Source of the DNA: Candidatus Collierbacteria bacterium
GTDB taxonomy: Bacteria > Patescibacteriota > Microgenomatia > UBA1400 > JACPES01
Length of the DNA stretch: 64,000 nt
Assembly (NCBI GenBank): GCA_016183365.1
Contig: JACPES010000003.1
Location: 269,051-333,050 of the forward strand
Reading direction: 5' to 3'
A model generated the notes under the pieces. The model was not told the origin of the DNA. It searched no databases and was given only the letters and a program-made list of their open reading frames with translations. This document shows, one piece after another, positions 1 to 64,000 of the stretch. Position 1 is the stretch's first letter, and every line of letters starts with the position of its first letter. Position numbers and translations under genes: made by a program.

Positions 1-2245
1 GGCCAAAGCGGCTTTGGAAAGAAGAAGCCCCGAGGTTTACGATATTTTGGAAAAAATTACCAAAAATCACCCGGTTTTGCTCAACCGGGCCCCGACTTTG
101 CATAAATTAGGAATTCAGGCTTTTTATCCGATTCTGATCGAAGGCAGCGCTATCAGAATTCATCCTTGCGTTTGTTCCGGATATAACGCTGACTTTGACG
201 GCGACCAAATGGCTGTTCATGTCCCTCTGTCCGTTCACGCCCAGGAAGAAGCCGCGTCCATCATGATGCCGGAACGCAATTTATTAAAACCCTCCAGCGG
301 GACGCCCATAACCGTTCCAAATAAAGAAATGGCGATGGGTTGTTATTATTTAACTTCTTTCGACCCTAATTTTAAAGTTAGCGATTCGGTTTTTTCTGGA
401 AAAGAAGAAGTGATTACCGCTTTACAAAACAATTTTATTGAATACCGTCAACCGGTAATGGTTAGAATTGAAGGAAAAATAATTGAGACTACCGCCGGAA
501 GGATTATCTTTAACCGGGCTTTACCCGATGATGTGCCATTTATTAATCGGCCGATTACCGCCGGAGCAATCCAGGATTTAGTCAGGGAAGCTATAGGCAA
601 ATTAAGTATAGAAGATACGGTCAGTTTAATCGACTCGATTAAAGAGGTAGGTTTTAATGCCGCCACCATCTCCGGGTTATCGGTTTCTGTCAGCGATTGT
701 GTCCTTATTTCCGAAAAAGACGCTATTATAAATTATGCTAATCAAAGGGCGGTTCAAATTGAACAGAATTTTAATATTGGTTTGATTACCAATGAAGAGC
801 GTCGCCGCCTGACGAATCAGTTGTGGATGGAAACTACCGATACAATCGCCGAAAAAACCTGGAATGCTTTGGGCGAAAATAATGCCGTAAAAATTATCAT
901 CGATTCCGGCGGTACCCGGGCCAGCCGGGATCAGGTTAAGCAACTTTCGGCTATGCGCGGATTGGTGGTTGACCCGTTAGGCAATATCGTGGAATTGCCG
1001 ACTAAATCCAACTTCAGGCAGGGTTTGTCGGTGTTTGAATACGTTACCAGTACCAGAGGTTCGCGCAAGGGTTTGACTGATTCAGCCCTAAAAACAGCAG
1101 ATGCCGGTTATTTGACCCGCAGATTGGTTGATGTTACTCATGACGTAATTGTCAGAAGCGATAATTGCGGTACCGAGAGCGGCTTAACCATTTCTAAAAT
1201 CAACCGCCGCGGAGACCAATTTATCAAAAGAATCATTGGCCGGGTTTTGGCCGAAGATGTTTTAAGCCTCAAGAAAGTTATTGCCAAGCGCGGAGACCTA
1301 ATTGACGAATCAACCCAAAAGAAATTGCTGGGAGCTGGAGTGGATTCAGTTATAGTCCGTTCGCCGTTAACCTGCGTTTTGGCTTACGGGATTTGTAAAA
1401 TGTGTTACGGCTGGGATTTTGGCCAAAGAAAATTGGCTGAATTAGGGTTTCCGGCCGGAGTGGTTGCCGCCCAGTCAATCGGGGAACCGGGTACCCAGCT
1501 GACAATGCGGATTAAACATACCGGAGGTATCGTCGGTTTAGACGTAACCCAAGGATTGCCAAGAGTAGAAGAGTTATTTGAAGCCAGGACTCCCAAGATG
1601 CTGGCTCCAATATCTGGGATTGCCGGAAAAGTTGAGATTAAAGAAATCGACCGTGGAATTTTGATCAAAATTTCCGGTCAAGAAGGCGTCGAAGAAGAAC
1701 ATTTGGTGTCAGCTACCGCTCAGCTCCAGGTTCAAAACGGCCAGCAAGTGCCGGCCGGTTGGCAGATGGCTTCCGGAGCATTAGATGTTGATCAACTGGT
1801 GGAAGTTAAAGGAGTTAGAGCCTCACAAGAATATTTGATCCACGAAATCCAGACAGTTTATGAATCCCAGGGAATCCCGATTAACGATAAGCATTTTGAA
1901 GTCATTGTCAGGAAAATGAGCGATAAAGCCAGGATAGTTGATCCTGGTTCAACTGCTTTCCTGCACGGAGAATTAGTAGATTCGGTCACTTTAAATACCA
2001 CCAATGCTCAAGCGATAGCTTCCGGCGGGAAACCGGCGGCAGTCACCCAGGTTATTTTGGGAATTACCCGGGCCAGTCTTTATACTCATTCCTGGTTATC
2101 GGCAGCGTCGTTTATTGAAACCACCAAAGTCTTAACCGAAGCTTCGTTAGAAGGTAAAGAAGATCCGTTATTGGGATTAAAAGAAAACGTAATTATCGGT
2201 AGGTTAATCCCCACTTCGGGAGACCGCGCCGCCATTCCTGGTTGA
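1..2245 (+). CDS. rpoC: DNA-directed RNA polymerase subunit beta' (C-terminal part; 5' end lies outside the window)
   Basis: Translation contains the catalytic [12 protein letters not shown] motif and extended beta'-typical segments. The frame is open from base 1. TGA stop at 2243-2245. Confidence 0.93.
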
Positions 2246-2277
2246 CAGTTATCTCTTCAGCAGATACAGTTAAGCTT

Positions 2278-2937
2278 ATGAATAAGCCATTGTTTTTCGG
2301 ATTTTTATTATTGGGATTGACTTTTTTTATTCAGGTGAAAACCGTTTTTGCTGCCACCAATCCCCGGTTATATTTGGACCCGGCTACCGACAGCGTTGAG
2401 TCCGGATCCCAATTTACGATTAAACTATTTATCGACGCCGGAACTAAATTAACGATAGCCGCCGACGCTAAAATTTCTTTCCCTAAAGCTAAACTGGAAG
2501 TAGTTTCAGTTAAAAGCGGAACTTATTTCGATTCCGTCACTAAAATTATCGGCAATCAAACCGGCAATTTAGAGATCCACGCCTATAATCAAGCTCAAGG
2601 CGAAACCAAAACCGGTTTGGGCGAACTGGTAACTATTACCTTTAAATCTTTATCGCCGGGTTCGGCCTTTATCGATTTAGCGTGTAACGATGGCAGTACT
2701 ATTGATAGCAATATTGCCGATGTGGTTGGCAATGATATTATCGATTGCACTCAAACTTTCGGCAGCGAAATTTCCGTGACGCAAGCCGGGGTTGCCGACA
2801 CCGCTACTCCGACCTCGACCCCTTCCAAACTTCCGCAAGCTGGAAACATAAGTCCTTCTATAATGCTTTTGACAGTTGGATCATTGGCATTAATATCAGG
2901 CTTTTCGTTATTGGCAATGCAAAAAGAATCTGTATGA
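2278..2937 (+). CDS. Secreted surface protein with a cohesin-like beta-sandwich domain and a C-terminal LPQAG sortase-type sorting signal
   Basis: ATG at 2278 (MNKPLFFGFLLLGLTFF, a signal peptide). The body shows a cohesin-like pattern (AADAKISFPKAKLEVVSVKSGTYFDS... GELVTITFKSLSPGSAFIDLA). C-terminus: LPQAG, then a roughly 24-residue hydrophobic stretch, then a short QKESV tail. Confidence 0.5.
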   Translation: MNKPLFFGFLLLGLTFFIQVKTVFAATNPRLYLDPATDSVESGSQFTIKLFIDAGTKLTIAADAKISFPKAKLEVVSVKSGTYFDSVTKIIGNQTGNLEIHAYNQAQGETKTGLGELVTITFKSLSPGSAFIDLACNDGSTIDSNIADVVGNDIIDCTQTFGSEISVTQAGVADTATPTSTPSKLPQAGNISPSIMLLTVGSLALISGFSLLAMQKESV

Positions 2938-3254
2938 AAAAGAAACAATTGATCGGATTCGCATTTTTATCATTACTTCTCGGAGCCGGATTGGCTGGCG
3001 GTCTATATGTTATCAACACCCCGGCTAAAATAGCTCCCAGGGCCGTATCCCCCTCCTTAATAAATCAACCGTCTCCGACTAAAGTTTTGGCTCCGGCCAC
3101 AGTCCCGCCTCAAAAACCACCTGCCAAAACACAATTATCGGAACAGGCGATTATCGACGCTTTCGGAACAGTCTCGACAGACTTTGATCTAAATCAGGAC
3201 GGAACCGTTAATTCTTTAGATATTTTGGAATTTAGAAAAACTTTATTGAAGTAG
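2934..3254 (+). CDS. Small N-terminally membrane-anchored protein with a dockerin-like / EF-hand-like calcium-binding repeat
   Basis: ATG at 2934 overlaps the upstream stop (ATGA). It encodes MKKKQLIGFAFLSLLLGAGLAGG (TM or signal), a Pro-rich linker, then DFDLNQDGTVNSLDILEFRKTLL, which matches the dockerin DxNxDGxVNxxD pattern. The 5' part of the 2745 ORF overlaps the previous gene and was trimmed. Confidence 0.45.
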   Translation: MKKKQLIGFAFLSLLLGAGLAGGLYVINTPAKIAPRAVSPSLINQPSPTKVLAPATVPPQKPPAKTQLSEQAIIDAFGTVSTDFDLNQDGTVNSLDILEFRKTLLK

Positions 3255-4265
3255 TTTCGGTTGATCGATCTCCTGAAAAGATACCGTGGAGGTGATTTTT
3301 TGCCCCAATCTTTGGGTATGGCCTGAAACATCGCTGAATTTGTTGTACGCGTTATTGATATGCCCGCCTAAGATGTTTAACGAATCTTCCAATTGTCCAT
3401 AATCTTTTTCCACCGCCCGCAACAGATTTAAAATTTGCCTTGATCGAGAGGCGAATTGTTTGCCTTGAAATGCCCGCATAATTATTGACAGAGTGGCGTA
3501 CATGGTGTTCGGGCTGACCGGATAAATCCTTAAATTCCTGGAGTAATCCATTAAATCGGGGTTAGTGGCGATTTCGTAATATACCGATTCGCTGGGGATG
3601 TACATCATCGCAAAATCGGTAGTCCCTTCGTCCGGCAAAACGTATTTTGAAGAGATGGCCCGAATATGTTTTTTCACGTCGTTGACAAATTCCTTGCCGG
3701 CTTTTTCTCTTTCAGATTTTTCTTCCGCTTGATTCATTTTCTGAAAATTTTCCATCGGGAATTTGCTGTCTATCGGCAAAATTCCGGCGTCGGTTTTGAT
3801 AGCCGCGTCCACCTTGTCTCCGGAAACAAATTGATATTGGAGATAAAAAGAACTTTGAGGAATCATTTGGGCGATTAGATCGTTCAGGACTTGCTCGCCG
3901 ATATTTCCCCGTAGTTTCGGGCTTTTTAAAAATTCGTGCAATTCTTTCATTGATCGGCCGATTTCGCTGAAACTGCCGGTTTCGCGCTTTAACTCGCCGA
4001 TAACCTCGGCAGCTTTAGTCAGGCGCTCATGGATATCGTGGGTTTGTTTAGTCAAAGATTCTGATAAATGGCGGGTAGAATCCGATAAAGTTTCGTTAAG
4101 GACTTTTTTAGTGTCCGAAATATCTCGGCTCATGGTCTTTAACCATTCGGTCATGGTTTCATCGGTCTTAGGTTTTTTTAATTCCTGAATCTGGCGGTTA
4201 AGATACCAGGTGATAGCCGCCAAAACTGCGATTAAAACCGCCGCCGCTAAAGATAGTTCCAGCAT
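3243..4265 (-). CDS. rmuC: DNA recombination protein RmuC
   Basis: N-terminal TM segment, long coiled-coil region, and the RmuC-typical C-terminal region (GNIGEQVLNDLI ... YVLPDEGTTDFAMMYIPSESVYYE). Confidence 0.8.
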   Translation of the reverse strand: MLELSLAAAVLIAVLAAITWYLNRQIQELKKPKTDETMTEWLKTMSRDISDTKKVLNETLSDSTRHLSESLTKQTHDIHERLTKAAEVIGELKRETGSFSEIGRSMKELHEFLKSPKLRGNIGEQVLNDLIAQMIPQSSFYLQYQFVSGDKVDAAIKTDAGILPIDSKFPMENFQKMNQAEEKSEREKAGKEFVNDVKKHIRAISSKYVLPDEGTTDFAMMYIPSESVYYEIATNPDLMDYSRNLRIYPVSPNTMYATLSIIMRAFQGKQFASRSRQILNLLRAVEKDYGQLEDSLNILGGHINNAYNKFSDVSGHTQRLGQKITSTVSFQEIDQPKLLQ

Positions 4266-4333
4266 ATAACTTCTATGATAACATCATTTACGCCTCACTG
4301 TCTTCCGCCCTTGGCGAAACTATATAAATAACC

Positions 4334-4672
4334 ATGGAACAAGTCTATAAAATTCTAGCCCAGATAATCGCCGATACCTCGTCTCCGGATGAAGCCCAAG
4401 CTCTGATATCCGATTTATTCTCCGAAACCGAGAGGCAGGGGATTGCTAAAAGATTAGCCGTAACCTTGATGTTGTCTAATGGCCGGAGTTACAACGAAAT
4501 AAAAAAACAATTGGGGGTCAGCTCGGCCACCATCGCCAGAATTCAGGAATCGCTGGATAAACCCGGAATTAAAATAGCCATTTCAAAAGTTAAAACCGAC
4601 GAATGGGCCGGCAAATTGGCCAATAAATTCGCCGGGGCTTTAGATAAACTTCTTGCCAAACCCACTCCCTGA
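4334..4672 (+). CDS. YerC/YecD family TrpR-like DNA-binding protein
   Basis: 112 aa carrying the ERQGIAKRLAVTLMLSNGRSYNEIKKQLGVSSATIARIQESL helix-turn-helix signature of the TrpR-related YerC family. Confidence 0.75.
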   Translation: MEQVYKILAQIIADTSSPDEAQALISDLFSETERQGIAKRLAVTLMLSNGRSYNEIKKQLGVSSATIARIQESLDKPGIKIAISKVKTDEWAGKLANKFAGALDKLLAKPTP

Positions 4673-4843
4673 TTTTTCCTATTTCCCTCAGTCAAACGAA
4701 ATCTTCCTGTGTCTTTCTTCAAAAACAATTCTAAATTTCTCAAAGACCGAGTCTCGACCCAAGAAATTAACTGATACATGATATTCAAAAGAAAAAACTA
4801 TCGGACAAACTAAATTTTTACTTGCGACTGCAATTTTTAAGCT

Positions 4844-5221
4844 GTGGATATATCCTTTGATTCGACCACCAACTCCGCCAAGATATATTTTTTTCCACTA
4901 AGATTTTATGAATCCCTGCCTGGCTTTAAATGCGTAGCCAACTATCCGGATTTTGTAATGTTTTCCGCCGGAAATTTCTATTTGGGATTAACCACTCATA
5001 AAGGGAAAACGTCGAAAAATTTGTTCAGTGAATTTAATATTGGTTTGGACCATTTTTCTTTTGAGGTAAAATCAAAGAAAGATTTGGAAAACGCGCTGGA
5101 GTTTTTTGATAAAAACAAAATTCCGCACGGAAATATCGATGAACTGTCAAATGGCTTGTTGATTCTGGTATTCCGCGAACCTGATAACATTCAGCTAGAG
5201 CTTTGCTGTAAAGAACAATGA
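4844..5221 (+). CDS. Hypothetical protein, possibly VOC/glyoxalase-like fold
   Basis: 125-aa ORF immediately upstream of metG, with a 4-nt overlap. Weak glyoxalase-like pattern only. Confidence 0.35.
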   Translation: MDISFDSTTNSAKIYFFPLRFYESLPGFKCVANYPDFVMFSAGNFYLGLTTHKGKTSKNLFSEFNIGLDHFSFEVKSKKDLENALEFFDKNKIPHGNIDELSNGLLILVFREPDNIQLELCCKEQ

Positions 5222-6642
5222 GAAAGAAGTTTTATATCACCACTACCATCCCTTACGTTAACGCCGATCCGCATATCGGGTTCGCCTTAGAAATTGTACA
5301 AGCCGATGTTCTGGCAAGATTTCATCGGCTTTTTGGTGATGAAATATTTTTTAATACTGGGACTGACGAGCACGGTCAAAAGATCTATCAAAAAGCATTA
5401 GAAGCAGGAAAAGATCCACAAAAGTATTGCGACGAATACGCCGCTAAATTCGACAATTTAAAATCTTCCCTTAATTTGAGCTACACCAATTTTATCCGGA
5501 CTACCGATCCCCACCATAAAAAATCCGCCCAAGAATTTTGGAAGCTGTGCGCTGCCAAAGGTGATATTTATAAGGCTAATTATAAAGTGAAATATTGTGT
5601 TGGCTGCGAGCTGGAAAAAACCGATTCAGAATTGACTGAAGGTATTTGTCCGATCCATCCCAATCTTAAGTTGGAGATTAGAGAAGAGGAAAACTATTTT
5701 TTCAAATGGTCGGGATACAAAGATAAACTCTTAAATCTCTATAAAGATAATCCCGAATTTGTGGTTCCTGATTTTAGGTATAACGAACTAAAAAAGTTTG
5801 TTACGTCCGGTCTGCAGGATTTTAGTATCTCTAGATTAAAAGAAAAAATGCCATGGGGAGTTGATGTCCCGGATGATCCCAAGCACGTTATGTATGTTTG
5901 GTTTGACGCCTTAGTAAATTATATTTCCGCTACCGGCTGGCCGGAAGACGAAAAAAGTTTCAGCGCTTGGTGGCCGGGAATTCAGATTGCCGGGAAAGAC
6001 AATCTAAGGCAGCAATCGGCCATGTGGCAAGCAATGTTGATGTCAGCCGGACTTCCCAATACAAAACAAATCATGATTCATGGTTTCATTACCAGCGGTG
6101 GACAGAAAATGAGTAAAAGTTTGGGTAATGTGGTAAGCCCATATGATTTGGTTGACAAATACGGAACCGATGCGACAAGATATTATCTTTTGGCAAAAAT
6201 TAATCCATTTGAAGACGGCGATTTCACTTATGCTAAGTTTGAGGAAGCTTACAATTCCGACCTCGCCAACGGACTGGGAAATTTAGTCCAACGGGTAGCA
6301 AAACTCTGTGAATTAAAGAATCTTGTTTTATCTTTTACTAATCCTTTTGATCCTTCTTTTCCATCTATTTCCTCCCATATCGAAAACTTTGAATTTAACT
6401 TAGCCATAGAGGAATTATGGCGGGAATTCAGCGATCTCGACGCCAAAATTAATCTTGACAAGCCATGGAAAAAATCTGACGAGGAAGCGGGTAAAGACTT
6501 AAAGGTATATCTTGAGAAAATCCTGCAATTAACGTTGCCGTTGAGTATTTTTCTTCCCTCAACCGCCGCTAAAATCCAACAGATTTTCGCAGGCCCAAAA
6601 ATTTCCGCCCCCTCCAGCCCCTTGTTTCCACGCATCGGGTAA
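5218..6642 (+). CDS. metG: Methionine--tRNA ligase (short form, no C-terminal tRNA-binding domain)
   Basis: Class I aaRS motifs: PYVNADPHIGFALE (HIGH-like) and GGQKMSKSLGNVV (KMSKS). Overall MetRS-like. Confidence 0.88.
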   Translation: MRKKFYITTTIPYVNADPHIGFALEIVQADVLARFHRLFGDEIFFNTGTDEHGQKIYQKALEAGKDPQKYCDEYAAKFDNLKSSLNLSYTNFIRTTDPHHKKSAQEFWKLCAAKGDIYKANYKVKYCVGCELEKTDSELTEGICPIHPNLKLEIREEENYFFKWSGYKDKLLNLYKDNPEFVVPDFRYNELKKFVTSGLQDFSISRLKEKMPWGVDVPDDPKHVMYVWFDALVNYISATGWPEDEKSFSAWWPGIQIAGKDNLRQQSAMWQAMLMSAGLPNTKQIMIHGFITSGGQKMSKSLGNVVSPYDLVDKYGTDATRYYLLAKINPFEDGDFTYAKFEEAYNSDLANGLGNLVQRVAKLCELKNLVLSFTNPFDPSFPSISSHIENFEFNLAIEELWREFSDLDAKINLDKPWKKSDEEAGKDLKVYLEKILQLTLPLSIFLPSTAAKIQQIFAGPKISAPSSPLFPRIG

Positions 6643-6651
6643 AATATACCC

Positions 6652-8154
6652 ATGGACTCAATAAAACGCTACTTCCTCCGCCACCCGATCCGCACCCGGA
6701 GGGCTTTGGAAATCCTGCCGGGGTCGGTTAGTTGGTTTCTCATTTTATTTCCAATCTGGGGGTCGTTTCTCATTCCAGAAATCGTCGCGATTTACATCGT
6801 TACATTTACGGTATATTGGCTGTATAGGTCTCTCTCTGTGGCTGGTTTTGCGCTCGTCGGACACTTTAAGATCGAGGCCAGTAAAAGGTTTGACTGGGTA
6901 GGAGACCTCGCGTTCTTCCCGGATTGGCAGCGGATTCGTCACATCGTCGTTTTGCCGACGTACAAAGAGCCTTTGGGAACCTTGCAACGATCCTTAAAAG
7001 GCATTGCGAACCAAACATTTCCACTGAAACGAATTCACGTCATTCTTTCATTTGAGGTTCGCGAGGGAGATGCGGTGAAAGAAAAAGCGAACAAGCTTCG
7101 AGAAGAATTTGGAAACCGGTTCGGCACGTTTGACGTTACCTTCCACCCGGATATTCCGGGAGAAGTGAAGGGGAAATCGAGTAATTCTGCGTGGGCAGCT
7201 ACGTCTGTCGTTGAGCCGAAACTCATCAGGAAAGGCATTATCGATGCGAAGTACGCGACTATAACGAGCATGGACGCGGACGCGCAACTCCACCAGAATT
7301 ACCTTGCGGCCCTCGCGTACAACTTTCTTGACCATCCGAAACGGTATGAGCGTTTTTGGCAACCAAGTATCATGTTCTACAACAACATCTGGCGGATTCC
7401 TGCTCCGATTCGGGCTTTGGTTACCGTGTGGGGAGTGATCCACATGTATCTTCTGGTCCGTCGGGACAGGCTCATCAACTTTTCGACATATTCTCTCTCG
7501 CTACAGCTGCTCCGATCATTCGGATATTGGGATACGAACGTGATTCCGGAGGATTACCGTGTCTTCTTTAAGGCATTTTTCGCAACGAAAGGAAGAGTGG
7601 AGGTCGAACCGATTTTCTTACCGGTCTCGATGGATGCAGCCCAGTCTACGACGTTTTGGAGAACGATGGTCAACCAGTACGAACAAGTGAAGCGGTGGGC
7701 GTGGGGAGTTGCGGACGACCAGTACGTCATCCGGCAGACGGTCCTGACCGCAGGTTTACCGTTCTGGGACAAGATCTTGCGGGTGGTCAGGCTCATGGAG
7801 GATCATTTCCTCTGGCCGGTTAACTGGTTTGCGATCACCATTGGCGCCTTGCTCCCGCCGCTGTTGAATCCGACATTTTCAAGGACGGTGATCGGGAAGA
7901 CGCTTCCCCAAGTAAGCTCCGGGATTCTCACTGTTTCGCTTGTTGCGATTATCGTTATCTTATTCATTGACGCTCGGCAACGGCCGAAGCGGCCGGCAAA
8001 TGTTTCTCGGTTTCGGCGGCTTCTTCAACCCCTTGAGTTTTTTCTGCTTCCGGTTGTGGGATTTTTTTTCAACGCTCTCCCCGGTCTTGACGCCCACACC
8101 AGATTGATGATGGGGCGATATTTGGAATACCGGGTAACGGAAAAAGTCGAGTAA
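6652..8154 (+). CDS. Processive family-2 glycosyltransferase (cellulose/chitin-synthase-like), integral membrane
   Basis: N-terminal TM helices, a DxD-type MDADAQ motif, QVKRWAWG (the Q-x-x-R-W motif of processive GT2) and C-terminal TM helices. Noticeably higher G+C than the flanking genes. Confidence 0.7.
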   Translation: MDSIKRYFLRHPIRTRRALEILPGSVSWFLILFPIWGSFLIPEIVAIYIVTFTVYWLYRSLSVAGFALVGHFKIEASKRFDWVGDLAFFPDWQRIRHIVVLPTYKEPLGTLQRSLKGIANQTFPLKRIHVILSFEVREGDAVKEKANKLREEFGNRFGTFDVTFHPDIPGEVKGKSSNSAWAATSVVEPKLIRKGIIDAKYATITSMDADAQLHQNYLAALAYNFLDHPKRYERFWQPSIMFYNNIWRIPAPIRALVTVWGVIHMYLLVRRDRLINFSTYSLSLQLLRSFGYWDTNVIPEDYRVFFKAFFATKGRVEVEPIFLPVSMDAAQSTTFWRTMVNQYEQVKRWAWGVADDQYVIRQTVLTAGLPFWDKILRVVRLMEDHFLWPVNWFAITIGALLPPLLNPTFSRTVIGKTLPQVSSGILTVSLVAIIVILFIDARQRPKRPANVSRFRRLLQPLEFFLLPVVGFFFNALPGLDAHTRLMMGRYLEYRVTEKVE

Positions 8155-8201
8155 TTTGCAGTGCTTGCTATATTCATGGTGTTTGTGATACTTTTTAAAA
8201 C

Positions 8202-9512
8202 ATGAATCAATTTACGGCTTCTTTATGGGGGGACGAGGCGTTCTCCACAATTTTGGCAATGAGAGATCCAGTTGAAATCATTAAGACGGTGGCCAAAGAC
8301 ACTTCCCCATTTCTGCATCCTTTAATACTTCATTACTGGATGAATATCTTTGGGACTTCAGAGGTGGCCATTCGCAGTCTATCATTTATTTTTTATTTCC
8401 TGACGGTGGTTACCGCCTATTTTATTGGCAAAACTATTGAAAATAAAAAAACGGGATTGTTGGTCGCTTTAATGGTAGTTGTAAACCCGTTCCTATTTGC
8501 CTATGCTTTCGAAGGTCGAATGTACTCGCTTCTACTCTTTACTTCCACCTTGTCTACATATTTTTTTCTAACTAGAAAACCCTGGCTTCATGCTTTAGCC
8601 ACCGCTGCGGCTTTATACACTCACCATTTTTCTTTGACAGTGATTGGAATTCAAGGCATCTGGACCTTTTTTCAAGCTCTGACTTTGCCTAAAAAATCTA
8701 ATTTTGTCAAAAGCATCTTCAGCCGATATTGGTCATTTGGTTTGGCGTTATTGATTTACTCTCCCTGGCTTCCAACTCTTTATCAACAAACCCAAATGGT
8801 AATTTCAGGTTTTTGGTTGCCTAAACCATCTTTTTCTGATTTGACTGGTTTGTATTCAAGTTTTGTAATTGGAAGCCATGAAGGGATCGTTAGACTTATC
8901 CTTTTGGGATTGGTGGGAACCATTCTGATTTTTAGGAAATGGAGGCAAAACAAATGGCAATATTGGTTTTGTCTAAGTTGGTTCCTAATTCCTACTTTTT
9001 TAGTTTGGCTTTTCTCCCAATTTAAGCAATCAATATTTTTTGACCGCTATTTGCTGGCCTCAATTCCCGGGGGATTGTTTTTTTTGGTTTCCAGAAGAAG
9101 GGGTTGGTATTCTCTGGCCCCAATTATTTTGTTAATGGTTTTTTTATTCTGGTATGACTGGCAATATTTCGGCAATCCTACCCGAAGGCCATTTAGGGAA
9201 TTGGCTGACTATGTCAAACAGACACGCCAGCCCGGAGATGAATTGGTGAACTGGAATACCACCGCCCATCATCTTTGGGAATTAAAATATTATCAGATTC
9301 CAGCGCCTATTTATGCCGACGGGGTAACAGAATTACCATTCTTTGTGGGGACTGCCTTGATGCAGACCGGAGACATTATTCAAAAACTTCCCAATGCTCC
9401 CCGATTGGGTATAATCTACAGTGGCGATCCCGGGATGATTGAAGTCGATAATTATGAAATTATGGAAGAAAAAAAGTTTGGAGATTTGACGTTTCAATGG
9501 TGGCGGTTTTAG
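8202..9512 (+). CDS. GT-C superfamily membrane glycosyltransferase (ArnT/PMT-like)
   Basis: 436 aa, polytopic, with an N-terminal WGDEAFS acidic motif in the first loop, typical of ArnT/PMT-type GT-C enzymes. Confidence 0.55.
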   Translation: MNQFTASLWGDEAFSTILAMRDPVEIIKTVAKDTSPFLHPLILHYWMNIFGTSEVAIRSLSFIFYFLTVVTAYFIGKTIENKKTGLLVALMVVVNPFLFAYAFEGRMYSLLLFTSTLSTYFFLTRKPWLHALATAAALYTHHFSLTVIGIQGIWTFFQALTLPKKSNFVKSIFSRYWSFGLALLIYSPWLPTLYQQTQMVISGFWLPKPSFSDLTGLYSSFVIGSHEGIVRLILLGLVGTILIFRKWRQNKWQYWFCLSWFLIPTFLVWLFSQFKQSIFFDRYLLASIPGGLFFLVSRRRGWYSLAPIILLMVFLFWYDWQYFGNPTRRPFRELADYVKQTRQPGDELVNWNTTAHHLWELKYYQIPAPIYADGVTELPFFVGTALMQTGDIIQKLPNAPRLGIIYSGDPGMIEVDNYEIMEEKKFGDLTFQWWRF

Positions 9513-9544
9513 TGGAAGGAGTTTTGGCTTGGGAAAATATATTC

Positions 9545-9583
9545 GGCAAAACCTTACCACAGGTTAACTCCGGGATTTTGACA
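9545..9583 (+). other. Duplicated fragment of the 3' part of the GT2 gene at 6652..8154
   Basis: Translates as GKTLPQVNSGILT, against GKTLPQVSSGILT encoded at 7895..7933. About 80% nucleotide identity over 39 nt, followed by a GC-rich tail. Confidence 0.5.
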
Positions 9584-9825
9584 ATTTTCCCTCTGGCGCG
9601 GCGTTTTCCGTCCACCGACCCGGGATAGGCCAGAATGAGAACGACAATTCAGAATAACATAATAAGAATAAGCGAGAGTAGGAAAACCACATCGAAAGTC
9701 ATAATTACTTTTTACGCATTAATATGAGACTAATCAGCCAACAAATTAGTACTGCTACTAATCCTAATATTAGTACTTCAGCACGGAAGCTGTCAAATGA
9801 AATAAGCGGTGATAAAATAATCAAA

Positions 9826-10450
9826 ATGAAACTTAATCCCTTTAAACTCGAACGTTATTTTGCCAAGTACGAATTTTCTGCCAAATATTTGTTATCCAGT
9901 TCCGATTGCGATGGATTGGGGCAGAAACAATTATTGCAATTAGCGGATGAAGAAACAAAAAATCTTTGGGATAATCTTCACTTGGGGTATACGGAATCTT
10001 TTGGCCATCCGTTGCTTAGGCAAGAAATATCTAAGTTATATCAGGAGGTTAATAAAGATGAGGTATTGGTCGTAGTCCCGGAAGAAGGAATATTTATAAC
10101 TCTGAACACTATGTGAAATTTTATCGATAATTTCTTTAAGATCAAAGGACAGAATAATTTCCGATCACCTGAATAGAATCGAGAGAAATTTAAAAGCTTT
10201 TGAAATTTTTATGAATAAACATCAAAATTTATTTGACTGGATAAGGCCAAATGTCGGGACTATTTGTTTCCCTAAGTTGAAAACTGAAATAGGGGCAGAA
10301 GAATTTTGCGATAAAGTCGTTACATCTGCCGGAATAATGGTTATTCTTTCGAGTGTTTATGACTATGGCGATAGGCATATCAGGGTAGGTTTTGGTCGGG
10401 AAAATTTTCTGGAAGTATTGAATGCTTTTGATAAATTTTTTATAGATCGC
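9826..10450 (+). pseudogene. PLP-dependent aminotransferase (class I/II) with the central catalytic core deleted
   Basis: 5' ORF encodes a typical aminotransferase N-terminus (MKLNPFKLERYFAKYEFSAKYLLSSSDC...). 3' ORF (10211..10540) encodes a typical C-terminal domain (…HIRVGFGRENFLEVLNAFDKFF). The two are only about 95 nt apart, and the roughly 200-aa middle, including the PLP-lysine region, is absent. Confidence 0.6.
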
Positions 10451-10468
10451 TCTTTTTCGTTAATGTCA

Positions 10469-10500
10469 TTAACTCTCCGCGGCCGCGTAGAGAAAAGAGC
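10469..10500 (+). promoter_or_regulatory. Conserved CCGCGGCCGCG-containing motif directly upstream of the argS ATG
   Basis: TTAACTCTCCGCGGCCGCGTAGAGAAAAGAGC. A near-identical copy lies at 44137..44170 upstream of another ATG, and related copies lie in the 44899/45897 direct repeats. Confidence 0.45.
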
Positions 10501-10511
10501 AAAAACAAAAT

Positions 10512-12254
10512 ATGAAATTTACTATCGACAAAGCCATTAAAACCGCAATTCAAAAAACGCTTAAAGATCTTGGGTTTCCGGAAACTCAAGTATCGCTCGA
10601 GCATCCGGCCGTCGAAGTCCACGGCGACTATAGCTCAAATATTGCGTTAACTCTTTTTCCGTCATTGCGATCCGCCAGTCGGCGGAGTGGCAATCTTAAA
10701 TTTTCTTCTCCCCGCCAACTGGCCGAATCAATCGTCGACGAACTTTCCTCAAATAAAGAATTGAAAAAAATCGTCTCCAAAATCGAAGTCGCCAGTCCGG
10801 GGTTTATAAATTTTATTCTCAACGAGAAATTATTGATCATTGGACTCGAAGAAATTCTGAAAGAAAAAAATGGATATGGAAGTTCCAATTCAGCAAAAGG
10901 TAAAACTATGGTCATAGATTATTCTGCTCCTAACATAGCCAAGCGTTTTACCATCGGTCATTTACGCTCGACAATTATCGGTCAGGCGATTTATAACATT
11001 TATAAATTTTTGGGCTGGAAGTGCATCGGCGATAATCATCTTGGCGATTGGGGGACGCAGTTCGGAAAAATGATTGTGGCAATCCGTAAATGGGCCGGAA
11101 AATCCGTGGATGAACTGACAATTGACGAAATGGAAAGTTTATATGTCCGATTTCATCAGGAAGCAGAAACTAATAAAGAATTGGATGAGGAGGCCCGGGT
11201 TGCATTTAAAGCTCTCGAAGACGGTAAGAAAGAAGAACGGGAACTTTGGAAAAAACTCGTTATCCGGTCGATGGAAGAATTTCAGAAAATTTACGATTTG
11301 TTAGGGGTCAAAATAGACGAGGTTTATGGAGAAAGTTATTACGAAAGTATGATGCCTCCGATTATCGATGAAGCCAAGAAAAAAGGTGTTGCCATTGAAA
11401 GTAAAGGCGCGTTAATTATTCCCTATCCGAAAGACGCTCTCCCGCCGAGTATGCTTCTTAAAAGCGATGGGGGAACAACTTATTTAACTCGGGATTTGGC
11501 GACAATCAAATTTAGGAAAGAAAAATGGAATCCTGATTTGATGATATACGAAGTCGGATCAGAACAAACTTTGCATTTCCGGCAAGTTTTCTTGGCAGTA
11601 GAACTTCTTGGTTGGGCAAAGCGCAACCAATTCTTTCATATACCGCATGGACTAATAAGGTTGAAAGAGGGGAAAATAAGTACTCGAAAAGGAAATGCCG
11701 TTAAGCTGGAGCAGGTATTGACGGAAGCGATAGACAGGGCTAAAAAATTCAATGATGATCCTGAAATTTCTAAAATGGTAGGTATTGGCGCGGTTAAATA
11801 TAACGATCTTAAACATTCTCCATCAACAGGATATGTTTTCGATTGGGCTGAAATGATAAATTTGGACGGTAACTCCGGTCCTTATCTCCAATACACCCAC
11901 GCCCGCTGCCGATCCGTATTAAACAAGGCTGGCGTTTTTCCTTCTTCCTTTTTCCCTCTTCCTTCTTCCTTAAACTTCGAGGAGCTTTCCATCCTCCGCT
12001 TTATCTACCGTTTCCCCGAAGTCGTCATGGAGGCGGCTAAACAATACGCCCCGAATTTAGTCTGTACTTTTCTTTACGAACTGGCCCAGCGGTTTAACAC
12101 TTTCTACAACAAGCACCGGATTTTAGGAGACAACGCTCAACGTTCAACGTTCAACGCTCAATTAGTTTTCCGTCTCCTCCTGACTTCCTCCGTCGCCCAA
12201 GTCCTCAAAAATGGCCTAGCTCTTCTCGGTATCCAGTCTCCGAACGCTATGTAA
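10512..12254 (+). CDS. argS: Arginine--tRNA ligase
   Basis: ArgRS N-terminal domain and the DYSAPNIAKRFTIGHLRSTIIG (HIGH-region) signature. Contains an in-frame palindromic insertion at 10661..10695 and a short CAACGTT tandem repeat near the 3' end. Confidence 0.88.
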   Translation: MKFTIDKAIKTAIQKTLKDLGFPETQVSLEHPAVEVHGDYSSNIALTLFPSLRSASRRSGNLKFSSPRQLAESIVDELSSNKELKKIVSKIEVASPGFINFILNEKLLIIGLEEILKEKNGYGSSNSAKGKTMVIDYSAPNIAKRFTIGHLRSTIIGQAIYNIYKFLGWKCIGDNHLGDWGTQFGKMIVAIRKWAGKSVDELTIDEMESLYVRFHQEAETNKELDEEARVAFKALEDGKKEERELWKKLVIRSMEEFQKIYDLLGVKIDEVYGESYYESMMPPIIDEAKKKGVAIESKGALIIPYPKDALPPSMLLKSDGGTTYLTRDLATIKFRKEKWNPDLMIYEVGSEQTLHFRQVFLAVELLGWAKRNQFFHIPHGLIRLKEGKISTRKGNAVKLEQVLTEAIDRAKKFNDDPEISKMVGIGAVKYNDLKHSPSTGYVFDWAEMINLDGNSGPYLQYTHARCRSVLNKAGVFPSSFFPLPSSLNFEELSILRFIYRFPEVVMEAAKQYAPNLVCTFLYELAQRFNTFYNKHRILGDNAQRSTFNAQLVFRLLLTSSVAQVLKNGLALLGIQSPNAM

Positions 12255-12375
12255 GATTTTCCCTACCCTTCTTATCCTTCTTATCCTTCTGATCCTTCTA
12301 ATTCTTCTCGTCTTACGCTCCTCTCCTAATATCTATATCTCTCTTAATATCCTTTAAAATCCTTATAATTATCTA

Positions 12376-12405
12376 TTGACAGGCAATGGTTTCAGTCACT
12401 ATACT
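12376..12405 (+). promoter_or_regulatory. Sigma70-like promoter (TTGACA - 18 nt - TATACT) upstream of the 12414 CDS
   Basis: TTGACA at 12376-12381 and TATACT at 12400-12405. The ATG lies 9 nt downstream, possibly giving a leaderless or short-leader transcript. Confidence 0.4.
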
Positions 12406-12413
12406 GTTTTCAA

Positions 12414-13358
12414 ATGAAACTTCGTTTTGCCACAGTTTTTCTCTTTCAATTATTATTGATGTCTGTTTTTGTTCCCAAGATTCAAGCTTGGTGGTTGGTC
12501 GATCAATTCGGCCAGTTGATTAAAATGGATTCGAGCGGCCAGGTTTTAGGTGATGAAGATAAGGCTCCAAAAAAAGAAGATAAAAATGAGATCAAGAGTG
12601 GTGTCAAGGCAGAAACTACAAATACTAATTTTTCAACCAATCCTAAAGGAAATATTGAGCTAAAGTCAGGTGAAAATAAAAGAGAATTTGAAAATAAAAG
12701 AATAAAAATAAAAATGGAGCAGAAAAATGGCGAGCTGAAAATAAAAACAAAAAGTGAATTAACCGGCGAAGAAATTGAAATTGAGACTAGAATGGAAAAT
12801 AAAGAGAGGCCGGAAAAGACAGAGCCGCGGGAATCACGGGAATCGAAAGAATCCGAAGAATCAGTAGAGGTTCAGGAGACGCAGGAACAGCCGGAAAATG
12901 AAACAGAGATAATGAGGATTAGAGAGCGGGAAGAAAAGAACGAAGTTAAGATAAATACCAGAAATGGCGATTTCGTTATTGATAGGAATAATGTCGGAGC
13001 CACTACTAATTTCCCGTTATCAGTAGATTCTTCAACTAATATTTTGACTGTGACCACTCCGTTAGGAGAAAAACAGGTAACTGTTTTGCCGGATCAGGCA
13101 GTTCAAAATATGTTATCCAGGAATGTAATTGATCAGATTTCCGGTCAAGATAGCACCAGTTCATCCAGTCGGGTAAAAATGAGCCAAAAAATCGACGGGT
13201 CATTGGTTTATGAAGTCGAGGGTGAAAAACAAGAAAAACTATTTGGCTTGATGCCGTTGAAATTCAAAAAAACCGCTATAGTCTCCGTCGAAACAGGAGA
13301 ATTAATAGAAACCAAGGAATCTTTTGTTAACAAGTTCCTCGGGCTGATTTCGTTTTAA
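12414..13358 (+). CDS. Secreted hypothetical protein with a Lys/Glu-rich low-complexity region
   Basis: Signal peptide (MKLRFATVFLFQLLLMSVFVPKIQA), a long K/E-rich charged repeat region, and a C-terminal globular part. Confidence 0.55.
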   Translation: MKLRFATVFLFQLLLMSVFVPKIQAWWLVDQFGQLIKMDSSGQVLGDEDKAPKKEDKNEIKSGVKAETTNTNFSTNPKGNIELKSGENKREFENKRIKIKMEQKNGELKIKTKSELTGEEIEIETRMENKERPEKTEPRESRESKESEESVEVQETQEQPENETEIMRIREREEKNEVKINTRNGDFVIDRNNVGATTNFPLSVDSSTNILTVTTPLGEKQVTVLPDQAVQNMLSRNVIDQISGQDSTSSSSRVKMSQKIDGSLVYEVEGEKQEKLFGLMPLKFKKTAIVSVETGELIETKESFVNKFLGLISF

Positions 13359-13681
13359 CTTTTCAGTGAACGTTTTCGAACAAATTCGAACTCATTTCAA
13401 GTCAATGGGTTAGCTAGCCCCGCCACGGCAGGGCTCGCAAGGTGAACGCGGCGCCTTTACACTGAGCAGTTCGACTGAACTCACTGTAAACCTGCCGAAC
13501 GAACACCCGCCGCGCTGGAGTTTATCCTAAGCGGTGTCGAGAGGTTCAGGACAAGCTTTTTCGGAAGCGTAGCGATCCGGAAAGTAAACTATAAATATGA
13601 GCAGGTATTTCGAATTTTTTACCGAGTGGAATTTTTGGAATACAACAGTCAGCCCCGGAATAAATTCGCCGTTTTTATTTT

Positions 13682-13757
13682 TGGTGACGCTACCCGGATT
13701 CGAACCGGGGTTACCAGGATGAGAACCTGGTGTCCTGGGCCTCTAGACGATAGCGCC
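13682..13757 (-). tRNA. tRNA-Glu (anticodon CTC), CCA encoded
   Basis: Reverse complement GGCGCTATCGTCTAGAGGCCCAGGACACCAGGTTCTCATCCTGGTAACCCCGGTTCGAATCCGGGTAGCGTCACCA. The D-arm is identical to canonical tRNA-Glu. Anticodon loop TTCTCAT. Good cloverleaf. Confidence 0.9.
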
Positions 13758-14003
13758 AATTGAACCTAATTTTATCAGCTTTTCAATCAGAGATCGACTT
13801 TTATAACCTTTAATTTGATATTCTCTTTTCCCAGCCTCGGAATAAGTTTCGTATTTTTCAGTGTGAACTATTTCTATGGGAAGCCTAGATTTAGTAAATT
13901 TACACTTTTCCAATAGATGCTCCTGATATCTATTATTTAAATCAACAGTCGAGCCTGTGTAGTACCGATTATCTTTACATTTGAGAATGTAAACGCTGGG
14001 CAT
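13743..14003 (-). CDS. Small GIY-YIG nuclease-domain protein
   Basis: Trimmed to the ATG at 14001-14003 (MPSVYILKCKDNRYYTGSTVDLNNRYQEH... KREYQIKGY), a GIY-YIG-type core. The upstream ORF extension is low-complexity and overlaps a structured noncoding region. The 3' end overlaps tRNA-Glu by 15 nt. Confidence 0.65.
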   Translation of the reverse strand: MPSVYILKCKDNRYYTGSTVDLNNRYQEHLLEKCKFTKSRLPIEIVHTEKYETYSEAGKREYQIKGYKSRSLIEKLIKLGSIGAIV

Positions 14004-14235
14004 AATTGTTAGGATGTCCCGGTTCGATGATATCGAACCGAGGATGCTCGATCCGATCCGAAGAATCGAGATCGGCAAGAACCTGCTGTCTCCCGACACA
14101 TTTGTGTCGAGGATTCTCGACCTTTGGTCGGAACTAGCCATTAGACGATGGGGTCAACGCTTTAAACTATTCAGAATTATATCAACCCCTAGGTTATAAT
14201 TCTTATTGTCCTTATAATTTTTATCGTTTATAAAC

Positions 14236-14306
14236 TGCGGGATCGGCTAACGGTAGGCCACGACACTCTGAATGTCGGTATCTAGGTTCGATTCCTAGTC
14301 CCGCAA
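14236..14306 (+). tRNA. tRNA-Gln (anticodon CTG)
   Basis: TGCGGGATCGGCTAACGGTAGGCCACGACACTCTGAATGTCGGTATCTAGGTTCGATTCCTAGTCCCGCAA. The U1-A72 pair is typical of bacterial tRNA-Gln. Anticodon loop CTCTGAA. CCA not encoded. Confidence 0.88.
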
Positions 14307-14402
14307 CAAATTTTTTCTTAAGAAAAAATTTGTCCTGAGCGAATGGCGAGCGTAGCCGAGCCAGAGTCGAAGGACCAGTTTCTAAAAAAACTGGAAAATA
14401 TT

Positions 14403-14654
14403 ATGTATTTTGTCTACATGCTTCTTTGCCAAGACGGAAGCTATTACATCGGTTCTTCAAACAATGTTGAGAAGAGGCTGAAAGATCATTTAAATGGTAA
14501 AGGCGGCAAATATACAAAGAGCCATAAACCCCTCAAATTGGTTTATCAAGAGGCGTTGGGAAATAAATCAGAGGCATTAAAACGCGAATTTCAGCTTAAA
14601 CAATGGTCCCGTGTAAGAAAAGAAATATTAGCTCAATCTGTTACGTTTCCCTAA
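14403..14654 (+). CDS. Small GIY-YIG nuclease-domain protein
   Basis: ATG at 14403 (MYFVYMLLCQDGSYYIGSSNNVEKRLKDH ... REFQLKQW). The ORF extension upstream of 14403 is encoded by a palindromic repeat element (14332..14375) and is probably not translated. Confidence 0.65.
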   Translation: MYFVYMLLCQDGSYYIGSSNNVEKRLKDHLNGKGGKYTKSHKPLKLVYQEALGNKSEALKREFQLKQWSRVRKEILAQSVTFP

Positions 14655-14657
14655 CTT

Positions 14658-15941
14658 ATGTTTCCCAAACTAAAAAAATTCTTCAAAAATTTAGGCCCGG
14701 GATTAATTACTGGGGCCGCCGATGACGATCCGTCAGGCATCGCCACTTATTCCCAAACCGGGGCCCAATTTGGTTACGGGATGCTATGGACCGCCGTGTT
14801 TATGCTGCCTTTCCAAGCCGGAGTTCAGGAGGCGTGCGCCAGAATCGGAGCAGTAACCGGAAGGGGAATCGCCGCCAACATCAAACGGCTTTATGGAAAA
14901 AAAATTCTATACGTAGTGGTATTTTTGCTATTGATTGCCAATACAATTAACATTGGGGCAGACATTGGTGCCATGGCCGCGGCTGCCGATTTAATCTTTC
15001 CGGTGGGATTTATTCCTTTGGCTTTAATATTTACGTTAACAATTTTACTTCTGGAAATTTTAACTTCCTATAAAGTTTACTCCAAGATTTTAAAATGGTC
15101 GGTTGTAACTCTTTTAGCCTATCCGCTTACCGTGTTTATGATTAATCAGCCTTGGACGACGATTCTGGCGGCCACATTTATCCCGCATATACAATTCAAT
15201 TTTCAATTTTTATTCATCATCACCGGAGTTCTGGGAACCACCATTTCGCCTTACATGTTTTTTTGGCAAGCCTCGGAAGAAGTAGAAGAAGAAAGACAGG
15301 TCCGTTTACTTAAAGTAGACGGTAAACCACGGATAGATGGCCAATTTATGCATAATCTAAGGGTAGATAATTTTGTTGGAATGTTGTCTTCAGAAATCGG
15401 GACTTGGGCGATTATTGTGGTAGCGGCCACGGTTTTAAATTCTCATGGGATAACCGACATCAAAACTGCCGCCGACGCCGCCAAGGCTTTGGAGCCATTG
15501 GTGAATACTTTCCCGAATGCCGGATATTTAGCCAAAGTCATATTTTCCGTAGGCATTATGGGTTTAGGTTTTCTGTCTATTCCGGTTTTGGCGGGTTCGG
15601 CTGCGTACGCGGTGGCGGAAACGTTCAGTTTAAAAGAAGGCCTGAATTTAAAACTTAAAACCGCTCCTGGTTTTTACGGAATTATCGCCATATCAATGTT
15701 GATAGGTTTGATGATTAATTTTATCGGGATTGATCCGATTAAAGCCTTGGTTTATACAGCGGTGATCAATGGAGTGGTGGCAGTGCCTTTGATCTTTGTC
15801 ATCGCCAAAATCGCCAATAATGGATCAATTCTAGGTCAATACAAAAGCGGCCGGCTATCCAATTTTTTGGTTTGGACGGCATTTGCCGGCCTAGGCTTAG
15901 CCTCCATCGGGATGTTGGCGATAGTCTTGAATATTGTTTAG
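14658..15941 (+). CDS. mntH: NRAMP-family divalent metal cation transporter
   Basis: GPGLITGAADDDPSGIATYSQTGAQFGYGMLW matches the Nramp consensus GPGxLxSxAYxDPG. 427 aa, polytopic. Confidence 0.75.
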   Translation: MFPKLKKFFKNLGPGLITGAADDDPSGIATYSQTGAQFGYGMLWTAVFMLPFQAGVQEACARIGAVTGRGIAANIKRLYGKKILYVVVFLLLIANTINIGADIGAMAAAADLIFPVGFIPLALIFTLTILLLEILTSYKVYSKILKWSVVTLLAYPLTVFMINQPWTTILAATFIPHIQFNFQFLFIITGVLGTTISPYMFFWQASEEVEEERQVRLLKVDGKPRIDGQFMHNLRVDNFVGMLSSEIGTWAIIVVAATVLNSHGITDIKTAADAAKALEPLVNTFPNAGYLAKVIFSVGIMGLGFLSIPVLAGSAAYAVAETFSLKEGLNLKLKTAPGFYGIIAISMLIGLMINFIGIDPIKALVYTAVINGVVAVPLIFVIAKIANNGSILGQYKSGRLSNFLVWTAFAGLGLASIGMLAIVLNIV

Positions 15942-15949
15942 AATAAACA

Positions 15950-16618
15950 TTGTTTATGTCTAAATTCTTTGTTCGTCTTTTCCCCCTATTTCTTCTAATC
16001 CTTCTTTTTCCCTCTTTAATTTTTAATGCGATTTTGTATCAAAAACTTAAGAAACCCGAGCAGGGGATTAAAGTTTTAGGAGTAATCGACGGGGATACTT
16101 TAGTTTTGGACGGAAAAGTCAGATTAAGGTTGCGTAGTGTTGACGCCCCGGAATTGGATTTCTGCGGAGGTCCGGAGGCCAAACAAGAATTATCATTACT
16201 TGTGGCCGATCGGAATGTCGTAATTAAAGAACAAATTATTGACCAAATGGATCGGCCGATGGGTTTGGTTTATGTCGATGACAAACTGGTAAATAAAGAG
16301 ATTTTGGCTTCCGGGTGGGGCCGGTTCCATAGCGATACCACGGATGAAAGGGAAAATTTGAAGTCGGCTTATAACAAAGCCAAAGAGGAGAAATTAGGGA
16401 TATGGGGCCCGAAATGCCGCCAAACTGAAAATCCGGATAATCCAAAATGTAATATTAAAGGCAATATCGATCCTCAAGGCGGGCGAAAAGTGTATTATAT
16501 TCCCGGCTGCGTTCAGTATAAAACCGCTGTGGTGGAAAAAGACCGGGGCGAACAGTGGTTCTGCGATGAGAAAGAAGCCAAAATTGCCGGTTACATTAAA
16601 TCACAGCGTTGTCCCTGA
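15950..16618 (+). CDS. Secreted thermonuclease (staphylococcal nuclease homologue) with a Cys-rich C-terminal extension
   Basis: Signal or TM N-terminus. The SNase core (VIDGDTLVLDGK…RLRSVDAPE) is present, followed by a Cys-containing tail. Confidence 0.75.
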   Translation: MFMSKFFVRLFPLFLLILLFPSLIFNAILYQKLKKPEQGIKVLGVIDGDTLVLDGKVRLRLRSVDAPELDFCGGPEAKQELSLLVADRNVVIKEQIIDQMDRPMGLVYVDDKLVNKEILASGWGRFHSDTTDERENLKSAYNKAKEEKLGIWGPKCRQTENPDNPKCNIKGNIDPQGGRKVYYIPGCVQYKTAVVEKDRGEQWFCDEKEAKIAGYIKSQRCP

Positions 16619-16634
16619 ACCGCTTTAATTTCCT

Positions 16635-17438
16635 CTAATTCTCCTTTCCTATCTTTACAAACCTCCTTTTTCCAAACTGATCCTTAATAATTTCGGCCCG
16701 GAAATTTTTCGGCAGTAATAAATCTTTGATCTTATGGGTTTCGTCAATTTCCAAAAGCAGAACTCCACTAAGTTTTAGCCTTAATTGCGATTGAGCAATT
16801 AATTTATTGATCAATTTTAATCCGTCAGGTCCGCCGTCAAGTGCAAGGAGCGGTTCAAAATCTTTGACCGATTTCGGCAATTTCGCAATTCTAGCAGAAG
16901 GAATATACGGCAGGTTGGCGATGATTAGATCAAACTTTAAATTAGAGGGAAATTGATCAAAAATATTACTTCTAATAAGATTAATTAAGTTTGGTTTCGG
17001 TACCAGGCGATCTAAGTTTCTTTGAGCGACTTCCAAAGATTTGTCCGAAATATCGGATAAAAACATTTGTATCCCCGTGCTAGATCCTTCGACTCGTCGT
17101 TGACCCCTCGCTCGGGATGACAAAGAGAGAATTTCCAGATATAAAGTAATTCCGATACACCCCGATCCGGTGCCGAGGTCGGCAACAGTTAATGGTTGAT
17201 GATTAATGGTTAATGGTTGATGAAAGATAGACTTTAAATGGGCAAGGCTTAAATTTATAAGTTGTTCGGTTTCTATCCGCGGAATTAAGACATTTTGATT
17301 AACCTCGAATTCCCGTCCGTAAAATTCTGCCCAACCCACCAGATATTCGACAGGCGCCTCACCGATCTTGATCCAATCTATTTCCTTTATACCGTGATGG
17401 TTGAGGAAGTTAATTTCTCGTGGAATTAGTTGTCTCAC
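16635..17438 (-). CDS. prmC: Release-factor glutamine N5-methyltransferase (HemK/PrmC)
   Basis: EYLVGWAEFYGREFEVNQNVLIPRIETE, DLGTGSG (SAM-binding) and NLPY (NPPY-type) motifs. Contains an in-frame 21-bp tandem duplication (HQPLTINHQPLT) and an in-frame GC-rich element insertion (17074..17121). Confidence 0.82.
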   Translation of the reverse strand: MRQLIPREINFLNHHGIKEIDWIKIGEAPVEYLVGWAEFYGREFEVNQNVLIPRIETEQLINLSLAHLKSIFHQPLTINHQPLTVADLGTGSGCIGITLYLEILSLSSRARGQRRVEGSSTGIQMFLSDISDKSLEVAQRNLDRLVPKPNLINLIRSNIFDQFPSNLKFDLIIANLPYIPSARIAKLPKSVKDFEPLLALDGGPDGLKLINKLIAQSQLRLKLSGVLLLEIDETHKIKDLLLPKNFRAEIIKDQFGKRRFVKIGKEN

Positions 17439-17476
17439 TTGAAAATGGTCTGTAAAGTATCTGATACTTTACACCC

Positions 17477-18250
17477 TTACAAAAGTAAACGCCAAAAAGC
17501 CACAGCTAAAACTACCCGGTAAACTCCAAATGCGGCCAGAGAGTGGTTTTTCATAAATTTGATCAGCCATTCAACCGCGATTTTGGCGGATATGAACGAT
17601 ACTATAAATCCGACAATCAAAAATTTAATGTCCTGGGCGGAAAAATATTGATACGACTTGATTAAATCCAAACCTGTGGCGGCCACCATTGTCGGAATAG
17701 CTAAAAGAAATGAAAATTCAACCGCGCTTGAACGGGATAAACCGACCGACATTCCGCCGATGATAGTCGCCGCCGCCCGGGAAATTCCGGGGATCATGGA
17801 AACTGTTTGTGCCAGTCCGATCATCAAACAGGGTTTAATCCCCAGTTTTTCAATGGTTAAATTTTTCTGAATTTTGGTTTTAGCCAAAATTTTCTCTAAA
17901 ATGATCAATAAAATTCCTCCGATTAAAAGTGATGCTAAAACAATCCGCGAATCACCGATTAAATATTGTTTAATAAATTTGTACAGAATAAATCCGATGA
18001 TAGCCGAAGGCAAAAAAGCCGCTAAAATTCTGGGATACAATTTTTTATTATCAATTAATTTTCTGTAATAAAGGACGGTTACGGCCATAATTGCTCCAAG
18101 CTGAATAGCAATCTCAAAACTTTTAACAAATTCAGTTTGGGAAAGATTTAATAATTTAGAAACCAAGATTAAATGGCCGGTGGAAGATATCGGCAGAAAC
18201 TCAGTTATGCCTTCAACGATGGATAGAATTAGAGTTTGAATTAAATTCAT
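17477..18250 (-). CDS. uppP: Undecaprenyl-diphosphatase
   Basis: MNLIQTLILSIVEGITEFLPISSTGHLIL (the UppP/BacA signature). Start chosen at the ATG at 18248-18250. The longer ORF up to 18388 runs through the repeat element. Confidence 0.82.
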   Translation of the reverse strand: MNLIQTLILSIVEGITEFLPISSTGHLILVSKLLNLSQTEFVKSFEIAIQLGAIMAVTVLYYRKLIDNKKLYPRILAAFLPSAIIGFILYKFIKQYLIGDSRIVLASLLIGGILLIILEKILAKTKIQKNLTIEKLGIKPCLMIGLAQTVSMIPGISRAAATIIGGMSVGLSRSSAVEFSFLLAIPTMVAATGLDLIKSYQYFSAQDIKFLIVGFIVSFISAKIAVEWLIKFMKNHSLAAFGVYRVVLAVAFWRLLL

Positions 18251-18269
18251 TAGTTTATAGGTTAATTTT

Positions 18270-18386
18270 GTCATTCCGAGCGATCCGCCAGCCAGCGGAG
18301 AGCGTGGGAATCTTTTGTCAGATTGCCACGCTGTCCCGAAGTAACCTCGTCTCGCAAAGCGAGATCCTGCTTTGCAGGACAATGAC
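18270..18386. repeat. GC-rich palindromic repeat element with GTCATTCCGAGCGA … GGACAATGAC termini (full-length member), intergenic between divergent uppP and ugd
   Basis: Several internal hairpins (TCTCGCAAAGCGAGA, CCTGCTTTGCAGG). Both termini carry outward-facing ATGs (…aATGac / gtCAT…). Confidence 0.7.
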
Positions 18387-18420
18387 AACTACAAAACTTG
18401 TTTATGTTATCATTTCATTC

Positions 18421-19713
18421 ATGACTATTGCAGTCGTTGGTGTGGGTTTTGTCGGCCTAGTAACCGCGGCGGTGTTTTCTAAATTCGGCAATACCGTTTG
18501 GGCGGTTAACCGAGATAAACAAAAGTCGGAAGAACTCAAAAAGGGCAAAGTTCCTTTTTTTGAGCCCGGTTTAGAGGAATTAGTCAAGGAAAACGTTGAT
18601 GCCGGCCGATTGAAGTTCACGGTTGAATACCCGGAGGCTATCCGCGAAGCGGATGTGATTATGATAGCCGTCGGAACTCCGTCAGCGCCGGACGGAACCG
18701 CTGATTTATCCGCCGTTTTCGAGGCGGCCCAATCTTTAGCCCCGCATATAAAAACCGGAGCGATCATAATTGTTAAATCGACTGTGCCGCCCGGGACAAA
18801 CAACAAGGTTAAAGAAATTATCAAAATTTATACCAAGAAACAATTTTATACCGCTTCAGTCCCGGAGTTTTTGCGCGAAGGCACTGCGGTCGAAGACACT
18901 TTGCACCCAGACCGGATATTAATCGGGGCCAATGAGCCGTTCGTCATTAAAAAACTTTTGGAATTGCACCGGCCTCTGAACGGAGAAACCGTAATTATGC
19001 GTCCGGAATCCGCCCAACTGACTAAATATTCGGCCAACGCTTATTTAGCCAACCGGATCGTATTTATTAATCAGATATCCGATTTGGCCGAGAAAACCGG
19101 GGCCGATGTTCAGGAGATTATCCGCGGAATGGGGCTGGATCGCAGGATCGGCTTGCATTACTGGTGGCCGGGCCTTGGTTATGGTGGGAGTTGCTACCCC
19201 AAAGATATTAAAGAATTGACGGCTTACGCCAGAAGGGTGGGTGAAGGCGATGGATTATTTGAAAAAATAGACCAATTAAACGAAAATCGGCTCTTAAAAA
19301 TGCTTTCCAAATTTGAAAAAGCCGTTGGTGGCTGGAACGGGAAAACTATTGCCGTTTTAGGGTTATCGTTTAAGCCCAACACCGACGATATGCGGGAAGC
19401 GCCTTCGATGAAAGTGATTCCGGTCTTGACTGCTGCCGGAGCAGCGGTTTCGGTCTATGACCCTCAAGCGTCTGGTCATGCTAAAAAAATCTTGGGAGAC
19501 AGTGTCGCTACGTATGCCGCTAATCCCTATGAAGCTGTAAAAGGAGCAACTGCATTAATAATTTTAGTGGAGTGGGACGAATTCAGATCATTGGATTTGG
19601 CTAAAATTAAAAAGAATATGACTACAGACGCGGTTTTTATTGACACCCGGAATTTATATGATCCGCAAAGAATTAAAGAAGCAGGATTAAAGTATGTCGG
19701 AATAGGAAGATAG
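18421..19713 (+). CDS. ugd: UDP-glucose 6-dehydrogenase
   Basis: MTIAVVGVGFVGLVTAAVF (NAD-binding GxGxxG) and UDPG/GDP-mannose dehydrogenase family features (…GGSCYPKDI…). Start trimmed to 18421. Confidence 0.85.
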   Translation: MTIAVVGVGFVGLVTAAVFSKFGNTVWAVNRDKQKSEELKKGKVPFFEPGLEELVKENVDAGRLKFTVEYPEAIREADVIMIAVGTPSAPDGTADLSAVFEAAQSLAPHIKTGAIIIVKSTVPPGTNNKVKEIIKIYTKKQFYTASVPEFLREGTAVEDTLHPDRILIGANEPFVIKKLLELHRPLNGETVIMRPESAQLTKYSANAYLANRIVFINQISDLAEKTGADVQEIIRGMGLDRRIGLHYWWPGLGYGGSCYPKDIKELTAYARRVGEGDGLFEKIDQLNENRLLKMLSKFEKAVGGWNGKTIAVLGLSFKPNTDDMREAPSMKVIPVLTAAGAAVSVYDPQASGHAKKILGDSVATYAANPYEAVKGATALIILVEWDEFRSLDLAKIKKNMTTDAVFIDTRNLYDPQRIKEAGLKYVGIGR

Positions 19714-19784
19714 GAGAAATTGCTAAATTGCTACATCGCTAAACTTGAACTATGTAACAATCTAACAATATAACAATATAACAA

Positions 19785-20666
19785 TTGAACATTCTTGTCA
19801 CCGGCGCTAACGGATTTGCCGGCCGTCATTTGGTTGAACGTCTTAAGGTCAGCGGTTATACGGTCTTGACTCCGAAAATTGACTTATTAAACGCGACTGA
19901 AACTGAAGTGGTTATTTCCAAACATGAGTTTAACGGGGTTATTCATTTGGCGGCCATGGCCGAAGTCGGGACCAGCCTGATTTCTCCGGCTAAAATTCTC
20001 CGGAATAATATTTTTGCCCAGTTGAATTTACTGGAAACTTTAAGGCGGAGAAAATCCGCGGCTAAAGTTTTAATCATCTGCAGCGCCGACGAATATGGCG
20101 GCAGTCAGGGAGAGCTCATCGATGAAAATACTCCCCTGATGCCAGCCAGCCCTTACGCGGTTTCAAAAGTGGCCCAAGATTTTTTGGGGCTGCAATATTT
20201 TTTATCCTATGGATTAAATATTATCAGGCTTCGGCCTTTTAATCATATCGGCGAGGGGCAACGGACCGGTTTCGTGGTTCCGGATTTTGTCAGACAGATT
20301 GTTGACATAGAAAGAAGCGGTAGTCCCAATGAAATTGTGGTGGGAAATTTAGAAGCCATCCGCGATTTTACCGATGTTAAAGACATGGTTAGGGCTTATG
20401 AATTGGCTCTGACAAAAGGCCAAGCCGGGGAAGTCTACAACGTCGGTTCAGGTCAGGGCATCAAGATTTCTTATCTGCTTCAAGAATTGATTAAGATGTC
20501 AAAGGCCAAAATTAAAATTACAGTGGATAAGTCCAGATTCCGTCCCGGAGAATCCCCTCAACTGGTTTGCAACCCCGGAAAATTTATCCGGGCTACCGGT
20601 TGGAAACCGGAGATTCCTTTAAATAAAACCCTGGAGAGAGTGCTAGAATATTGGCGAAGCAATTAA
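19785..20666 (+). CDS. NAD-dependent epimerase/dehydratase (GDP-4-keto-6-deoxymannose reductase / Rmd-like)
   Basis: ILVTGANGFAGRHL (Rossmann) and an SDR-type YxxxK (PYAVSKVAQ). Located immediately upstream of gmd. Confidence 0.7.
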   Translation: MNILVTGANGFAGRHLVERLKVSGYTVLTPKIDLLNATETEVVISKHEFNGVIHLAAMAEVGTSLISPAKILRNNIFAQLNLLETLRRRKSAAKVLIICSADEYGGSQGELIDENTPLMPASPYAVSKVAQDFLGLQYFLSYGLNIIRLRPFNHIGEGQRTGFVVPDFVRQIVDIERSGSPNEIVVGNLEAIRDFTDVKDMVRAYELALTKGQAGEVYNVGSGQGIKISYLLQELIKMSKAKIKITVDKSRFRPGESPQLVCNPGKFIRATGWKPEIPLNKTLERVLEYWRSN

Positions 20667-20756
20667 ACGAACAAACGAATAAAAAATCAAACGAACAAAT
20701 AAACTAACAAACCAACAAACTAAAAAACGATTTTGTGAATTGTTAGTTTTATATTT

Positions 20757-21788
20757 ATGTCAAAAAAGGCATTCATAACGGGTATCACCGGCCAAGACGG
20801 GAGTTATTTGGCTGAATTTCTGCTTGATCGCGGATACGAAGTTCATGGTTTGATTCGGCGCACCTCGACGGTATCGACGGAAAGAGTATCACACCTTCTT
20901 CACCATATTTCCGTAGTTGACGGCGATCTCACAGATCAACATTCATTAACCCAAGCCATTCAAGACATCAAACCGGATGAAGTATACAATTTGGCAGCTC
21001 AATCGTTTATTCCCACTTCTTTCCGTCAGCCGGTCCTAACCGGAGAAGCCAGCGCTTTAGGCGTTACCAGAATTCTGGAAGCCGTCCGCATCGCCAAACT
21101 CGACACCAAATTCTATCAGGCCAGTTCTTCAGAAATGTTTGGTAAAGCGGTGGAAGTCCCCCAATCGGAAACTACCCCGTTTTCTCCCCGCAGTCCCTAC
21201 GGGGTAGCCAAGGTCTACGGCCATTGGATCACAGTTAATTATCGCGAAGCTTACAATCTTTTCGCTGTATCCGGTATACTCTTTAACCACGAATCTCCCC
21301 GCCGCGGCTTAACCTTCATTACCCGGAAAATTACCATGAGCGTCGCTTGTCTGGCAACCGGCCTAAAATGGGTGCCGCAAAATGAAATCGGCGAGCCATT
21401 AGTTACCGCGGACGGTAAAATCGCTGTCGGCAATCTCGAGTCAAAAAGGGATTGGGGTTTCGCCGGAGATTATGTCGAGGCCATGTGGATGATGCTGCAG
21501 CAAAAACAACCTGACGATTTTGTCATTGGCACCGGCGAAACTCATTCTGTCAAAGAGTTTATCCAAACTGCTTTTGAATCCGCCGGACTAAAAAATTGGG
21601 AATACCATGTTACAGTCGATAAAAGATTTTACCGGCCTGCCGAAGTTGATTTATTGATAGCCGACCCTGCAAAAGCCAATAGAAAGTTGGGCTGGAAACC
21701 AAAGACCAGCTTCAAAGAATTGGTGAATATGATGGTGGAACACGATATTAAATTTGTCAAAAGACAAATTGAGGGAAATCAGAAATGA
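20757..21788 (+). CDS. gmd: GDP-mannose 4,6-dehydratase
   Basis: [31 protein letters not shown]…, the classic Gmd N-terminus, with SDR catalytic residues. Confidence 0.9.
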
Positions 21789-22945
21789 CAAAACAATCAA
21801 AAAAACAAACCGTGGTGATGGTAATTCCAACCTACGATGAACGTGGAAACATCGGCAGGGCTATAGATCAATTGGAAGATGTTTTTAAGAAAATTCCGCT
21901 TAACTACGAGATGCATATTTTAGTGGTTGATGATTCATCTCCGGACGGGACCGCCGACGAGGTGAAAACAAAAATGAAACAGCTGAAAAATGTTCACCTG
22001 TTGATAAATAAGAAAAAGATGGGATTGGGCGGAGCATATTTATCGGGAATGAAATACGCCGTCGAAAAATTGAATCCGGATATTTTCTTTGAATTCGACG
22101 CCGATCTGTCTCATGATCCCAAGTTGGTGCCGCAGTTTTTAACAAAACTGGAGGAGGGCTATGACTTGGTGTTGGGGAGCCGTTATATAAAAGGCGGCGC
22201 CATCCCAGACAATTGGGGATTAAAGAGAAAATTCTATAGCGTAGTCGGGAATATGATTATTATGTTTGTTTTAACCGACTTCAGTATTCGCGACTGGACC
22301 ACCGGTTACCGGGCAATCCGCCGCTATGTTTATGAAAAAGTTTATCCGTTGTTGGGAGAAGAGCGGTTTTTCGGTTATACCTTTCAGATTGGTTTCTTGC
22401 ACAAAGCCGTCCGGGCCGGATTTAAAGCCGGAGAAGTGCCCTTGAAATTCGTGGACCGGACTTTAGGTCGGAGCAAATTGGGGGCGGAATATATTAAAAA
22501 TACTTTAATTTATATTTTCAAAGCCCGATTTTTTGAATTATTGCGGTTCTTCAAATTTGCCACAGTCGGTTCTTTAGGTCTGGTAATCCAAACCGCTCTC
22601 TATTGGATCTTAGGATTCGGATTGAAAGTCGTTTCTCCAACCGTTGCCACCATTCTTGGAGGACAGCTGGCAATCTTGTCAAATTTTATTTTGAATAATG
22701 TCTGGACATTCGGCGACCGGAAAATCACTTCGGTGCCGGTACTGCTTAAAAAACTGGCCGTTTTCTATGCCACATCCAATATTGCCGTTCTGTTTATTCA
22801 GGGCGGAATAATGAAAACAGGTGAGTTAATCGTGGGGAGGGAGAATATTTTAATTCATGGATTTTACGTGGCCGCCTTAGTTTTGACTCTTGTTTTTAAC
22901 TTCACAGTTTACAATAAATATATTTGGAAAAAGGCTCAAGGCTAA
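21785..22945 (+). CDS. Polyprenol-phosphate mannose/hexose synthase (GT2 catalytic domain fused to C-terminal GtrA-like TM domain)
   Basis: [14 protein letters not shown]…[10 protein letters not shown]…DADLSHDP (GT2 / DPM1-like), then 4 TM helices (GtrA-like). Confidence 0.8.
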
Positions 22946-22954
22946 GCCCTCATC

Positions 22955-23038
22955 GTCATTCCGGACTTGCCTGCCCGCCTATGGAGGGATCCGGAATCTA
23001 TATATCATATAAATAGATTACTGTTTTCGCAGGAATGA
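22955..23038. repeat. GC-rich palindromic element (GTCATTCCGGA… hairpin, tail GCAGGAATGATA), intergenic
   Basis: ATTCCGGA-[24 nt]-TCCGGAAT hairpin, same 5' terminus as the element at 35872. Confidence 0.6.
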
Positions 23039-23070
23039 TAAGGTCGGGATAGTTTTGAGGCGGGTTCATT

Positions 23071-23811
23071 ATGTCAAAAAAGACTTCTGTCGACATTGTC
23101 GTTCCGGTATATAACGAAGAAATAGCCCTGCCTGACAATATTCCGATGCTATATAACTATTGCAGAAATAACTTGTCCGAATATGATTGGCGGATAATTA
23201 TCGCCGATAACGCTTCGACGGATTCGACTTCTGCCATCGCCAAAAAATTTGCTAAAAGGCCGCAAATTTCCTATCTCAAGCTTCCCACGAAAGGCAGAGG
23301 GTTGGCCTTAAAGACTGCTTGGCTTAATTCTCAAGCTCAAATCGTCAGTTATATGGACGTGGATTTATCGTCAAATTTGGAATTTTTCAAGGGCTTGCTT
23401 TCGGCGATTGAAGATAGTTCCGATATCGCCATAGGTTCCCGTTTAGCCAGAGGGGCAAACGTGGTCGGGAGGACCGTTTTGCGCGGAATTATGTCCAGGG
23501 GTTATAATTTATTGATAAAAGCGTTTTTTTCAATATCATTCAAAGACGCTCAGTGCGGTTTTAAAGCAATAAAAAAAAGCGTTTTTCAGAATTTGGAACC
23601 TTTGATTGAAAATAATAATTGGTTTTTTGATTCTGAAATGTTAATTTTGGCTGAAAAATCAGGATATAAGATTGCTGAAATCCCGATCTCTTGGCATGAC
23701 GACCCCAGCTCAACCGTTAAAGTCGCCAAAACCGCCAGTGAGGACTTCAAAGGTTTGTTTCGTTTATGGAAAACAAAGCCCTGGAAAAATGTCAGAAGGG
23801 GGGATGGCTAG
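23071..23811 (+). CDS. Family-2 glycosyltransferase (polyprenyl-phosphate sugar synthase-like)
   Basis: VDIVVPVYNEE…IIIADNASTDST…DVDLSS (GT-A DxD). Confidence 0.75.
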   Translation: MSKKTSVDIVVPVYNEEIALPDNIPMLYNYCRNNLSEYDWRIIIADNASTDSTSAIAKKFAKRPQISYLKLPTKGRGLALKTAWLNSQAQIVSYMDVDLSSNLEFFKGLLSAIEDSSDIAIGSRLARGANVVGRTVLRGIMSRGYNLLIKAFFSISFKDAQCGFKAIKKSVFQNLEPLIENNNWFFDSEMLILAEKSGYKIAEIPISWHDDPSSTVKVAKTASEDFKGLFRLWKTKPWKNVRRGDG

Positions 23812-25347
23812 ATGGTTACAATGAACAAAATGGCTAAATTGCCAAAATGGCTACAATGGTTTAAAAAACCACAGATCTTAATTTTGATTTTCATTTTAAT
23901 TGTGGCTGCGTTCTTACGTTTATATCGTATCAGGGATTACATCGTTTTTTTAGGCGATGAAGGCCGCGACGCTTTAGTTTGGTTTAACATGGTGGAAAAA
24001 GGCAAATTCACTTTTTTGGGTCCAACAGCTTCGGTCGGAGGATTTTATTTAGGGCCGGTTTATTACTATTTGGCTTTGCCGTTTTATTTCATTTTCCGCG
24101 ATCCGGTCGGGCCGGCAATTTTCGTAGGCTTATTGGGAGTAGCTACGGTTTGGCTGATTTATTTCGTTACCCAAAGATGGTTTGGAAAAACTTCCGGATT
24201 ATTCGCTTCAGGGATATACGCCGTTACTTCTTTGGTTATCCGTTATTCCCGGGCGTCCTGGAATCCAAACCCGGTACCATTTTTCTCCCTGTTGGGAATA
24301 TACTGGGCCGCTACCGGGGCGAAAGAAAAAAAATGGTGGAAATTAGTCGGAGCCGGAGTTTGTTTGGGGATTCTGTGGCAACTTCATTATTTAACCTTGA
24401 TAATGGCCCCGATTTACTTAATAATTGTATTGATATATAGCAACATTGAAGGTCTGACCTTCAATCGGGCGATACGCCAAGTATTTTTGTTAACGGTCGG
24501 GTGGATGATCGGATTTTCTCCGTTTTTGGCGTTTGAAATTTACCATCATTTTCCCAATGCCAGAACGGTTTTAGAGTTTATCAGTCGACCCAATGGCGCA
24601 GTTTTTAATTGGGAACTTTTGGGACTGTTCAGGTCGGTTATCCGTAATGCCAACAGGCTGACTTTGACTATTTTTAGTTGGCAAAACGGAGTAGTAACTT
24701 TAATCACGACTTTAATTTGGGCTCTGGGCGGGAGCTTGATGATTATTTTTAACAAATCGAATCGTTCGGACAAATTTTTGCCGCGCCAATCGTTGTTGTG
24801 GTGGTTTTGGCTGGGAATAACAATTTTTTCGCTCTATCAAGGCAGTATTTCTGATTACTATTTTGGTTTTTTATTTCCGGTTCCGGCTATATTCTTGGGA
24901 GCGGTAGCGGGATATCTGTTTGAAAAAAAACTGTTTGGCAGATTGTTGGCTGGATTTGTAACTTTGTGGCTGGTTTATGATCAGTCCGGCCGTTTATTTT
25001 TGCGGTTTGAGCCAAATAGATTGCTTCAGCAAACAGAATCTGTTTCCCGCCAAGTAATCTCCCTTTCGGGAAATGAACCATATAATTTTGCCTTGATAAC
25101 TTCCGGAAACAGCGACCACGCCTATCGTTATTTTTTAGAAAAGCTTAATCGGCCGCCGGTTAAGCTTCAGGATTTGATTGCCAAGCAGTTGATAGTGGTT
25201 TGCGAAAAACCGGCCGGCGATTGCCAGCCTTTGGGAAATCCAATTTGGGAAATAGCCGGTTTCGGCCGGGCCGAAGTTGCCGATTCCAAAATTATCCCGC
25301 CGGGGATTACAATCTATAGACTAACGCATTATTTTGGTCAATTATAA
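23812..25347 (+). CDS. GT-C-like polytopic membrane protein (paralog family with 27100 and 51903)
   Basis: The shared N-terminal pattern FLGDEGRDAL…LGPTASVGGFYLGPVYYYLALPF is conserved in three paralogs. Acidic DE motif in the first loop. Confidence 0.5.
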   Translation: MVTMNKMAKLPKWLQWFKKPQILILIFILIVAAFLRLYRIRDYIVFLGDEGRDALVWFNMVEKGKFTFLGPTASVGGFYLGPVYYYLALPFYFIFRDPVGPAIFVGLLGVATVWLIYFVTQRWFGKTSGLFASGIYAVTSLVIRYSRASWNPNPVPFFSLLGIYWAATGAKEKKWWKLVGAGVCLGILWQLHYLTLIMAPIYLIIVLIYSNIEGLTFNRAIRQVFLLTVGWMIGFSPFLAFEIYHHFPNARTVLEFISRPNGAVFNWELLGLFRSVIRNANRLTLTIFSWQNGVVTLITTLIWALGGSLMIIFNKSNRSDKFLPRQSLLWWFWLGITIFSLYQGSISDYYFGFLFPVPAIFLGAVAGYLFEKKLFGRLLAGFVTLWLVYDQSGRLFLRFEPNRLLQQTESVSRQVISLSGNEPYNFALITSGNSDHAYRYFLEKLNRPPVKLQDLIAKQLIVVCEKPAGDCQPLGNPIWEIAGFGRAEVADSKIIPPGITIYRLTHYFGQL

Positions 25348-25367
25348 CCCTTGTAGCCATTTTAATT

Positions 25368-26117
25368 ATGTATCCATTCTTATCAATCGTAATTCCTTCT
25401 TTTAACGAATCTGAAAATATCGCTAAAGGCGCGCTGAATGAGGTGGATAAATATTTATCCGGCCAAAAATATGATTGGGAAACAATTTTAGTTGATGACG
25501 GGTCGACTGACGGGACATTGGAGGATTTGCAAAAATGGATAAATGGTAAAAAGCATTGGCGGGTAATAAAAAATTCTCATCAAGGGAAAGCCCGGGCGGT
25601 AAAAACCGGAGTCTTGAGCGCGCGAGGAGACCTGGTTTTGTTCACTGATTTTGATCAAGCTACTCCTCTATCCGAGGTAGAGAAATTGCTTCCGTTTCTG
25701 CAAAAGGGTTATAACGTGGCAATCGGGTCGCGGGAGGTGAAGGGCAGCGAGCGCCTCGGTGAGCCCTGGTACAGACACCTGATGGGAAAAGTATTTAATT
25801 TTTCCGTCCAAACCATCGCCATCGGCGGCATCCGCGACACCCAGTGCGGCTTCAAACTTTTCACCAATCAGGCCGCCAAAGATCTATTCAATAGTTTGAT
25901 TGTTTACGGCAACGGGATTGAAAAACAGGCCTTCACCGGCGCATTTGACGTCGAACTGCTATACATCGCTCAAAAACGGGACTACAAAATCGCCGAAGTC
26001 CCGGTTTCTTGGCGCCACATTAAAACCAACCGCGTCAATCCTCTCCGCGACTCCGCTAGAATGTTTTTTGATGTCATCCGAATCCGAATGACAGATTTGT
26101 TCGGGGGTTACAGATGA
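25368..26117 (+). CDS. Family-2 glycosyltransferase (DPM-synthase-like)
   Basis: LSIVIPSFNESENI…LVDDGSTDGT…FTDFDQATP. Confidence 0.75.
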   Translation: MYPFLSIVIPSFNESENIAKGALNEVDKYLSGQKYDWETILVDDGSTDGTLEDLQKWINGKKHWRVIKNSHQGKARAVKTGVLSARGDLVLFTDFDQATPLSEVEKLLPFLQKGYNVAIGSREVKGSERLGEPWYRHLMGKVFNFSVQTIAIGGIRDTQCGFKLFTNQAAKDLFNSLIVYGNGIEKQAFTGAFDVELLYIAQKRDYKIAEVPVSWRHIKTNRVNPLRDSARMFFDVIRIRMTDLFGGYR

Positions 26118-27124
26118 ATTCAGTTAAATTTTTCTCACTCTTTACTCTTTACTCATTACTCTTTACTTCTTTCGTTCTTTACTCCTATACCCAAGTCGAT
26201 CTCAACCTGACATTGTCGAGCAATCCTGTCTATCAAACCATTCAACGTCAATTGACAAATATCGGTTACTTCAACCGCCCGCAATCCACCGCAATATTCT
26301 TTGCTATCCTAGCAGGACTTGTTGCTTGTTACTTGTTAATTGTTATTTTTCACGACAAATGGAAACTAACCACTAGGCAACTCTGGCAATTGCTTTTTGC
26401 TTTTTGCTTTTTGCTTTTTGTTTCCTATCCCGCTTTTGCCCACGACATTTTCAATTACATGTTTGACGCTAGGACTGTAGTTAAGTACGCTCAAAATCCC
26501 TACCTGACTACTCCTCTGGATTTTCCAAATGACGATTGGACTAGATTCATGCGTTGGACCCATGTTAGTTCGGTTTATCCTCCTGGTTGGCTGATAACCA
26601 CGATACCGTTTTATCTGTTAGGATTTGGGAAATTCACTTTAACGTTGCTATCGTTTAAATTCTTGGGGATGATTTCGTTTTTGGCATCCAGTTGGTTGAT
26701 GCTAAAAATTGCCGGACGACACGCCTGGATTCTCTGGAGTTTCAATCCGATGATTTTGATTGAGTCTCTAAGCAGTGTCCACAATGAAATCACTATGGTA
26801 GCTTTTACTCTGTTGGCCTTTTACATTGTCGGTGTCAACAAAAAAAATACAGCGCCTTATTTCTCGCTAATTTTTGCTGGACTTATAAAGTATATTTCGT
26901 TTCTGTTACTTCCATTCATAAACCACCCCGCGCGCGCTGCCGTCGCCGCTTGGGTTGGAGCATTGGCATTTTTCATTATGCGTGAAGTCAATCCGTGGTA
27001 TATCATCTTGCCGGTATCAATATCATTTATGTCAAAAAATAGATTTCTGACTAAATTTGCCATAATTGCCAGTTTGTTTGTAATGTATCGTTACTACCCA
27101 TGCGTAGCTATTTTTTCCTGTTAG
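26114..27124 (+). CDS. Polytopic membrane protein of unknown function
   Basis: 336 aa, multiple TM helices. Contains heptamer tandem repeats (TTTACTC)n and (TGCTTTT)n. Confidence 0.45.
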   Translation: MNSVKFFSLFTLYSLLFTSFVLYSYTQVDLNLTLSSNPVYQTIQRQLTNIGYFNRPQSTAIFFAILAGLVACYLLIVIFHDKWKLTTRQLWQLLFAFCFLLFVSYPAFAHDIFNYMFDARTVVKYAQNPYLTTPLDFPNDDWTRFMRWTHVSSVYPPGWLITTIPFYLLGFGKFTLTLLSFKFLGMISFLASSWLMLKIAGRHAWILWSFNPMILIESLSSVHNEITMVAFTLLAFYIVGVNKKNTAPYFSLIFAGLIKYISFLLLPFINHPARAAVAAWVGALAFFIMREVNPWYIILPVSISFMSKNRFLTKFAIIASLFVMYRYYPCVAIFSC

Positions 27125-28812
27125 TTTCCATAATTATTTTTTTATCGTTAACCGGGCCATCAATCGTTTCCGGTAATTTCGCTTTTGTGTTTGACATGGG
27201 TCGCGATCAGCTGTGGATCAGAGATATGGTGGAATTGCGGCGTCCGACTTTGATCGGTCCGTGGGGGTCAATTGCCGGTATTTTCTTTGGGCCGCTATGG
27301 TTCTATTTGTTATCTATCCCGTATTTGATTTTTAAAGGTGACCCGCGGGGAGCGGTTCTAGTTTCTCTGGCGGCTAATTTACTGACGATGATAATCGGAT
27401 GGCAATTTTTGCGGAAAAACAAACATCCGGTCGCCGGGAATATTTTCGCGATCTTGTATTCAGTTTCTCCTTTAACGATTAGCCTTTCATCTTTTGCTTT
27501 CCATGCTAATTTATTGCCTTTAATTACGCTGTTATTTTTTATCGGTCTCTATGTTTTTCATAAATCATTATTCATAAATCATAAATCATTGCTTGGTCTG
27601 TCTTTAGCGGCTCTATCCGCCTCTCTAGCCTATCATTTTGAACCCGCCGCCGGAGTGATGTTAACGGGGTTCATGACTGTTTTAATCTTAATAAATATGC
27701 GGCAAATGAAGATATTTCAATCATTTAAATCATTAAAAAATATATTAATAGCAATTATCTTATTTTTGATCCCCTTCCTCCCTCAACTTGTTTTTGAACT
27801 CCGCCACGATTTCATCCAAACCAAATCTTTGTTTGGCTATTTTAGCGGAGAAAACACCAGTTTGGGCGGGGTTCTGCCTTTAAGCGAAAGAATTGTTGAG
27901 CGGGGAATTAAGCTGGGCGAAACCTTGACATATTCCTTATTCACCATTGATTCTAATCTTTGGAAAATAGTTTTCTTGGGACTTTTTATCCTCGCGCTTC
28001 TTGCTTTAACAAAATTGAAAAAGTTCACCCTGAATCTCGATAGTTTTACTCTTTACTCTTTACTCTTTACCCTTTACTTTCTATCTTTCCATTATTTGGC
28101 TTATACATTTTTGTTTCCGGCAGAATTAAAAGGTTGGTATCTTAGCGGTTTCGTTTCAATTCATATTTTGGCATTTAGTTTGATTTGTGAATTTGTTTAT
28201 GGAGCCCCACGCTCTATCAATAGTGCGACATCCCGCTCGTTTCGCCAGAGCTTCAACGAGGCGAGCCTAAGCGCAATCCATCCACGGGTAAACTCACGAT
28301 TTTCTTGCGAAAGGCGGGATAAATCTAGCCATTTATTTATTTTAACCATTTTGATATTTATAATTATTAGGAATATTAATCCTTTTGATCGGATTTTCGG
28401 CGGACAAAAACCTCCGCTCCCTCCGGAAACTTTCAGCGCCCAAATTGAAGTGGTGGATTGGATCTATCGAGATGCAATTCATAAGGATAAGCCGTTTGCG
28501 GTTTACACCTACACTCCGCCGGTTTATGACTATCAATATCAGTATCTTTTATGGTGGCGCGGGATAAATAAATATAAGTTATTGCCTGCCGAGTATAGTT
28601 ATAAGCCGGGTGAGACCTCTTATCTTCAATATAAAGATCGATTTGTTTCCTCAATCTGGAAACCTAAAGACGCCCAGTTAATGTATTTGATAATTGAGCC
28701 GGATAATCTGGAGTTCAGAGTAGCCGGATGGATGGGAAATTTTTTAAGGTCTGATAAACTGGAAACCCGGGAATTTCCTTCTAAAGTCAAAGTTTTATTC
28801 GGAAGCTTATAA
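27100..28812 (+). CDS. GT-C-like polytopic membrane protein (paralog of 23812 and 51903) carrying a roughly 110-bp in-frame repeat-element insertion
   Basis: N-terminal FDMGRDQLW…GPWGSIAGIFFGPLWFYLL pattern. GC-rich insertion at 28187..28297. Confidence 0.5.
   Translation: MRSYFFLLVSIIIFLSLTGPSIVSGNFAFVFDMGRDQLWIRDMVELRRPTLIGPWGSIAGIFFGPLWFYLLSIPYLIFKGDPRGAVLVSLAANLLTMIIGWQFLRKNKHPVAGNIFAILYSVSPLTISLSSFAFHANLLPLITLLFFIGLYVFHKSLFINHKSLLGLSLAALSASLAYHFEPAAGVMLTGFMTVLILINMRQMKIFQSFKSLKNILIAIILFLIPFLPQLVFELRHDFIQTKSLFGYFSGENTSLGGVLPLSERIVERGIKLGETLTYSLFTIDSNLWKIVFLGLFILALLALTKLKKFTLNLDSFTLYSLLFTLYFLSFHYLAYTFLFPAELKGWYLSGFVSIHILAFSLICEFVYGAPRSINSATSRSFRQSFNEASLSAIHPRVNSRFSCERRDKSSHLFILTILIFIIIRNINPFDRIFGGQKPPLPPETFSAQIEVVDWIYRDAIHKDKPFAVYTYTPPVYDYQYQYLLWWRGINKYKLLPAEYSYKPGETSYLQYKDRFVSSIWKPKDAQLMYLIIEPDNLEFRVAGWMGNFLRSDKLETREFPSKVKVLFGSL
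28187..28297. repeat. GC-rich repeat element with GTGAATTTG … AAACTCAC termini inserted in frame in a GT-C gene
   Basis: Encodes …EFVYGAPRSINSATSRSFRQSFNEASLSAIHPRVNS…. Related to the 32749 element (GTGAAGTTT…AAACTTCAC). Confidence 0.55.
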
Positions 28813-28819
28813 TTTAAAT

Positions 28820-30361
28820 ATGTGGAAACGCCGCGCCCTAGCCATTACCGCCTTAACAATTTTATATCTCTCTTCAAGATTAATTAATTTAACCCTAATC
28901 CCGATTTTTACGGATGAAGCTATTTACATTCGTTGGGGCCAGATCGCTCTTCAGGATCCGGTTCACCGGTTTATTTCCTTGGAAGACGGCAAACAGCCTT
29001 TGTTTATTTGGTTGATGTTGCCGATGTTAAAGTGGGTTTCGGATCCGTTAATTGCAGGCAGATTGGTGTCCGTGTTCTCCGGAGCGATAACTCTAGCGGG
29101 ATTGATGGCGTTGTCATGGAAATTATTCGGGGAGAGAACCGGCTGGATAGCCGGATTGACGTACATCATTTCTCCATTCTTTCTATTGTATGATCGGCTG
29201 GCGCTCTACGATTCTCTGACAACAGTGCTGATGATTTGGGCCCTTTTCTTATCTGTCCTGTTGGCAGAGACATTGCGAATTGATGTTGCTTTGCTTTTAG
29301 GCATGACTGTCGGAGCGGGATTTCTGACGAAATCATCTGCGCAGTTTGCGCTGATTCTTCTGCCAACGACGTTTTTATTGTTTGATTGGAAGGAGCGAGG
29401 GAAAGGGAAAAGATTATTGAAATTGGCAGGATTAGGGATTATTGTCGTCTTGTTGTCCAAAGGTATCGAGTTAATACTTCGGCTGGCGCCTCTTTCGCAC
29501 ATGATTGCCTTAAAGGATCACACATTTATTGTGACGACTCAAGAATTCATTGCGCATCCATTTGAAAGATTGCTTGGAAATATGGGTGGACTGTGGAATT
29601 GGATGCAAGCGTATGCGACGTATCCCTTGTTGGCGCTTTTTGCCGTTGGAATGGCGTACGGCTTGAAAAAATACAAGAGAAGAACGACGTTCTTGAGCTT
29701 GTGGTTTCTTGTTCCGTTTCTGGCTCTGGCGTCATTTGGCAAAGTATTGTATCCGCGATATTTGCTGTTTATGATAGCTCCGCTTCTTCCGATTATTGCT
29801 CTTGGAATTTCGGAGATAGTATCCCTTGTGCCCGAACTCCGTACCGACGCCCTTCGCGAACGCCCCCGCTCAGCGGGACGGCGAGAAGTAAATCCGGTAT
29901 GGGGCTTTATTATAACCTTCCTTTTAATTTCTTATCCGATTTGGTTCTCCTATAAAATTATTTTTGATCCACTATCCGCTCCGTTACCGAAAGTCGACAG
30001 GTTCCAATTTTTTGACGATTGGCCTTCCGGATATGGCATAAACGAGGTAATTGGTTTTATAAAAGTTAGGGCTGAAACCCAAAAAATTTTTGTCGGCACC
30101 GAAGGCACATTTGGCCTGACGCCGGCAGCCTTGAATATTTATCTGAAAGATAATCCGAACGTTGAAGTCAAAGGATATTGGCCGATATCTGACGGGATAA
30201 AAGAATTGACAGAAATCGCGCTTACCGGAAAACCGACTTATGTCTTATTCAAAGATACCCAAAAGCCAAATCCCGAATGGCCGCTGGAATTTATAGTGAA
30301 ATATCAAAAAGGCAGAGGAGAAGTCTACATGTCTTTATATCATATTAATTCTAAAAAGTGA
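28820..30361 (+). CDS. GT-C superfamily glycosyltransferase (ArnT/PMT family)
   Basis: IPIFTDEAIYIRWGQ… in the first loop. Polytopic N-terminal half plus soluble C-terminal domain. In-frame GC-rich insertion at 29828..29889. Confidence 0.6.
   Translation: MWKRRALAITALTILYLSSRLINLTLIPIFTDEAIYIRWGQIALQDPVHRFISLEDGKQPLFIWLMLPMLKWVSDPLIAGRLVSVFSGAITLAGLMALSWKLFGERTGWIAGLTYIISPFFLLYDRLALYDSLTTVLMIWALFLSVLLAETLRIDVALLLGMTVGAGFLTKSSAQFALILLPTTFLLFDWKERGKGKRLLKLAGLGIIVVLLSKGIELILRLAPLSHMIALKDHTFIVTTQEFIAHPFERLLGNMGGLWNWMQAYATYPLLALFAVGMAYGLKKYKRRTTFLSLWFLVPFLALASFGKVLYPRYLLFMIAPLLPIIALGISEIVSLVPELRTDALRERPRSAGRREVNPVWGFIITFLLISYPIWFSYKIIFDPLSAPLPKVDRFQFFDDWPSGYGINEVIGFIKVRAETQKIFVGTEGTFGLTPAALNIYLKDNPNVEVKGYWPISDGIKELTEIALTGKPTYVLFKDTQKPNPEWPLEFIVKYQKGRGEVYMSLYHINSKK
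29828..29889. repeat. GC-rich in-frame insertion with CCGTACCG and CCCGCTCAGCGGGACG modules
   Basis: Shares modules with the 32749 element (CCGTACCG; CCCGCTCCGCGGGACG). Encodes VPELRTDALRERPRSAGRRE. Confidence 0.5.
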
Positions 30362-31644
30362 AGTACCTGGTTGCGGTTTTATTTATACTAGCTGTTGTCA
30401 GAAGTTTTTATCATTTACCCCACTCCAGTTTTGACGCCGACGAAGAGTACTTTGCCAAATCCGGAAAATCAATTCTGTCGGGAAACTTGACTTTAATCGG
30501 TCAGGAAACCGGAGTGGGTGCCCTCTATCACGCGCCTTTGTTCAATTACTTGATTGCTTTTTTTCTTTGGATTTTTCATGGAAATCCCTTGGTGGTCAAG
30601 GGGCTGGGGGCGGCATTCGCCGCCATTACCGTCCCGGCATTTTTCTTGATCGGAAGAAAGCTGACGTCCACCACGGCGGCCTTCTTTTCCTCGCTCCTGG
30701 TTTTATTTAGCGATAGCTTTTTGGGGTTGGAATCGTTTGCTCCGAATATTACTCCTCTGACTCTTCTGGTATTATTTTTTTTGTTAGCGGCGGCACATAA
30801 TTGTAAAAGCAAGTTCAAATCAATGATTCTTGGAGCCTTGGTCGGTTTATCTGCTCACTTCCATATCGTGGGTATGATGTTAATTCCATCATTGGTGATT
30901 ATCAATTGGAGATGGTTGCCCGTATTCCTGTTGTTTGTTTCACCGCTAATATTTTTCGATTTCCGTCATAATCATCTAATTACGAATAACGCTTTGTCGT
31001 TTTTTGCCAATCCCGGCATCGGGACCCCTCTTATCTTCCGGTTGAACACATATTTTCTTTCTCTTGCCGACCACATCAACCTCGGGGTGAGCGCCGGAAT
31101 TTTCATTCCGGTGGCGATACTAGCGCTAATTTGGGGATTATTTACTCCAAGAATTACCCGGATGATTAAAATAGTATTGTTACTTCCTCTGTTTTTCTTC
31201 CTTCTATACTCCAAGCATCTGGTGCCGTATTACGCGATCGTTTCCTGGACGCCATTCATTCTGATATTTGGTGTGGCGCTAGAAATGATCTGGGAAAAAA
31301 GATCAATCGGAAAAATGGTTGTTTTGGCATACCTGGGCCTATTTATCTATGGAAATACTATCAGTCTATTCCGGTGGACGGCGGTCAGAGGGATTAATAA
31401 TAAAATCGCCGCCTTGGAGTACATTAAGAAAGAGTCAGGGAGTCGTCCGATTTATATTTCCAGAACCATGGAGAGGGCAACCAACTTTGGTTTTGATTAT
31501 CTGATGGATTATGTCGCTTTGGTGTCAACCGGAAATCCCAATGACCCTACTTATACGCTGGTAGTCCCGGCAGATTGGCAGGGAATTAAACCGGACAAAC
31601 AATTTGGCGATATCGGAATAGTATTGCCGCATGAAGGAAAATAG
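30358..31644 (+). CDS. GT-C-like polytopic membrane protein
   Basis: GTG start at 30358. SFDADEEYFAKSG acidic first-loop motif. About 11 TM helices. Confidence 0.5.
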   Translation: MKYLVAVLFILAVVRSFYHLPHSSFDADEEYFAKSGKSILSGNLTLIGQETGVGALYHAPLFNYLIAFFLWIFHGNPLVVKGLGAAFAAITVPAFFLIGRKLTSTTAAFFSSLLVLFSDSFLGLESFAPNITPLTLLVLFFLLAAAHNCKSKFKSMILGALVGLSAHFHIVGMMLIPSLVIINWRWLPVFLLFVSPLIFFDFRHNHLITNNALSFFANPGIGTPLIFRLNTYFLSLADHINLGVSAGIFIPVAILALIWGLFTPRITRMIKIVLLLPLFFFLLYSKHLVPYYAIVSWTPFILIFGVALEMIWEKRSIGKMVVLAYLGLFIYGNTISLFRWTAVRGINNKIAALEYIKKESGSRPIYISRTMERATNFGFDYLMDYVALVSTGNPNDPTYTLVVPADWQGIKPDKQFGDIGIVLPHEGK

Positions 31645-31746
31645 AAATACATTAATCATCTGGATATTCCGGGGGAATCCTCTGGTTGTCAATAGATTAA
31701 ATGTCGACTTCGGTCTGGTGGCAACGGAGCCGAAAACAATCAAACA

Positions 31747-33315
31747 ATGAACGATAAGCAAAAAGATAAAATTATGCTGCCTTTTATAATTTTTATCTCC
31801 GTTATTCTTTTTTTCTATCGGCTCGGGGAGACTGCTTTAACCAATTGGGACGAGGCTTGGTTTGGATCTGTGGCCCAAGACATGGTTTCTTCCGGTAATC
31901 TTTTGACAGGGAAATGGAATGGGCAAACATTTTTTTATGAACCCCCGCTTTTGGTTTGGTTGTTGTCTTTGTCGATTAAAGTTTTCGGCGAGAGCGAATT
32001 TTGGCTGCGGTCGGTCAGCGCTATAGCCGGACTTTTTACGGTTGTCGGTTGTTATTTTTTGACATTTCGAATCACAAAATCAAGACCGGCCGGAATTTTG
32101 TCAGGGCTGATAATTTTGTCTGATATCGAGTTTCTGTTCCGCAGCCGCCAAGTCAACGTCGAAATCCTTCTGACAGTTTTATTGTTGTGGTCGATGATTT
32201 TTATCTCTAAAGCTTATGAAAGCAATCGGCGACGGTGGATATTTTTTTCCGCTATTTGTTTAGGTTTGGCCTTTTTAACTAAACGAGCCAGTCCGGTTTT
32301 AGCTCTGCCGGCAGTCGGTTATCTTTTGTTAAAAACAACCTTCCGTGAACATCCTGTTCCTTTGTTTATATTCTTTATAACTTTTATAACCGTCACTTTA
32401 CCCTGGTATTTGCTTAGTTATTTTAAATGGGGGGACCAATTTATTAATGAGTTTTTTATCGGATATACTCTCAATAAAATTAAATCAGTCAACGTCAGTA
32501 TCGGAACTTCACCATTTTTTTACTTAAATTCTATTAAGCATGCCTTTAAATTCTGGTCTCTTTTAATTCCGCTTGCGGCCGTTTGGGCAGCGGTAACAGC
32601 TTTCCGTGACCGGAAAATTGCGGGAATAATGATTTTCATTTTGACTTTTCTATTTTTTCTGACCTTAGCGCCAATCAAATCTTCGTGGTTTTTCTTACCT
32701 CCTCATCCATTCTTGGCTATTTTGATAGGATTATTTATTTCAAGAATTGTGAAGTTTATCCTGCGAAGCCCCGTACCGTCTGGTACAGGGCGAAGCAGGA
32801 TCCCGCTCCGCGGGACGAAACTTCACAATCAAATAATTGTCATTTCAGACGCAGCAAAGCGAAGATCCGGAATTTATGCGGATATTCTATATAGCTTTCA
32901 ACTCGCCTCGCGACGAAGCGGGTTCAGGGTTGGGGTGATATTAGTTGTAATAATCTCTTTGGCGGGATGGCAACTTTATCGTTACCGTCACGATTACATA
33001 GTTCCCGACACCACCGGAAACCAAGCGATGATTTCCAGTTTGGCCGGGGCATTATCTAACAAAGGCGAACCGATTTATTTGGATGACGAATATCTGCCGG
33101 TGGCGGTTTTTTACAGCCATAAAAAAATTATTCCTTTAAGATTTAGCCGGACGGTTAATCGCGTCCCGAGCCAAACTTCTATTCCTGATAACAGTCTGAT
33201 TTTAACCAATCCGGAAACATTTCCCGCTTTAAAATCCGCTACCGGAATTTTGTTTGAGGAGCTTTTTTCCGTTAGGGATTTGATTTTGGTTAGAGCTAAA
33301 GGATTTAAGGTTTAA
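31747..33315 (+). CDS. GT-C superfamily glycosyltransferase (ArnT / PMT family, GT83/GT39-like)
   Basis: LTNWDEAWFGSVAQDMVSSGNLLTGKWNGQTFFYEPPLLVWL, a textbook ArnT/PMT N-terminal signature. Carries a roughly 190-bp in-frame GC-rich insertion (32749..32935). Confidence 0.7.
   Translation: MNDKQKDKIMLPFIIFISVILFFYRLGETALTNWDEAWFGSVAQDMVSSGNLLTGKWNGQTFFYEPPLLVWLLSLSIKVFGESEFWLRSVSAIAGLFTVVGCYFLTFRITKSRPAGILSGLIILSDIEFLFRSRQVNVEILLTVLLLWSMIFISKAYESNRRRWIFFSAICLGLAFLTKRASPVLALPAVGYLLLKTTFREHPVPLFIFFITFITVTLPWYLLSYFKWGDQFINEFFIGYTLNKIKSVNVSIGTSPFFYLNSIKHAFKFWSLLIPLAAVWAAVTAFRDRKIAGIMIFILTFLFFLTLAPIKSSWFFLPPHPFLAILIGLFISRIVKFILRSPVPSGTGRSRIPLRGTKLHNQIIVISDAAKRRSGIYADILYSFQLASRRSGFRVGVILVVIISLAGWQLYRYRHDYIVPDTTGNQAMISSLAGALSNKGEPIYLDDEYLPVAVFYSHKKIIPLRFSRTVNRVPSQTSIPDNSLILTNPETFPALKSATGILFEELFSVRDLILVRAKGFKV
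32749..32935. repeat. Composite GC-rich repeat insertion in frame in the ArnT-like gene
   Basis: Three parts: a GTGAAGTTT…AAACTTCAC hairpin element (32749..32826), a GTCATTTCAGACGC…CCGGAAT element (32839..32873) and a GC-rich tail. Encodes …KFILRSPVPSGTGRSRIPLRGTKLHNQIIVISDAAKRRSG…LASRRSGFRVG…. Confidence 0.6.
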
Positions 33316-34476
33316 AATCAGGAAAATCAATCCACTGGTTAAAAAATGGCTGGATAAAAACGGATTTAATTGCAGAGGGAGATAAGGATCTTTGATATAA
33401 AAAATCAGTAAGAAATAGGTTAGGCCGACTATTGCCAGGTCTTTGAATTTTTTAGTTTGAATAAATTTTGCGATTAGAACTATCCAAACGGGAATTAAAA
33501 TAGTGTAATGATGCTGCCACACAAAAACCGGCAAAAATAGCAAAACTATTATTGTTAAATGCCAAAAATCAATAAAGTCATTCCTAGTTGTTCCGGTTTT
33601 TATAATTTTTATAATTCTTATAGCTCTTACTCCTAAAATAAAACTAATCCCTAACCTAATCGCCGAATTTAAATTTCCGAAAACCCCAAATCTCGCTATC
33701 AACGCCGTTATCGACTGATTCATGTAGGAAGCGTTAACAGTTTCTTTGGTTACTTCACCCATCAGACCGGGAACAACCGACACAAAATAATATTTTGTCA
33801 AATCCCAACCGAAAACGAACCCTCCCATAACTGTTAGAAACGCAAAAGTGAAAACATACCAGTTAACCACTTTCCATTTTTTTCTAATCAAAAAATAAAT
33901 TAGTATCGGCGCCGGAGTCAACTTGAGAATAGTTGCCAAACCAAATAAAATTCCAGAAACAGTATCTTTTTTCCTGATTGTGACAAAATAATAACTGCCG
34001 ACAATCAATGCCAAAACGATCAAATTAATCTGCCCAAGCGCTAAAGTTAATTTTACCGGAAACATTTTTAAACACAGCGTAAAAATCAGCCATTTAATAA
34101 CCAATGATCCACGAGATCCCTCGACTACGCTACGTTCCGCTTGGGATGACGGGGAGGAACGATCAAAGTTGAGAATCCGTAAAGTCATGGATACCGTCAA
34201 CCAAAGACTTACTACTGACAAAACTGTAAATAACCATTCTGATAATTCTGTCGGTGCTGCCGCCAATGGAAGAAAAAAAAGGGTAGTGGCCGGCGAATAG
34301 TTATACCGGTCAAAAAATTTCAGCTTATAAGGATTTTCTCCATTCAAAGTCGCTTTTGTACCATCAATATAGACGCTAAAATCATTAAGAGGAAAGTTTT
34401 TTACCAAATTTGCCAACGGCACTACCTGACGGTATAAAATTATTGCTACAATCAAGAGTATTATTCTTTTAGCCAT
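33229..34476 (-). CDS. Polytopic membrane protein, GT87/DUF2029-like (putative mannosyltransferase)
   Basis: DFSVYIDGTKATLNGENPY, resembling the GT87 DFxxYYxAAxxxxxGxNPY motif. Start trimmed to the ATG at 34474-34476, which shares a CATG with the divergent 34475 gene. The 3' end overlaps the convergent 31747 gene. Confidence 0.45.
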   Translation of the reverse strand: MAKRIILLIVAIILYRQVVPLANLVKNFPLNDFSVYIDGTKATLNGENPYKLKFFDRYNYSPATTLFFLPLAAAPTELSEWLFTVLSVVSLWLTVSMTLRILNFDRSSPSSQAERSVVEGSRGSLVIKWLIFTLCLKMFPVKLTLALGQINLIVLALIVGSYYFVTIRKKDTVSGILFGLATILKLTPAPILIYFLIRKKWKVVNWYVFTFAFLTVMGGFVFGWDLTKYYFVSVVPGLMGEVTKETVNASYMNQSITALIARFGVFGNLNSAIRLGISFILGVRAIRIIKIIKTGTTRNDFIDFWHLTIIVLLFLPVFVWQHHYTILIPVWIVLIAKFIQTKKFKDLAIVGLTYFLLIFYIKDPYLPLQLNPFLSSHFLTSGLIFLILNLKSFSSNQNQIPNGKKLLKQNSGSGF

Positions 34477-36766
34477 GAAATCTTTCAACCATTTAACCAT
34501 TCTAACCATTTTAACTTTTGTAGTCACCACAATATTTTACTTCAAGCCCATCTGGAAAAATAAGTTGATTCCTTTTCCAGGCCGCCTGCTGGTATCTTAT
34601 TTTAGCCCCTGGAAAGAAGAATCATGGCCCGAGTTTCCGACCGGAGTTCCGCGTAAAGGTCTATTGGGTTTTGATACCGCCAGAATGATGGGTTCCTGGC
34701 GCAGTTTTATTACAAACGAACTTAAACAAGGCAGATTGCCGACCTGGAACCCGCATCAGTTCGCCGGCGCCCCGCTTTTAGCCAATTTCCAATCGGCCAC
34801 TTTCTTTCCTCCCAATCTAATTTATCTCCTGCTTCCTTTTTCAATCGCCTGGACAATTTTAGTCATTTTTCAACCCTTGTTAGCAAGTTTTGGGATGTAT
34901 TTATTGCTTAAATCACAGTTTAAAGACAAAAACCTAATAACTAACAACCAAATACTAATAACTATTCTTCCTTCTCTCGCCTACGGTTTTTCCGCCTGGA
35001 TGTCTGTTTGGATAGAATGGAATATTCACGGTTTTGTTTACGCCCTGCTTCCATTTGTGCTCCTTTTTATCCATAAGAGAAAAGCCATTTTAATCATTTT
35101 AACCATTTCAGCCATTATTTTTGCCGGTCATCCGCAAATGGCCTTTATTGCCCTGACGGCTGCCGCGCTCTTTGCCGCGGTCAATCACCGTCTTAAAAAA
35201 TTTCTGTTGTCAGCCGCGGTCGCCCTTCTAATTACTTCTGTCCAGTGGATTCCCGCTGTTCGTTACTACCAAGAGGCCAGCCGGGAACAATCCTCAAGCG
35301 AATTTACTTACGAAAAAACTCTCTTACCGTGGGGCCAAATCTCGCAATTAATAGTTCCTAATTATCTGGGAAATTCCGCCACCGGAAATTTCCGCGGCCA
35401 AGCAAATTTTGTAGAAACCACCGCTTATTCAGGAATAGCAATTTTGGGATTTGCGATTATGGGATTGTTGGCAAGAAACAAGAAACAAGAAGTAAAATTT
35501 GCCGTTTTTCTCCTTCTGACAATTTTCCTTTTTGTTCTCCCCAACCCATTTTCATTTCTTGTAGGCAAACTCAACATCCCGATTCTTTCCACCAGCGTCG
35601 CCAGTCGCTGGCTGATGCTTTTGCCTCTGGCGGTAACTTTGTTAGCTGCCGCCGGTATCGACCGATTTATTGAACTAACTACATCAAACCCTACTAAAAA
35701 GGCCAGGCCTTTTCCGGAAAGGCCTGGCCTTTTCTCTCCCGCCGTTTTTGTTTTTATCCTAATAGCTGGTCTGTGGATATACGCTTTGCTATCTCCTTCT
35801 GAACTCCGTTCGGTTTCCATCCGCAATCTGATGATACCCAGCGCCATCGCCGGCTTATTCCTATTAACATTGTCATTCCGGACTGCCGACCCGCCTGCAA
35901 GCGCCTGGAGCGCTAGCGACTGGCGGGCAGGTCGGCAGTCTGTAATGAAGATTTTATTGTTTTCTTTGGTTGTTTTGTCTATCGGTGAGCTTATTTTATT
36001 CGGTTGGAAAACAATGCCGTACACTGAAAAAAATTTCGTTTATCCGGAGACTCCGGTGTTAGAAAAATTACAGGAGTTTTCCAAAGATGGTAGTAGATTT
36101 GCATCTACTGATGGCAGCGTAATCGAGTCAAATTTTGCCACTTATTATAAGTTATATGATTTATCAGGCTACGATGCTTTGTACCCGCGCAGAATCGGAG
36201 AATTGATTTGGGTAGCTCAAAATAAAGGGCAACCTGTAGCCGATTTTTCCCGGTCTACCGTGGTCACTCCCACCTCTCCTTCACTGACCAAAGATAATCT
36301 TTGGAACTTGGCCGGCGTCCGCTGGATCATCAATAAAGATGACCTGCTGTCAGAACATCCCGGCCAAAGATCTAATGATTTATCTCCCGACTTCAAACTT
36401 ATCTGGGAAGAAGGCAAGTGGCAAATCTACGAAAACCTTAACGCATTTCCTCGGGCTTTCTTTATTAAGAGTGGGGATTGGATTGGTGAGGGTGATGACG
36501 TGATTAGTAGCTCCTTAAATCTCTCAACCTCTTTAGTCTCCCTTATCACCCCGGCTAGAATTGTCTTCTATCAGCCGACAAAGGTGGCGATAGAGGTTAG
36601 CGCCCCAGCTGATGGTTATCTGGTATTAACCGATACTTTTTATCCCGGCTGGACGGCTACCGTTGATGGTCCTTTGGCGGAGATTGTTCCGGCGTTTCAT
36701 GCTTTTAGAGCCGTTCCGGTCTCTCAAGGAAATCATATTGTTAAGTTTAGTTACGGTTCTTTATAA
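34475..36766 (+). CDS. YfhO-like GT-C polytopic membrane protein (paralog of 56130 and 59927)
   Basis: Shared N-terminal pattern: …YFSPWKEE…GRLPTWNPHQFAGAPLLANFQSATFFPP…. Carries in-frame palindromes at 35697..35734 and 35872..35948 and a (CAAGAAA)3 repeat. Confidence 0.5.
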   Translation: MKSFNHLTILTILTFVVTTIFYFKPIWKNKLIPFPGRLLVSYFSPWKEESWPEFPTGVPRKGLLGFDTARMMGSWRSFITNELKQGRLPTWNPHQFAGAPLLANFQSATFFPPNLIYLLLPFSIAWTILVIFQPLLASFGMYLLLKSQFKDKNLITNNQILITILPSLAYGFSAWMSVWIEWNIHGFVYALLPFVLLFIHKRKAILIILTISAIIFAGHPQMAFIALTAAALFAAVNHRLKKFLLSAAVALLITSVQWIPAVRYYQEASREQSSSEFTYEKTLLPWGQISQLIVPNYLGNSATGNFRGQANFVETTAYSGIAILGFAIMGLLARNKKQEVKFAVFLLLTIFLFVLPNPFSFLVGKLNIPILSTSVASRWLMLLPLAVTLLAAAGIDRFIELTTSNPTKKARPFPERPGLFSPAVFVFILIAGLWIYALLSPSELRSVSIRNLMIPSAIAGLFLLTLSFRTADPPASAWSASDWRAGRQSVMKILLFSLVVLSIGELILFGWKTMPYTEKNFVYPETPVLEKLQEFSKDGSRFASTDGSVIESNFATYYKLYDLSGYDALYPRRIGELIWVAQNKGQPVADFSRSTVVTPTSPSLTKDNLWNLAGVRWIINKDDLLSEHPGQRSNDLSPDFKLIWEEGKWQIYENLNAFPRAFFIKSGDWIGEGDDVISSSLNLSTSLVSLITPARIVFYQPTKVAIEVSAPADGYLVLTDTFYPGWTATVDGPLAEIVPAFHAFRAVPVSQGNHIVKFSYGSL
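35697..35734. repeat. Near-perfect palindrome AAAAGGCCAGGCCTTTTCCGGAAAGGCCTGGCCTTTT, in frame in a CDS
   Basis: Member of the AAGGCCWGGCC family (see 52251, 52534, 57168). Encodes KKARPFPERPGLFS. Confidence 0.75.
35872..35948. repeat. GC-rich palindromic element GTCATTCCGGACTGCCGACCCGCC…GGCGGGCAGGTCGGCAGTC…TGTAATGA, in frame in a CDS
   Basis: Long imperfect stem. The 5' terminus is identical to the 22955 element. Encodes LSFRTADPPASAWSASDWRAGRQSVMK. Confidence 0.65.
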
Positions 36767-36773
36767 TTCTTTT

Positions 36774-37448
36774 ATGAAAATCTCAATTATTATCCCTGCT
36801 TTCAATGAAGGAAAAACTATTTCCAAAATAATTGAGTCTTTAAAAAAAGTTGATGGATTCCATAAAGAAATTATTGTGGTTGATGACGCGTCAACTGACG
36901 GAACATATAAAAAACTTCAAGATACTAAAGGAATAAAAGTTATCCGCCATCCAAAAAATTTAGGTAAAGGTTCGGCTATCAGAACCGGGATAAAGTCTTC
37001 CTCTGGCGATTATGTATTAGTCCAAGACGCCGATCTGGAGTACGATCCTCAAGACATACTGACCATGATAAAGCCTATTAACCAAGGGAAGGCGGAAGTC
37101 GTTTACGGGTCCAGATTTACCGGCTCGCGGCGCAATATGTTTTTTTGGCACTGGATGGGAAACCAGTTATTGACTCTGGTGACCAATATTCTCTATAACA
37201 CCACTCTTTCGGACATGGAAACTTGTTATAAATTAATTCCCTTGAAATTAATTAAATCGTTAAATTTGAGAGCTAAAAGGTTTGAATTTGAGCCGGAAGT
37301 GACCGTCAAGATTTTAAAAAGAGGCATCAGAATTTGGGAAGTCCCGATTTCCTATGCCGGCCGGGAATATCATGAGGGCAAGAAAATTACTTGGCGAGAT
37401 GGTATTCCGGCATTGTTTACATTACTAAAGTATCGTTTTGTGGATTGA
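36774..37448 (+). CDS. Family-2 glycosyltransferase (DPM-synthase-like)
   Basis: ATG at 36774. MKISIIIPAFNEGKTI…IVVDDASTDGT…VQDADLEYDP. Confidence 0.8.
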   Translation: MKISIIIPAFNEGKTISKIIESLKKVDGFHKEIIVVDDASTDGTYKKLQDTKGIKVIRHPKNLGKGSAIRTGIKSSSGDYVLVQDADLEYDPQDILTMIKPINQGKAEVVYGSRFTGSRRNMFFWHWMGNQLLTLVTNILYNTTLSDMETCYKLIPLKLIKSLNLRAKRFEFEPEVTVKILKRGIRIWEVPISYAGREYHEGKKITWRDGIPALFTLLKYRFVD

Positions 37449-37454
37449 AGGAAA

Positions 37455-38837
37455 ATGAACAAAAAACAAAAAACAAAAAACATCTTTGCTCTTTGCTCTT
37501 TGCTCTTTGCTCTTTTACCCCTATTCTGGAATCTCTTGCGTCCAGGTTTCTATTCTTCCGATGACGGCGAATGGATGGTAATTAGGTTAACCGCTTTTCA
37601 TGAATCTTTCCGCAAAGGGCAAATTCCGGTTAGGTGGTTGTCCAGATTAAATCATGAATATGGATATCCGGTAACTAATTTTCTTTATCCATTGCCATTT
37701 TATCTGGCTGAACCATTTTATGCGCTAACCAGGGATCCGGTTTTAGCCGTAAAAATAGTTATGGGATTGGCGATAGCCAGCATGGCTGTCGGATCATACG
37801 TTTTATTTAAAAAATGGGGAACAGCGGAGGGGATTATCGGTGCTTTAACATATTCTTATTCTCCATATGTAGTTTTTAATCTTTACCAGCGTGGTTCATT
37901 GGGAGAACTAGTGGCTATGGGAATAGTTCCATGGGTATTTTGGGCCATTTCTTCAAAAAAGCTGTTATTGTCATCGTTTTTTACCGCGGCATTAATAACA
38001 GCCCATAACGTGGTTGCCGCGCTTTTTTTGCCCCTAGTCGTGGTCTGTGTTTTGTGGAAATTTAAAACCAGAGCATGGTTTATGGTTCATGGTTTATGGT
38101 TTATGCTCGCTTTTGGCTTGAGCGCCTTCTTCTGGTTCCCGGCTTTGGCCGAGTACCGTTTTGTCCGGACATCTCAAATCGCGGTTTCGGATTTTAGTAA
38201 CGAATATCTTTCTTTACAAAATGCTTTTGAACGGACCGGACCAATCTCCGTTTTGACTAATTTTGGCTTGCCCTTGTTCTTTTTAACCGAAAATTCTAAA
38301 TGGTTTTGGAACTTATTCAAACCTTTGCAAATAATTCAGTTTCCCTGGAGATTATTAAATTTATTCTCTTTTATTTCTTCAGGAATTATTTCGTTTTTAA
38401 TTTTTAAATTAAAAAAATACCGCTTATTTCAATCTTTAATTATAATTTTTATAGCTGTTATAACATTTATTTCAGTTTTTCCCTTTCTGTCTCCAAAGTC
38501 TTTTACCAATTATCCTCCGAGCTATTATCAAACTAACGATGATAGTACCACGGTTAGAGCCGAATATACCCCGATCTGGGTAAATGATTGGCCTTTGGTT
38601 CGTCCGGAAACTCCCGTAAAACATTACTACCCCGGTCTAAAGTTGTTTGTGAACGGATCGGAAAAATTTGTTAATCCTGGTGAATATAACGGAGAGATAA
38701 GAAGTTCCGTTTTTGGCGAAGGCGGTAAGATCAAATTCATTTGGAGCGAGACGCCCTTGAGGGCAGCAACGGATTTAATATCAATTTTTAGTTTTTTGAT
38801 TATTTTATTTTTGTTTAAATATAGGTGGATAATATGA
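37455..38837 (+). CDS. Polytopic membrane protein (putative GT-C; paralog of 38834)
   Basis: The N-terminus is encoded by (AAAAAAC)3(TTTGCTC)4. GQIPVRWLSRLNHEYGYPVTNFLYPLPFY is conserved with the downstream paralog. Confidence 0.45.
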   Translation: MNKKQKTKNIFALCSLLFALLPLFWNLLRPGFYSSDDGEWMVIRLTAFHESFRKGQIPVRWLSRLNHEYGYPVTNFLYPLPFYLAEPFYALTRDPVLAVKIVMGLAIASMAVGSYVLFKKWGTAEGIIGALTYSYSPYVVFNLYQRGSLGELVAMGIVPWVFWAISSKKLLLSSFFTAALITAHNVVAALFLPLVVVCVLWKFKTRAWFMVHGLWFMLAFGLSAFFWFPALAEYRFVRTSQIAVSDFSNEYLSLQNAFERTGPISVLTNFGLPLFFLTENSKWFWNLFKPLQIIQFPWRLLNLFSFISSGIISFLIFKLKKYRLFQSLIIIFIAVITFISVFPFLSPKSFTNYPPSYYQTNDDSTTVRAEYTPIWVNDWPLVRPETPVKHYYPGLKLFVNGSEKFVNPGEYNGEIRSSVFGEGGKIKFIWSETPLRAATDLISIFSFLIILFLFKYRWII

Positions 38838-40357
38838 AGTTTATCCTTTTCATAATGTTGTTGAGTGTGCCTGCGGTCTGGCAAATCATCGCTCCTGGAT
38901 TTTTCCCGATGCACGACGATATCCAGGTGGCCAGAGTCGAGCAGATGTTTGTGGCTTTAAAATCAGGGCAGTTTCCTGTTCGTTGGGTGCCTGATTTAGG
39001 GTATGGCTACGGGTATCCGATTTTTAATTTTTATAATCCCTTAGCCTATTATTTTGGAGCGGCTTTTATGTTTTTAGGACTTGATGCTTTAGAGGCCACA
39101 AAATTGATGTTTATCTTTCCGGTTTTGGTATCGGGAATATCAATGTTTATATTTTCTAAACTTTTTTTATCCGATTTCGCTTCAGGATTTGCCGGATTAC
39201 TTTATGTTTATGCTGCATACCACGCGGTTCAAATCTACGTTAGGGGCGCGGTCGCCGAGTATTGGGCTTATGCCCTATTGCCGTTGGTTTTCTATGCCAT
39301 TTGGAAAAGAAAAATTATTTTTGCCGGACTAACTTTGGCTGCTTTAATCGCATCTCACAATCTTACTGCTTTTATGACTATTCCTTTTTTGGTGCTTTTA
39401 TTTTTATTTCGATATTTTAAAATATCGAAACTAAAAAATTTCAATAATGATAATTTAATCTTAATATTGTTTAGAGGAATGGTGCCATTGATGATTGGTT
39501 TAGGTTTGAGCGCCTTTTTTTGGCTACCATCTATTCTGGAATCTCCAAAAACCTTAGTTAGCCAAATGGTATTTGAAAAATTTGATCCCCCCTCAAAACA
39601 TGTGGTTTATCCATTACAACTATGGTCCGGAGTTTGGGGTTACGGCGGGTCATCTGCCGGAATTGATGATGGATTATCGTTTCAAATAGGTAAAATTCAT
39701 TTGATAGGAAGTCTTGCGGCAATTGCTATATTGCTATATTGTTATATTGTTAAACGAAAAGAAATTCAATTAACAATTGAGCAATTTAACAATTTAGCAA
39801 TTTTCTCTGTCGTCGGCTTAATACTTTCAGTATTTATCCTACTTCCTTTATCCCGGCCAATTTGGGATGCCTTTCCGGTCCTTTCCTATATCCAATTTCC
39901 CTGGCGCTTTCTGACGTTTGTTTCTCTATTTAGCTCTCTATTGACAGCTTGGGCGATTACAATGGTCTTGAACCTGATAGTAAAAAAAGAAGCCATGAAA
40001 AATGTAGCGTTCATTGCTTCTTGCTTCCTGCTTCTTGTTTCTTATATCAAATTCTTCCAACCCCAATTTAAATTTCCGGTTACAGCGGATGAACTAATTA
40101 CCCGGGAAAAACTGGTCTGGGATTATTCTAGGATCTCCTATGAATACTTGCCAAAGGGGTTTATTCCGCCCATAAACGCTGAAGTTGCCTTAAGAGTAGA
40201 TAATAAGCAGAATCAACTATTGGTCGACAGCCTAAAAGAGCAAACTATGGTTAGACGGGTTGCGAATATAATTAGCTTGTTCACGTTTATAACCTTTATA
40301 GCATTTGTTGTTGTTATTCCCTTTTGTAAGAAAAATGGACAAAATCTCTCAAGTTAA
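38834..40357 (+). CDS. Polytopic membrane protein (putative GT-C; paralog of 37455)
   Basis: GQFPVRWVPDLGYGYGYPIFNFYNPLAYY. ATG at 38834 (the ORF call from 38825 uses GTG). Confidence 0.45.
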   Translation: MKFILFIMLLSVPAVWQIIAPGFFPMHDDIQVARVEQMFVALKSGQFPVRWVPDLGYGYGYPIFNFYNPLAYYFGAAFMFLGLDALEATKLMFIFPVLVSGISMFIFSKLFLSDFASGFAGLLYVYAAYHAVQIYVRGAVAEYWAYALLPLVFYAIWKRKIIFAGLTLAALIASHNLTAFMTIPFLVLLFLFRYFKISKLKNFNNDNLILILFRGMVPLMIGLGLSAFFWLPSILESPKTLVSQMVFEKFDPPSKHVVYPLQLWSGVWGYGGSSAGIDDGLSFQIGKIHLIGSLAAIAILLYCYIVKRKEIQLTIEQFNNLAIFSVVGLILSVFILLPLSRPIWDAFPVLSYIQFPWRFLTFVSLFSSLLTAWAITMVLNLIVKKEAMKNVAFIASCFLLLVSYIKFFQPQFKFPVTADELITREKLVWDYSRISYEYLPKGFIPPINAEVALRVDNKQNQLLVDSLKEQTMVRRVANIISLFTFITFIAFVVVIPFCKKNGQNLSS

Positions 40358-41831
40358 GCAAAAAACAGTTAAAGGGTTGGTGGCCCTGATAGCCAGAACC
40401 GGTCTGCTGCAGGTTATAGCGGTTGTAGCGACATTTATTTTGACGGTATTTTTAGATCCAGCTCAATTTGGAGTTTTTGCGATCGTGGCCGCAGCAGTTG
40501 ACATTTTGGTTTATTTTTCAGATATCGGTTTAGCCGGAGCGTTGATCCAGAAGCAAGATATAAACGAAAAAGATCTGGCTACAACTTTTACGATTCAGCA
40601 GATATTAAGTTTGACTTTGTTGGGTCTTGGATTTTTAGCCGGCAGCTTGGTGGCTAATATTTACTCTCTTTCCTTAGCCGGAATTTGGTTGTTCAGAGCG
40701 TTATTGGTTTCAGTTTTTTTGTCAGGCTTGAAAACGATTCCCAGTGTTTTATTGGAAAGAAAACTTGATTTTATTAAAGTCGTTACCGTCCAGATTGCGG
40801 AAACATTAATTTTTTACGGACTGGCGGTATTTTTGGCGTGGAAAGGGTTTGGAGTATCCAGTTTTTCTTGGGCGGTTTTATTCAGGAGTGTCATTGGGTT
40901 GATAATGATTTATATTTTAGCGCCATGGAGACCGCGAATCGGGATTGACAGGATTTCATTCAAAAAACTGATATCGTTTGGAATGCCGTTTCAATTAAAT
41001 AGTCTTTTAGGTTTGGTAAAAGATCGGATGTTGGTGGCATATTACGGAGCGATTTTGTCTCCGGTTCATGTCGGGTATCTACAGTGGGCGGAAAGATGGT
41101 CTCTTTTCCCGTTGAGAATGGTGGTGGATAATGTCTCAAAGGTGACTTTTCCGGCTTATTCCAGACTGCAGGCAGAACGCGATCATTTAGTCAAAGCTAT
41201 TGAAAAATCAATTTTTTTTACCGGTCTTTTCATTTTCCCGATCTTAATAGGACTGATAGTTTTGGCTCCGACTGCCCTGGAAGTTATTCCCAAATATAAT
41301 AAATGGCAGCCGGCTCTTTTGGCTTTAGGTTTATTTTCCATAAATGCTATGTGGTCTTCAATTTCGACTACAATTACTAACGCGTTTGCGGCTATGGGGA
41401 AAATTAATATTAATTTGAAATTAATGTTAATGTGGACCGTGCTGACATGGATTTTGACTCCATTATTGATGTCTAAATACGGTTATAATGGCGTGGCCGC
41501 CGCTTCGGCTTTGGTAGCTTCATCTTCAATAATTCCGATGATAATCCTTAAAAGGATATTACCGATAAGGCTATTCTCGAATATCTGGCCGCAATTAATC
41601 AACGCGTTAATAATGGGGTTAATAATCCGTTATGTTAATTTAAAATTACCATTTACTATTTACTCTTTGCTATTTACCGTTCTCCTCGGTGCTATACTTT
41701 ATGGTGCGTTATTAATGGTTTTAATGCCTAAAAAACTGATAGCAGAAATAAAATCAGTCTGGTTGTTGTCATCCCGAGCGAAGCCAGGTACCGGCCGGAA
41801 CCTGGCGAAGTCGAGGGATCTAACGGAGTGA
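40335..41831 (+). CDS. Wzx-type oligosaccharide flippase (MOP superfamily polysaccharide biosynthesis protein)
   Basis: About 14 TM helices with a Wzx-like N-terminus (…LVALIARTGLLQVIAVVATFILTVFLDPAQFGVFAIVAAAVDILVYFSDIGLAGALIQ). The last 22 residues are encoded by the palindromic element at 41768..41832. Confidence 0.65.
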   Translation: MDKISQVKQKTVKGLVALIARTGLLQVIAVVATFILTVFLDPAQFGVFAIVAAAVDILVYFSDIGLAGALIQKQDINEKDLATTFTIQQILSLTLLGLGFLAGSLVANIYSLSLAGIWLFRALLVSVFLSGLKTIPSVLLERKLDFIKVVTVQIAETLIFYGLAVFLAWKGFGVSSFSWAVLFRSVIGLIMIYILAPWRPRIGIDRISFKKLISFGMPFQLNSLLGLVKDRMLVAYYGAILSPVHVGYLQWAERWSLFPLRMVVDNVSKVTFPAYSRLQAERDHLVKAIEKSIFFTGLFIFPILIGLIVLAPTALEVIPKYNKWQPALLALGLFSINAMWSSISTTITNAFAAMGKININLKLMLMWTVLTWILTPLLMSKYGYNGVAAASALVASSSIIPMIILKRILPIRLFSNIWPQLINALIMGLIIRYVNLKLPFTIYSLLFTVLLGAILYGALLMVLMPKKLIAEIKSVWLLSSRAKPGTGRNLAKSRDLTE

Positions 41832-41886
41832 CAAAAATAATTATTAATATCGCTTTGCTAGATTTCTCGCTGTAGCTCGAAATGAC
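41768..41886. repeat. GC-rich palindromic element GTCATCCCGAGCGAAGCCAGGTACCGGCCGGAACCTGGCGAAGTCGAGGGATCTAACGGAGTGAC plus a degenerate second copy ending …CTCGAAATGAC
   Basis: Forms the 3' end and stop codon of the flippase gene and the spacer before the next ATG. Close relatives at 17074..17121 (reverse) and 14332..14375. Confidence 0.65.
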
Positions 41887-41902
41887 GAAAGAATTATAGT
41901 TT

Positions 41903-42823
41903 ATGAAACAAACACTTTCTGTAGTTCTGTCTGTTCACAACGAAGAAAAACTTCTAGAAGAGGCCCTAAAATCTATTAAAGATTTGGCCGATGAAATTAT
42001 CGTTGTCGATAATGAATCAACAGACAAGACAGTCCAAATTACCAAAAAGTACACAAAAAATATTTTTGTTCACCAAAATACCCCAAATTCCCTAAATATC
42101 CCAAAAAATTACGGTTTTTCCAAAGCCAAGGGCGATTGGATTCTTTCTCTCGATGGTGATGAAGTGATACCGGTGGAATTGGCCGCTGAAATCAGTCGTA
42201 TCATCAATTCTCCATCTGATTCTTCTGTCAATGGCTACTGGATGTCAAGAAAGAATATAGTTTTCGGCAAATGGATCAAGCATGGAATTTGGTATCCGGA
42301 TAAACAGTTAAGACTATTCCGCCGCGGCAAAGGGAAATTTCCGGAAAAACATAATCATGAATATTTGGAAGCAACAGGGGAATTAGCTGAATTAAAAAAT
42401 CATTTGATTCATCAAAATTATCAAACTATTGTTCAATTCGTGGATAAAATGAATCATACTTACACTGACAATGAAGCCGAAGTCCTGTTGGCGTTGGGGA
42501 AAAAATTAGAGTGGTTCGACGCTATCAGGATGCCGGCTTCTGATTTCATCCTGAATTTTTTCCGCCGCCAATCATATAAGGACGGGCTTCATGGTTTGAT
42601 CTTGTCGTTACTGCAAGCCTTTTATGCGCTTTTGGTATTTGCTAAAGCATGGGAAAAACAAGGGTTTTGGGAATACGATTCTAAGGATTTTGTCCGTGAC
42701 GTTAAGTCTGAACTGAAAGACAAAGGCAAAGAGTTCTCTTGGTGGTACACTAAAGAACTTATACCTTGGTTTTTAAAACCAAAGCAAATAATTAAGAAGT
42801 TTATCAACGCATCAACTCATTAA
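41903..42823 (+). CDS. Family-2 glycosyltransferase
   Basis: LSVVLSVHNEEKLL…IIVVDNESTDKT…LSLDGDE. Confidence 0.75.
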   Translation: MKQTLSVVLSVHNEEKLLEEALKSIKDLADEIIVVDNESTDKTVQITKKYTKNIFVHQNTPNSLNIPKNYGFSKAKGDWILSLDGDEVIPVELAAEISRIINSPSDSSVNGYWMSRKNIVFGKWIKHGIWYPDKQLRLFRRGKGKFPEKHNHEYLEATGELAELKNHLIHQNYQTIVQFVDKMNHTYTDNEAEVLLALGKKLEWFDAIRMPASDFILNFFRRQSYKDGLHGLILSLLQAFYALLVFAKAWEKQGFWEYDSKDFVRDVKSELKDKGKEFSWWYTKELIPWFLKPKQIIKKFINASTH

Positions 42824-42850
42824 CGCATTAACGTATCAACACATTAATCT

Positions 42851-43882
42851 ATGAACATATTTATCACCGGCGGAGCCGGATTTATCGGTACCCACTCCGC
42901 GAATTTCTATCTGAAAGCCGGTAACAAGATTACAATATTTGATAATTTTTCCCGAAAAGGGACTAGAGAAAATGTTAAATGGCTGGAGAAAAAATATGGA
43001 GTAGGGAGCATGGAAGTTATTGAAGGAGATATACGGGATTTCGATAAGCTTAAACAGTCAATTGTCGGCAATGATGTAGTTATTCATTTGGCCGGTCAAG
43101 TGGCGGTGACGACTTCAGTTACTAACCCAAGAGAGGATTTTGAAATTAACGCTTTGGGCACGTTTAACGTTTTGGAATCCGTTCGGCTTCTTACTCCTGA
43201 CTCTATACTCCTATTCGCTTCGACCAATAAAGTTTACGGCGGGATGGAAGAAATAAAAATTATCAAAAAAGGCAAAAGGTATGTTTACCGCGATTTGCCG
43301 GGCGGGATTTCTGAAGCCCAGAATTTGGATTTCCATTCTCCGTATGGATGCAGCAAGGGGACCGCGGACCAATATGTCCGGGATTATCACCGGATTTATG
43401 GTTTGAAAACCGTGGTTTTCCGTCAGAGTTGTATCTTCGGCACTCATCAATTCGGAATTGAAGATCAAGGATGGGTGAGCTGGTTTACCATCGCTTCTGT
43501 TTTGGGAAAACCGATAACCGTCTATGGCGACGGGATGCAGGTTCGAGACGTATTGTTCGTCGAGGATTTAGTTAAAGCCTATGATTTGGCGATAAAAAAA
43601 ATTGACAAAACAGCCGGAAAGATCTATAACGTCGGCGGCGGACCAAAGTTTACTCTTTCTTTACTTGAATTATTGGCTCTTCTCGAGAAAAAACTCGGCA
43701 AAAAAATTCCATACAGTTCTGCCGACTGGCGCCCCGGCGACCAGCCGGTCTATGTCAGCAGTATTTCAAAGATAAAAAAAGAATTGGGTTGGGAACCACA
43801 AATCTCCGTCAATCAGGGAACCGGCAGAATGATTGACTGGATTATCAAAGAAAAAGATCTAATAGAAAAAGCACTGAATTAA
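42851..43882 (+). CDS. NAD-dependent epimerase/dehydratase (CDP-paratose 2-epimerase / UDP-sugar epimerase-like)
   Basis: MNIFITGGAGFIGTH (Rossmann) and YGCSKGTADQY (SDR YxxxK). Confidence 0.75.
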   Translation: MNIFITGGAGFIGTHSANFYLKAGNKITIFDNFSRKGTRENVKWLEKKYGVGSMEVIEGDIRDFDKLKQSIVGNDVVIHLAGQVAVTTSVTNPREDFEINALGTFNVLESVRLLTPDSILLFASTNKVYGGMEEIKIIKKGKRYVYRDLPGGISEAQNLDFHSPYGCSKGTADQYVRDYHRIYGLKTVVFRQSCIFGTHQFGIEDQGWVSWFTIASVLGKPITVYGDGMQVRDVLFVEDLVKAYDLAIKKIDKTAGKIYNVGGGPKFTLSLLELLALLEKKLGKKIPYSSADWRPGDQPVYVSSISKIKKELGWEPQISVNQGTGRMIDWIIKEKDLIEKALN

Positions 43883-43906
43883 ATTTATGAAGGGAAAAAT
43901 TGCGGT

Positions 43907-44130
43907 AACGGGGTGGAAAGATTGGATGAATGTTAAGGTTCTGCAAAAGGTAGTTATTGTGGACGAGATAGATAATATTTTGCTTCAAATTCTCATTTTT
44001 GACTATTTGCTATCAGGCTAAAGTTAAAGGAATTTCTCCAAATGTGGTTTTAAGCCAAGAATATGCCGAATACCGCTGGCTCTCAAAATCAGAAGCGCTA
44101 TCGCTCAATTCAATTCCTATCTTTTTAATC
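43907..44130 (+). pseudogene. Possible NUDIX hydrolase remnant (frameshifted fragments)
   Basis: Frame 1: MKGKIAVTGWKDWMNVKVLQKVVIVDEIDNILLQIL. Another frame: …SQEYAEYRWLSKSEALSLNSIPI, which is a NUDIX C-terminal-like pattern. No intact ORF. Weak evidence. Confidence 0.25.
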
Positions 44131-44136
44131 TTTGCT

Positions 44137-44170
44137 TTTAACTCTACGCGGCCGCGGATAGAAAAGAGCA
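44137..44170 (+). promoter_or_regulatory. Second copy of the TTAACTCT-CGCGGCCGCG-TAGAAAAGAGCA motif, abutting the ATG at 44172
   Basis: Near-identical to 10469..10500 upstream of argS. Confidence 0.45.
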
Positions 44171-44171
44171 T

Positions 44172-44873
44172 ATGACTTATCAAAAACTCCAAAAAGAACT
44201 GTTTGATCGGATTGAAATTCAGGCTAAAATCGGCAATTCTTCAAATACTCTAGTTGCAATGCGAAATTTTGATAATGACAATAGCCGGTGTTTAACCTCA
44301 GTATTTTTTCTGTCTCAAACTAAGGTTGTGTCAGAAATACAAAAATTTACAGAAGAACTACAGGTTGCTGATAACAGGCAATATTATTATCCAGTCTTTT
44401 CGCTTCATATAACTATCCAAAACATTAGAAATGAAAACATTCAGCCTTTATTCAATCAAGAAGATATTGATATGACCAAGCAGGTTTTTGCAAAAATCAT
44501 TCCGAAACATAAACCAATTAAATGCCATTTGAAAGGGTTATTTGAATTGCCGACAAGCATATCTATTAGAGGATATACAGATGAATCTCTGAAAGATTTG
44601 GTTTTAGACTTAAAGAGAGAACTGATTTCTGTTGGAGTTCCTGACAATAAAAAATATGCTTCCGATTCGATATTTTTCTGCAACAGCACCATCTGTCGTT
44701 ACCAAGTTCAACCTAATGATAAATTTTTCGAGATTGTCAGACGGAACAAGAATCGGGATTTCGATGCCGTTGACATCAATGAGGTCAGTTTGATGACTAC
44801 AAATGCGGTTGCTGATCAGAAATACACCAACATTATTAACAGTATCCCCTTAGCTTCCCCTAATTTCTTTTAG
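44172..44873 (+). CDS. Hypothetical protein (single HxTx motif reminiscent of 2H phosphoesterases)
   Basis: 233 aa. …YYYPVFSLHITIQNI… has one H-x-T-x motif, and a second could not be found, so no family is assigned. Confidence 0.5.
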   Translation: MTYQKLQKELFDRIEIQAKIGNSSNTLVAMRNFDNDNSRCLTSVFFLSQTKVVSEIQKFTEELQVADNRQYYYPVFSLHITIQNIRNENIQPLFNQEDIDMTKQVFAKIIPKHKPIKCHLKGLFELPTSISIRGYTDESLKDLVLDLKRELISVGVPDNKKYASDSIFFCNSTICRYQVQPNDKFFEIVRRNKNRDFDAVDINEVSLMTTNAVADQKYTNIINSIPLASPNFF

Positions 44874-44898
44874 TTCCATTATTTTCGCTTGACTACTA

Positions 44899-44980
44899 TT
44901 CTTTTCCATCCGCGGCCGCGGACTCAAAAGAGTAAAAGTTAATCTTAACTTACAGCGGCCGCGGGGAGTTATTGACATTA
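44899..44980 (+). repeat. 82-bp direct repeat, copy 1: CCGCGGCCGCGG - 33 nt AT-rich - CGGCCGCGG - TTATTGACA
   Basis: Nearly identical (1-2 mismatches) to 45897..45978. Ends in a TTGACA -35-like hexamer, about 58 nt upstream of the paaX-like ATG. Confidence 0.8.
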
Positions 44981-45034
44981 GTTATTCTTTTAATTAGAGT
45001 AATTTGATTAGAGTAATAAATTCAAACCTTTTTT

Positions 45035-45865
45035 ATGGCACGTAGTCGAACTACATCCAAATTGATTTCTAGGCTTACCGGTGAGTTGGCCGTTACGACC
45101 TTGGATTTCGTGGTACTATCTGCTGCTTTGGCCGGTGGGATGATTCTATACGGACCTAGTGGAAAAGATTTATACGCCAGCCAAAAAACCCAAAGAGCTC
45201 TGAAAATGACGGGATTAATGTACAAAAAATGGGACGAATCGGCTTTCCGCCGTGCAGTTGGTCGGGCAGCCGGCGAAGGATTGGTTAAACGAATTACAGA
45301 TGGCTTTAAATTGACAGGGTCAGGTAAAAAGCGGTTGAAGGAATTATTACCGTCGTATAAACAACCCAAACCTTGGGATGAAAAATTGTGGTTGGTGACC
45401 TATGACATTCCGGAAGACAAGCGTTACATTCGTGATCGCTTTCGCAATTGGCTGTTTGAAATCGGCTGTCGAATGATCCAGGAATCAGTATGGCTATCAG
45501 TCAAAGATCCAAAACCTTGGATTAAAGATTCGATAGCATCAATGGAAAAGGGAAATATCATCGTATCGTGTTTGGGTAAGGATGGAAGTATCGGGAATGA
45601 GAATTTAAACGAACTGATTTATCGCGTGTTTGAATTAAAACGATTGAACAAGGCATATAAAAGTTGGTTGCAAGCAGTAAATCAACAAAGTAGTAAATCA
45701 ACAGTATTGAGTTTAGGTTTTAGATTTTTATCTCTTTTGCGTCAAGATCCAATGTTTCCGAAAGATCTACTGCCTCAAGATTGGGCGGGCAACAAAGCCA
45801 GGAGAATCTTCGAGACAGAAATCGAGTCTGAAATGGGTGCGATCAAAATATACTTGCAAAAATAA
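45035..45865 (+). CDS. PaaX-family transcriptional regulator
   Basis: WDEKLWLVTYDIPEDKRYIRDRFRNWLFEIGCRMIQESVWLS and DPMFPKDLLPQDWAGNKARRIF match the PaaX middle and C-terminal domains (compare E. coli PaaX WDGKWLLLL… / DPLLPEELLPAHWAGHTARQL). Confidence 0.8.
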   Translation: MARSRTTSKLISRLTGELAVTTLDFVVLSAALAGGMILYGPSGKDLYASQKTQRALKMTGLMYKKWDESAFRRAVGRAAGEGLVKRITDGFKLTGSGKKRLKELLPSYKQPKPWDEKLWLVTYDIPEDKRYIRDRFRNWLFEIGCRMIQESVWLSVKDPKPWIKDSIASMEKGNIIVSCLGKDGSIGNENLNELIYRVFELKRLNKAYKSWLQAVNQQSSKSTVLSLGFRFLSLLRQDPMFPKDLLPQDWAGNKARRIFETEIESEMGAIKIYLQK

Positions 45866-45896
45866 TTTCTCCTAAAACTTGATTGAGAAAAATTTG

Positions 45897-45978
45897 TTCT
45901 TTTCCATCCGCGGCCGCGGACTCAAAAGAGTAAAAGTTAATCTTAACTTCCAGCGGCCGCGGGGAGTTATTGACACTA
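45897..45978 (+). repeat. 82-bp direct repeat, copy 2 (promoter/operator-like module upstream of larE)
   Basis: See copy 1. TTGACA at 45970-45975 lies about 64 nt upstream of the larE ATG. Confidence 0.8.
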
Positions 45979-46038
45979 ATACTAATTAATAGAATTCATC
46001 AAAAGGGATTTATCAGTCGTTGTATACTCACTGTTGTC

Positions 46039-46851
46039 ATGATGCAGGAAAGCCGTTCATTGAAACAAAAAGAAACACTATTGAAAGAGCTATTTTCGGA
46101 AATGAGGAGCGTTGTCGTTGCCCTATCTGCTGGAGTGGATTCATCGCTTACGCTTGCGGTGGCGCATGATGTATTAAAAGAAAAAGCAGTTGCAGCAGTT
46201 GCGATATCTCCCAGTCTATCTCAGGACAATGTAAAACTTGCAAGAAGAGTCGCGAAACTTATTGGGGCTGAGCTTATAGAAATTGAAACTCATGAGGTCG
46301 AGGATCCGGAGTACCAGAAGAATAATCCGCTGCGATGCTATTTTTGTAAGCATATTGTCTATTCGGAGTTGAAAAAAATCGCGGAGCAAAAACACGCTTT
46401 TCTTGTCGATGGTTTTAACACTGACGATACTGCGGAAACGAGACCAGGCATGCGGGCAGCAAAAGAAGAACGAGTCAGACATCCGCTTTTTGAAGCAGGA
46501 TTAACCAAAAAAGACGTGCGGTCTCTGGCTGGAAAATACGGGTTGCCGAACTGGAATAAGGCTGCCGATGCGTGTTTATCGTCCCGATTCTTAACCGGCA
46601 TTCCGGTAAATCCCCGCTTGGTGAAGCGCATTGAAGGACTGGAGTCGGTAGTGCGCCGCATCCTACAATTGGGAGCAGAACATACATTACGCGTCCGGCA
46701 TCTTGGAGATCAAGAAGCTCGAGTTGAAGTCAATTCTGAGTTGTTTCCAATTCCGGTCAGACTTGAGAAAAAAGTGAAAAATGTTGTCGAGTCATTTGGA
46801 TATCGCGAGATTTCATTTGCCGTTTACAGATGGGGGAGTGCCAGTGGTTAA
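46039..46851 (+). CDS. larE: LarE-family PP-loop ATP pyrophosphatase (sacrificial sulfur transferase for nickel-pincer cofactor synthesis)
   Basis: PP-loop ALSAGVDSS and the LarE-typical NPLRCYFCK motif. About 270 aa from the ATG at 46039. Higher G+C than surrounding genes. Confidence 0.75.
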   Translation: MMQESRSLKQKETLLKELFSEMRSVVVALSAGVDSSLTLAVAHDVLKEKAVAAVAISPSLSQDNVKLARRVAKLIGAELIEIETHEVEDPEYQKNNPLRCYFCKHIVYSELKKIAEQKHAFLVDGFNTDDTAETRPGMRAAKEERVRHPLFEAGLTKKDVRSLAGKYGLPNWNKAADACLSSRFLTGIPVNPRLVKRIEGLESVVRRILQLGAEHTLRVRHLGDQEARVEVNSELFPIPVRLEKKVKNVVESFGYREISFAVYRWGSASG

Positions 46852-47373
46852 ACGAGTCGTTAATATCATTGAAAATCTCGGTTTTGCTCAAATTGATCAC
46901 GGCCGTTTCGAACGGACCGGAATTCCCGAAGTGGTTTTTTGCGAAGGGAAAACGCCGGAACAGGTTGCGGAGATTTTCTCAAGGCTGGCCGCGACCAGTG
47001 GATTCGCCATGGCGACACGGGTGAAGCCCCGACACCAGAAAGTTATTCAAAAGAAAGTTCCCGAAACCGTATGGCATGAACGGGCTGGCATTATGACTAT
47101 GTTGTAGTTGTGACCGCGGGGACAGGAGATATTTCGGTTGCGGAAGAGGCAAAGGTGACATTAGAGTTTTTTGGCATTCGGGCAGAGAAACTTTGCTGAC
47201 TTCTTGTCTGGTTATTGGCGTCCCGACGGCAATCGGATACGGGATGGGGCGAGGCGGAAAAACGGCTCTTCGCACAATGCTCGATTCTTGTGTTCCCGGG
47301 ATGGTGGCAGTTAATATTGACAACGGATTCGGAGCCGCGTGCGCGGTGATGAGAATGTGGAAAAACTAGAAAA
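46781..47373 (+). pseudogene. larB: larB (pyridinium-3,5-biscarboxylic acid mononucleotide synthase), frameshifted with an internal deletion
   Basis: LarB-like pieces lie in three different frames: …VVNIIENLGFAQIDHGRFERTGIPEVVFCEGKTPEQV…ATRV; [24 protein letters not shown]; [48 protein letters not shown]. The conserved DVGVAGIHRL…IVVAGMEGALP segment is missing. Confidence 0.65.
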
Positions 47374-47375
47374 TC

Positions 47376-47546
47376 ATGAAAATAGGGTATTTCGATTGTA
47401 TCGGCGGGGCAAGCGGCGACATGATTTTAGGGTCTTTGATTGATGTCGGCCTCCCTATCGCGGTTTTGAAAAGAGAACTTGAAAAACTTCCAATTCAAGG
47501 TTGGACATTAAACGCAAAAAATCCGAGTAAAAGTGGCAAGATATGA
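47376..47546 (+). pseudogene. larC: larC (nickel insertion protein), N-terminal fragment only
   Basis: MKIGYFDCIGGASGDMILGSLIDVGLPIAVLKRELEKLPIQGWTLNAKNPSKSGKI, then stop. LarC normally exceeds 400 aa and the remainder is absent or frameshifted. Confidence 0.55.
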
Positions 47547-47626
47547 AGGAAAAATTGTTCGCGCCTTGCCGGAATACGATGATTGCAAAAAAACTGCAGC
47601 GGAGAAAAAAGTGTCGATTCAAACAG

Positions 47627-48700
47627 TTATTGATAGTGTAAGAGATATCGTTCTTTCCACATTATTCCATAATTAGTTTTCATCATACGCCTAACGTTTT
47701 TGATGCCTACAGTTGCGTACCAGATGTCGTAATACACTTTAGCCGCCCAACGGAGAAGGAATAAAAATGGCGATTTAACGTCGAACATCAGCCATTCCAT
47801 CCATTTTCCGCGATGCCTTAACCACATTTCAGTAGCCATGACGATATTCGACTGATTAGCCTGTTCGAATTTGAACTGGGGAAGTTTATCTCCGACAACT
47901 TCGGTCTTCATAGATCCAACTCCGACTTGTTGTGCAAAAGTAATATGCTTGACGGTTTTCGGGTCTATCCCCATAACTCTTGAGGCTACCGTATCCAACG
48001 CCACCCGGTCCGGCGAAGCAAAAATATATCCGATTTTACGAGGTTTTCCGGTTTTAGGGCCTTTGCCCTCCATTCCAAACAAGCCGTCCATTAAAGCAAA
48101 AGTAATTTTGCCTTTGAAGAAATTGTTGACGTCGGCGATGGCCTGATGCAGAACCATATGGAAATTATGCCGCAGGTCATGGATGCATCCCCATTGATTT
48201 TTTAAAGCTCCGGTCATTGAGGAATACGAATGAGTTTTTAAAACCGGCATGGTGATGATCGTATCGGCATCAAGGAGCACTTTGCTGATTTTGAGATGAT
48301 GGAGAACCAGCGCTTTTTCAAATGACACAACACGAAATTCCGTGTGAGAAAGATTGACAACGGTCGCATCATACTTTTTTACCATATCTTCAATTCCCTG
48401 AACTTTAAACGATATATCCGCCCGCATAATTGCGGCTGTATCGGTATCCACGATAGTAATTTTTTTCGGTCGGTATTTTTTAGACGCTTTGATTACTTTT
48501 AAAACACCTTCAATCACAATTGGAGTAGTGGTGCAGGAAGGATAAATCGTGTCCCAAACCACATTGACTTTTAAAACCAAATTTTTCCCCTTCATGTATT
48601 TTTCCCATTGGGCCAATATCATGGCTTTTTCGACAGCCTTAAAGACGACTTGAGGATTAGTAGATTTATCGTCGACTTTGACGCAAGAAACGAGAGACAC
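47627..48700 (-). CDS. DUF362-family protein, possibly LarA-like (NPN-cofactor enzyme superfamily)
   Basis: 357 aa. The PVLKTHSYSSMTGALKN segment resembles the LarA PHFFAGFSGGRK region around the cofactor-binding lysine. Assignment is tentative, but adjacency to larE/B/C supports it. Confidence 0.5.
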   Translation of the reverse strand: MSLVSCVKVDDKSTNPQVVFKAVEKAMILAQWEKYMKGKNLVLKVNVVWDTIYPSCTTTPIVIEGVLKVIKASKKYRPKKITIVDTDTAAIMRADISFKVQGIEDMVKKYDATVVNLSHTEFRVVSFEKALVLHHLKISKVLLDADTIITMPVLKTHSYSSMTGALKNQWGCIHDLRHNFHMVLHQAIADVNNFFKGKITFALMDGLFGMEGKGPKTGKPRKIGYIFASPDRVALDTVASRVMGIDPKTVKHITFAQQVGVGSMKTEVVGDKLPQFKFEQANQSNIVMATEMWLRHRGKWMEWLMFDVKSPFLFLLRWAAKVYYDIWYATVGIKNVRRMMKTNYGIMWKERYLLHYQ

Positions 48701-48776
48701 AATAATAAATGGTTATAATGGTTAATAAATGGTTTAAATGATTGAGATCTTAATTTTTTTAGCCATTTTAACCATT

Positions 48777-49532
48777 CTAACCATTTTGACCATTTTGTCT
48801 ATATTCCGGGTGTCCGGTTAATTTTTTCATTCTTTCTGTTATCATGATTCTTAAATATTTCGGCACCGACTGAAAAATTGTTAATTTTGATTGTCCTTCA
48901 CCGCGGCGCTCGTATTGGATGGGAATTTCACCGACTTTGTATCCGTGGAGGTGAAATTTTATCGGGATTTCGGTGTGAATTTCAAACCAACCGCTTTTTA
49001 AGTTTAATTTTTTAAGAGCGGACGCTCTCATGATTCTATAGCCGCTGCTGGCATCATGAAGCGGATAACCGGTAGTAAGTTTGGCGGCTAAAACGCAAGC
49101 TTGCGATAATAATAGACGAAAAGCCGGACCGTCCATCGATCCTCCGGAAACGAAGCGGCTGCCGATAACCATGTCATAGCCTTTGTTTGCGGCGGAGATA
49201 AAATCCGGAATTTCCTCCGGTCGGTGAGATAGGTCGGTATCCATGGTGATAATCCATTTGCCGCGGGCAACGGCAAATCCGGCTCTTTCGGCGTTCCCCG
49301 GTCCATTATTGGAATAGCGGTGAATGACTTTAATCTGTGGGAATTCATCCGATAGTTTGTCCAGAATTTTCCCGGTATTATCCGAGCTGACGTCATCAAT
49401 GGCGATAATTTCATAAGAAAGTCGGTTGCTTGTGGCCATTTTGATAATTCTGGATATAAAAGAGAGGATATTTCCTTCTTCATTGTGAGCCGGAGTAACT
49501 ATGGAATATTTAATGTCTTTAGTCTTTGGCAT
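48777..49532 (-). CDS. Family-2 glycosyltransferase (DPM-synthase-like)
   Basis: YSIVTPAHNEEGNI…IIAIDDVSSDNT…TMDTDLSHRP. The C-terminus is encoded by CCATTTT-type tandem repeats. Confidence 0.78.
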   Translation of the reverse strand: MPKTKDIKYSIVTPAHNEEGNILSFISRIIKMATSNRLSYEIIAIDDVSSDNTGKILDKLSDEFPQIKVIHRYSNNGPGNAERAGFAVARGKWIITMDTDLSHRPEEIPDFISAANKGYDMVIGSRFVSGGSMDGPAFRLLLSQACVLAAKLTTGYPLHDASSGYRIMRASALKKLNLKSGWFEIHTEIPIKFHLHGYKVGEIPIQYERRGEGQSKLTIFQSVPKYLRIMITERMKKLTGHPEYRQNGQNG

Positions 49533-49561
49533 AACAACTGATTATCGCCTATAATAAGCCA

Positions 49562-51004
49562 ATGTTCAAGGGGATTTTTCACCGCGGCCGGTTCCTGCTT
49601 CCCCTTTTTGTTCTTTCCGGCATATTATTTAGCGGAGCTATCAGATATCCCTTTTTCCAGGATGATTTTTTTGCCCTCCAAACATCACGCGTTTATACCC
49701 CCAATGATGTTTTTCGCCTTATAGGCATACAAGATGGAACTGTTTATTGGCGTCCAATCGGGATTCAATTGTACTTTGCGTTATTACAGGCAATAAATAT
49801 AGGTTCACCTCTGGGATTTCATTTGGCCGCGTTCTTTTTTCACCTGATCAACATTTACTTGATTTTTAAGCTCACTAAATTAATTTATCCGAAAACTTCC
49901 GTCAGCCGGCTAACGGCGTTTTTCTATGCCATCAGCCCATTGCATTATTTTGCTCTAGGCTGGGCTATCAATTTTTCATATGTGATTGTTGTCACTTTGG
50001 CATTATTAGTGTTTATTTTTGCCATATCCAATAGATTAATTCTCTCTTGGACATTTCTGGTCTTAGCGTTGGCAGCCAATGAATTGGCAATATCTGTGCC
50101 AATTTTACTTGTTCTAATTCTTGTTAAGTTGAACGGAAAGCAATTTTTAAGCCAAAAGCGATTACTGAAATTCACCGCAGCGGTGTTTGCGGTGACAGTC
50201 GGTTATTTAATATGGCGGTTTTCCCAAGGAATTAGAGCGGAGAACGATTACATTATTTCGCTGATTGCCCCGATTCTTTCGATGCGTTGGTACGGATTAT
50301 GGATGATCGGTCTTAGCGACATCATTAGGGATCAGATGACAAGCATTTTTACCTTCCAAACTTTATTTACGATGAGTTTCCCCTGGGTTGTGTTTGTCTA
50401 TACATTTCAGATTGGAGTGATGTTATTAGTGATGAGCGGTATGGCGATTGAGGCTGTCCGTTCGAAACGCTGGCTGACAGAGCGGTTGTTTCAAATCGGA
50501 TGGATAGTAATTGGATTGTCTCCGGTTTTATTTTTTCCGGTTCATCTTTATTCGCATTATGCCATTTTGGCCTCCATTGCTCTTTATTGGGCAATTTCTC
50601 AATTTTTGGTCGAACTTAAGACTCCTTATAATTTAAGAATTCGGCAAATTATGACAGGGTTATGGCTGTTGGTGGCGGTAGTTACTTTGAGATTAAATTA
50701 TTTAGCCTCATGGATGAGCGATCACGCTCGCCATAGCCAACTATTTCAAGGCGAATTATTACGGCAGTATAAACAAGTTGACTCATCCGCCACTATTTAT
50801 ATAATTACGAACTCCACTAAAGCGCCTTTGGTTCTGGCCAAAGGATACTCGCTAAACTATTTGTATGGTGTTTCGCCGGAGAAAGTACACTATACTAAGT
50901 CAGCAAAAGCCTATTTATTCCCGATTGGAAATATTGATAGTGATATTACGGAACAAGAAGCTCGTGAGTTGTTAGCAATAAATGGCGTAATTTTTGATTT
51001 ATAA
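49562..51004 (+). CDS. GT-C-like polytopic membrane protein
   Basis: 480 aa, about 12 TM helices, with an FFQDDFFAL acidic first-loop motif. Confidence 0.45.
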   Translation: MFKGIFHRGRFLLPLFVLSGILFSGAIRYPFFQDDFFALQTSRVYTPNDVFRLIGIQDGTVYWRPIGIQLYFALLQAINIGSPLGFHLAAFFFHLINIYLIFKLTKLIYPKTSVSRLTAFFYAISPLHYFALGWAINFSYVIVVTLALLVFIFAISNRLILSWTFLVLALAANELAISVPILLVLILVKLNGKQFLSQKRLLKFTAAVFAVTVGYLIWRFSQGIRAENDYIISLIAPILSMRWYGLWMIGLSDIIRDQMTSIFTFQTLFTMSFPWVVFVYTFQIGVMLLVMSGMAIEAVRSKRWLTERLFQIGWIVIGLSPVLFFPVHLYSHYAILASIALYWAISQFLVELKTPYNLRIRQIMTGLWLLVAVVTLRLNYLASWMSDHARHSQLFQGELLRQYKQVDSSATIYIITNSTKAPLVLAKGYSLNYLYGVSPEKVHYTKSAKAYLFPIGNIDSDITEQEARELLAINGVIFDL

Positions 51005-51928
51005 GTGAAGTTATCAGTTGTCATCCCAAGCTATAACGGAAAACTTTTACTGGAGAAAAACCTCCCGGCGGTAATTCTGGCAGTTAATAACTGGGATCAA
51101 GGCCATAAATGGGAGGTTGTGGTTGTCGACGACGCTTCGACTGATGGGACTATCGAATGGTTGGCGCAAAACTATCCATCGGTAAAAGTGGTTAAAAACA
51201 AAAATAATTTACGTTTTGCGAAAAGCTGCAACCGCGGTGTGTCGCAAGCTATTGGCGACGTGGTGCTGCTTTTAAATAATGACGTCAAGCCTCAAAAAAA
51301 CTTTTTATCTCACCTATTGACACATTTCTCTGATGAATCTGTGTTTGCCGTGGGATGTTGCGAGCTTAATATGGTTGATGGTCAAGTCAAAGAAGGCGGT
51401 AGAGGAGTGTCAAGGTTTAACCGCGGGTTGGTGATCCATTGGCGGCCGGAGGATCAAAAAAATCAGGATGTCACTTGGGTTTCCGGCGGTAGCGCCGCCT
51501 TTAATAAAAGTATCTGGGATAAACTGGGAGGATTTGATAAATTATTCAGGCCGGCTTACGAAGAAGACCGCGACTTATGCTGGCAAGCTTTAAAATCCGG
51601 ATACAGAATAGTTTTTGAACCAAAAGCGGTGGTAGAGCATTTTCATGAAACCACTAATTTTAAATTATTCGGAAAAGCAAAAATTTCTTTATATTCCCTA
51701 AAAAATCAGCTTCTGTTTGTTTGGAAAAATGTATCTTCTCCGGAATATTTGTTTAATCATTTTCTTTGGTTACCATACCATTTGATTTTGACCACTTGGC
51801 GGACGAAGGGAATATTTTTAATAGCCTTTTGCTGGGCTTTGATTCAATTGCCGGAGGCCTTGGCTTCTAAAAGAAAGGCGTCAAAACTTTGGAGAGTAAA
51901 AGATGAAGAAATTTTTAAATTGGCTTAA
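51005..51928 (+). CDS. Family-2 glycosyltransferase
   Basis: GTG start. LSVVIPSYNGK…VVVDDASTDGT…LLLNNDV. Confidence 0.72.
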   Translation: MKLSVVIPSYNGKLLLEKNLPAVILAVNNWDQGHKWEVVVVDDASTDGTIEWLAQNYPSVKVVKNKNNLRFAKSCNRGVSQAIGDVVLLLNNDVKPQKNFLSHLLTHFSDESVFAVGCCELNMVDGQVKEGGRGVSRFNRGLVIHWRPEDQKNQDVTWVSGGSAAFNKSIWDKLGGFDKLFRPAYEEDRDLCWQALKSGYRIVFEPKAVVEHFHETTNFKLFGKAKISLYSLKNQLLFVWKNVSSPEYLFNHFLWLPYHLILTTWRTKGIFLIAFCWALIQLPEALASKRKASKLWRVKDEEIFKLA

Positions 51929-53456
51929 AGATAATTGGGGTTTAGTACTGGTTGTAATAATCGGCGGGCTTTTAAGGTTTTACCGCCTGCAGGACTTGAC
52001 TACATTTGGCGGAGATCAGGGGATTGATTACCAAAATGTGGCGAGAATGGTGGTAGAAAAAAGATTATCGTTGTTGGGCCCGGTAACCCATGTAGGAGTT
52101 TTTTTGGGTCCACTCTACTATTATCTTTTAATTCCGTTTTTTTTGATTTTTAAATTCGATCCGATTGCCACGCCGGTAATGTTTGGGTTGTTTGGGACGA
52201 CGACTGTGGGTTTGGTTTACATTTTGGCGAAACTTTTATTAAGGCCTGGCCTTGCCGGGCAAGGCCAGGCCTTTGTTGATATATTCGTCTTTCTGACTGC
52301 TCTCCTCTACGCCGTTTCACCGGTTATTCTAGAGTCCAGCCGGGCGCCATCGCAACCGCACTTGATTCCATTTTTTGCGACTCTACTGTTAATTTCAATT
52401 GTCCGCATTGTCGAGAAAAGGGATAAATGGTGGGATTGGGTTCTAACCGGGATATGTTTGGCCAGTGTGATTCAATTCCACTTTTTGGCGTTTCCGCTAT
52501 GGATTTTTACAGCAATTATATTGGTTGTCAGTAAAGGCCTGGCCCCGCTCAGCGGGGCCAGGCCTTATAAGATTTTTCTACTGGCGATTCCGGCGGTAGT
52601 TCTGTTGTTTCCCTGGTTTTTATTCGAAATCCGCCACAATTTTTTTATCACTAATCAAATTCTTGCCTACCTTCGTTCAGGAGAAGTTGAATTTCACCCA
52701 ATTGTTTATATGGAACGTGTTTTGGATTTAATCTGGTTTAGTTTTGATAAGCTGATAGGACAGGGAAACCAGTTTATTACACTTTTGTCAATCATTTTTT
52801 TCTTGTTTGCGACTAGTACTTTCTATTACAAAAAGGAGTCTCCTTTACGGAGAGACAACAGGGTCTTTTTCATCTTAATATCGTACTTCTGGCTGAATAT
52901 TTTCGGCATTGCTCTATATAAATTTCCTTTTTCCAACCATTACATTTCTGCTTTGTATCCCATAATAGTATTATTATTTTCTATCGGAGTATTTCAGATT
53001 ATGCCTCGACTATTAGCTTTTATAACTTTTTTAATATTTATTTTCTTTATTTTTCTCCACAATAATTTTACTTCTAATCACGGATATACCATGCCGGAGT
53101 GGGTAAATGCCAGCCTGATTCAAAAAGCGGCGGAAATGATTACGGGAGATATTAAAAAACAAGCCGGAACTTATAATGTGGTAAATACCCTAGACGGCGA
53201 TACCAGAGCAAATCCATACCGTTATGTTTTAATGTATAAATACAAAGTTGCCCCATTGGGGGTAGAGAAATATCCCGAAGCGGATCATTTATATATTGTC
53301 ACCAGAAACAGAAAGAATGAGTTACTGGATGACAGGCGTTGGGAATTGGCAAGTTTTCCGGTAGAAATGATTGAAGATTTAGGCATGATCGGCGGGGATA
53401 TAAAGATGTATAGATGGGATAATGGATCAGCCGATAGAAAGGATTTAAGAGAATGA
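51903..53456 (+). CDS. GT-C-like polytopic membrane protein (paralog of 23812/27100) carrying three in-frame palindromes
   Basis: FGGDQGIDYQNVARMV…LLGPVTHVGVFLGPLYYYLLIPF. Palindromes at 52251..52283, 52534..52566 and 52832..52846. Confidence 0.5.
   Translation: MKKFLNWLKDNWGLVLVVIIGGLLRFYRLQDLTTFGGDQGIDYQNVARMVVEKRLSLLGPVTHVGVFLGPLYYYLLIPFFLIFKFDPIATPVMFGLFGTTTVGLVYILAKLLLRPGLAGQGQAFVDIFVFLTALLYAVSPVILESSRAPSQPHLIPFFATLLLISIVRIVEKRDKWWDWVLTGICLASVIQFHFLAFPLWIFTAIILVVSKGLAPLSGARPYKIFLLAIPAVVLLFPWFLFEIRHNFFITNQILAYLRSGEVEFHPIVYMERVLDLIWFSFDKLIGQGNQFITLLSIIFFLFATSTFYYKKESPLRRDNRVFFILISYFWLNIFGIALYKFPFSNHYISALYPIIVLLFSIGVFQIMPRLLAFITFLIFIFFIFLHNNFTSNHGYTMPEWVNASLIQKAAEMITGDIKKQAGTYNVVNTLDGDTRANPYRYVLMYKYKVAPLGVEKYPEADHLYIVTRNRKNELLDDRRWELASFPVEMIEDLGMIGGDIKMYRWDNGSADRKDLRE
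52251..52283. repeat. Perfect 33-bp palindrome AAGGCCTGGCCTTGCC-G-GGCAAGGCCAGGCCTT inside a CDS
   Basis: 16-bp arms checked by hand. Encodes LRPGLAGQGQAFV in frame. Confidence 0.85.
52534..52566. repeat. Perfect 33-bp palindrome AAGGCCTGGCCCCGC-TCA-GCGGGGCCAGGCCTT inside a CDS
   Basis: 15-bp arms. Shares the CCCGCTCAGCGGG core with the 29828 insertion. Encodes KGLAPLSGARPYK. Confidence 0.85.
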
Positions 53457-54292
53457 AAATAGCAACGGTCATTTTAGTTTACGGAGAAAGCCCGCATTTG
53501 AACGAATGTTTAGCCAGCCTAAAATCGGCAGAAAATTCGGGTATAAATAATCAGGTTATCGTGGTTGACAATTCCAAAGATAATGCCGGTTTTTCCGGAG
53601 GGAATAACAAGGGTATCCGTCAGGCTTTAGCCGAAGGGGCAGAAGCGGTATTGATTCTAAACGATGATACAAAAGTGGCTAAATCGGCATTGTTAGAAAT
53701 GATAGATAGTCTAGAAAAAGAAGGGGTCGGAGTCGTCGCTCCTAAAATTTATTTTTATCCCGGATTCGAGTTTCATAAATCAAGATATAAGCCGAAAGAT
53801 AGAGGCAAAGTTATTTGGTATGCAGGCGGTTTAATCGATTGGAGTAATGTTGTCGGAGTCCATCGGGGAGTTGACGAAGTTGATCGCGGACAATATGAAA
53901 TAAAAGCGGAAACGGAATTCGCTACCGGATGCGCAGTTTTGATTAAAAGGGAAGTTTTCGAGACTATTGGCCTGTATGACGAAAGATATTTTTTGTACTT
54001 AGAAGATCTGGATTTTTCCGTTAGAGCTAACAAAGCAGGGATTAAAATTATTTATCAGCCCAAGGCAGTTGTCTGGCATAAAAACGCCCAATCCAGCGGA
54101 GTGGGGTCGGGGTTGCACGATTATTTTTTCACCAGGAATAGGTTGTTGTTTGGGTTAGAACATGCAACTATTAAAACTAAATTGGCTCTAATTAGAGAAA
54201 GTATCAGAATTTTCCTGAAAGGGAATAGTTGGAAAAGAAAGGGAGTAATGGATTATTATTTGAGGAAATTTGGCCGGGGTAGCTGGAAATGA
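53453..54292 (+). CDS. Family-2 glycosyltransferase
   Basis: IATVILVYGESPHL…VVDNSKDNAGF…LNDDT. Confidence 0.72.
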   Translation: MKIATVILVYGESPHLNECLASLKSAENSGINNQVIVVDNSKDNAGFSGGNNKGIRQALAEGAEAVLILNDDTKVAKSALLEMIDSLEKEGVGVVAPKIYFYPGFEFHKSRYKPKDRGKVIWYAGGLIDWSNVVGVHRGVDEVDRGQYEIKAETEFATGCAVLIKREVFETIGLYDERYFLYLEDLDFSVRANKAGIKIIYQPKAVVWHKNAQSSGVGSGLHDYFFTRNRLLFGLEHATIKTKLALIRESIRIFLKGNSWKRKGVMDYYLRKFGRGSWK

Positions 54293-55083
54293 AATTATCT
54301 GCGATAGTTATCACAAACAATTCTGCTGCCAAAATAAAAGGTTGTCTGAAATCGTTAAAATTTGCCGATGAAATTATAGTTGTGGATTCAGGCTCTACCG
54401 ATAAGACTAAAGAATTGGTCGAAAAAACCGGGGCCAGGGTTTTTGAAGTTGAAAATGTCGGCTATTCTCATAGCCGTAACGTTGGGGCCCAAAAGGCCAA
54501 AGGCGAATGGTTACTTTATATTGACGCGGATGAAAGGGTTACTCCTGAATTGGAAAAAGCAATATCCGTCATTGCGAGCCCCGTTGCGGGGCTCGCAATG
54601 ACTTTTCAGAGCTACAAAATTTACCGCAAGAATATTATCCTAGGAAAATGGCTCAAACACGGCGGCTGGTGGCCTGATCCGGTCCACCGGCTGATCAAAA
54701 AATCAGCGCTGAAAGAATGGACGGGAAAACTCCACGAATACCCCATTATTGATGGGAATGTTGGTCTGATTACTGAGCCTCTCGTTCATTTTTCAAAAGG
54801 TTCGATATCGGAAATGGTAAAAAATTCCCGCGACTTTGTGCCAATAGAAGCGCAATTGAAATCAGATGCTGGTCATCCGCCGGTAAAAATCTATCATTTT
54901 GTTTTGGCTATGTGGAGAGAGTTTTGGACCAGGGGTATTTTGAAAGCCGGTTGGTTAGATGGCATAGTCGGCATAATCGAAATCTTTTATCAAATGTTCC
55001 ACCAATTTATGGTCTATTCAATATTATGGCAAATGCAACAGTCTTCTTTCCGTCATCCTGAGCGAAACAAAAAATCTCGTTAA
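54289..55083 (+). CDS. Family-2 glycosyltransferase carrying an in-frame 35-bp perfect palindrome
   Basis: LSAIVITNNSAAKI…IIVVDSGSTDKT…YIDADE. Palindrome at 54568..54602. The C-terminus ends in a truncated element (55052..55068). Confidence 0.75.
   Translation: MKLSAIVITNNSAAKIKGCLKSLKFADEIIVVDSGSTDKTKELVEKTGARVFEVENVGYSHSRNVGAQKAKGEWLLYIDADERVTPELEKAISVIASPVAGLAMTFQSYKIYRKNIILGKWLKHGGWWPDPVHRLIKKSALKEWTGKLHEYPIIDGNVGLITEPLVHFSKGSISEMVKNSRDFVPIEAQLKSDAGHPPVKIYHFVLAMWREFWTRGILKAGWLDGIVGIIEIFYQMFHQFMVYSILWQMQQSSFRHPERNKKSR
54568..54602. repeat. Perfect 35-bp palindrome GTCATTGCGAGCCCC-GTTGC-GGGGCTCGCAATGAC inside a GT2 CDS
   Basis: Carries the GTCATTGC…GCAATGAC termini of the main element family. 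Encodes IASPVAGLAMT in frame. Confidence 0.88.
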
Positions 55084-55087
55084 ACTT

Positions 55088-56032
55088 ATGAATCATAATT
55101 CGCAAATCATTTTATACAAGACTCCCGATGATCAGATTAAAGTCCAAGTTAAATTGGAGAAAGAAACTGTTTGGTTGAATCAAGACCAAATGGTTCAACT
55201 TTTTCAGAGAGATCAGTCTGTAATTTCAAAACATATCGCGAATGTGTTTCGGGAAAAAGAACTAAAGAAAGAAAGCAATATGCAATTTTTGCATATTGCT
55301 GGATCAGATAAACCGGTAGCCTTTTACAATTTAGATGTAATTATTTCTATTGGCTATAGGGTTAAATCGATCAGAGGTACACAGTTTAGGATTTGGGCCA
55401 CGAAGACGATTAAAGAATACATGATTAAAGGCTTTGTGATGGATGACGAAAGATTGTCTCAAGGAAAAACCGGAAATAAATTTAATTATTATGACGAACT
55501 TCTAGAGAGGGTTAGGGCAATTAGAGCGTCGGAAAAGAATTTATACGAAAAAGTAAAAGATATTTTTGCCACCAGCGTTGATTATAATTCTAAAACAAAA
55601 GAGGCCGCTAAATTTTTTGCCACGGTCCAAAATGAATTTCACTACGCCATTGCCGGATACACGGCGGCGGAGCTGATTGTTAAAAGAGCTAGCGGAAGGC
55701 AAAAAAACTTGGGAATGACTAACTGGAAAGGTAAAAGCGTGGTTAAGAGCGACGCGGTAATTGCTAATAATTACATGTTGGAAAGAGAACTTCGTCAATT
55801 GTATCTGTTGGTAGAGCAATTTCTATCTTTTGCCGAACTTCAAATTGAAAGAGAAAGACCGATGTACATGAGCGATTGGAGAAAGGCGCTAGATGAATTT
55901 TTAAGCCTGAATAGATTGGAATTATTGAAGAAGAAGGGTGGAATATCACACCAGAAAATGGAAAAATTTATTAAAAGCGAGTTAGAGAAATATAAAAGAA
56001 TTTCACGGTTGTCCTTAAGGAAAAAAACATGA
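55088..56032 (+). CDS. RhuM-family (virulence-associated) protein
   Basis: N-terminus …DDQIKVQVKLEKETVWLNQDQMVQLFQRDQSVISKHIANVF… matches the RhuM family signature. Confidence 0.7.
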   Translation: MNHNSQIILYKTPDDQIKVQVKLEKETVWLNQDQMVQLFQRDQSVISKHIANVFREKELKKESNMQFLHIAGSDKPVAFYNLDVIISIGYRVKSIRGTQFRIWATKTIKEYMIKGFVMDDERLSQGKTGNKFNYYDELLERVRAIRASEKNLYEKVKDIFATSVDYNSKTKEAAKFFATVQNEFHYAIAGYTAAELIVKRASGRQKNLGMTNWKGKSVVKSDAVIANNYMLERELRQLYLLVEQFLSFAELQIERERPMYMSDWRKALDEFLSLNRLELLKKKGGISHQKMEKFIKSELEKYKRISRLSLRKKT

Positions 56033-56129
56033 ATATCGTAGCTCAAAGTCTTTGGGAGTAGCCCTTAGCACCCTATCTCATTTAATTCCGATGATAATAA
56101 TCGTTTCAAAGTTTCTTTAAGGCCAAAAA

Positions 56130-58190
56130 ATGATTAAAAGACAATTATTTCAATCAATTAATCAATTAATTAATTGGAGAGAAATTAAACCATATCTGGC
56201 ATTTTCTTTTATCTGGATAATATTTTCGTACCCTTTCTTTTTTCAGGGCAGGATTCCGGCGCCGCTGGATTTTTTGGTTAATTTTTACGCGCCGTGGGAT
56301 ACCTACTATGATTCGCCGGTAAAAAATCCGAGCTTATCCGATGTGGTCGCCCAAATAATTCCATGGAAGATTTTCAATGGCCAAGAACTGCGCGCTGGCA
56401 GAATTCCCTTATGGAATCCATATAATTTGACAGGGGCACCTCATTTGGGGAATTGGCAAAGCGGGGTTTTGTATCCGACGACTTTATTGTTTCTGATTTT
56501 TCCAGATCCTATTGCTTGGTCGCTTCATGTTTTACTTCAACCTTTGCTGGCTGGAATTTTTATGATTTTATTTTTACGGCAACTAAAAATTTCCCCCCTA
56601 GCTTCACTTTTGGGAGCAATAGTTTTTGCATATGGCGGATTTATGACATCCTGGTTTGAATGGGGAACTTTGGGCCACGCTCTGCTGTGGTTGCCGCTGG
56701 CATTATACGGAATATTAAGGACGAAGGACGAAGGACGAAGGACGAAGATATCAGCGTTAACGATTTTTTCTTTAACAATGTCTCTTTTGGCGGGGCATCC
56801 ACAAACCTCGATTTACGTCATGATTGCAGTTATCGGATACTATTTATATAAGAATATAAGAAATGACAATAAGCTCTCACTGTTTCTTGTTTCTTGTTCC
56901 TTGTTTCTTATCCCCATACTTCTTGCAGCCCCCCAAGTTTTTCCTTCAATCCAAGTTTATTCGGAGTCTGCACGGAATTTGGTTGACGGCAGAAGCTGGG
57001 CTAAAGCGTTTTTGATCAAGCCTGCCGATTTTTTAACATTCCTCGCTCCGGATTTCTTCGGTAATCCTACTACCAGAAATAGTTGGAGCGATTTTTCGTA
57101 TGTGGAAATGCAAGGATATGTTGGTGTCGTGACTTTTATGTTGGCATCAGTGGCTGTTATGAACATTAAAAGGCCTGGTCCCGCGGTGGCGGGGTCTAGC
57201 CTTATCAAGTTTTTGATTTGCGGGATTGTTATCGCATTAATGCTGGCGACTAAAAATCCGATTTCGGAATTGATTATTGATTTGAATTTGCCAATTATTT
57301 CCGACAGCAGTCCGGCCAGAATCATGGGACTAATTAACTTTTCATTGGCGGTTTTGGCGGCATTTGGTCTGGATTCTTTTACAAAACTTATTAAAGAGAA
57401 AAAGACAAAATTCTTAAACTCCGGGATTTATTTTATCGCGGCTATTTTGGCCGGAATGTGGATATGGACTTTTGCGTCAACTAATCCTAATGCCCTGGTG
57501 ACCAGAAGAAACTTGATTTTTCCCTCAACCGTTTTTGCGGTCTTTAGTATGGCGTATTTTCTGATTTCAAAAATATTCGCTAATCCGCGGGTCCGGACAT
57601 TGTTTTTTGTTTTTTGTTTTTTGTTTTTTGTCTCTCTCGATCTTTTCCGCTTTCACCATAAATTTACGCCTTTTTCAGATATAAAAAATTGGTATCCGGA
57701 AGTTCCGGTTATTACTCAACTCAAATCATCTTCAGGACGAATTTTTGGGACTTTGGAGGCGAATTTAAACCTGCCGTTTAGGTTGAAATCAATTGATGGT
57801 TACGATCCCTTAATCAATCGGAATCTTGTTTTAATGACGTACGATCCACAGGCGCTGTCAACACATAACAGGATTACTTCGCCGGACTTTCCGAAGGGAA
57901 ACGCCCAAACAATTGCCAGCTTAGGTAAATTGGGAGTCAAGAGAGTTATAGATTCTGCCGTTCCCGGGGGTAATTCCTGGGATCTTCGGTTATGGGAATA
58001 CGGCGATCAGTTCCGGTTGGATTGGAAAGATGTAAAGTATCAGATACTTTACAACACGCAGGCTCAAGAATCAGAACTGGAACCGATTTCCGGAATGAAA
58101 AACGGCCAAATAAAACTATTTAACCTTGGGATATTAATTTCCAGCTCGACCGTATTTGGTATGCAAATTTGGAAAAAATATGCTAAATAA
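56130..58190 (+). CDS. YfhO-like GT-C polytopic membrane protein (paralog of 34475/59927)
   Basis: …YAPWDTYYDSPVKNPSLSDVVAQIIPW…GRIPLWNPYNLTGAPHLGNWQSGVLYP…. Contains (ACGAAGG)4, (TTTCTTG)4 and (GTTTTTT)4 heptamer arrays and a degraded palindrome at 57168..57205. Confidence 0.5.
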   Translation: MIKRQLFQSINQLINWREIKPYLAFSFIWIIFSYPFFFQGRIPAPLDFLVNFYAPWDTYYDSPVKNPSLSDVVAQIIPWKIFNGQELRAGRIPLWNPYNLTGAPHLGNWQSGVLYPTTLLFLIFPDPIAWSLHVLLQPLLAGIFMILFLRQLKISPLASLLGAIVFAYGGFMTSWFEWGTLGHALLWLPLALYGILRTKDEGRRTKISALTIFSLTMSLLAGHPQTSIYVMIAVIGYYLYKNIRNDNKLSLFLVSCSLFLIPILLAAPQVFPSIQVYSESARNLVDGRSWAKAFLIKPADFLTFLAPDFFGNPTTRNSWSDFSYVEMQGYVGVVTFMLASVAVMNIKRPGPAVAGSSLIKFLICGIVIALMLATKNPISELIIDLNLPIISDSSPARIMGLINFSLAVLAAFGLDSFTKLIKEKKTKFLNSGIYFIAAILAGMWIWTFASTNPNALVTRRNLIFPSTVFAVFSMAYFLISKIFANPRVRTLFFVFCFLFFVSLDLFRFHHKFTPFSDIKNWYPEVPVITQLKSSSGRIFGTLEANLNLPFRLKSIDGYDPLINRNLVLMTYDPQALSTHNRITSPDFPKGNAQTIASLGKLGVKRVIDSAVPGGNSWDLRLWEYGDQFRLDWKDVKYQILYNTQAQESELEPISGMKNGQIKLFNLGILISSSTVFGMQIWKKYAK

Positions 58191-58893
58191 ATTCTTTTTA
58201 CCTCCTGATGTTTTTATTCGCCACTGGTTGGTAGCGCGAGAGATTCGCAAAGGGCCTCTCCGAAGGTTATCGGGAGAATCATTATTAGATGTTGGGGGAT
58301 CGCTCGCTGAATTTCGTAAATTTATAGCCAAACTGGAAATTACCACCGCGGACGTGGTGGCGGGAGCAGACGTTGTCTATAATGGCCAAAAACTTCCGTT
58401 AGATAATGCTTCATTTGATTATGTAGTCTCGGTTGATACTTTAGAACACATCCCGCCGGAAAAAAGATTAGGTTTTGTGAATGATTTAGTTAGAGTAGCT
58501 AAACAAAGAGTTGTTATTATCGCGCCTTTTGCTTCAATGCAACATGATATATATGAGAAAAATTTAATATTGGATTTCAAGAAGAGTGAAAAAAAGATTC
58601 CGGTTTATTTAACTGAACATCGAAAACACGGTTTGATAAGTCTCGGTCAGTTAATTGAGATCGGGAAAAGTTACCCGACGGCAATTTACAGTCTAGCCGG
58701 TCTGGTTTGGCTGGATAAATTAAATTTTGCGGTCCACATGTTTGAAGTCAATCCCGGAAAAATAAACAGAGTTATTTATATTTTAAAGTTTATTTGGAAT
58801 TTGGTTATAAACCTTATATCTTCTTTAATGATTATTAATCCTGATAAAAATACGGCCAGCAGGGTAATTATCGTTATTGACAAATACAATTGA
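58180..58893 (+). CDS. Class I SAM-dependent methyltransferase
   Basis: LDVGGSLAEF (motif I-like) … VVSVDTLEHIPPEKRLGFVNDLVRVAK (motif II/III-like). ATG at 58180. Confidence 0.6.
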   Translation: MLNKFFLPPDVFIRHWLVAREIRKGPLRRLSGESLLDVGGSLAEFRKFIAKLEITTADVVAGADVVYNGQKLPLDNASFDYVVSVDTLEHIPPEKRLGFVNDLVRVAKQRVVIIAPFASMQHDIYEKNLILDFKKSEKKIPVYLTEHRKHGLISLGQLIEIGKSYPTAIYSLAGLVWLDKLNFAVHMFEVNPGKINRVIYILKFIWNLVINLISSLMIINPDKNTASRVIIVIDKYN

Positions 58894-59930
58894 AGAAAAT
58901 TTTAATCCATTCTCCATATTGGCATATCGGCGGCGGCGGAGAACGATACGCTTTGACAGCGGCGCAATGTTTAAGTCGTGAGGCTTTAGTCTCGGTGGAC
59001 GTGGGAGAAAATAACAACTTGGAAGTTCTCGGTGAAAGCTTGGGGCTAGATTTAAACCGGGTGAAAACCGTTCGAAAAATAACCGAGGTTAAGAAAATTA
59101 TAGGTTTCGATGGCATATTTTGGCTGTCAGATGGCAGTATCCCATTTCTGCCGTTTTTTTCGACTAAAGTTATTCATTTTCAAGCTCCGTTCCAAAAAGT
59201 AGATGGTAAAAACCTGAAAAACAGGTTGAAACTAATGGGGACTAAAGTGATTTGTAATTCCAAATATACTAAAGGGTTTATTGATAAAGAATTCGGGATA
59301 AATTCAATGGTGATTTATCCGCCGGTTGCGACTGACCGATTTAAACCAATGTCTAAGGACAAATTGATTTTGACAGTTGGCCGATTTAGTTCTTCTTCCC
59401 AATTTAAACGTCAGGATTTACTGATAGAGGCGTTTAAAGATTTAATCAAAAACAGAGTTAGGGGTTGGAGGATGGTTGTGGTCGGTAAAGTCGAAGATAA
59501 CCAAAGCCTTAAAATGATTTCCGACCTAAGGTCGAAAATAAAAGGTTTTCCGATAACCATTAAAACAGATTTAGATCAGGACAGATTAAGGTCTCTTTTT
59601 TGCCGGTCGGCGATATATTGGCACGCTGCAGGTTACGGAGTAAATTTGAACGATTATCCGGAACGAGCCGAGCATTTCGGCATTAGCACGGTTGAAGCTA
59701 TGGCCGCCGGAGCTATTCCGTTATCTTTCGCTGCCGGTGGTCAATTAGAAATAATTTCTAGTGGGGAGAACGGATTTTTATGGACAACTTCGCAGGAACT
59801 GATAATGCTGACAAAAAAGATAATTAATGATTCCGAATTAAAAGAGCGGATTGGTTTGGCGGCTATTAGCCGGGCCGAGAATTTTAGCCAAGACAATTTC
59901 TGTCGGAAAATTAGAGAATTGTTTAAGTGA
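58890..59930 (+). CDS. GT4 (group 1) glycosyltransferase
   Basis: C-terminal GT-B pattern …LTVGRFSSSSQFKRQDLLIEAF…FGISTVEAMAAGAIPL…. Confidence 0.72.
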   Translation: MKKILIHSPYWHIGGGGERYALTAAQCLSREALVSVDVGENNNLEVLGESLGLDLNRVKTVRKITEVKKIIGFDGIFWLSDGSIPFLPFFSTKVIHFQAPFQKVDGKNLKNRLKLMGTKVICNSKYTKGFIDKEFGINSMVIYPPVATDRFKPMSKDKLILTVGRFSSSSQFKRQDLLIEAFKDLIKNRVRGWRMVVVGKVEDNQSLKMISDLRSKIKGFPITIKTDLDQDRLRSLFCRSAIYWHAAGYGVNLNDYPERAEHFGISTVEAMAAGAIPLSFAAGGQLEIISSGENGFLWTTSQELIMLTKKIINDSELKERIGLAAISRAENFSQDNFCRKIRELFK

Positions 59931-62011
59931 AAATATTAAATTTGGTTCGAAATTTAATAGCTTATGTCATTCCAGCGATCCTTCGACAAGCTCAGGATGG
60001 TGAGCACCGTCGAACCAAAGCTGGAATCTATTTAAATAGTAGTTCCGCCAAAGGCGGAATGACAATGGTGATTTTGATTGTACTATCTTTGTCTTTTTTC
60101 TGGCCTGTATGGTTTAAGGGAAAACTGCCGATTCCGGCCGATGCTTTAGTCGGATTGTATCACCCGTTCCGAGATTATTACGCGGCTGATTTTCCGAATG
60201 GGGTCCCGTTTAAAAATTATATTTTGACTGATCCGGTATTGCAGCAGTACCCGTGGAAATGGTTAGCTATAAATCAGTTAGGGAGTATCCTTAAAGGAGT
60301 CTCCTTTAAGGATACTCCCTTGTTGGAAAATCCTTATTCTTTTGGCGGTTACGGAGCCAGTTCAATAGAAAATATTCAGGCGGGGACATTTTATCCGCTG
60401 AACATCCTTTTTTTTCTTATCAATAATTTTTCCGCGGCATGGACGGTTTTTATCATCCTTCAGTCAATCTTGGCTTCATTATTTATGTACTGGTGGCTTA
60501 AAGAAAATTCCTTAAAAAATTCGGCAGCGATTTTTGGCGGGTTAGTTTGGGCGTTTTCTTCTTTCAATTTGGTCTGGCTGGAGTGGGGGAATATTGGACA
60601 TGCCGGACTGTGGTTGCCATTGGCACTATTGTGTGTTGACAAAATGCAAAAAACAAAAAACAAAAAACAAAAAACCTGGAAATGGCATGCGATTCTGCAA
60701 TTTGTACTATCAAGCAGCCTTTTTGCCGGACATTTGCAAGTGACGCTTTATCTACTGATGGCTGTGGCGCTGTATTGGTTTATCCGGCTGGGTATTTCGA
60801 AACGATCTATTTCATTGTTTCTTGTTTTTTGTTTCTTGTTTCTTGCCCTTACGTCCATTCAATGGATTCCATCACTGAAATTTACTCTCTCATCAAATCG
60901 TGAAGTCGAGCAACAGGATGCTCTTACCCGCGAAGGGTTTTTCATTCGTCCCCATCAGTTAGTTCAAATGATAAGTCCGGATTTTTTTGGCAACCCGTCG
61001 ACTTTGAATTATCGCGGCGCTTGGAATTATGCCGAACAGGTAATTTATATCGGAATCATTCCTTTACTATTTGTTCTTTTAGGCGTTCTCACCAAAAACT
61101 CTCAAAAAAATGATGTAGATTCGATATGCTATAGCTTATCGAATCTACATCTACATAGGTTTTGTTGGTCGCTGATAATTATCGGTTTGTTGTTCGCGAC
61201 TGACAATCCGATTTCGCGTTTGCCTTATCAATTAAAGCTGCCATTAATTTCTGATCTGCAACCGACAAGATTATCTTATTTGATTACTTTCGGACTATCT
61301 TCCCTTTCGGCTTTTGGTCTCAACGAGTTTATTAAAAATCCCCGGAAATTATTCTCAAAAGTTATAACCATCGTTGTCGTCTTTACCGTTTTGCTGTTTG
61401 CCCTATTAATAATTAGCAGTAAACTTTCACCGGAAGATAAATTAATTTCCCAACGCAACTTAATATGGCCAGTAACGCTTTTGATTTTATTTTATATTTT
61501 AAGTGGATTGTTCTACTTGTTTGAGAACAAAAAACAAAAAACAAAAAACAAAAAACTTCAGCTCTTTGCTCTTTGCTCTTTGCTTTTTGTCATTTCCGAT
61601 CTCTTCCGTTTCGGCTGGAAATTTACTCCGTTCTCTCCAAAAGAATATTTGTATCCCATAACTCCTGCCATAAAATTTTTGCAAAACAATATTCGGGAAA
61701 ACGACAGATATATGACTTTAGACCGCCGCATTTTACCTCCGAATGCAAATATAATTTATGAATTGAAATCAATCGAAGGTTACGATCCAATTTATTCGAA
61801 ACAATACGCGTTGTTAATAGGAGAGATGGAATCCGGGGAAGTAGCCGATAAGCCGCAGAGTTTTGGTCGGATTATCAGGCCTATAAACTATAAATCCCCG
61901 ATTACTGCTCTTTTGGGAGTCCGTTACGCGCTTAGTCTGTCTGATCTTGAAGAGGAGAGGTGGGTTAAGGTTTTTCAAGAAGGGAAAACTAGAATCTATG
62001 AAAGACGGTAG
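59927..62011 (+). CDS. YfhO-like GT-C polytopic membrane protein (paralog of 34475/56130); start uncertain
   Basis: The ORF call uses GTG at 59927. Alternative ATGs at 60059 and 60065 lie at the end of the 59966..60063 repeat element. Carries (AAAAAAC)4 ×2, (TTTGCTC)3 and (TTTCTTG)4 arrays and a perfect 39-bp palindrome. Confidence 0.5.
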   Translation: MKILNLVRNLIAYVIPAILRQAQDGEHRRTKAGIYLNSSSAKGGMTMVILIVLSLSFFWPVWFKGKLPIPADALVGLYHPFRDYYAADFPNGVPFKNYILTDPVLQQYPWKWLAINQLGSILKGVSFKDTPLLENPYSFGGYGASSIENIQAGTFYPLNILFFLINNFSAAWTVFIILQSILASLFMYWWLKENSLKNSAAIFGGLVWAFSSFNLVWLEWGNIGHAGLWLPLALLCVDKMQKTKNKKQKTWKWHAILQFVLSSSLFAGHLQVTLYLLMAVALYWFIRLGISKRSISLFLVFCFLFLALTSIQWIPSLKFTLSSNREVEQQDALTREGFFIRPHQLVQMISPDFFGNPSTLNYRGAWNYAEQVIYIGIIPLLFVLLGVLTKNSQKNDVDSICYSLSNLHLHRFCWSLIIIGLLFATDNPISRLPYQLKLPLISDLQPTRLSYLITFGLSSLSAFGLNEFIKNPRKLFSKVITIVVVFTVLLFALLIISSKLSPEDKLISQRNLIWPVTLLILFYILSGLFYLFENKKQKTKNKKLQLFALCSLLFVISDLFRFGWKFTPFSPKEYLYPITPAIKFLQNNIRENDRYMTLDRRILPPNANIIYELKSIEGYDPIYSKQYALLIGEMESGEVADKPQSFGRIIRPINYKSPITALLGVRYALSLSDLEEERWVKVFQEGKTRIYERR
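59966..60063. repeat. Full-length GC-rich palindromic element GTCATTCCAGCGA … GGCGGAATGAC at the 5' end of a GT-C gene
   Basis: Long-range stem ATTCCAGC/GCTGGAAT plus a TTCCGCCAAAGGCGGAA hairpin. Translated in frame if the GTG start is used (…VIPAILRQAQDGEHRRTKAGIYLNSSSAKGGMTM…). Confidence 0.7.
60281..60319. repeat. Perfect 39-bp palindrome GGGAGTATCCTTAAAGGAG-T-CTCCTTTAAGGATACTCCC inside a CDS
   Basis: 19-bp arms checked by hand. Encodes GSILKGVSFKDTPL. The core AAAGGAGTCTCCTTT recurs at 52832..52846. Confidence 0.88.
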
Positions 62012-63650
62012 AAAGATTGTTTTCTTTCTATTCTTTTTTTCTCTGTTTTTGAGGGTAGTGTGGTGGGGTAAGTTTCCTCCGGGATTTACTGCAGATGAAG
62101 CGATAATGGGTTACGACGCCTATAGCTTACTTAAAACCGGAAAAGATCAATTCGGAACATCCTGGCCGCTGGCATTCAGATCGTTCGGCGACTGGCGACC
62201 GCCTTTATACATATACACGTCAATGCCGTTTGTGGCCATTTTTGGATTGACTCCATTGGCGGTTAGACTGCCATCGATGATTGCCGGATCACTGGAAATA
62301 GTTCTTATCTATCTGGTTGGAAAAGAGATTTTCTCGAGGGACACCGGACTATTTTCTGCAATTTTACTTATGCTGTCTCCATGGTCAATATTGCAAACCC
62401 GATTTGCCCAGGAAGCAAATCTTTCTACTTTAACTATATTTGCCGGAATAGCAGGTTTAATTTTTTGGATAAGAAGGAAAAAGTGGAAACATATTGTTTG
62501 TAGCGCGTTGTTTTTTGGCCTGTCATTTTATTCATACCACAACGCCAGATTAACAACGCCTCTTATTTTGCTTGGATGTTTAGTCTTAATAAAGTCAGTT
62601 AAAATTGTGTCCGGACGACAAATTGTGATTGCGGTGATAATTGGAATTTTAACAGTGTTGCCGCAATTAGTTTGGATGAAAAATAATCCGCAGACAATAT
62701 TCCGCCGCGCTTCTTCCCAAAGCGTTCTCACTGATCAGGGCATCAAAGGCTCTTTATGGAAAGATATTGTATCGATGCCGCCGGGTTATCCGGTTTGGCT
62801 GTCGAGATTACAGCACAATAAGCCGCTCTATTATGGGAGAGCGATTTTTAAAGGATATCTGTCGCATTTAGATCCGCGGTTTTTGTTTTTTTCCGGTGAT
62901 CCGCATGAACGGTTTAGAATGCCTTATTCCGGGCTCCTCAATTGGACAATGTTGTTATTTTTGCCAATCGGTTTTTTTATGGTTCTAAAACGCTGTTTTC
63001 GTTATACAGATAAATCTCTGGCGTTTTCTTTCCGCTTAATTGTTTGGTGGCTTTTGGTTGCTCCGGTTGTGGCCTCCTTATCAACCATTGTGCCAAATTC
63101 TCAACACGCCCAAGATTTAATGATTCCGCTTCATCTCATCGGCGGAATTGGCGCTGCCTTGGTTTTTGAACGGATGGCTGTTCTACAAAAATCCCTTGCC
63201 TTTTCATTGTTTTTCGTTTCTCTTTCCTTGTTTCTTTATGGTTATACGCAGATAATCCCTGTTCAAACGAAATATCTTCAGGCTTGGCATTACTATGGTA
63301 ATTTATTCGAAAAATTACGCCCATATAACCAGAGCAAAATAGTATTTTTGGGCGGGCAATACTATATCAATTTAGCATTTTATTTGAAAGTTGATCCTTT
63401 GGCGTTTCAGAAAGAAGTAAAGATTTCACAACCGGATAATTTGGCGGAATTAGATCATGTGGAATCGTTTGGCAGGTTTACCTTCACCAGAGATCGCGAT
63501 ATTCCAAACAATGTAGATATTAATACTTTTTATGTGCGATTGAATGAATTCGAAGAAGTGTTGCCCGAAGGTACTACTGTTGTTGATCGGGAAGTTTGGC
63601 CGGACGGGAAAAGAGAATATATAATTTTTCGATATAATGGGAAATCATGA
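61998..63650 (+). CDS. GT-C superfamily glycosyltransferase (PMT/ArnT family)
   Basis: …GKFPPGFTADEAIMGYDAYSLLKTGKDQFGTSWPLAFRSFGDWRPPLYIY… (PMT-type loop-1 signature). ATG at 61998 (the ORF call from 61947 overlaps the previous gene). Confidence 0.62.
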   Translation: MKDGRKIVFFLFFFSLFLRVVWWGKFPPGFTADEAIMGYDAYSLLKTGKDQFGTSWPLAFRSFGDWRPPLYIYTSMPFVAIFGLTPLAVRLPSMIAGSLEIVLIYLVGKEIFSRDTGLFSAILLMLSPWSILQTRFAQEANLSTLTIFAGIAGLIFWIRRKKWKHIVCSALFFGLSFYSYHNARLTTPLILLGCLVLIKSVKIVSGRQIVIAVIIGILTVLPQLVWMKNNPQTIFRRASSQSVLTDQGIKGSLWKDIVSMPPGYPVWLSRLQHNKPLYYGRAIFKGYLSHLDPRFLFFSGDPHERFRMPYSGLLNWTMLLFLPIGFFMVLKRCFRYTDKSLAFSFRLIVWWLLVAPVVASLSTIVPNSQHAQDLMIPLHLIGGIGAALVFERMAVLQKSLAFSLFFVSLSLFLYGYTQIIPVQTKYLQAWHYYGNLFEKLRPYNQSKIVFLGGQYYINLAFYLKVDPLAFQKEVKISQPDNLAELDHVESFGRFTFTRDRDIPNNVDINTFYVRLNEFEEVLPEGTTVVDREVWPDGKREYIIFRYNGKS

Positions 63651-64000
63651 AACGCTGGCCGATTTTTTTTCTTTTAACAATCTTATTTTTTCTTCATTTT
63701 TATAGGCTAGGAGATATACCACCCGGATTAAACAATGATGAGGCGAACATTGGTTATGAAGCATGGTCTATTGCCACCACCGGCCGCGACCAATGGGGAA
63801 ATTTTTTGCCGCTGGTATTTCAAGGCTTCGGTAACTGGAGTTTGCCGGTTTATATTTATTTAACTGCTCCATTTGTTCGGATATTAGGGCCGACGATTCT
63901 TGCGGTTCGGGCGGTTTCCGCGTTGTCATTTTTGGCGCTGGTTTTATTGGTCTATGCGATTGTCAAAAAATTCCGGCCGCAAATAGCTTTTCCGGCGGCA
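63647..64000 (+). CDS. GT-C superfamily glycosyltransferase (PMT/ArnT family), 3' end outside the window
   Basis: …GDIPPGLNNDEANIGYEAWSIATTGRDQWGNFLPLVFQGFGNWSLPVYIY…, a paralog of the preceding gene. ATGA start/stop overlap. Confidence 0.6.
   Translation, partial: MKRWPIFFLLTILFFLHFYRLGDIPPGLNNDEANIGYEAWSIATTGRDQWGNFLPLVFQGFGNWSLPVYIYLTAPFVRILGPTILAVRAVSALSFLALVLLVYAIVKKFRPQIAFPAA

Follow-up and report, generated by a model that had tools for sequence, protein, structure and literature searches.

The described systems closest to the elements reported here are small palindromic repeats of bacteria and mitochondria. Rickettsia palindromic elements (RPEs) lie in frame in many unrelated, apparently functional genes, where they are translated as additional stretches of peptide; the bacterium that carries them is host-dependent, with a genome that is small and AT-rich (PMC10969869, PMC3733652). 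REPs and REPINs, which are mobilised by RAYTs (IS200/IS605-type HUH), are palindromes of 20-40 nt, often present as inverted doublets that can form a larger hairpin; they show no target-site duplication and have occasional intragenic copies (PMC3733652). Bacterial MITEs (Correia, ERIC, BOX, etc.) are non-autonomous repeats that, where they lie within a gene, may give rise to in-frame fusions (PMC10969869). The GC clusters of yeast mitochondria (GC42 is one) and the double-hairpin or repetitive hairpin elements of fungal and sponge mitochondria are GC-rich palindromes, each about 30-45 nt long, whose surrounding genome is AT-rich; their stems are more conserved than their loops, their units merge, shuffle and nest, and the mechanism that mobilises them is unresolved (PMC4478555, PMC2800124).

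We analysed a 64-kb stretch of a Collierbacteria chromosome (the window), in which three genes carry in-frame GC-rich inserts, A, B and C (56-77% GC in a window of 41% GC; Table 1). The genomes of Patescibacteria are tiny and densely packed with genes, which leaves selfish DNA little space. We consider it probable that the inserts are small GC-rich hairpin repeats in an AT-rich Patescibacteria genome, i.e., selfish non-autonomous DNA of the same kind as REPs, RPEs and mitochondrial GC clusters. The loop of B holds a 30-nt double-hairpin element (DHE, TCCCGCGAAGCGGGA+TCCCGCTCYGCGGGA), of the form T-CCCGC-GAA-GCGGG-A then T-CCCGC-TCY-GCGGG-A. Literature searches found neither a prior description of the DHE nor its sequence (a 14-nt fragment matched unrelated B. 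subtilis DNA-nanoparticle work), and no publication linking Patescibacteria with REPs or MITEs.

The DHE resembles RPEs in lying in frame in unrelated genes, but RPEs measure about 100-150 bp, bear a CGTC tag and are confined to Rickettsia, whereas the DHE is 30 nt, nests in other hairpins and occurs on Patescibacteria metagenome contigs. By the combination that defines RPEs (100-150 bp, a family peptide and a CGTC tag) the DHE falls outside that class, and A, which has one partial relative, is alone in matching the size (120 nt). Like REPs, the DHE is a short palindromic unit in at least 106 distinct contexts; however, among the 106 contexts listed the GTAG tag is absent (0/106) and CGTC rare (3/106), TGTC being found in 66/106, and half of the copies are intragenic while REPs are mostly extragenic. 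No RAYT gene was found in the available sequence (the 64-kb window). The likeness to mitochondrial GC clusters is one of described features, namely a GC-rich unit in an AT-rich genome, conserved stems and units that merge and nest. Those clusters reside in organelles, and GC42 may duplicate an AG target, whereas the DHE sits in a Collierbacteria chromosome, has duplication-free allele pairs and is commonly inserted in coding frame. MITEs differ in their length of 70-300 bp, in terminal inverted repeats (15-30 bp) that match those of a parent IS, and in their target duplications; the DHE is far smaller, without parent-IS-type termini and without target duplication. Finally, DNA of the sequence d(GCGAAGC) folds into a mini-hairpin of unusual stability whose loop is GAA. 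This heptamer lies at the heart of hairpin 1 of the DHE and of the GTCAT elements; in itself a structural motif rather than a genetic element, it serves here as repeat core and site of nested insertion.

Table 1. Features of the window discussed in the text
Feature	Position	Strand	Description
Gene 1	27100-28812		ORF; insert A in frame; Pfam PMT_2 (GT-C), weakly
Element A	28201-28322	+	120-nt in-frame insert; limits 28201-28320 or 28203-28322
Gene 2	28820-30361		ORF; insert C in frame; Pfam PMT_2 (GT-C)
Element C	29830-29889	+	In-frame insert, about 57-60 nt
Intervening gene	30358-31644		Between insert-bearing genes; without insert; 428 aa, 95% identical to L006
Gene 4	31747-33315		ORF; insert B in frame; Pfam PMT_2 (GT-C)
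Element B, whole	32749-32826	+	Arms GTGAAGTTT (32749-32757) and AAACTTCAC (32818-32826); nested elements inside
DHE copy in B	32759-32815	+	TCCTGCGAAGC / AGGA TCCCGCTCCGCGGGA, split by the insert 32770-32796
Nested insert in B	32770-32796	+	27 nt, in the GAA loop of DHE hairpin 1; absent from L007
GTCAT-family module	32839-32873	+	GTCATTTCAGACGCAGCAAAGCGAAGATCCGGAAT; left arm partly decayed
Further insert	32875-32922	+	48 nt; contains hairpin AACTCGCCTCGCGACGAAGCGGGTT; unique to this genome
Second window DHE	18348-18381	+	TCTCGCAAAGCGAGA+TCCTGCTTTGCAGGA; between divergent genes
Nested architecture	41778-41811	+	GCGAAGC, 20-nt hairpin CAGGTACCGGCCGGAACCTG, GCGAAGT; inside GTCAT element 41768-41820
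Palindrome	52534-52566	+	AAGGCCTGGCC...GGCCAGGCCTT; centre is the DHE-type hairpin CCCGCTCAGCGGG

Inserts in the GT-C genes

The initial annotation placed a single repeat family, with termini GTGAAKTTT...AAACTYCAC, in frame in three consecutive GT-C genes. The in-frame insertions were borne out, as A, B and C are each a clean gap relative to insert-free orthologues, and the orthologue comparison that it had proposed showed that presence or absence of the inserts varies among relatives at 70-95% protein identity (a scan of the genome collection for the orthologous locus returned two loci). The genes are not strictly consecutive, since an insert-free gene intervenes, and the inserts belong to three different sequence families, for which a common MAFFT alignment gave nothing meaningful. 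We infer that the copies occupy loops connecting the last transmembrane helices of the three GT-C glycosyltransferases, at places that can accept additional residues. An AlphaFold model of gene 4 shows the insert region as low-confidence coil between two helices; its mean pLDDT was 61, so it was used solely for this point.

The left terminus assigned to A (28187-28195) consists of host codons for Cys-Glu-Phe that are conserved in insert-free orthologues; the terminal motif is matched in B alone, and its resemblance in A is due to chance. A is a clean 120-nt gap relative to L006 and L003 and is absent in L002-L006, its limits being two-way because AT is ambiguous at both junctions; this true extent reaches 25 nt beyond the end first given. 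It combines a small hairpin (28210-28227) with a long imperfect hairpin in which ATCCCGC (28230-28236) closes with the distant GCGGGAT (28316-28322), and its fold is weak (z = -1.1 to -2.5). Although A had been thought to carry both shared hairpin modules, it contains neither CCGTACCG nor a local CCCGC-N3-GCGGG hairpin and belongs to a different, longer family than B. An element in L117 shares homology with the core of A (local score 59 vs 21.7 +/- 4.2 for shuffles) and is the one, partial relative of A.

B folds strongly (-45 kcal/mol; z = -6.95 as RNA and -7.2 as DNA) and has perfect inverted termini of 9 nt. A cargo-free version of this hairpin, GTGAAGTTT-ACG-AAACTTCAC, already occupies the same codons in orthologues L003-L006; the GTGAAKTTT/AAACTYCAC repeat is a locus-specific hairpin hosting a nested element, and does not form element ends. 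An uninterrupted 30-nt DHE lies at the B site in L007, which differs here from L006 by exactly 30 nt within the hairpin loop; L006 and L003, the closest relatives, are without the DHE that the more distant L007 carries. The window copy would be translated in an LRS..RIPLRG frame, is matched by covariance model R1 at 32782-32817 (E = 1.9e-5) and is split by a 20-nt hairpin, CCCGTACCGTCTGGTACAGG (32770-32789), with a second copy of GCGAAGC (32790-32796) that duplicates the 7 nt at 32763-32769. Downstream, the GTCAT module matches L007 2608-2643 at 33/36 nt, and its peptide VIPDAAKRRSGIY is found at the same site in P0005, P0009 and P0013; the module is absent in L003-L006. The further insert at 32875-32922 is absent in L007 and all other orthologues, and no relative of it was found in 833 kb of loci. 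The earlier description of 32749-32935 as composite stands, with a short form of B plus the GTCAT module in L007 and the bare hairpin alone in L006 and L003.

Gene 2 exceeds its L006 and L003 counterparts by 18-19 aa; given a variable loop, the limits of C are approximate. The 5' half of C is akin to the T family, which is multi-copy (L004 gene 2, L006 gene 1, L047), and the 3' half consists of one DHE-type hairpin, CCCGCTCAGCGGG (29865-29877). C scores 45 locally against L006 1329-1408; shuffled C, scored against the copy of this element in L004, gave 21 +/- 4 with a maximum of 38. The family assignment of C rests on about 40 similar bases. A shared CCCGCTC(A/C)-type module was confirmed, CCCGCTCNGCGGGAC being present in B and C and, as a near-copy, in the 52534 palindrome.

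Could the inserts be ordinary lineage-specific loop expansions, with GC-rich Arg/Pro/Gly/Ala codons and coincidental shared motifs? All three do lie in variable loops, A is without a close relative, and searches with insert peptides gave nothing meaningful. Neither the A peptide (40 aa) nor the T-family peptide (41 aa) had a match; the latter is part of a called L004 gene that ought to be in the database, which makes it a positive control, so these negatives carry no information, and a HMMER search with the 63-aa B+GTCAT peptide returned two tandem-repeat proteins, which are spurious. Against loop expansion stand the fold of B (z = -7), the count of the CCCGCTCNGCGGGAC-type motif (four where 0.09 were expected), and identical 30-mers at more than 100 unrelated sites. 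We regard it as very improbable overall, and for B and C it is already contradicted.

The DHE in metagenomes and in coding sequence

The search for further copies that had been called for found the DHE at 18348-18381, three times in L002, once in L007 and widely in metagenomes, the 64-kb window holding two in all, a low copy number that speaks against a mobile repeat. The metagenome scan returned at least 120 stretches in at least 106 distinct flanking contexts, on contigs whose named hosts are Collierbacteria, Shapirobacteria and "Patescibacteria group"; the DHE has 77% GC against a contig median of 41%. As these loci were chosen by exact pattern, their uniformity is partly built in; extra, diverged copies were found in the same contigs. 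The pattern gave 0 matches in IMG/VR viral contigs, and BLAST of the DHE against plasmids and phages gave none. Stem positions are paired in 98.3% of cells, and two pairs vary in a compensatory manner (CG 49 / UA 15 and UA 60 / CG 9), each with one of its two columns outside the search pattern and hence unconstrained. The second window copy adjoins a GTCAT element at 18270-18312 and folds with z = -4.2; its score with R1 (44.8 bits) carries no independent weight, as the copy is in the seed of the model.

Among the 106 contexts listed, 54 place the DHE within ORFs of at least 150 aa, where 61 would be expected at random. The hosts are unrelated (IleRS, LeuRS, PPDK, RNR, ComM, DUF2298, DUF4012, a TraG-like ATPase and a Ser/Thr kinase) and include essential proteins, both cytosolic and membrane; 17/19 of the DHE-bearing ORFs are called as genes in public data, with exact sequences. 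None of the six frames of the DHE contains a stop codon. One frame, SREAGSRSAG, is strongly preferred (phase 0 in 33/50 independent copies, p = 2e-6), and insert lengths are 3n at every coding site examined. Judged from this frame bias, the copies are probably translated, and the bias points to constraint on the peptide rather than a need for the site.

This last point bears on the idea that selection maintains the double hairpin as a functional signal, adaptive in genes. It might be a site for DNA uptake or protein binding, an element for RNA stability or termination, or a pause in translation that aids membrane insertion. The compensatory changes that maintain the stems, enrichment near the 5' ends of ORFs (16 copies vs 8 expected), the existence of intergenic copies (18348-18381) and strong conservation over many datasets would all suit such a role. 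It is, however, hard to reconcile with hosts that are unrelated, cytosolic and membrane proteins alike, with near-identical orthologues that manage without a DHE, or with a density (two in 64 kb) far below that of known uptake sequences; there is no consistent terminator-type T-run and no Rfam match, and the frame bias indicates peptide constraint. We therefore think a functional signal unlikely.

Reading frame would be irrelevant if the elements were removed at the RNA level, as introns are, or from the protein. The elements are compact, stably folded and RNA-capable, and Patescibacteria rRNA genes are known to carry insertions, a precedent in favour of removal. The strong frame preference, 3n lengths and stop-free frames are unexpected for something that is spliced out, and no intron or ribozyme family was matched: Rfam found two tRNAs and nothing else in the whole window, and no match at E <= 1 over 28100-33000. 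Removal is the least credible of the alternatives considered here.

Nesting, and gain or loss, of elements

The DHE and related hairpins recur inside one another. A 54-nt insert at the 41768-41820 locus is absent in L003, and its nested hairpin (41785-41804) is of the GTACCG type that also occurs in B. The palindrome at 52534-52566 lies in frame within ORF 51903-53453. Nesting was found in B, at 41778-41811 and at 52534, and the DHE is central in other palindromes of L038, L039 and L050. The earlier notion of a hairpin toolkit common to several families survives in that shared modules combine and nest, while a single family defined by its termini does not exist.

Allele pairs show the DHE arriving or leaving cleanly. 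P0068 and P0069 are 95% identical and their sole indel is the DHE (33 nt), without target duplication; the ComM-like P0073 and P0074 are 93% identical and exactly 30 nt apart, inside an A-run and again with no duplication. Such filled and empty pairs are compatible with insertion or with precise palindrome loss. Perfect 7-nt repeats do flank 15 DHE copies where 0.8 were expected, but a 7-bp target-site duplication was rejected as a general rule, since most of these repeats (11/15) lie in tandem heptamer arrays and the clean allele pairs gain 30 or 33 nt without duplication.

An alternative that accommodates much of this is that the hairpins are made locally, by replication errors at quasi-palindromes (template switching, fold-back priming, slippage), so that palindromes grow and shrink in place and are not copied in. 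There are hairpins within hairpins, the GCGAAGC heptamer is doubled around the nested ones (32763-32796 and 41778-41811), the DHE is often embedded in tandem heptamer arrays, filled and empty pairs show no target duplication, and intrastrand correction could yield the compensatory changes. What local genesis cannot give is the same 30-mer at at least 106 unrelated sites in many datasets, or one 80-nt T-family sequence shared by two distinct genes. As the sole source of the elements it thus seems improbable to us, if somewhat less so than a functional signal; acting alongside copying, it could yet be responsible for nesting, arrays and loss.

In the mobile-repeat explanation that we prefer, new DHE copies are the exact additions of 30 nt, sometimes 33 nt, seen without target-site duplication in A/T-rich tracts or at the tips of hairpins that were already there. 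Elements accordingly nest and build composites such as B (a hairpin holding a DHE holding a 20-nt hairpin) and 32749-32935. Copying may proceed by structure-specific single-strand (HUH/RAYT-like) transposition, or by repair or template-switch copying at hairpins, either of which fits the absence of duplications; no transposase was found among the 20 window ORFs scanned. In coding DNA, the survivors would be frame-keeping copies alone, and the DHE, being 3n long and stop-free, would be read as a short Ser/Arg/Gly/Ala/Pro loop, most often SREAGSRSAG.

More tentatively, the DHE may represent an undescribed, Patescibacteria-wide class of ultra-small mobile element, moved by a putative structure-specific enzyme into hairpin tips and A/T tracts; this is a possibility that we would not yet favour. 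Such elements would leave no target duplication, write SREAGSRSAG into aminoacyl-tRNA synthetases and ribonucleotide reductase, and build composites by nesting (B, 32749-32935 and perhaps the A-like 120-nt units), and they may be linked to the tandem heptamer arrays in these genomes.

A repeat that lives within coding sequence because any of its frames can be translated would account for many of the unusual GC-rich, low-complexity loops predicted in Patescibacteria proteins, and its copies mark loop positions in essential enzymes that tolerate insertions of 10 residues. The DHE would also serve as a simple marker of recent gain and loss in uncultivated lineages. How hairpin mini-elements spread without transposase-like ends is a question common to mitochondrial GC clusters and CGTC-type REPs, and the clean filled and empty allele pairs make it testable here.

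In-frame inserts in the GT-C genes

Four tandem membrane-protein genes lie in the region 27.1-33.3 kb. All four match Pfam PMT_2 (GT-C), gene 1 only below the curated cut-off, and they are part of a long polysaccharide/glycosylation cluster whose synteny is kept in related contigs. The window has a GC content of 41%, and genes 1, 4 and 2 carry the GC-rich segments A, B and C respectively. These three inserts are real and, as the initial annotation proposed, in frame: aligned at the protein and DNA level with relatives, drawn from the related contigs L002-L007 among others, each is a clean gap. The proteins of genes 1-4 are 570, 513, 428 and 522 aa long in the window, vs 545, 494, 428 and 465 aa in L006. 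All three inserts sit between the last two hydrophobic helices, before the C-terminal domain, and a low-confidence AlphaFold model renders that of gene 4 as coil, flanked by helices 319-339 and 392-416. The interrupted genes are not strictly consecutive, since gene 3, which has no insert, stands among them. Gene 3 is present in the window, L006 and L007 and missing from L003-L005, so the content of the cluster itself varies among close relatives.

The inserts had been read as one repeat family with termini GTGAAKTTT...AAACTYCAC. At A this first motif does not match; the supposed left terminus GTGAATTT (28187) consists of host codons for Cys-Glu-Phe that are conserved in orthologues without the insert, and the supposed right terminus is internal to the insert. 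The gap at A relative to L006 and L003 is exactly 120 nt, with AT ambiguous at both ends. The fold of A is weak (z = -1.1 to -2.5), and its chief feature is a long imperfect hairpin that ATCCCGC and GCGGGAT close. The metagenome locus L117 has an element homologous to the core of A (TTCGCCAGAGCTTCAACGAGGCGAGCC and flanks; score 59 vs 21.7 +/- 4.2 for shuffles), so A probably belongs to a separate, longer family.

The 9-nt arms of element B match perfectly, and its fold is exceptional (z about -7). At this site L003-L006 have just GTGAAGTTT-ACG-AAACTTCAC, encoding VKF-TKLH, and L007 has a 30-nt double hairpin within the hairpin loop; the window copy is the L007-type double hairpin with 27 nt in its first loop, namely a 20-nt hairpin and a second GCGAAGC. 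Since the hairpin is bare in L003-L006 and holds the double-hairpin element (DHE) in L007, the arms of B are not element termini but form a local hairpin with a nested element inside it. Across lineages (22 orthologous proteins and the DNA of L002) the B loop contains nothing, the bare hairpin, the DHE, a module of the GTCAT repeat family or an AAGGCC-type palindrome, and as different lineages hold different elements there, it is a hot spot or else the one tolerant site.

Element C and a longer insert in L004 occupy the same loop of gene 2. The L004 insert (peptide GTPESRTRALATHGRRPWEQAS) has a 91% identical copy in L006, in another gene, and a 92% identical copy in the unrelated contig L047; this T-family element of ~80 nt, with peptide GTPE[SP]RTRALATHGRRPWEQAS, is a separate in-frame mobile family. 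Approximately 40 nt of C are common to the T family (score 45 vs L006; with the L004 copy of this element as target, shuffled C scored 21 +/- 4). The 3' end of C is a single hairpin, CCCGCTCAGCGGG, which is also the centre of the 52534 palindrome. The initial annotation thus stands as regards the inserts, their frame, this shared hairpin module and the composite structure of 32749-32935 (B, the GTCAT module and a unique insert), while its shared termini and single-family grouping do not.

Coordinates of genes, inserts and repeat elements (window positions unless a contig or locus is named)
Feature	Positions	Strand
GT-C gene 1	27100-28812	
GT-C gene 2	28820-30361	
GT-C gene 3	30358-31644	
GT-C gene 4	31747-33315	
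Insert A	28201/3-28320/2	
Insert B	32749-32826	
Insert C	~29830-29889	
GTCAT module (common to L007) and unique 48-nt hairpin-bearing insert	32827-32935	
T-family element	L004 1847-1921; L006 1329-1408; L047 13577-13626	
52534 palindrome	52534-52566	
Intergenic DHE variant	18348-18381	
Spacer with GTCAT element and DHE variant	18255-18384	
Divergent gene at spacer	17477-18388	
481-aa ORF at spacer	18268-19710	
Three DHE copies	L043 5255-5707	
DHE with flank repeat and half element	L102 473-540	
TraG/VirB4-like ATPase gene	L091 3-3455	
Tandem 7-mer/9-mer repeats	26141-26178, 28045-28096, 37444-37529, 61531-61602, 34486-34528, 35083-35116, 48743-48803, 33591-33629	
Long palindromes inside ORFs	35697-35733, 52241-52273, 54568-54602, 60280-60320, 55274-55300	
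NotI-like palindrome family	10473-10510, 44125-44173, 44889-44980, 45892-45978	
AT-rich palindrome	17451-17473, 58031-58053	
RmuC	3246-4265	-
GIY-YIG protein	13746-14141	-
Staphylococcal-nuclease homologue	15950-16615	+

Spread and coding of the double-hairpin element

One metagenome scan with the pattern GCGRAGCRGGAYCCYGCTCYGCGGG found the DHE in at least 120 stretches; the matches listed, with duplicates removed, represent 106 different flank contexts from dozens of datasets. Among these listed matches the GC content of the element is 77%, vs a contig median of 41% (5-95%: 36-50%). The consensus is (TG)T-CCCGC-GAA-GCGGG-A-T-CCCGC-TCY-GCGGG-A(CA). In the alignment 98.3% of stem cells are paired, and compensatory changes occur at two stem pairs (CG 49 / UA 15; UA 60 / CG 9), each including one column unconstrained by the search pattern. 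R1, a covariance model built for the DHE, matched two copies in the window (B and an intergenic variant that belonged to the R1 seed). Outside it, R1 found three copies in L002 and a single one in L007, as well as additional diverged copies in metagenome loci. Host proteins with taxon names came from Candidatus Shapirobacteria and 'Patescibacteria group bacterium', and no copies were found in a pattern scan of IMG/VR viral contigs or by BLAST against plasmids and phages.

The spacer holding the intergenic variant is almost wholly GTCAT element and DHE, and naive ORF calls run both divergent genes through them. Elsewhere, L043 has three copies in 450 nt, and in L102 the flank of a DHE recurs after it, together with half an element.

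Among the matches listed, ORFs of at least 150 aa contain 54 of the 106 copies at a depth of at least 30 codons, vs 61 expected at random, and 16 copies lie near ORF 5' ends, vs 8 expected. Host proteins include IleRS, LeuRS, PPDK/PEP synthase, class II ribonucleotide reductase, DUF2298, DUF4012, a Ser/Thr kinase, a ComM-like Mg-chelatase and a TraG-like ATPase with an intein. Of 19 host ORFs tested, 17 occur in public data as called genes of identical sequence. The DHE is free of stop codons in every frame. Once related contexts were removed, 33 of 50 copies among the matches listed were in phase 0 (p = 2e-6) and 26 of the 50 encoded SREAGSRSAG (p = 1e-8), an excess that is best explained by selection on a translated peptide. 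The ATPase gene of L091, with its LAGLIDADG intein and DHE, combines two kinds of selfish in-frame insert.

Filled and empty alleles

Pairs of filled and empty alleles show recent gain or precise loss, the direction of which they do not distinguish. Two DUF4012 proteins, 95% identical, have the DHE (33 nt) as their sole indel. Between two ComM-like proteins of 93% identity the difference is precisely the 30-mer, which lies in an A-run without duplication. L007 and L006 differ by exactly 30 nt in the hairpin loop, and L002 has three DHE copies where the window and L003 have empty sites.

Of the 106 copies among the matches listed, 15 are directly flanked by perfect direct repeats of 7 nt, vs 0.8 expected. 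We do not read these as target duplications, because tandem heptamer arrays account for 11 of the 15 and at one site the array is already there in the empty allele. GCGAAGC is duplicated around both nested 20-nt hairpins. The DHE is often embedded in tandem copies of a single heptamer, which lie on both of its sides (L044, L073, L028, L053, L080, L106, L009, L085 and L125), e.g., CAAGATA x3 / DHE / CAAGATA x2, and the same heptamer can be common to different DHE contigs.

Other repeats of the window and relation to known elements

The window also contains tandem 7-mer/9-mer repeats (units TTTACTC, AACAAAA, TTTGCTC, AACCATTTT and TTATAATTT), several families of which recur across genes; by their position they seem to lie in N-terminal Lys-rich or hydrophobic helix-coding parts of several membrane-protein genes. 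Some ORFs of at least 120 aa contain long perfect palindromes (stems of 12-19 bp), among them a perfect one of the GTCAT family and one of 41 nt whose stem measures 19 bp. A further family is built around the NotI-like palindrome CGCGGCCGCG; two of its copies, of 82 nt and 1 kb apart, are 98% identical. An AT-rich palindrome, TGTAAAGTATC(T/A)GATACTTTACA, has two copies. The small GIY-YIG domain protein of the window adjoins two tRNA genes. There is no known transposase among RmuC, the GIY-YIG protein and the staphylococcal-nuclease homologue, but structure-specific nucleases are candidates for a link to the hairpin elements.

In the searchable literature we found neither the DHE described nor intragenic palindromic repeats reported from Patescibacteria. 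Rickettsia palindromic elements insert in frame within genes (PMC10969869, PMC3733652), and the DHE behaves likewise but differs from them in size and tag. Its behaviour also matches that of REPs/REPINs, whose short palindromes and doublets come with no duplication; unlike REPs, however, it lacks the GTAG/CGTC tag and is not extragenic. It differs from MITEs in size and has no TIR or TSD. The DHE also behaves like mitochondrial GC clusters and hairpin elements, whose GC-rich units, set in AT-rich DNA, merge and nest (PMC4478555, PMC2800124). The underlying phenomenon, the mechanism of which we infer, is broader than the initial annotation stated: a set of hairpin mini-elements that are nested and can be translated. 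At least one of these, a 30-nt double hairpin, is widespread.

Follow-up and report, generated by a model that had tools for sequence, protein, structure and literature searches.

What are the palindromes that lie in frame inside membrane-protein genes of Candidatus Collierbacteria, and what keeps most of them perfect? The source genome is gene-dense (94% coding), and we analysed 64 kb of it (the window, to which positions refer unless another locus is named) together with chosen loci of relatives. The palindromes first listed at this locus are hosted by one GT-C (PMT_2-like) gene and three YfhO genes, and further ones lie in a GT2 gene and in a paralogue of the GT-C gene (Table 1). The true start of gene 59927 probably lies downstream of that position, because orthologues cover only about 93% of the gene.

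Table 1. Host genes and palindromes of the window
Position	Strand	Feature	Host gene	Sequence, peptide and other details
23812-25347		paralogue of gene 51903		hosts imperfect palindrome 24436
34475-36766	+	YfhO gene		hosts 35697 element and 35873 compound hairpin
51903-53456	+	GT-C (PMT_2-like) polytopic glycosyltransferase gene		three palindrome sites; PF13231 in orthologues
54289-55083		GT2 gene		hosts palindrome 54568
56130-58190		YfhO gene		hosts degraded copy 57170
59927-62011	+	YfhO-family membrane protein gene		palindromes 60280 and 61112, both generated locally
24436..24474	+	imperfect 39-nt palindrome, 15/19 pairs	23812-25347	centre is solo 13-mer AAGGTCTGACCTT (24449-24461)
35697..35733	+	AAGG-type, 16-nt perfect arms, 5-nt loop	34475-36766, in frame	AAAAGGCCAGGCCTTT tccgg AAAGGCCTGGCCTTTT; peptide KKARPFPERPGLF, flanked by hydrophobic segments
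35873..35948	+	compound hairpin, ~76 nt	34475-36766	RNA folding energy -51.7 kcal/mol
52241..52273	+	site 1	51903-53456	AAGGCCTGGCCTTGCC g GGCAAGGCCAGGCCTT; peptide (L)RPGLAGQGQAF
52534..52566	+	site 2, 16-nt arms	51903-53456	AAGGCCTGGCCCCGCT c AGCGGGGCCAGGCCTT; peptide KGLAPLSGARPY; loop aa 213-219, pLDDT<50 (AF2 model)
52832..52846	+	site 3 remnant, solo self-palindromic core	51903-53456	AAAGGAGTCTCCTTT; AF2 loop aa 313-317, pLDDT<50
54568..54602	+	short form of second dispersed family	54289-55083, in frame	GTCATTGCGAGCCCCG/CGGGGCTCGCAATGAC; peptide VIASPVAGLAMT
57170..57203	+	degraded AAGG-type copy	56130-58190	peptide KRPGPAVAGSSL; -21 kcal/mol; 4 mismatches, 2/4 G.T
60280..60320	+	41-nt perfect palindrome, 20-nt arms	59927-62011
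61112..61151	+	40-nt AT-rich palindrome, 19/20 pairs	59927-62011

Palindromes beyond chance expectation

Six hairpins with arms of at least 14 nt occur in six host genes; none arose in 200 synonymous-codon and 200 codon-order shuffles, in which the longest arm was 13, so that the view of the preliminary description that such arms are not expected by chance was borne out. Hairpins of at least 12 pairs numbered 14 in the 64-kb window versus 16 in 678 kb around distant homologues, where no hairpin had 14 or more pairs. The predicted RNA folding energies of the palindromes, from -21 to -35 kcal/mol with z-scores from -3.2 to -8.6, confirmed the stability that had been proposed for checking.

The palindromes first described are real, with amendments to one coordinate, to arm lengths and to their assignment to a single family. 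The near-perfect element placed at 35697..35734 has its symmetry through the centre broken only by a 1-nt indel, and the short core at 52832..52846 and the degraded copy placed at 57168 were likewise recovered. The palindrome given as 52251..52283 exists, 10 nt away from there; 52534..52566 is correct in span with arms of 16 rather than 15 nt, and the perfect palindrome given as 60281..60319 is one nucleotide longer at each end, with arms of 20 rather than 19 nt. That earlier reading did not include the palindromes 54568, 61112 and 24436 or the compound hairpin at 35873.

Dispersed families inside and outside membrane-protein genes

The AAGG-type elements consist of two self-palindromic 13-mers (AAGG-NCNGN-CCTT, here AAGGCCWGGCCTT), about 20 bp apart, that flank a short GC stem, and they end in AAGG/CCTT or CAGG/CCTG. 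The inner five bases of the 13-mer vary (CCTGG, TCCGA, ACTGT, AGTCT, TCTCA and others) with complementarity kept, and several subtypes occur within one gene. Identical arms of 15-16 nt recur at non-orthologous loci with differing apex bases; the site 1 element serves as the "master" sequence of this dispersed family, its arms being found again at other loci. Other dispersed GC-rich families are GTCATTGCGAG... (in full GTCATTGCGAG...CTCGCAATGAC, the second family of Table 1) and CCGCCTGC...GCAGG.

A collection of genome contigs was scanned with AAGGCCWGGCC-N(0-20)-GGCCWGGCCTT. Among the matches listed, most were hairpins of unrelated, often high-GC bacteria, and the copies described next were also among them, whereas none came from the source genome; a scan of viral contigs with the master sequence gave no match. 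The sister Collierbacteria genome JACRNH carries at least nine AAGGCCWGGCC hairpins in long ORFs, the hosts of its AAGGCCWGGCCTT-type element being GT2, three GT4, PrmC-like, YfhO and other genes, and in other CPR lineages AAGGCCWGGCCTT-type copies lie in RecJ, UvrC and UvrD/PcrA. The palindromes are not restricted to membrane proteins: the copies then listed (PMT_2-like, YfhO) do all lie in genes of GT-C membrane proteins, as was stated, but the phenomenon as a whole extends to soluble enzymes, GT2 among them.

Long open frames contain every one of the 39 AAGG-type copies catalogued. No codon phase is avoided, the first base falling on codon position 1, 2 or 3 in 9, 17 and 13 copies, respectively. 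Twenty-one of the 39 are stop-free in all six frames, as compared with 4.3% of random 34-mers. A preference for coding DNA was considered and is not significant (0.94^40 ~0.08 at 94% coding density). Because the reading frames are open, the inserts are presumably translated. The arm sequence of the GGCC type is conserved even between genomes with protein identities of only 60-75%, hinting at a sequence-level constraint or at continual re-seeding rather than at free drift.

Filled, empty and degraded sites

Presence and absence were scored among 30 orthologues, and alignments with orthologues and a paralogue showed the same sites to hold a palindrome, to lack one, or to hold a degraded or replaced one. 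Judged from these alignments, several of the palindromes were inserted in frame into variable loops; the membrane hosts carry them between hydrophobic segments. In gene 51903, site 1 corresponds to an 11-residue gap in paralogue 23812 and is without the element in about 10 orthologues, and a gene pair of about 90% DNA identity differs there by a clean indel of 84 nt, and by one of about 42 nt at site 2. Together with the recurrence of the arms at non-orthologous loci, the gap and the clean indels uphold the proposal that these are hairpin insertion elements. The accompanying claim that the equivalent position in paralogue 23812 has no palindrome is right for site 1 and wrong for site 2, to which its own palindrome, 24436, is homologous in position.

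At site 3, orthologues have full palindromes of 33-36 nt. The 35697 element occurs with compensatory changes (GGCTGGGCC...GGCCCAGCC) in orthologues (P0217/L205), and other orthologues are without it; the 54568 site holds a long form of about 95 nt in the L006 orthologue and no element in those of L002, L004 and L102. The site orthologous to 57170 is occupied in L006 by a perfect copy (9732-9765, KRPGLAKARPGL), of which the window has the degraded counterpart, in line with the suggestion that inserts decay over time. The reverse of decay was seen as well, imperfect palindromes having been rewritten into perfect ones. At the 60280 site, the KG codons are also where the L002 and L004 orthologues have an element of the AAGGCC type, and in orthologue P0097 there is no more than a quasi-palindrome of 7 bp.

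No consistent direct repeat that would mark a target-site duplication was found in the flanks of 37 copies, which are merely A/T-rich, nor did the filled/empty gene pair reveal one. A sequence-specific insertion target was likewise not found; the first AAGG often overlaps Lys-Gly or Leu-Arg codons of the host.

Arm co-variation, apex symmetry and local template switches

The two arms vary together: 97.7% of the cells are paired, double-sided changes are seen at 10 of the 13 pairs, and none of 500 shuffles gave as much. Examples are a G-C<->A-T double change at site 3 between L006 and L007, a G-C<->C-G double change at site 2 between L008 and L197, and a double-sided change in element 35697 between P0217 and the window. 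The symmetry also runs through the apex, with at most one unpaired central nucleotide in 12 of 24 distinct perfect elements (P ~5e-9 against a 1/16 null, with related copies treated as independent). This symmetry through the apex in half of the perfect copies argues for copying at the DNA level. Flip-flop inversion was considered for the swapped central bases (T..A vs A..T) of orthologous copies and rejected, since inversion of the whole element leaves them unswapped.

Two palindromes of gene 59927 were built locally through template switching. The left arm of 60280 consists of the host codons GSILKG and its right arm (FKDTP) of their reverse complement, the extra 24 nt matching the neighbouring host codons in reverse complement, so that the palindrome was made in place. 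The two cores first described as one family are therefore to be separated, since 60280 is made of local host codons and contains no imported AAGGCC-type element. In three orthologues the right arm of 61112 has a common imperfect form (14/19 pairs), and that of the window matches the left arm of P0097 in reverse complement at each of 19 nt; a 6-nt return-point duplication, CTACAT, lies at 61146-61157. One template-switch event in the window lineage thus perfected 61112, remaking its right arm as the complement of the ancestral left arm, and gave rise to the CTACAT duplication too.

Quasi-palindrome correction in E. coli was reportedly described by Ripley in 1982 and by Dutra and Lovett in 2006. 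In template-switch mutations, one event creates a reverse-complement copy of adjacent sequence, so that a stem is perfected and multi-base "compensatory" clusters arise (PMC8794818). Palindromes 61112 and 60280 show precisely this pattern, in that the derived segment is the reverse complement of nearby ancestral sequence. Template switching is, however, a mutational mechanism and not an element family, and alone it does not account for the dispersal of the arms: for the AAGGCC-type family, identical arms lie in unrelated genes on different contigs rather than beside a nearby template, and a further copying step is therefore needed.

Palindromes are also nested within palindromes. The compound hairpin at 35873 consists of an older palindrome (arms 35878-35889 and 35932-35942) interrupted at its centre by a 42-nt insert (35890-35931), itself a GC-rich palindrome of the CCGCCTGC...GCAGG family that encodes PPASAWSASDWRAG; in orthologue P0217 the site holds an uninterrupted 28-nt perfect palindrome, TTTCGGACTGCCGA|TCGGCAGTCCGAAA. 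Such apex nesting was observed three times, the CCGCCTGC...GCAGG family landing at the centres of existing palindromes.

Origin, maintenance and meaning of the palindromes

We consider it reasonably probable that the palindromes are selfish or neutral "protein-coding palindromes", short DNA hairpins residing inside genes. Three kinds occur together, namely the dispersed AAGG-type family, the other dispersed GC-rich families and palindromes made from host codons. They would enter or arise as stop-free in-frame segments, stay at orthologous sites thereafter, and survive only where the protein tolerates 8-15 added residues, as in turns between transmembrane helices or in surface linkers. Their perfection would reflect a DNA-level process rather than selection on an RNA stem: during replication a nascent strand would switch template and copy one arm from the other, as in quasi-palindrome correction, thereby fixing mismatches, producing double "compensatory" changes and apex symmetry, and at times lengthening the arms into the host codons beside them. 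Uncorrected copies would decay or be deleted in frame. Template switching as the general mechanism of maintenance is our extrapolation from the cases above, and the elements presumably have no function for the cell, although a modest role as RNA hairpins, for example in mRNA decay, may exist.

Ogata and co-workers reportedly described Rickettsia palindromic elements in Science in 2000 and in Genome Res in 2002. These elements (RPEs) are palindromic repeats found in frame in unrelated genes (PMC10969869), and the Collierbacteria palindromes share with them in-frame insertion into unrelated ORFs of a small, reduced genome, the addition of peptide segments at tolerated positions, the existence of several families and decay over time. 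However, RPEs are about 100-150 bp long, imperfect, restricted to Rickettsia and read in one frame with a conserved peptide, whereas the elements described here are 33-41 nt, mostly perfect, found in Patescibacteria, made of 13-nt self-palindromic units, and used in all three phases with 21/39 open in six frames. In mitochondrial genes of Nematomorpha, perfect inverted repeats in coding sequence are gained and lost dynamically, and arm-to-arm conversion or template switching was proposed for their maintenance, along with a parasitic character (PMC6649704). The perfect-or-lost, "binary" character and the dynamic gain and loss are similar; in Nematomorpha, however, both arms encode conserved protein regions and reach 284 bp, whereas our palindromes are short, mostly extra loop insertions, with dispersed families shared between loci. 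According to PMC6649704, which cites them, mitochondrial GC clusters, double-hairpin elements and Magnusiomyces byp elements are GC-rich palindromic mobile inserts that likewise invade coding regions of compact genomes as short inserts; these are organellar, though, and byps are skipped by the ribosome, unlike the presumably translated Collierbacteria inserts. Literature searches turned up no account of elements of this sort in CPR bacteria.

Since template switching copies only nearby sequence, the distant copies require either some mobilising activity or ectopic copying. They might be classical non-autonomous transposable elements, either MITEs or REPIN-like REP doublets, whose transposase is encoded elsewhere in the genome (e.g., a RAYT/IS200-like Y1 enzyme or an arm-recognising IS) and whose perfection reflects recent transposition; we regard this as rather unlikely. 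It concerns dispersal and could coexist with maintenance by template switching. Identical arms at many unrelated loci in several genomes, and filled and empty alleles of near-identical genes, are as expected for transposition. REP/REPIN elements were reportedly linked to RAYT transposases by Bertels and Rainey in 2011. Shared with them are a size of 20-40 nt, GC-richness, a genome-specific consensus and the doublet of inverted short palindromic units that forms a larger hairpin (here two 13-mers and a GC stem), and the family nested at palindrome centres recalls the IS elements that target REPs, in that a hairpin is the insertion target of other elements. REPs, however, are extragenic, imperfect, RAYT-associated and tagged with GTAG or CGTC, and neither that tag nor an extragenic position is seen among the AAGG-type copies. 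The terminal inverted repeats of a MITE are present trivially, the whole element being an inverted repeat, but a target-site duplication is not, and 33-41 nt is below the usual MITE size. No Y1_Tnp or other transposase domain was found by Pfam scans of about 55 window ORFs, which brought up RmuC and two small GIY-YIG ORFs. The coexistence of several subtypes in one gene, the persistence and co-variation of orthologous copies where turnover would be expected, and the local origin of two palindromes also speak against transposition.

It is quite improbable that the palindromes are functional mRNA hairpins, which would slow ribosomes to help proteins enter the membrane or, in long operon transcripts, serve as determinants of RNase III action or of stability. 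The predicted RNA stems are very stable, compensatory changes preserve them at orthologous sites, their position in membrane hosts would suit such a role, and in L002 each of the three single mismatches is a sense-strand G.U. Against this, translational pausing of polytopic proteins, as first suggested, does not fit elements in soluble enzymes (GT2, GT4, PrmC-like, RecJ, UvrC and UvrD), nor their being absent, degraded or replaced in close orthologues, even in 90%-identical genes. The apex symmetry extends over bases that cannot pair in RNA, compensatory transversions occur, and wobble (sense-strand G.U) and A.C mismatches stand at 7 versus 4 in a hand tally, which is not significant. At gathering score, Rfam reported two tRNAs in the window and no family matching a palindrome. 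Intrinsic terminators, which follow genes and have a GC-rich stem with a 3-8-nt loop and then a U-tract, are also a poor likeness, all palindromes being inside ORFs and many having loops of 0-1 nt, and a scan of 34001-54000 flagged none of three AAGG-type palindromes (35697, 52241, 52534).

Still less probable are recognition sites, centred on the 13-mer AAGGCCWGGCCTT, of a dimeric DNA-binding protein, a restriction-modification enzyme or a DNA-uptake receptor. Every 13-mer is itself palindromic, as is typical of dimer sites, AAGGCCWGGCCTT contains GGCC, CCWGG and AGGCCT sites, and the spacing of the units and the conservation of the GGCC-type sequence in several genomes would agree with such a role. 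Yet the arms, including the inner five bases, vary widely while remaining complementary, which does not suit the sequence-specific protein site suggested earlier; the elements are sparse (about 5 per 64 kb), solo units are rare, and they are present as insertions and not as recoded host sequence. Chance, a by-product of codon usage or an assembly artefact can be set aside with near certainty, for although AAGGCC...GGCCTT hairpins are present in unrelated bacteria too, the shuffles produced nothing comparable, and independent assemblies (NCBI, JGI, ENA, Logan) have the same sites filled with their frames intact.

The reading as selfish or neutral protein-coding palindromes can be taken one step further, to the doubtful idea that Patescibacteria (CPR) harbour a class of miniature palindromes able to spread with no transposase of their own. 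Template switching to ectopic hairpins during replication would seed copies, either at AAGG/CCTT microhomologies or at palindrome centres, and arm-to-arm copying would then keep them perfect; loss of hairpin-processing nucleases in reduced genomes might enable such propagation. If true, this would be self-perpetuating, structure-based selfish DNA that systematically remodels protein loops in CPR bacteria, including those of conserved enzymes such as RecJ and UvrC.

In a CPR genome with about 94% coding density there is almost no intergenic room, and selfish DNA would go into genes as frame-neutral palindromes. If the pattern is general, protein-coding palindromes would be known from bacteria a second time, independently of Rickettsia, and they would steadily supply loop insertions to envelope glycosyltransferases and even to enzymes of core DNA repair. 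The inserts, as low-complexity Pro/Gly/Ala peptides, would create spurious similarity between unrelated proteins and thus affect annotation and homology searches. The template-switch events can be read base by base, and they may link the maintenance of hairpins to the DNA-repair repertoire of reduced genomes.

Palindromes within coding sequence

Re-reading of the sequence found perfect or near-perfect palindromes at the positions of the preliminary description, one of which had been placed 10 nt off (as 52251-52283; the true span is 52241-52273), and recovered further hairpins absent from its list (see table). Those it listed lie in one GT-C gene (51903; genes are named by their start) and three YfhO genes (34475, 56130 and 59927), within an envelope-glycosylation cluster whose genes run in one direction and include many of the GT2, PMT_2-like GT-C and YfhO types. 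The window belongs to a Candidatus Collierbacteria (CPR/Patescibacteria) genome, and its coding fraction is ~94%.

Palindromes and associated features; positions refer to the window unless a locus (L, from relatives) is given
Feature	Position	Arms or pairs	Host or setting	In preliminary description
Palindrome	35697-35733	16-nt arms	YfhO gene 34475	yes
Palindrome, site 1	52241-52273	16-nt arms	GT-C gene 51903	yes
Palindrome, site 2	52534-52566	16-nt arms	GT-C gene 51903	yes
Solo core, site 3	52832-52846		GT-C gene 51903	yes
Degraded copy	57170-57203		YfhO gene 56130	yes
Palindrome, site A	60280-60320	20-nt arms	YfhO gene 59927	yes
Palindrome, site B	61112-61151	19/20 pairs	gene 59927	no
Palindrome	54568-54602		GT2 gene 54289	no
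Compound hairpin, ~76 nt	35873-35948			no
Imperfect palindrome	24436-24474		paralogue 23812	no
CCGCGGCCGC(GG) palindrome	10455-10510		intergenic	
CCGCGGCCGC(GG) palindrome	44133-44170		intergenic	
CCGCGGCCGC(GG) palindrome	44889-44942		intergenic	
CCGCGGCCGC(GG) palindrome	45893-45934		intergenic	
GIY-YIG ORF	13743-14141 (-)			
GIY-YIG ORF	14343-14654 (+)			
RecJ doublet	L125 1470-1503		Gottesmanbacteria	
RecJ doublet	L131 187-220			
RecJ doublet	L085 601-634			

Arms of this size had been judged unexpected by chance, and the shuffles bear this out: the six host genes hold 6 hairpins whose arms reach at least 14 nt, and neither 200 synonymous nor 200 codon-order shuffles of these genes yielded any. 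A chance origin is excluded. The predicted RNA stems have energies of -21 to -35 kcal/mol (z-scores -3.2 to -8.6). The 64-kb window has 14 hairpins of at least 12 pairs; loci surrounding distant homologues (678 kb in total) have 16, all of them shorter than 14 pairs.

The main family is built from two 13-nt units, AAGG-NCNGN-CCTT (or CAGGAGWCTCCTG), each itself palindromic, with a short GC stem between them (e.g., GCC-GTAC-GGC or CCCGCT-c-AGCGGG); solo units also lie at positions 24449 and 52833. In a set of 20 distinct copies, the 13 outer pairs were Watson-Crick or wobble in 97.7% of cases, and 10 of the 13 had changed on both sides, which 0 of 500 shuffles matched. The first base fell at codon position 1, 2 or 3 in 9, 17 and 13 copies, respectively, and 21 of 39 copies were stop-free in all six frames, versus 4.3% of random 34-mers from the window. 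Peptides predicted from the inserts include RPGLAGQGQAF and KGLAPLSGARPY. In membrane hosts the inserts lie between hydrophobic segments; the AF2 model of the 51903 product has a mean pLDDT of 85, with loops at sites 2 and 3 (pLDDT <50) and a helix-helix turn at site 1 (pLDDT ~73).

Unlike these coding palindromes, those built on CCGCGGCCGC(GG), with AAAAGAG/CTCTTTT-like flanking arms (e.g., CTCTACGCGGCCGCGTAGAG), lie between genes, two of them on either side of a PaaX/Cas2-like ORF (45035-45865); they are probably the "first repeat family" of the preliminary description. The 23-nt palindrome TGTAAAGTATCnGATACTTTACA has two window copies, one (17451-17473) in the gap just upstream of a methyltransferase gene (16635-17438, minus strand) and one (58031-58053) within the 3'-terminal part of gene 56130, with ORF 58156-58893 starting ~100 nt downstream. 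It is identical in the orthologous contig L201 (1105-1131) and looks like a putative operator or promoter-associated site. At 13682-14654, tRNA-Glu and tRNA-Gln are flanked by two small GIY-YIG nuclease-domain ORFs, and an AT-rich perfect 28-nt palindrome (14306-14333) begins at the last base or two of tRNA-Gln, whose end is 14306 by Rfam and 14307 by ARAGORN. ARAGORN also called a 98-nt tRNA-Ser(gga) (34729-34826, minus strand) inside the YfhO gene 34475-36766; the call, not reproduced by Rfam at its gathering score, is probably spurious. As terminator candidates, none of the three AAGG-type palindromes in 34001-54000 was flagged in a scan of that interval. Flagged by the terminator scan was 37458-37507 at the start of ORF 37455-38837, where a (TTTTTTG)n run precedes (CTTTGCT)n-type short tandem repeats (minus strand, AAGAGCAAAGAGCAAAGAGC...GTTTTTTGTTTTTTG).

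Patchy occupancy and dispersal

Comparison with relatives shows that the palindromes are mostly insertions, patchily distributed. The first palindrome of 51903 aligns with an exact 11-residue gap in paralogue 23812 and is missing in about 10 of 30 orthologues. That this paralogue lacks the palindrome, as had been proposed, thus holds for site 1, but at site 2 it carries one of its own. The DNA of eight orthologues revealed three fixed sites in the gene, each of which is empty, degraded or filled by a perfect palindrome of quite different sequence: the same site carries AAGGCCTGGCCTTGCCgGGCAAGGCCAGGCCTT in the window and CAGGAGTCTCCTGGCCGTACGGCCAGGAGACTCCTG in L006 and L007, and all three sites are empty in L009. 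A gene pair with ~90% DNA identity differs by clean indels of 84 nt at site 1 and ~42 nt at site 2. The copy at 57170, thought to have decayed, indeed has a perfect orthologous counterpart in L006. At site 1 of the orthologue in L008 (~3280-3330; also proteins P0009 and P0010), where other orthologues have a palindrome, three tandem copies of the 7-nt repeat CATCATC encode the peptide IHHPSSIIH; this position seems prone to indels in general.

Insertion also occurred within palindromes. In P0217, an orthologue of 34475, a perfect palindrome of 28 nt (TTTCGGACTGCCGA|TCGGCAGTCCGAAA) runs without interruption; in window gene 34475 its exact centre is occupied by a 42-nt GC-rich palindromic segment (CCGCCTGC...GCAGG). 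In L005 and L197, AAGG-type hairpins carry related CCGCCTGCC...GGCAGG segments at their apex, and palindrome centres are therefore preferred entry points.

A search of species-representative genomes by sequence pattern lacked the specificity that a census needs, and its counts are lower bounds. Among the matches listed, the sister Collierbacteria genome JACRNH has at least 9 AAGGCCWGGCC hairpins, all inside long ORFs, with hosts including GT2, GT4 (three copies), a PrmC-like methyltransferase, YfhO and other membrane proteins; elements of this type also occur in a UvrD/PcrA helicase, in the UvrC of a Paceibacteria genome and, at one site common to Gottesmanbacteria and two further CPR genomes, in RecJ. 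Confinement to GT-C membrane-protein genes, as first described, therefore fits the listed copies (GT-C and YfhO) and fails for the phenomenon as a whole, given GT2, GT4, RecJ and UvrC hosts. In the three RecJ genes a AAGGCCWGGCCTT doublet (KGQALALEGLAL or KGLALASQGQAL) occupies one shared position; for this conserved DNA-repair enzyme, either the element is an ancient inheritance or the position has been targeted repeatedly. The UvrD/PcrA-like helicase of L183 (687-3920) appears by eye to have, besides its palindrome insert, a large insertion that follows a DxxIEHAHNF motif, has ...VVVHNS at its end and looks intein-like.

Non-orthologous loci share identical 15-16-nt arms with differing apex bases, and the AAGG family therefore spreads between loci. 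Another family, GTCATTGCGAG...CTCGCAATGAC, is also dispersed, and the palindrome VIASPVAGLAMT of the window GT2 gene belongs to it as a short form; where this palindrome lies, L006 has a ~95-nt form and three other orthologues have none. Movement by a transposase, as for MITEs or REPINs, would explain such dispersal; however, no transposase was found among the window ORFs scanned, and the copies examined had neither a target-site duplication nor a GTAG/CGTC tag.

Template-switch footprints and apex symmetry

Two sites in gene 59927 carry footprints of copying. At site B, the palindrome common to the orthologues P0097, P0088 and P0092 is imperfect (outer arms of 9 bp, 14/19 pairs overall), as compared with 18-19/19 pairs in the window. 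The window's right arm, TAGCTTATCGAATCTACAT, which P0097 lacks, matches base for base the reverse complement of the left arm that P0097 preserves, and a 6-nt CTACAT duplication lies where copying would rejoin the original template. The clustered substitutions, the duplication and the new stem are all explained by a single template-switch event. At site A, P0097 has only AAAGGAT/ATCCTTT, to which the window and P0098 add 24 bases, the reverse complement of the neighbouring host codons GSILKG. An AAGGCC-type family element occupies the KG codons in L002 and L004, P0087 has a deletion, and distant YfhO proteins keep a short ancestral form. Orthologous copies also differ by compensatory transversion pairs (e.g., G-C to C-G at site 2, L008 versus L197), and on the path between such pairs wobble intermediates are impossible. 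These changes fit both the published template-switch mechanism, which creates and maintains hairpins (PMC8794818), and the arm conversion proposed for coding palindromes of Nematomorpha mitochondria (PMC6649704).

In 12 of 24 distinct perfect elements no more than one base is left unpaired at the centre, so that symmetry includes the apex, where no hairpin can pair. It is hard to obtain from selection on a stem and easy to obtain from copying duplex DNA. This symmetry argues against functional mRNA hairpins, including the structures for translation pausing first proposed, as do soluble enzymes among the hosts and patchiness among near-identical genes. A hand tally (7 versus 4) gave no clear G.U bias, and no Rfam family matched. 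A site for a sequence-specific DNA-binding protein, also suggested earlier, is disfavoured, since the arms vary freely yet remain complementary.

An RmuC-family gene lies at 3243-4265 on the minus strand. In E. coli, RmuC keeps inversions at short inverted repeats in check, and the gene may or may not be relevant to this palindrome-rich genome.

Relation to known coding palindromes

The Rickettsia palindromic elements (PMC10969869) and mitochondrial coding palindromes are the nearest known counterparts. In contrast to these, the elements described here consist of 13-nt self-palindromic units, are far shorter, mostly perfect and indifferent to reading frame, and show explicit template-switch footprints and apex nesting. 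No description of such elements in CPR was found in the literature searched. Recurring peptides in the 34475 orthologues P0210, P0222, P0223 and P0226, in L113 (1525-1556) and in the L189 and L147 hosts, namely SLSCKAGPCSAGRNF (GTCCTGC...GCAGGAC type), IPAQAGI... and FARNDG (GTCATTGCGAG family), represent further in-frame repeat families, which suggests that many hairpin families reside inside the genes of these genomes.

Follow-up and report, generated by a model that had tools for sequence, protein, structure and literature searches.

A gene for a PaaX-like regulator lies between two near-identical 82-nt direct repeats in the 64-kb window (the whole stretch of DNA that was analysed), which raises the question of what these repeats are and whether they are linked to the protein encoded between them. 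The features around the gene are as follows.

44899..44980, plus strand: upstream 82-nt module with palindromic sites O1 and O2 and, at its end, the -35 box that serves the paaX-like gene
44897..44934, no strand: upstream O1; arms TATTCTTTT (44897-44905) and AAAAGAGTA (44926-44934) with 8/9 match, core CCGCGGCCGCGG (44910-44921), dyad axis at 44915|44916
44946..44977, no strand: upstream O2; TAACT (44946-44950), N4, GCGGCCGC (44955-44962), N4, AGTTA (44967-44971), running into TTGACA (44972-44977, the -35 box)
44995..45000, plus strand: TAGAGT, a -10-like hexamer 17 nt past TTGACA, 10/12 promoter match
45035..45865, plus strand: PaaX-like regulator gene (276 aa) encoding an N-terminal winged helix, a Cas2-like central domain with an invariant YDI motif, and PaaX_C
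45897..45978, plus strand: downstream 82-nt module, following the paaX stop codon and preceding the larE promoter; O1 core 45910-45917, O2 core 45953-45960, TTGACA 45970-45975
46021..46028, plus strand: TGTATACT, an extended -10-like box in the promoter region that belongs to larE; conservation in the homolog locus L219 covers the stretch TTTATCAGTCGTTGTATACTCA
46039..46851, plus strand: intact larE (ATP-dependent sacrificial sulfur transferase; TIGR00268, 249 bits, cut-off 150)

The repeat pair had been reported in a first-pass annotation of this DNA and was confirmed: the copies at 44899-44980 and 45897-45978 are 998 nt apart and 98% identical, with 2 mismatches (A/C at 44952/45950 and T/C at 44978/45976), both of which fall at positions unconstrained in the family site profile described below. 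Outside the 82 nt, identity between the copies drops at once, with indels. The dyad-spacer-dyad layout ending in TTGACA is also present as had been proposed, and the distances from TTGACA to the start codons, given before as about 58 and 64 nt, were 57 nt for the paaX-like gene and 63 nt for larE. Each 82-mer consists of two palindromes of ~38 bp whose centres are 43 bp apart, the second overlapping the TTGACA -35 box. The O1 arms occupy offsets 11-19 from the dyad, in agreement with the family profile, and are also found in the relatives L139 and L219, whose cores differ; the O2 sequence AGTTATTGACATTAGT recurs unchanged in L146, a homolog whose protein is 45% identical. The upstream 82-mer reads GCGGCCGCGG at 44955-44964. 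The promoter TTGACA-17-TAGAGT overlaps the right arm of O2, and a 14-nt tandem duplication at 44989-45016 gives a second TAGAGT. Regarding the assembly, the Logan contig L010 spans the upstream copy and bears its A/T variants, the contig L002 begins within the downstream copy and bears its C/C variants, and the contig L001 (1005 bp, 11 samples) reaches from repeat to repeat. Because independent assemblies contain both copies, the repeat pair is not an assembly artefact.

The window has 6 copies of the core GCGGCCGC where 0.74 would be expected, a count that was reached in 0/100 shuffles, and all of them are intergenic. The longer pattern CGCGGCCGCG-N5-AAAAGAG, allowing ≤3 mismatches, gave 7 matches in the window (0.13 expected), and in contigs of unrelated genomes at least 118 single chance matches; searches of the window for degenerate copies (≤3 mismatches, or the arms-only pattern) gave none outside the four loci. 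An extra palindrome match at 41794 was rejected as a GC hairpin within the end of an ORF, unrelated to the operator family. Shorter relatives of the motif, which had been noted before argS and the gene starting at 44172, are indeed present.

44133..44170, no strand: single-core site of a 2H/AKAP7-like gene (ATG 44172); TGCTTTTAA-TAACT...GCGGCCGC (44148-44155)...AAAAGAGCA (44162-44170)
10469..10501, no strand: single-core site of argS (ATG 10512), 11 nt before the ATG; TTAACTCTC-CGCGGCCGCG-TAGAG-AAAAGAGCA

The former joins an O2-type left half to an O1-type right half and is kept, at the same distance from the ATG, in the relatives L137 and L220 (78% identity), while the latter has a displaced left arm, GCTCTTTT, at 10449-10456. 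The arms of O2 and of both single-core sites differ from the O1 arms; since the arms thus differ among O1, O2 and the single-core sites, one specificity does not obviously explain all six cores. No second PaaX-like gene, a possible source of the O2-type arms, was found in the 64-kb window. Both single-core sites may belong to the same regulon.

The protein encoded between the repeats, in DNA of a Candidatus Collierbacteria genome, is a true PaaX homolog with the three-domain architecture of the broad PaaX family, in which a winged helix is followed by a Cas2-like dimerisation domain and a helical PaaX_C domain. It matched PaaX_M (E=1e-12) and PaaX_C (E=1.1e-7) of Pfam, the family profile matched the E. 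coli PaaX structure 8a39 (E=7.6e-8, residues 70-259), and the best Foldseek matches of the AlphaFold model were 8a39 (5e-7) and Rv0674 / 3kfw. The model has an H-H-H-beta-beta arrangement at residues 20-93, with a pLDDT of just 55-70. PaaX in the strict sense is released from DNA by phenylacetyl-CoA. The score for its equivalog model TIGR02277 was 56.2 bits, below the cut-off of 264.55, indicating that the protein is not a PaaX orthologue, and no paa catabolic genes were found beside the gene in the window, where its neighbours are glycosylation genes, the 2H-like gene and lar genes, or among 88 neighbours of homologs. Regarding the central domain, the Cas2 metal-binding Asp (YDI) is invariant in the CPR PaaX-like family, whereas it is absent from E. 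coli PaaX, and TIGR01573 (Cas2) scored 29 bits against a cut-off of 24.5. The domain shares the ferredoxin-like fold and YDI motif of CRISPR Cas2, but CRISPR Cas2 is a small stand-alone protein encoded with cas1 beside a CRISPR array, whereas the 276-aa protein has a wHTH domain on one side and PaaX_C on the other. Regularly spaced repeat arrays are missing from the window, and Cas1 is absent from the top 25 families listed for the window ORFs and for the neighbours of homologs. The name 'CRISPR-associated endonuclease Cas2' given to these proteins at NCBI is a domain-level misannotation, which can now be corrected in the database. A reading as a defence system was set aside, PADLOC having given Cas2 domain matches only.

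Palindromes of this kind recur in the family. In 80 metagenomic homolog loci (29-63% identity) from uncultured Patescibacteria/CPR, the 5' and 3' flanks of the paaX-like gene share sequence (score ≥15) in 35/67 testable loci, versus 1/81 neighbouring genes (Mann-Whitney p=6e-17). By an independent palindrome detector applied to 76 loci, sites were found within 200 nt upstream in 38/76, at the stop codon in 43/76 and at both in 28, with 57 matches in the other ~366 kb. Among the 55 non-redundant loci with both flanks, 32 have the palindrome on both sides, 2 upstream only, 3 downstream only and 18 on neither, and several of the last group (L135, L138 and L143), which lack a GC-core palindrome by the detector, have other flanking palindromes. 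A gene flanked by its own palindromic sites thus appears in about half of the family in Patescibacteria/CPR, a layout that appears to be undescribed; a literature search returned no paper joining PaaX with Cas2, Patescibacteria or the candidate phyla radiation. Arms as well as cores differ from lineage to lineage in step with the protein tree, and the copies at any one locus have a common core. Between close relatives the core switches while the arms are kept (GCGGCCGC in the window, GCTGGAGC in L219, 86% identity, and GCTCGAGC in L139); in close protein pairs, no substitutions clearly tracked these switches, the differences being spread along the sequence with no clear hotspot.

The two flanking sites differ in their relation to transcription. 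TTGAC lies directly 5' of the core in 11/31 upstream sites versus 1/39 downstream sites, so that the upstream core falls in the -35/-10 spacer in 11/31 homolog sites. A -10-like hexamer follows ~17 nt past TTGAC, and in 6/11 cases the ATG lies 6-10 nt beyond the hexamer, indicating leaderless mRNAs. With the stop codon as reference, the downstream copies lie at -25 to +60. The 3' site is present before a convergent next gene in 11/21 loci, a position in which classical repression does not explain its role. To judge from the loci surveyed, it is characteristic of the whole family that the regulator gene has another site or module at its 3' end.

Alignment of 81 sites on their dyads gave a pairing of 1.0-0.72 at offsets 1-6, background at offsets 8-10, 0.77-0.86 at offsets 13-19 and background beyond 25, defining the family element as a palindrome in three parts: a GC-rich core of 8 bp, then a free spacer, then arms that occupy offsets 13-19. 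The site bound by PaaX in E. coli is TGATTC(N27)GAATCA, and the protein acts there as a repressor of its own promoter, Px (PMC9493321); a structure of a PaaX-DNA complex had not been reported as of the 2022 review (PMC9493321). The half-sites at offsets ~13-19 in the CPR sites have the placement of those in the E. coli PaaX site, a correspondence in geometry only. The CPR system and PaaX of E. coli and Pseudomonas are alike in protein family and three-domain fold, in a dyad of ~39 bp with half-sites ~27 bp apart, and in the overlap of the site with the regulator's own promoter. They are unlike in that the CPR protein keeps the Cas2 YDI motif with no paa genes nearby, the CPR site adds an 8-bp GC-rich central palindrome that has no counterpart in the E. 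coli site, the CPR gene has a second site at its 3' end, and the CPR promoter is often leaderless.

In the most likely reading (probability about 0.7), the PaaX-family repressor encoded at 45035-45865 has its cognate operators in the GCGGCCGC-centred palindromes. The suggestion in the first-pass annotation that the repeat is a promoter/operator module, possibly bound by the PaaX-like protein, is well supported by the comparisons, considering that homologs carry lineage-specific palindromes of the same architecture in their own promoters and that the geometry is that of the E. coli site. The protein would dimerise via its Cas2-like domain, and its two winged-helix domains would read the AT-rich arms ~32 bp apart, as E. 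coli PaaX does on TGATTC-N27-GAATCA, with the 8-bp GC-rich centre as a possible further specificity element. In the upstream 82-mer, two sites 43 bp apart would lie on one helix face, and because O2 overlaps the -35 box, the protein would shut off its own promoter. We infer that the 3' site serves as an auxiliary operator, either as a loop partner of the promoter site or as a roadblock insulating the regulator gene from its neighbours; ahead of a co-directional next gene, it may in addition be an operator lying 5' of the promoter of that gene. Two or more identical dyads hundreds of bp apart, putatively bound by one repressor, are also known from lac O1/O3, gal OE/OI and deo; unlike in those systems, the PaaX-like sites bracket the repressor's own coding sequence, ~0.9 kb apart, and looping between them is putative.

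CPR/Patescibacteria have tiny genomes with few recognisable regulators, and we know of almost no experimentally defined regulatory sites in them. Predicted protein-operator pairs for a whole regulator family (185 clusters at 50% identity, E≤1e-30) can now be proposed, for each of which the promoter, leaderless start and operator are readable straight from metagenomic DNA. The cases in which arms are kept and cores exchanged form a natural specificity-switch series that could reveal how PaaX-type dimers read DNA, and the recurrent 3' site is an unusual layout that, if functional, would suggest that very compact genomes make use of looping or of insulation by a roadblock.

An alternative is that the repeats bound a selfish or mobile cassette, as had also been suggested, in which the gene of PaaX/Cas2 fold and its flanking palindromes move or persist as a unit and the protein binds, perhaps cuts, at the GC-rich cores. 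We consider this unlikely. The same palindrome is indeed found on both sides or on neither in most loci (32 and 18 of 55), the genomic context is variable, with no conserved operon partner among 88 homolog neighbour genes and random orientation of neighbours, the Cas2 metal-binding Asp that E. coli PaaX lacks is invariant, palindrome copies elsewhere are few yet present, and both the window and L175 have sites in successive intergenic regions. However, the flanking copies have no constant relative orientation (16 direct, 7 inverted, 5 ambiguous), and upstream copies are part of a promoter whereas downstream ones are not, a difference that would be expected of regulatory sites but not of the ends of a transposon. 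Moreover, the protein has a transcription-factor fold and lacks any recombinase domain of the HUH, DDE, tyrosine or serine type, no recombinase or transposase was seen, a second copy of the gene was not found in the 64 kb, and no relatives were found on viral contigs. In the synteny comparison that had been proposed, the gene stays beside the 2H-like gene across relatives of 78-86% identity in this clade, and an empty-site/occupied-site pair was not found. The mobile cassette has gained no positive support and is disfavoured. Known parallels would be the REP sequences that flank RAYT genes, or the hairpin ends that flank IS200/IS605. As in REP/RAYT systems (REPINs), one gene is flanked by short palindromes that are also found at other intergenic places. 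In contrast to them, the PaaX-like protein is not an HUH Y1 transposase (Pfam, PDB and Foldseek gave no folds other than PaaX and Cas2), inversion of the flanking copies is not the rule, those in the window being direct, and the upstream copy is part of a promoter. The local density of copies is low, ~1 per 30-35 kb; the 64-kb window has 4 loci with sites, and ~6 distal copies were counted in 208 kb of homolog loci.

A broader form of this idea, which we hold to be improbable too, is that the CPR wHTH-Cas2-PaaX_C proteins are not ordinary repressors but act on DNA so as to mark out their own gene as a unit: they would bind the identical palindromes on either side of it and, through the invariant Cas2-type acidic site, loop out, cleave or recombine the stretch in between, giving a novel self-bounded cassette, selfish or mobilisable, or a novel autoregulatory topology. 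If so, the fast concerted switching of the 8-bp core would reflect changed target specificity.

It is very doubtful that the palindromes act at the RNA level, as hairpins serving as terminators, processing sites or stabilisers at the 3' ends of preceding genes and unlinked to the PaaX-like protein. Each 82-mer begins 26-32 nt past a stop codon and as RNA folds at -34.5 kcal/mol (z=-4.7), and the position of the downstream family copies around the stop codon would suit such a role. On the other hand, no T-tract follows the sites (mean of 3.9 T in the next 12 nt, with ≥7 T in 10% of sites), by which an intrinsic (Rho-independent) terminator was rejected, and no terminator was called at the 82-mers. 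Offsets 8-10 are unpaired and GCGGCCGC is unable to close a stable loop, the promoter of the gene itself contains this lineage-specific sequence too, the enrichment is specific to the paaX-like flanks (1/81 control genes), and Rfam 15 gave no match with E≤1 in 43900-46200. Least credible of all is that the GC-rich cores are restriction-modification or methylation recognition sites, a shared core being an epigenetic mark: the cores are 8-bp perfect palindromes identical to rare-cutter sites (GCGGCCGC, GCGATCGC, CTCGAG, CACGTG, CGTACG), uniform per locus and switching between close relatives with the same arms, but any GC-rich palindrome matches some enzyme's site, no restriction-modification genes were seen next to the loci, and the cores are confined to larger arm-bearing palindromes flanking the paaX-like gene.

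Returning to the operator reading, the second copy had been taken as a duplication made to co-regulate paaX and the lar genes, which is not borne out by the comparisons. The 3' site is family-wide, occurs before convergent genes too and is usually without a -35 box. In the window, larB is frameshifted and larC internally deleted; because both are pseudogenes, co-regulation of the lar genes is unproven, and it is further put in doubt by L219, where larEB-larC are intact and there is no element between paaX and larE. The extended -10 promoter of larE is conserved and lies 3' of the 82-mer. The second element is lacking in L220 as well as in L219, and L137 has one O1-like site there. Judged against these relatives, the second 82-mer is a recent, lineage-specific copy of the 5' module in this genome, made either through duplication or through gene conversion that started from a single site already there. 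Its TTGACA-bearing promoter part has decayed, the spacer to the TAGAAT -10 box being 14 nt and not 17, and the putative operator part alone has been kept intact.

The PaaX-like gene of the window (ORF 45035-45865) is enclosed, as the first-pass annotation had noticed, between two near-identical 82-nt direct repeats at 44899-44980 and 45897-45978, which differ by 2 mismatches and are spaced 998 nt apart. Both copies were recovered together with their diagnostic variants in independent Logan assemblies (one study), showing that the repeat is real and ruling out an assembly artefact as its source; the Logan contigs end inside the 82-nt repeat. Each 82-mer reads TTCTTTTCCAT-CCGCGGCCGCGG-ACTCAAAAGAGTA-AAAGTTAATCT-TAACT-T(A/C)CA-GCGGCCGC-GGGG-AGTTA-TTGACA. 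The 64-kb window contains 6 copies of the octamer GCGGCCGC where 0.74 would be expected, and 0/100 shuffles contained that many; all six copies are intergenic, two of them in each 82-mer. The other two are the shorter relatives of the motif recognized at the first reading, and searches allowing 3 mismatches found no further motif copies in the window beyond these four loci.

Palindromic sites of the window
O1, in each 82-mer: arms TATTCTTTT/AAAAGAGTA at offsets 11-19 from the GG|CC dyad; 8/9 arm positions match
O2, in each 82-mer: arms TAACT/AGTTA at offsets 9-13 from the GG|CC dyad; the right side continues into TTGACA
44148: single-core site, 20 nt 5' of the ATG at 44172 (2H/AKAP7-like gene)
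10479: single-core site, before the argS ATG at 10512

The distance from O1 to O2 is 43 bp, or roughly four turns of the helix, and a TAGAGT hexamer follows 17 nt after TTGACA. The two single-core sites each consist of an O2-type left half (TTAACT) and, in exact register with it, an O1-type right half (AAAAGAGCA). Upstream of the paaX-like ATG and 3' of the -35 box, 14 nt are duplicated in tandem (TTTAATTAGAGTAA / TTTGATTAGAGTAA, 44989-45016), which yields two -10-like TAGAGT boxes. Around argS, a 109-aa ORF (10211-10540) stays open across the palindrome at 10469-10501 and shares bases with the start of argS; to the eye, it ends like an aminotransferase-type C-terminus that the element may have extended or disrupted. 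A GC-rich, hairpin-like palindrome within the last codons of ORF 40305-41831 (CCAGGTACCGGCCGGAACCTGG, 41773-41816) differs in both core and arms and does not belong to the family.

The 276-aa product of ORF 45035-45865 matched PaaX_M (the central Cas2-like domain, E=1e-12) and PaaX_C (E=1.1e-7), and a profile of 19 family members matched the E. coli PaaX crystal structure 8a39 (E=7.6e-8, residues 70-259). In Foldseek, its AlphaFold model (mean pLDDT 73, the first 110 residues being of low confidence) matched 8a39 and Rv0674 (3kfw) best, with numerous Cas2 structures next. The protein is 100% identical to a Candidatus Collierbacteria NCBI protein on a 588-kb contig named 'CRISPR-associated endonuclease Cas2', a name it owes to its central domain, which passes TIGR01573 (29 bits vs 24.5). 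Near the gene, the window showed neither a CRISPR array nor, among the 25 top families listed for its ORFs, paa genes or cas1, and since cas1 and an array are missing there, the Cas2 name looks like a domain-level misannotation. A phenylacetate PaaX orthologue was also rejected (TIGR02277, 56 bits vs a cut-off of 265). In a library clustered at 50% identity, the family counts 185 representatives (E<=1e-30).

Scanning metagenomes with an alignment of the family provided 80 homolog loci (29-63% identity), in which the 300 nt upstream of each homolog were compared with the 300 nt downstream. A shared segment scoring at least 15 (shuffles average ~9) was present at 35/67 testable homolog loci vs 1/81 other genes of the same loci (Mann-Whitney p=6e-17), counts that predate the reduction of near-duplicates to the 64 non-redundant loci used later, and this segment was nearly always a 38-46-nt palindrome. 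An independent detector, blind to flank similarity, located palindromes at most 200 nt upstream in 38/76 loci, same-type palindromes at -25 to +200 from the stop codon in 43/76 and both in 28/76, with 57 matches in the remaining ~366 kb and 20 in shuffled sequence. After a locus-specific rescan, the non-redundant loci with both flanks were divided into 32 with both copies, 2 with the upstream copy only, 3 with the downstream copy only and 18 with none. At one homolog locus (L175), the palindrome stands in five consecutive intergenic regions (752, 2253, 2892, 3807, 4666) around one PaaX-like gene, three of them near-identical over ~46 nt, with small ORFs lacking a Pfam match between them; the window repeats such a run in miniature (44151, 44915/44958, 45913/45956).

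The upstream and downstream copies are embedded differently. On the gene strand, the core is directly preceded by TTGAC in 11/31 non-redundant upstream sites vs 1/39 downstream sites, and in the promoter-type upstream sites a -10-like hexamer is found ~17 nt past TTGAC. With start codons set by a simple rule, the ATG falls 6-10 nt past this hexamer in 6/11 TTGAC-bearing upstream sites, indicating leaderless transcripts; the PaaX-like genes of these loci (L150, L172, L185, L186, L191 and L195, with TTGAC(A/T)) thus appear to yield leaderless mRNAs. At the sequence level, an upstream copy placed in the promoter is the classical layout of autorepression. Downstream copies are located at the stop codon, with no T-tract after them in the homolog loci, and are present in 21/28 loci with a co-directional next gene and 11/21 with a convergent one, so that the promoter of the next gene cannot be their sole purpose. 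A self-bounded mobile or REP/RAYT-like cassette, akin to the mobile paaX cassette offered at first as the alternative, would suit the both-or-neither occurrence of the flanking sites, the invariant Cas2 YDI motif of the family and its variable genomic context, in which homologs have no conserved partner gene and neighbours are unrelated housekeeping genes or genes of unknown function. We nevertheless regard it as unlikely, because synteny is stable within a clade, no recombinase was found, only upstream copies tend to carry promoters, and the flanking copies are of mixed orientation (16 direct, 7 inverted, 5 ambiguous), which fits symmetric protein sites, not transposon ends or att sites.

Across 81 distinct sites, complementarity was 1.0-0.72 at offsets 1-6, fell to background at offsets 8-10 (0.36-0.38), rose again to 0.77-0.86 at offsets 13-19 and was at background beyond 25. 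According to a review (PMC9493321), E. coli PaaX binds TGATTC(N27)GAATCA and represses its own promoter Px, and no structure of a PaaX-DNA complex existed at the time; the N27 spacing puts its half-sites at offsets 14-19, the same place as the arms of the family sites. The cores were GCGGCCGC (36 sites), ACGGCCGT (13), GCACGTGC (10), ACTCGAGT (7) and a few others, and the arms, which are AT-rich, differ from lineage to lineage. Both the type of core and the sequence of the arms track the protein tree, as in the GCACGTGC and ACTCGAGT clades, and all copies within a locus agree in their core. Among close relatives, the arms CTCTTTT...AAAAGAG and AGTTATTGACA are kept while the core differs (window 44897-44934, GCGGCCGC; L219 3146-3340, 86% protein identity, the imperfect palindrome GCTGGAGC; L139 ~876-920, 63%, GCTCGAGC), and no hotspot in the protein was found to track this core switch. 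Action of the palindromes as RNA hairpins would accord with the folding of the 82-mer at -34.5 kcal/mol (z=-4.7) and is improbable given the lack of pairing at offsets 8-10, of T-tracts and of any Rfam match. That the cores are methylation or R-M sites is the least credible reading.

The best-supported model, with a probability of about 0.7, is that the palindromes serve the encoded PaaX-family repressor as its cognate operators. The same-architecture palindromes at the promoters of homologs and the E. coli PaaX geometry give good support to the initial proposal of a promoter/operator module, possibly the PaaX operator. The two winged helices of the dimer would read the arms, O2 occupancy would block the -35 box and cause autorepression, the additional sites ahead of argS and the 2H-like gene would make up a small regulon, and the second site at the gene's 3' end might serve as an auxiliary operator (loop or roadblock). 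The known part is then a putative PaaX-type repressor and operator system; the new part, as predicted from sequence, is the tripartite operator, the often leaderless promoters and the recurrent operator pair bracketing the regulator's own gene. In the searchable literature, PaaX was not connected to Cas2, Patescibacteria or CPR in any paper.

The relative L219 (86% identity) has the gene order 2H-like, PaaX-like, larE-larB fusion, larC, with a two-unit module upstream (arms conserved, cores GCTGGAGC) and no element between paaX and larE. Downstream of the PaaX-like gene, L220 (78%) carries no site and L137 (78%) just one, of the O1-like kind; the site before the 2H-like gene is conserved in both, with identical spacing to the ATG. 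When the two intergenic regions of the window were aligned, identity was 80/82 inside the module and collapsed with indels directly outside, and the two mismatches fell at free positions of the family profile, one in the spacer and one just past an arm. The -35 to -10 spacer is 17 nt in the first copy and 14 nt in the second, 3' of which lies a larE promoter-like stretch (TTTATCAGTCGTTGTATACTCA) common to L219 and the window. The second module is therefore either a recent, lineage-specific copy or a tract of gene conversion that started from a single older site, and its operator part alone has stayed intact.

Downstream of the PaaX-like gene, larE is intact; compared to the syntenic L137, larB is frameshifted and larC lacks ~285 codons, and the lar operon is decaying over 46852-47650. 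Co-regulation of the lar genes with paaX, the other part of the initial proposal, is possible but doubtful in view of the L219 layout and the decay of larB and larC. The larB remnants are in different frames (residues 9-72 at ~46895-47086, residues 159-215 at ~47196-47366), those of larC cover residues 1-54 and 341-383 only, and both genes are intact in L137 and L219. The upstream neighbour is a weak 2H/AKAP7-like match.

Most of the window is an island of cell-envelope glycosylation genes (7 GT2 glycosyltransferases, 6 PMT_2, sugar dehydratases or epimerases, a polysaccharide synthesis protein and BacA), and also contains two GIY-YIG proteins, RmuC and a RhuM-family gene. Short tandem repeats stand at several gene boundaries (26141-26178, 28045-28096, 37444-37529, 61531-61602, and also 34482-34519, 35088-35116 and 48748-48803), one set with 7-nt units (TTTACTC, TTTGCTC, AACAAAA) and another with the 9-nt unit TTTTAACCA; these repeats may represent low-complexity coding sequence or contingency repeats. 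The 9-nt repeat is also found just 5' of the PaaX-like gene in another homolog locus (L138, 5774-5920).
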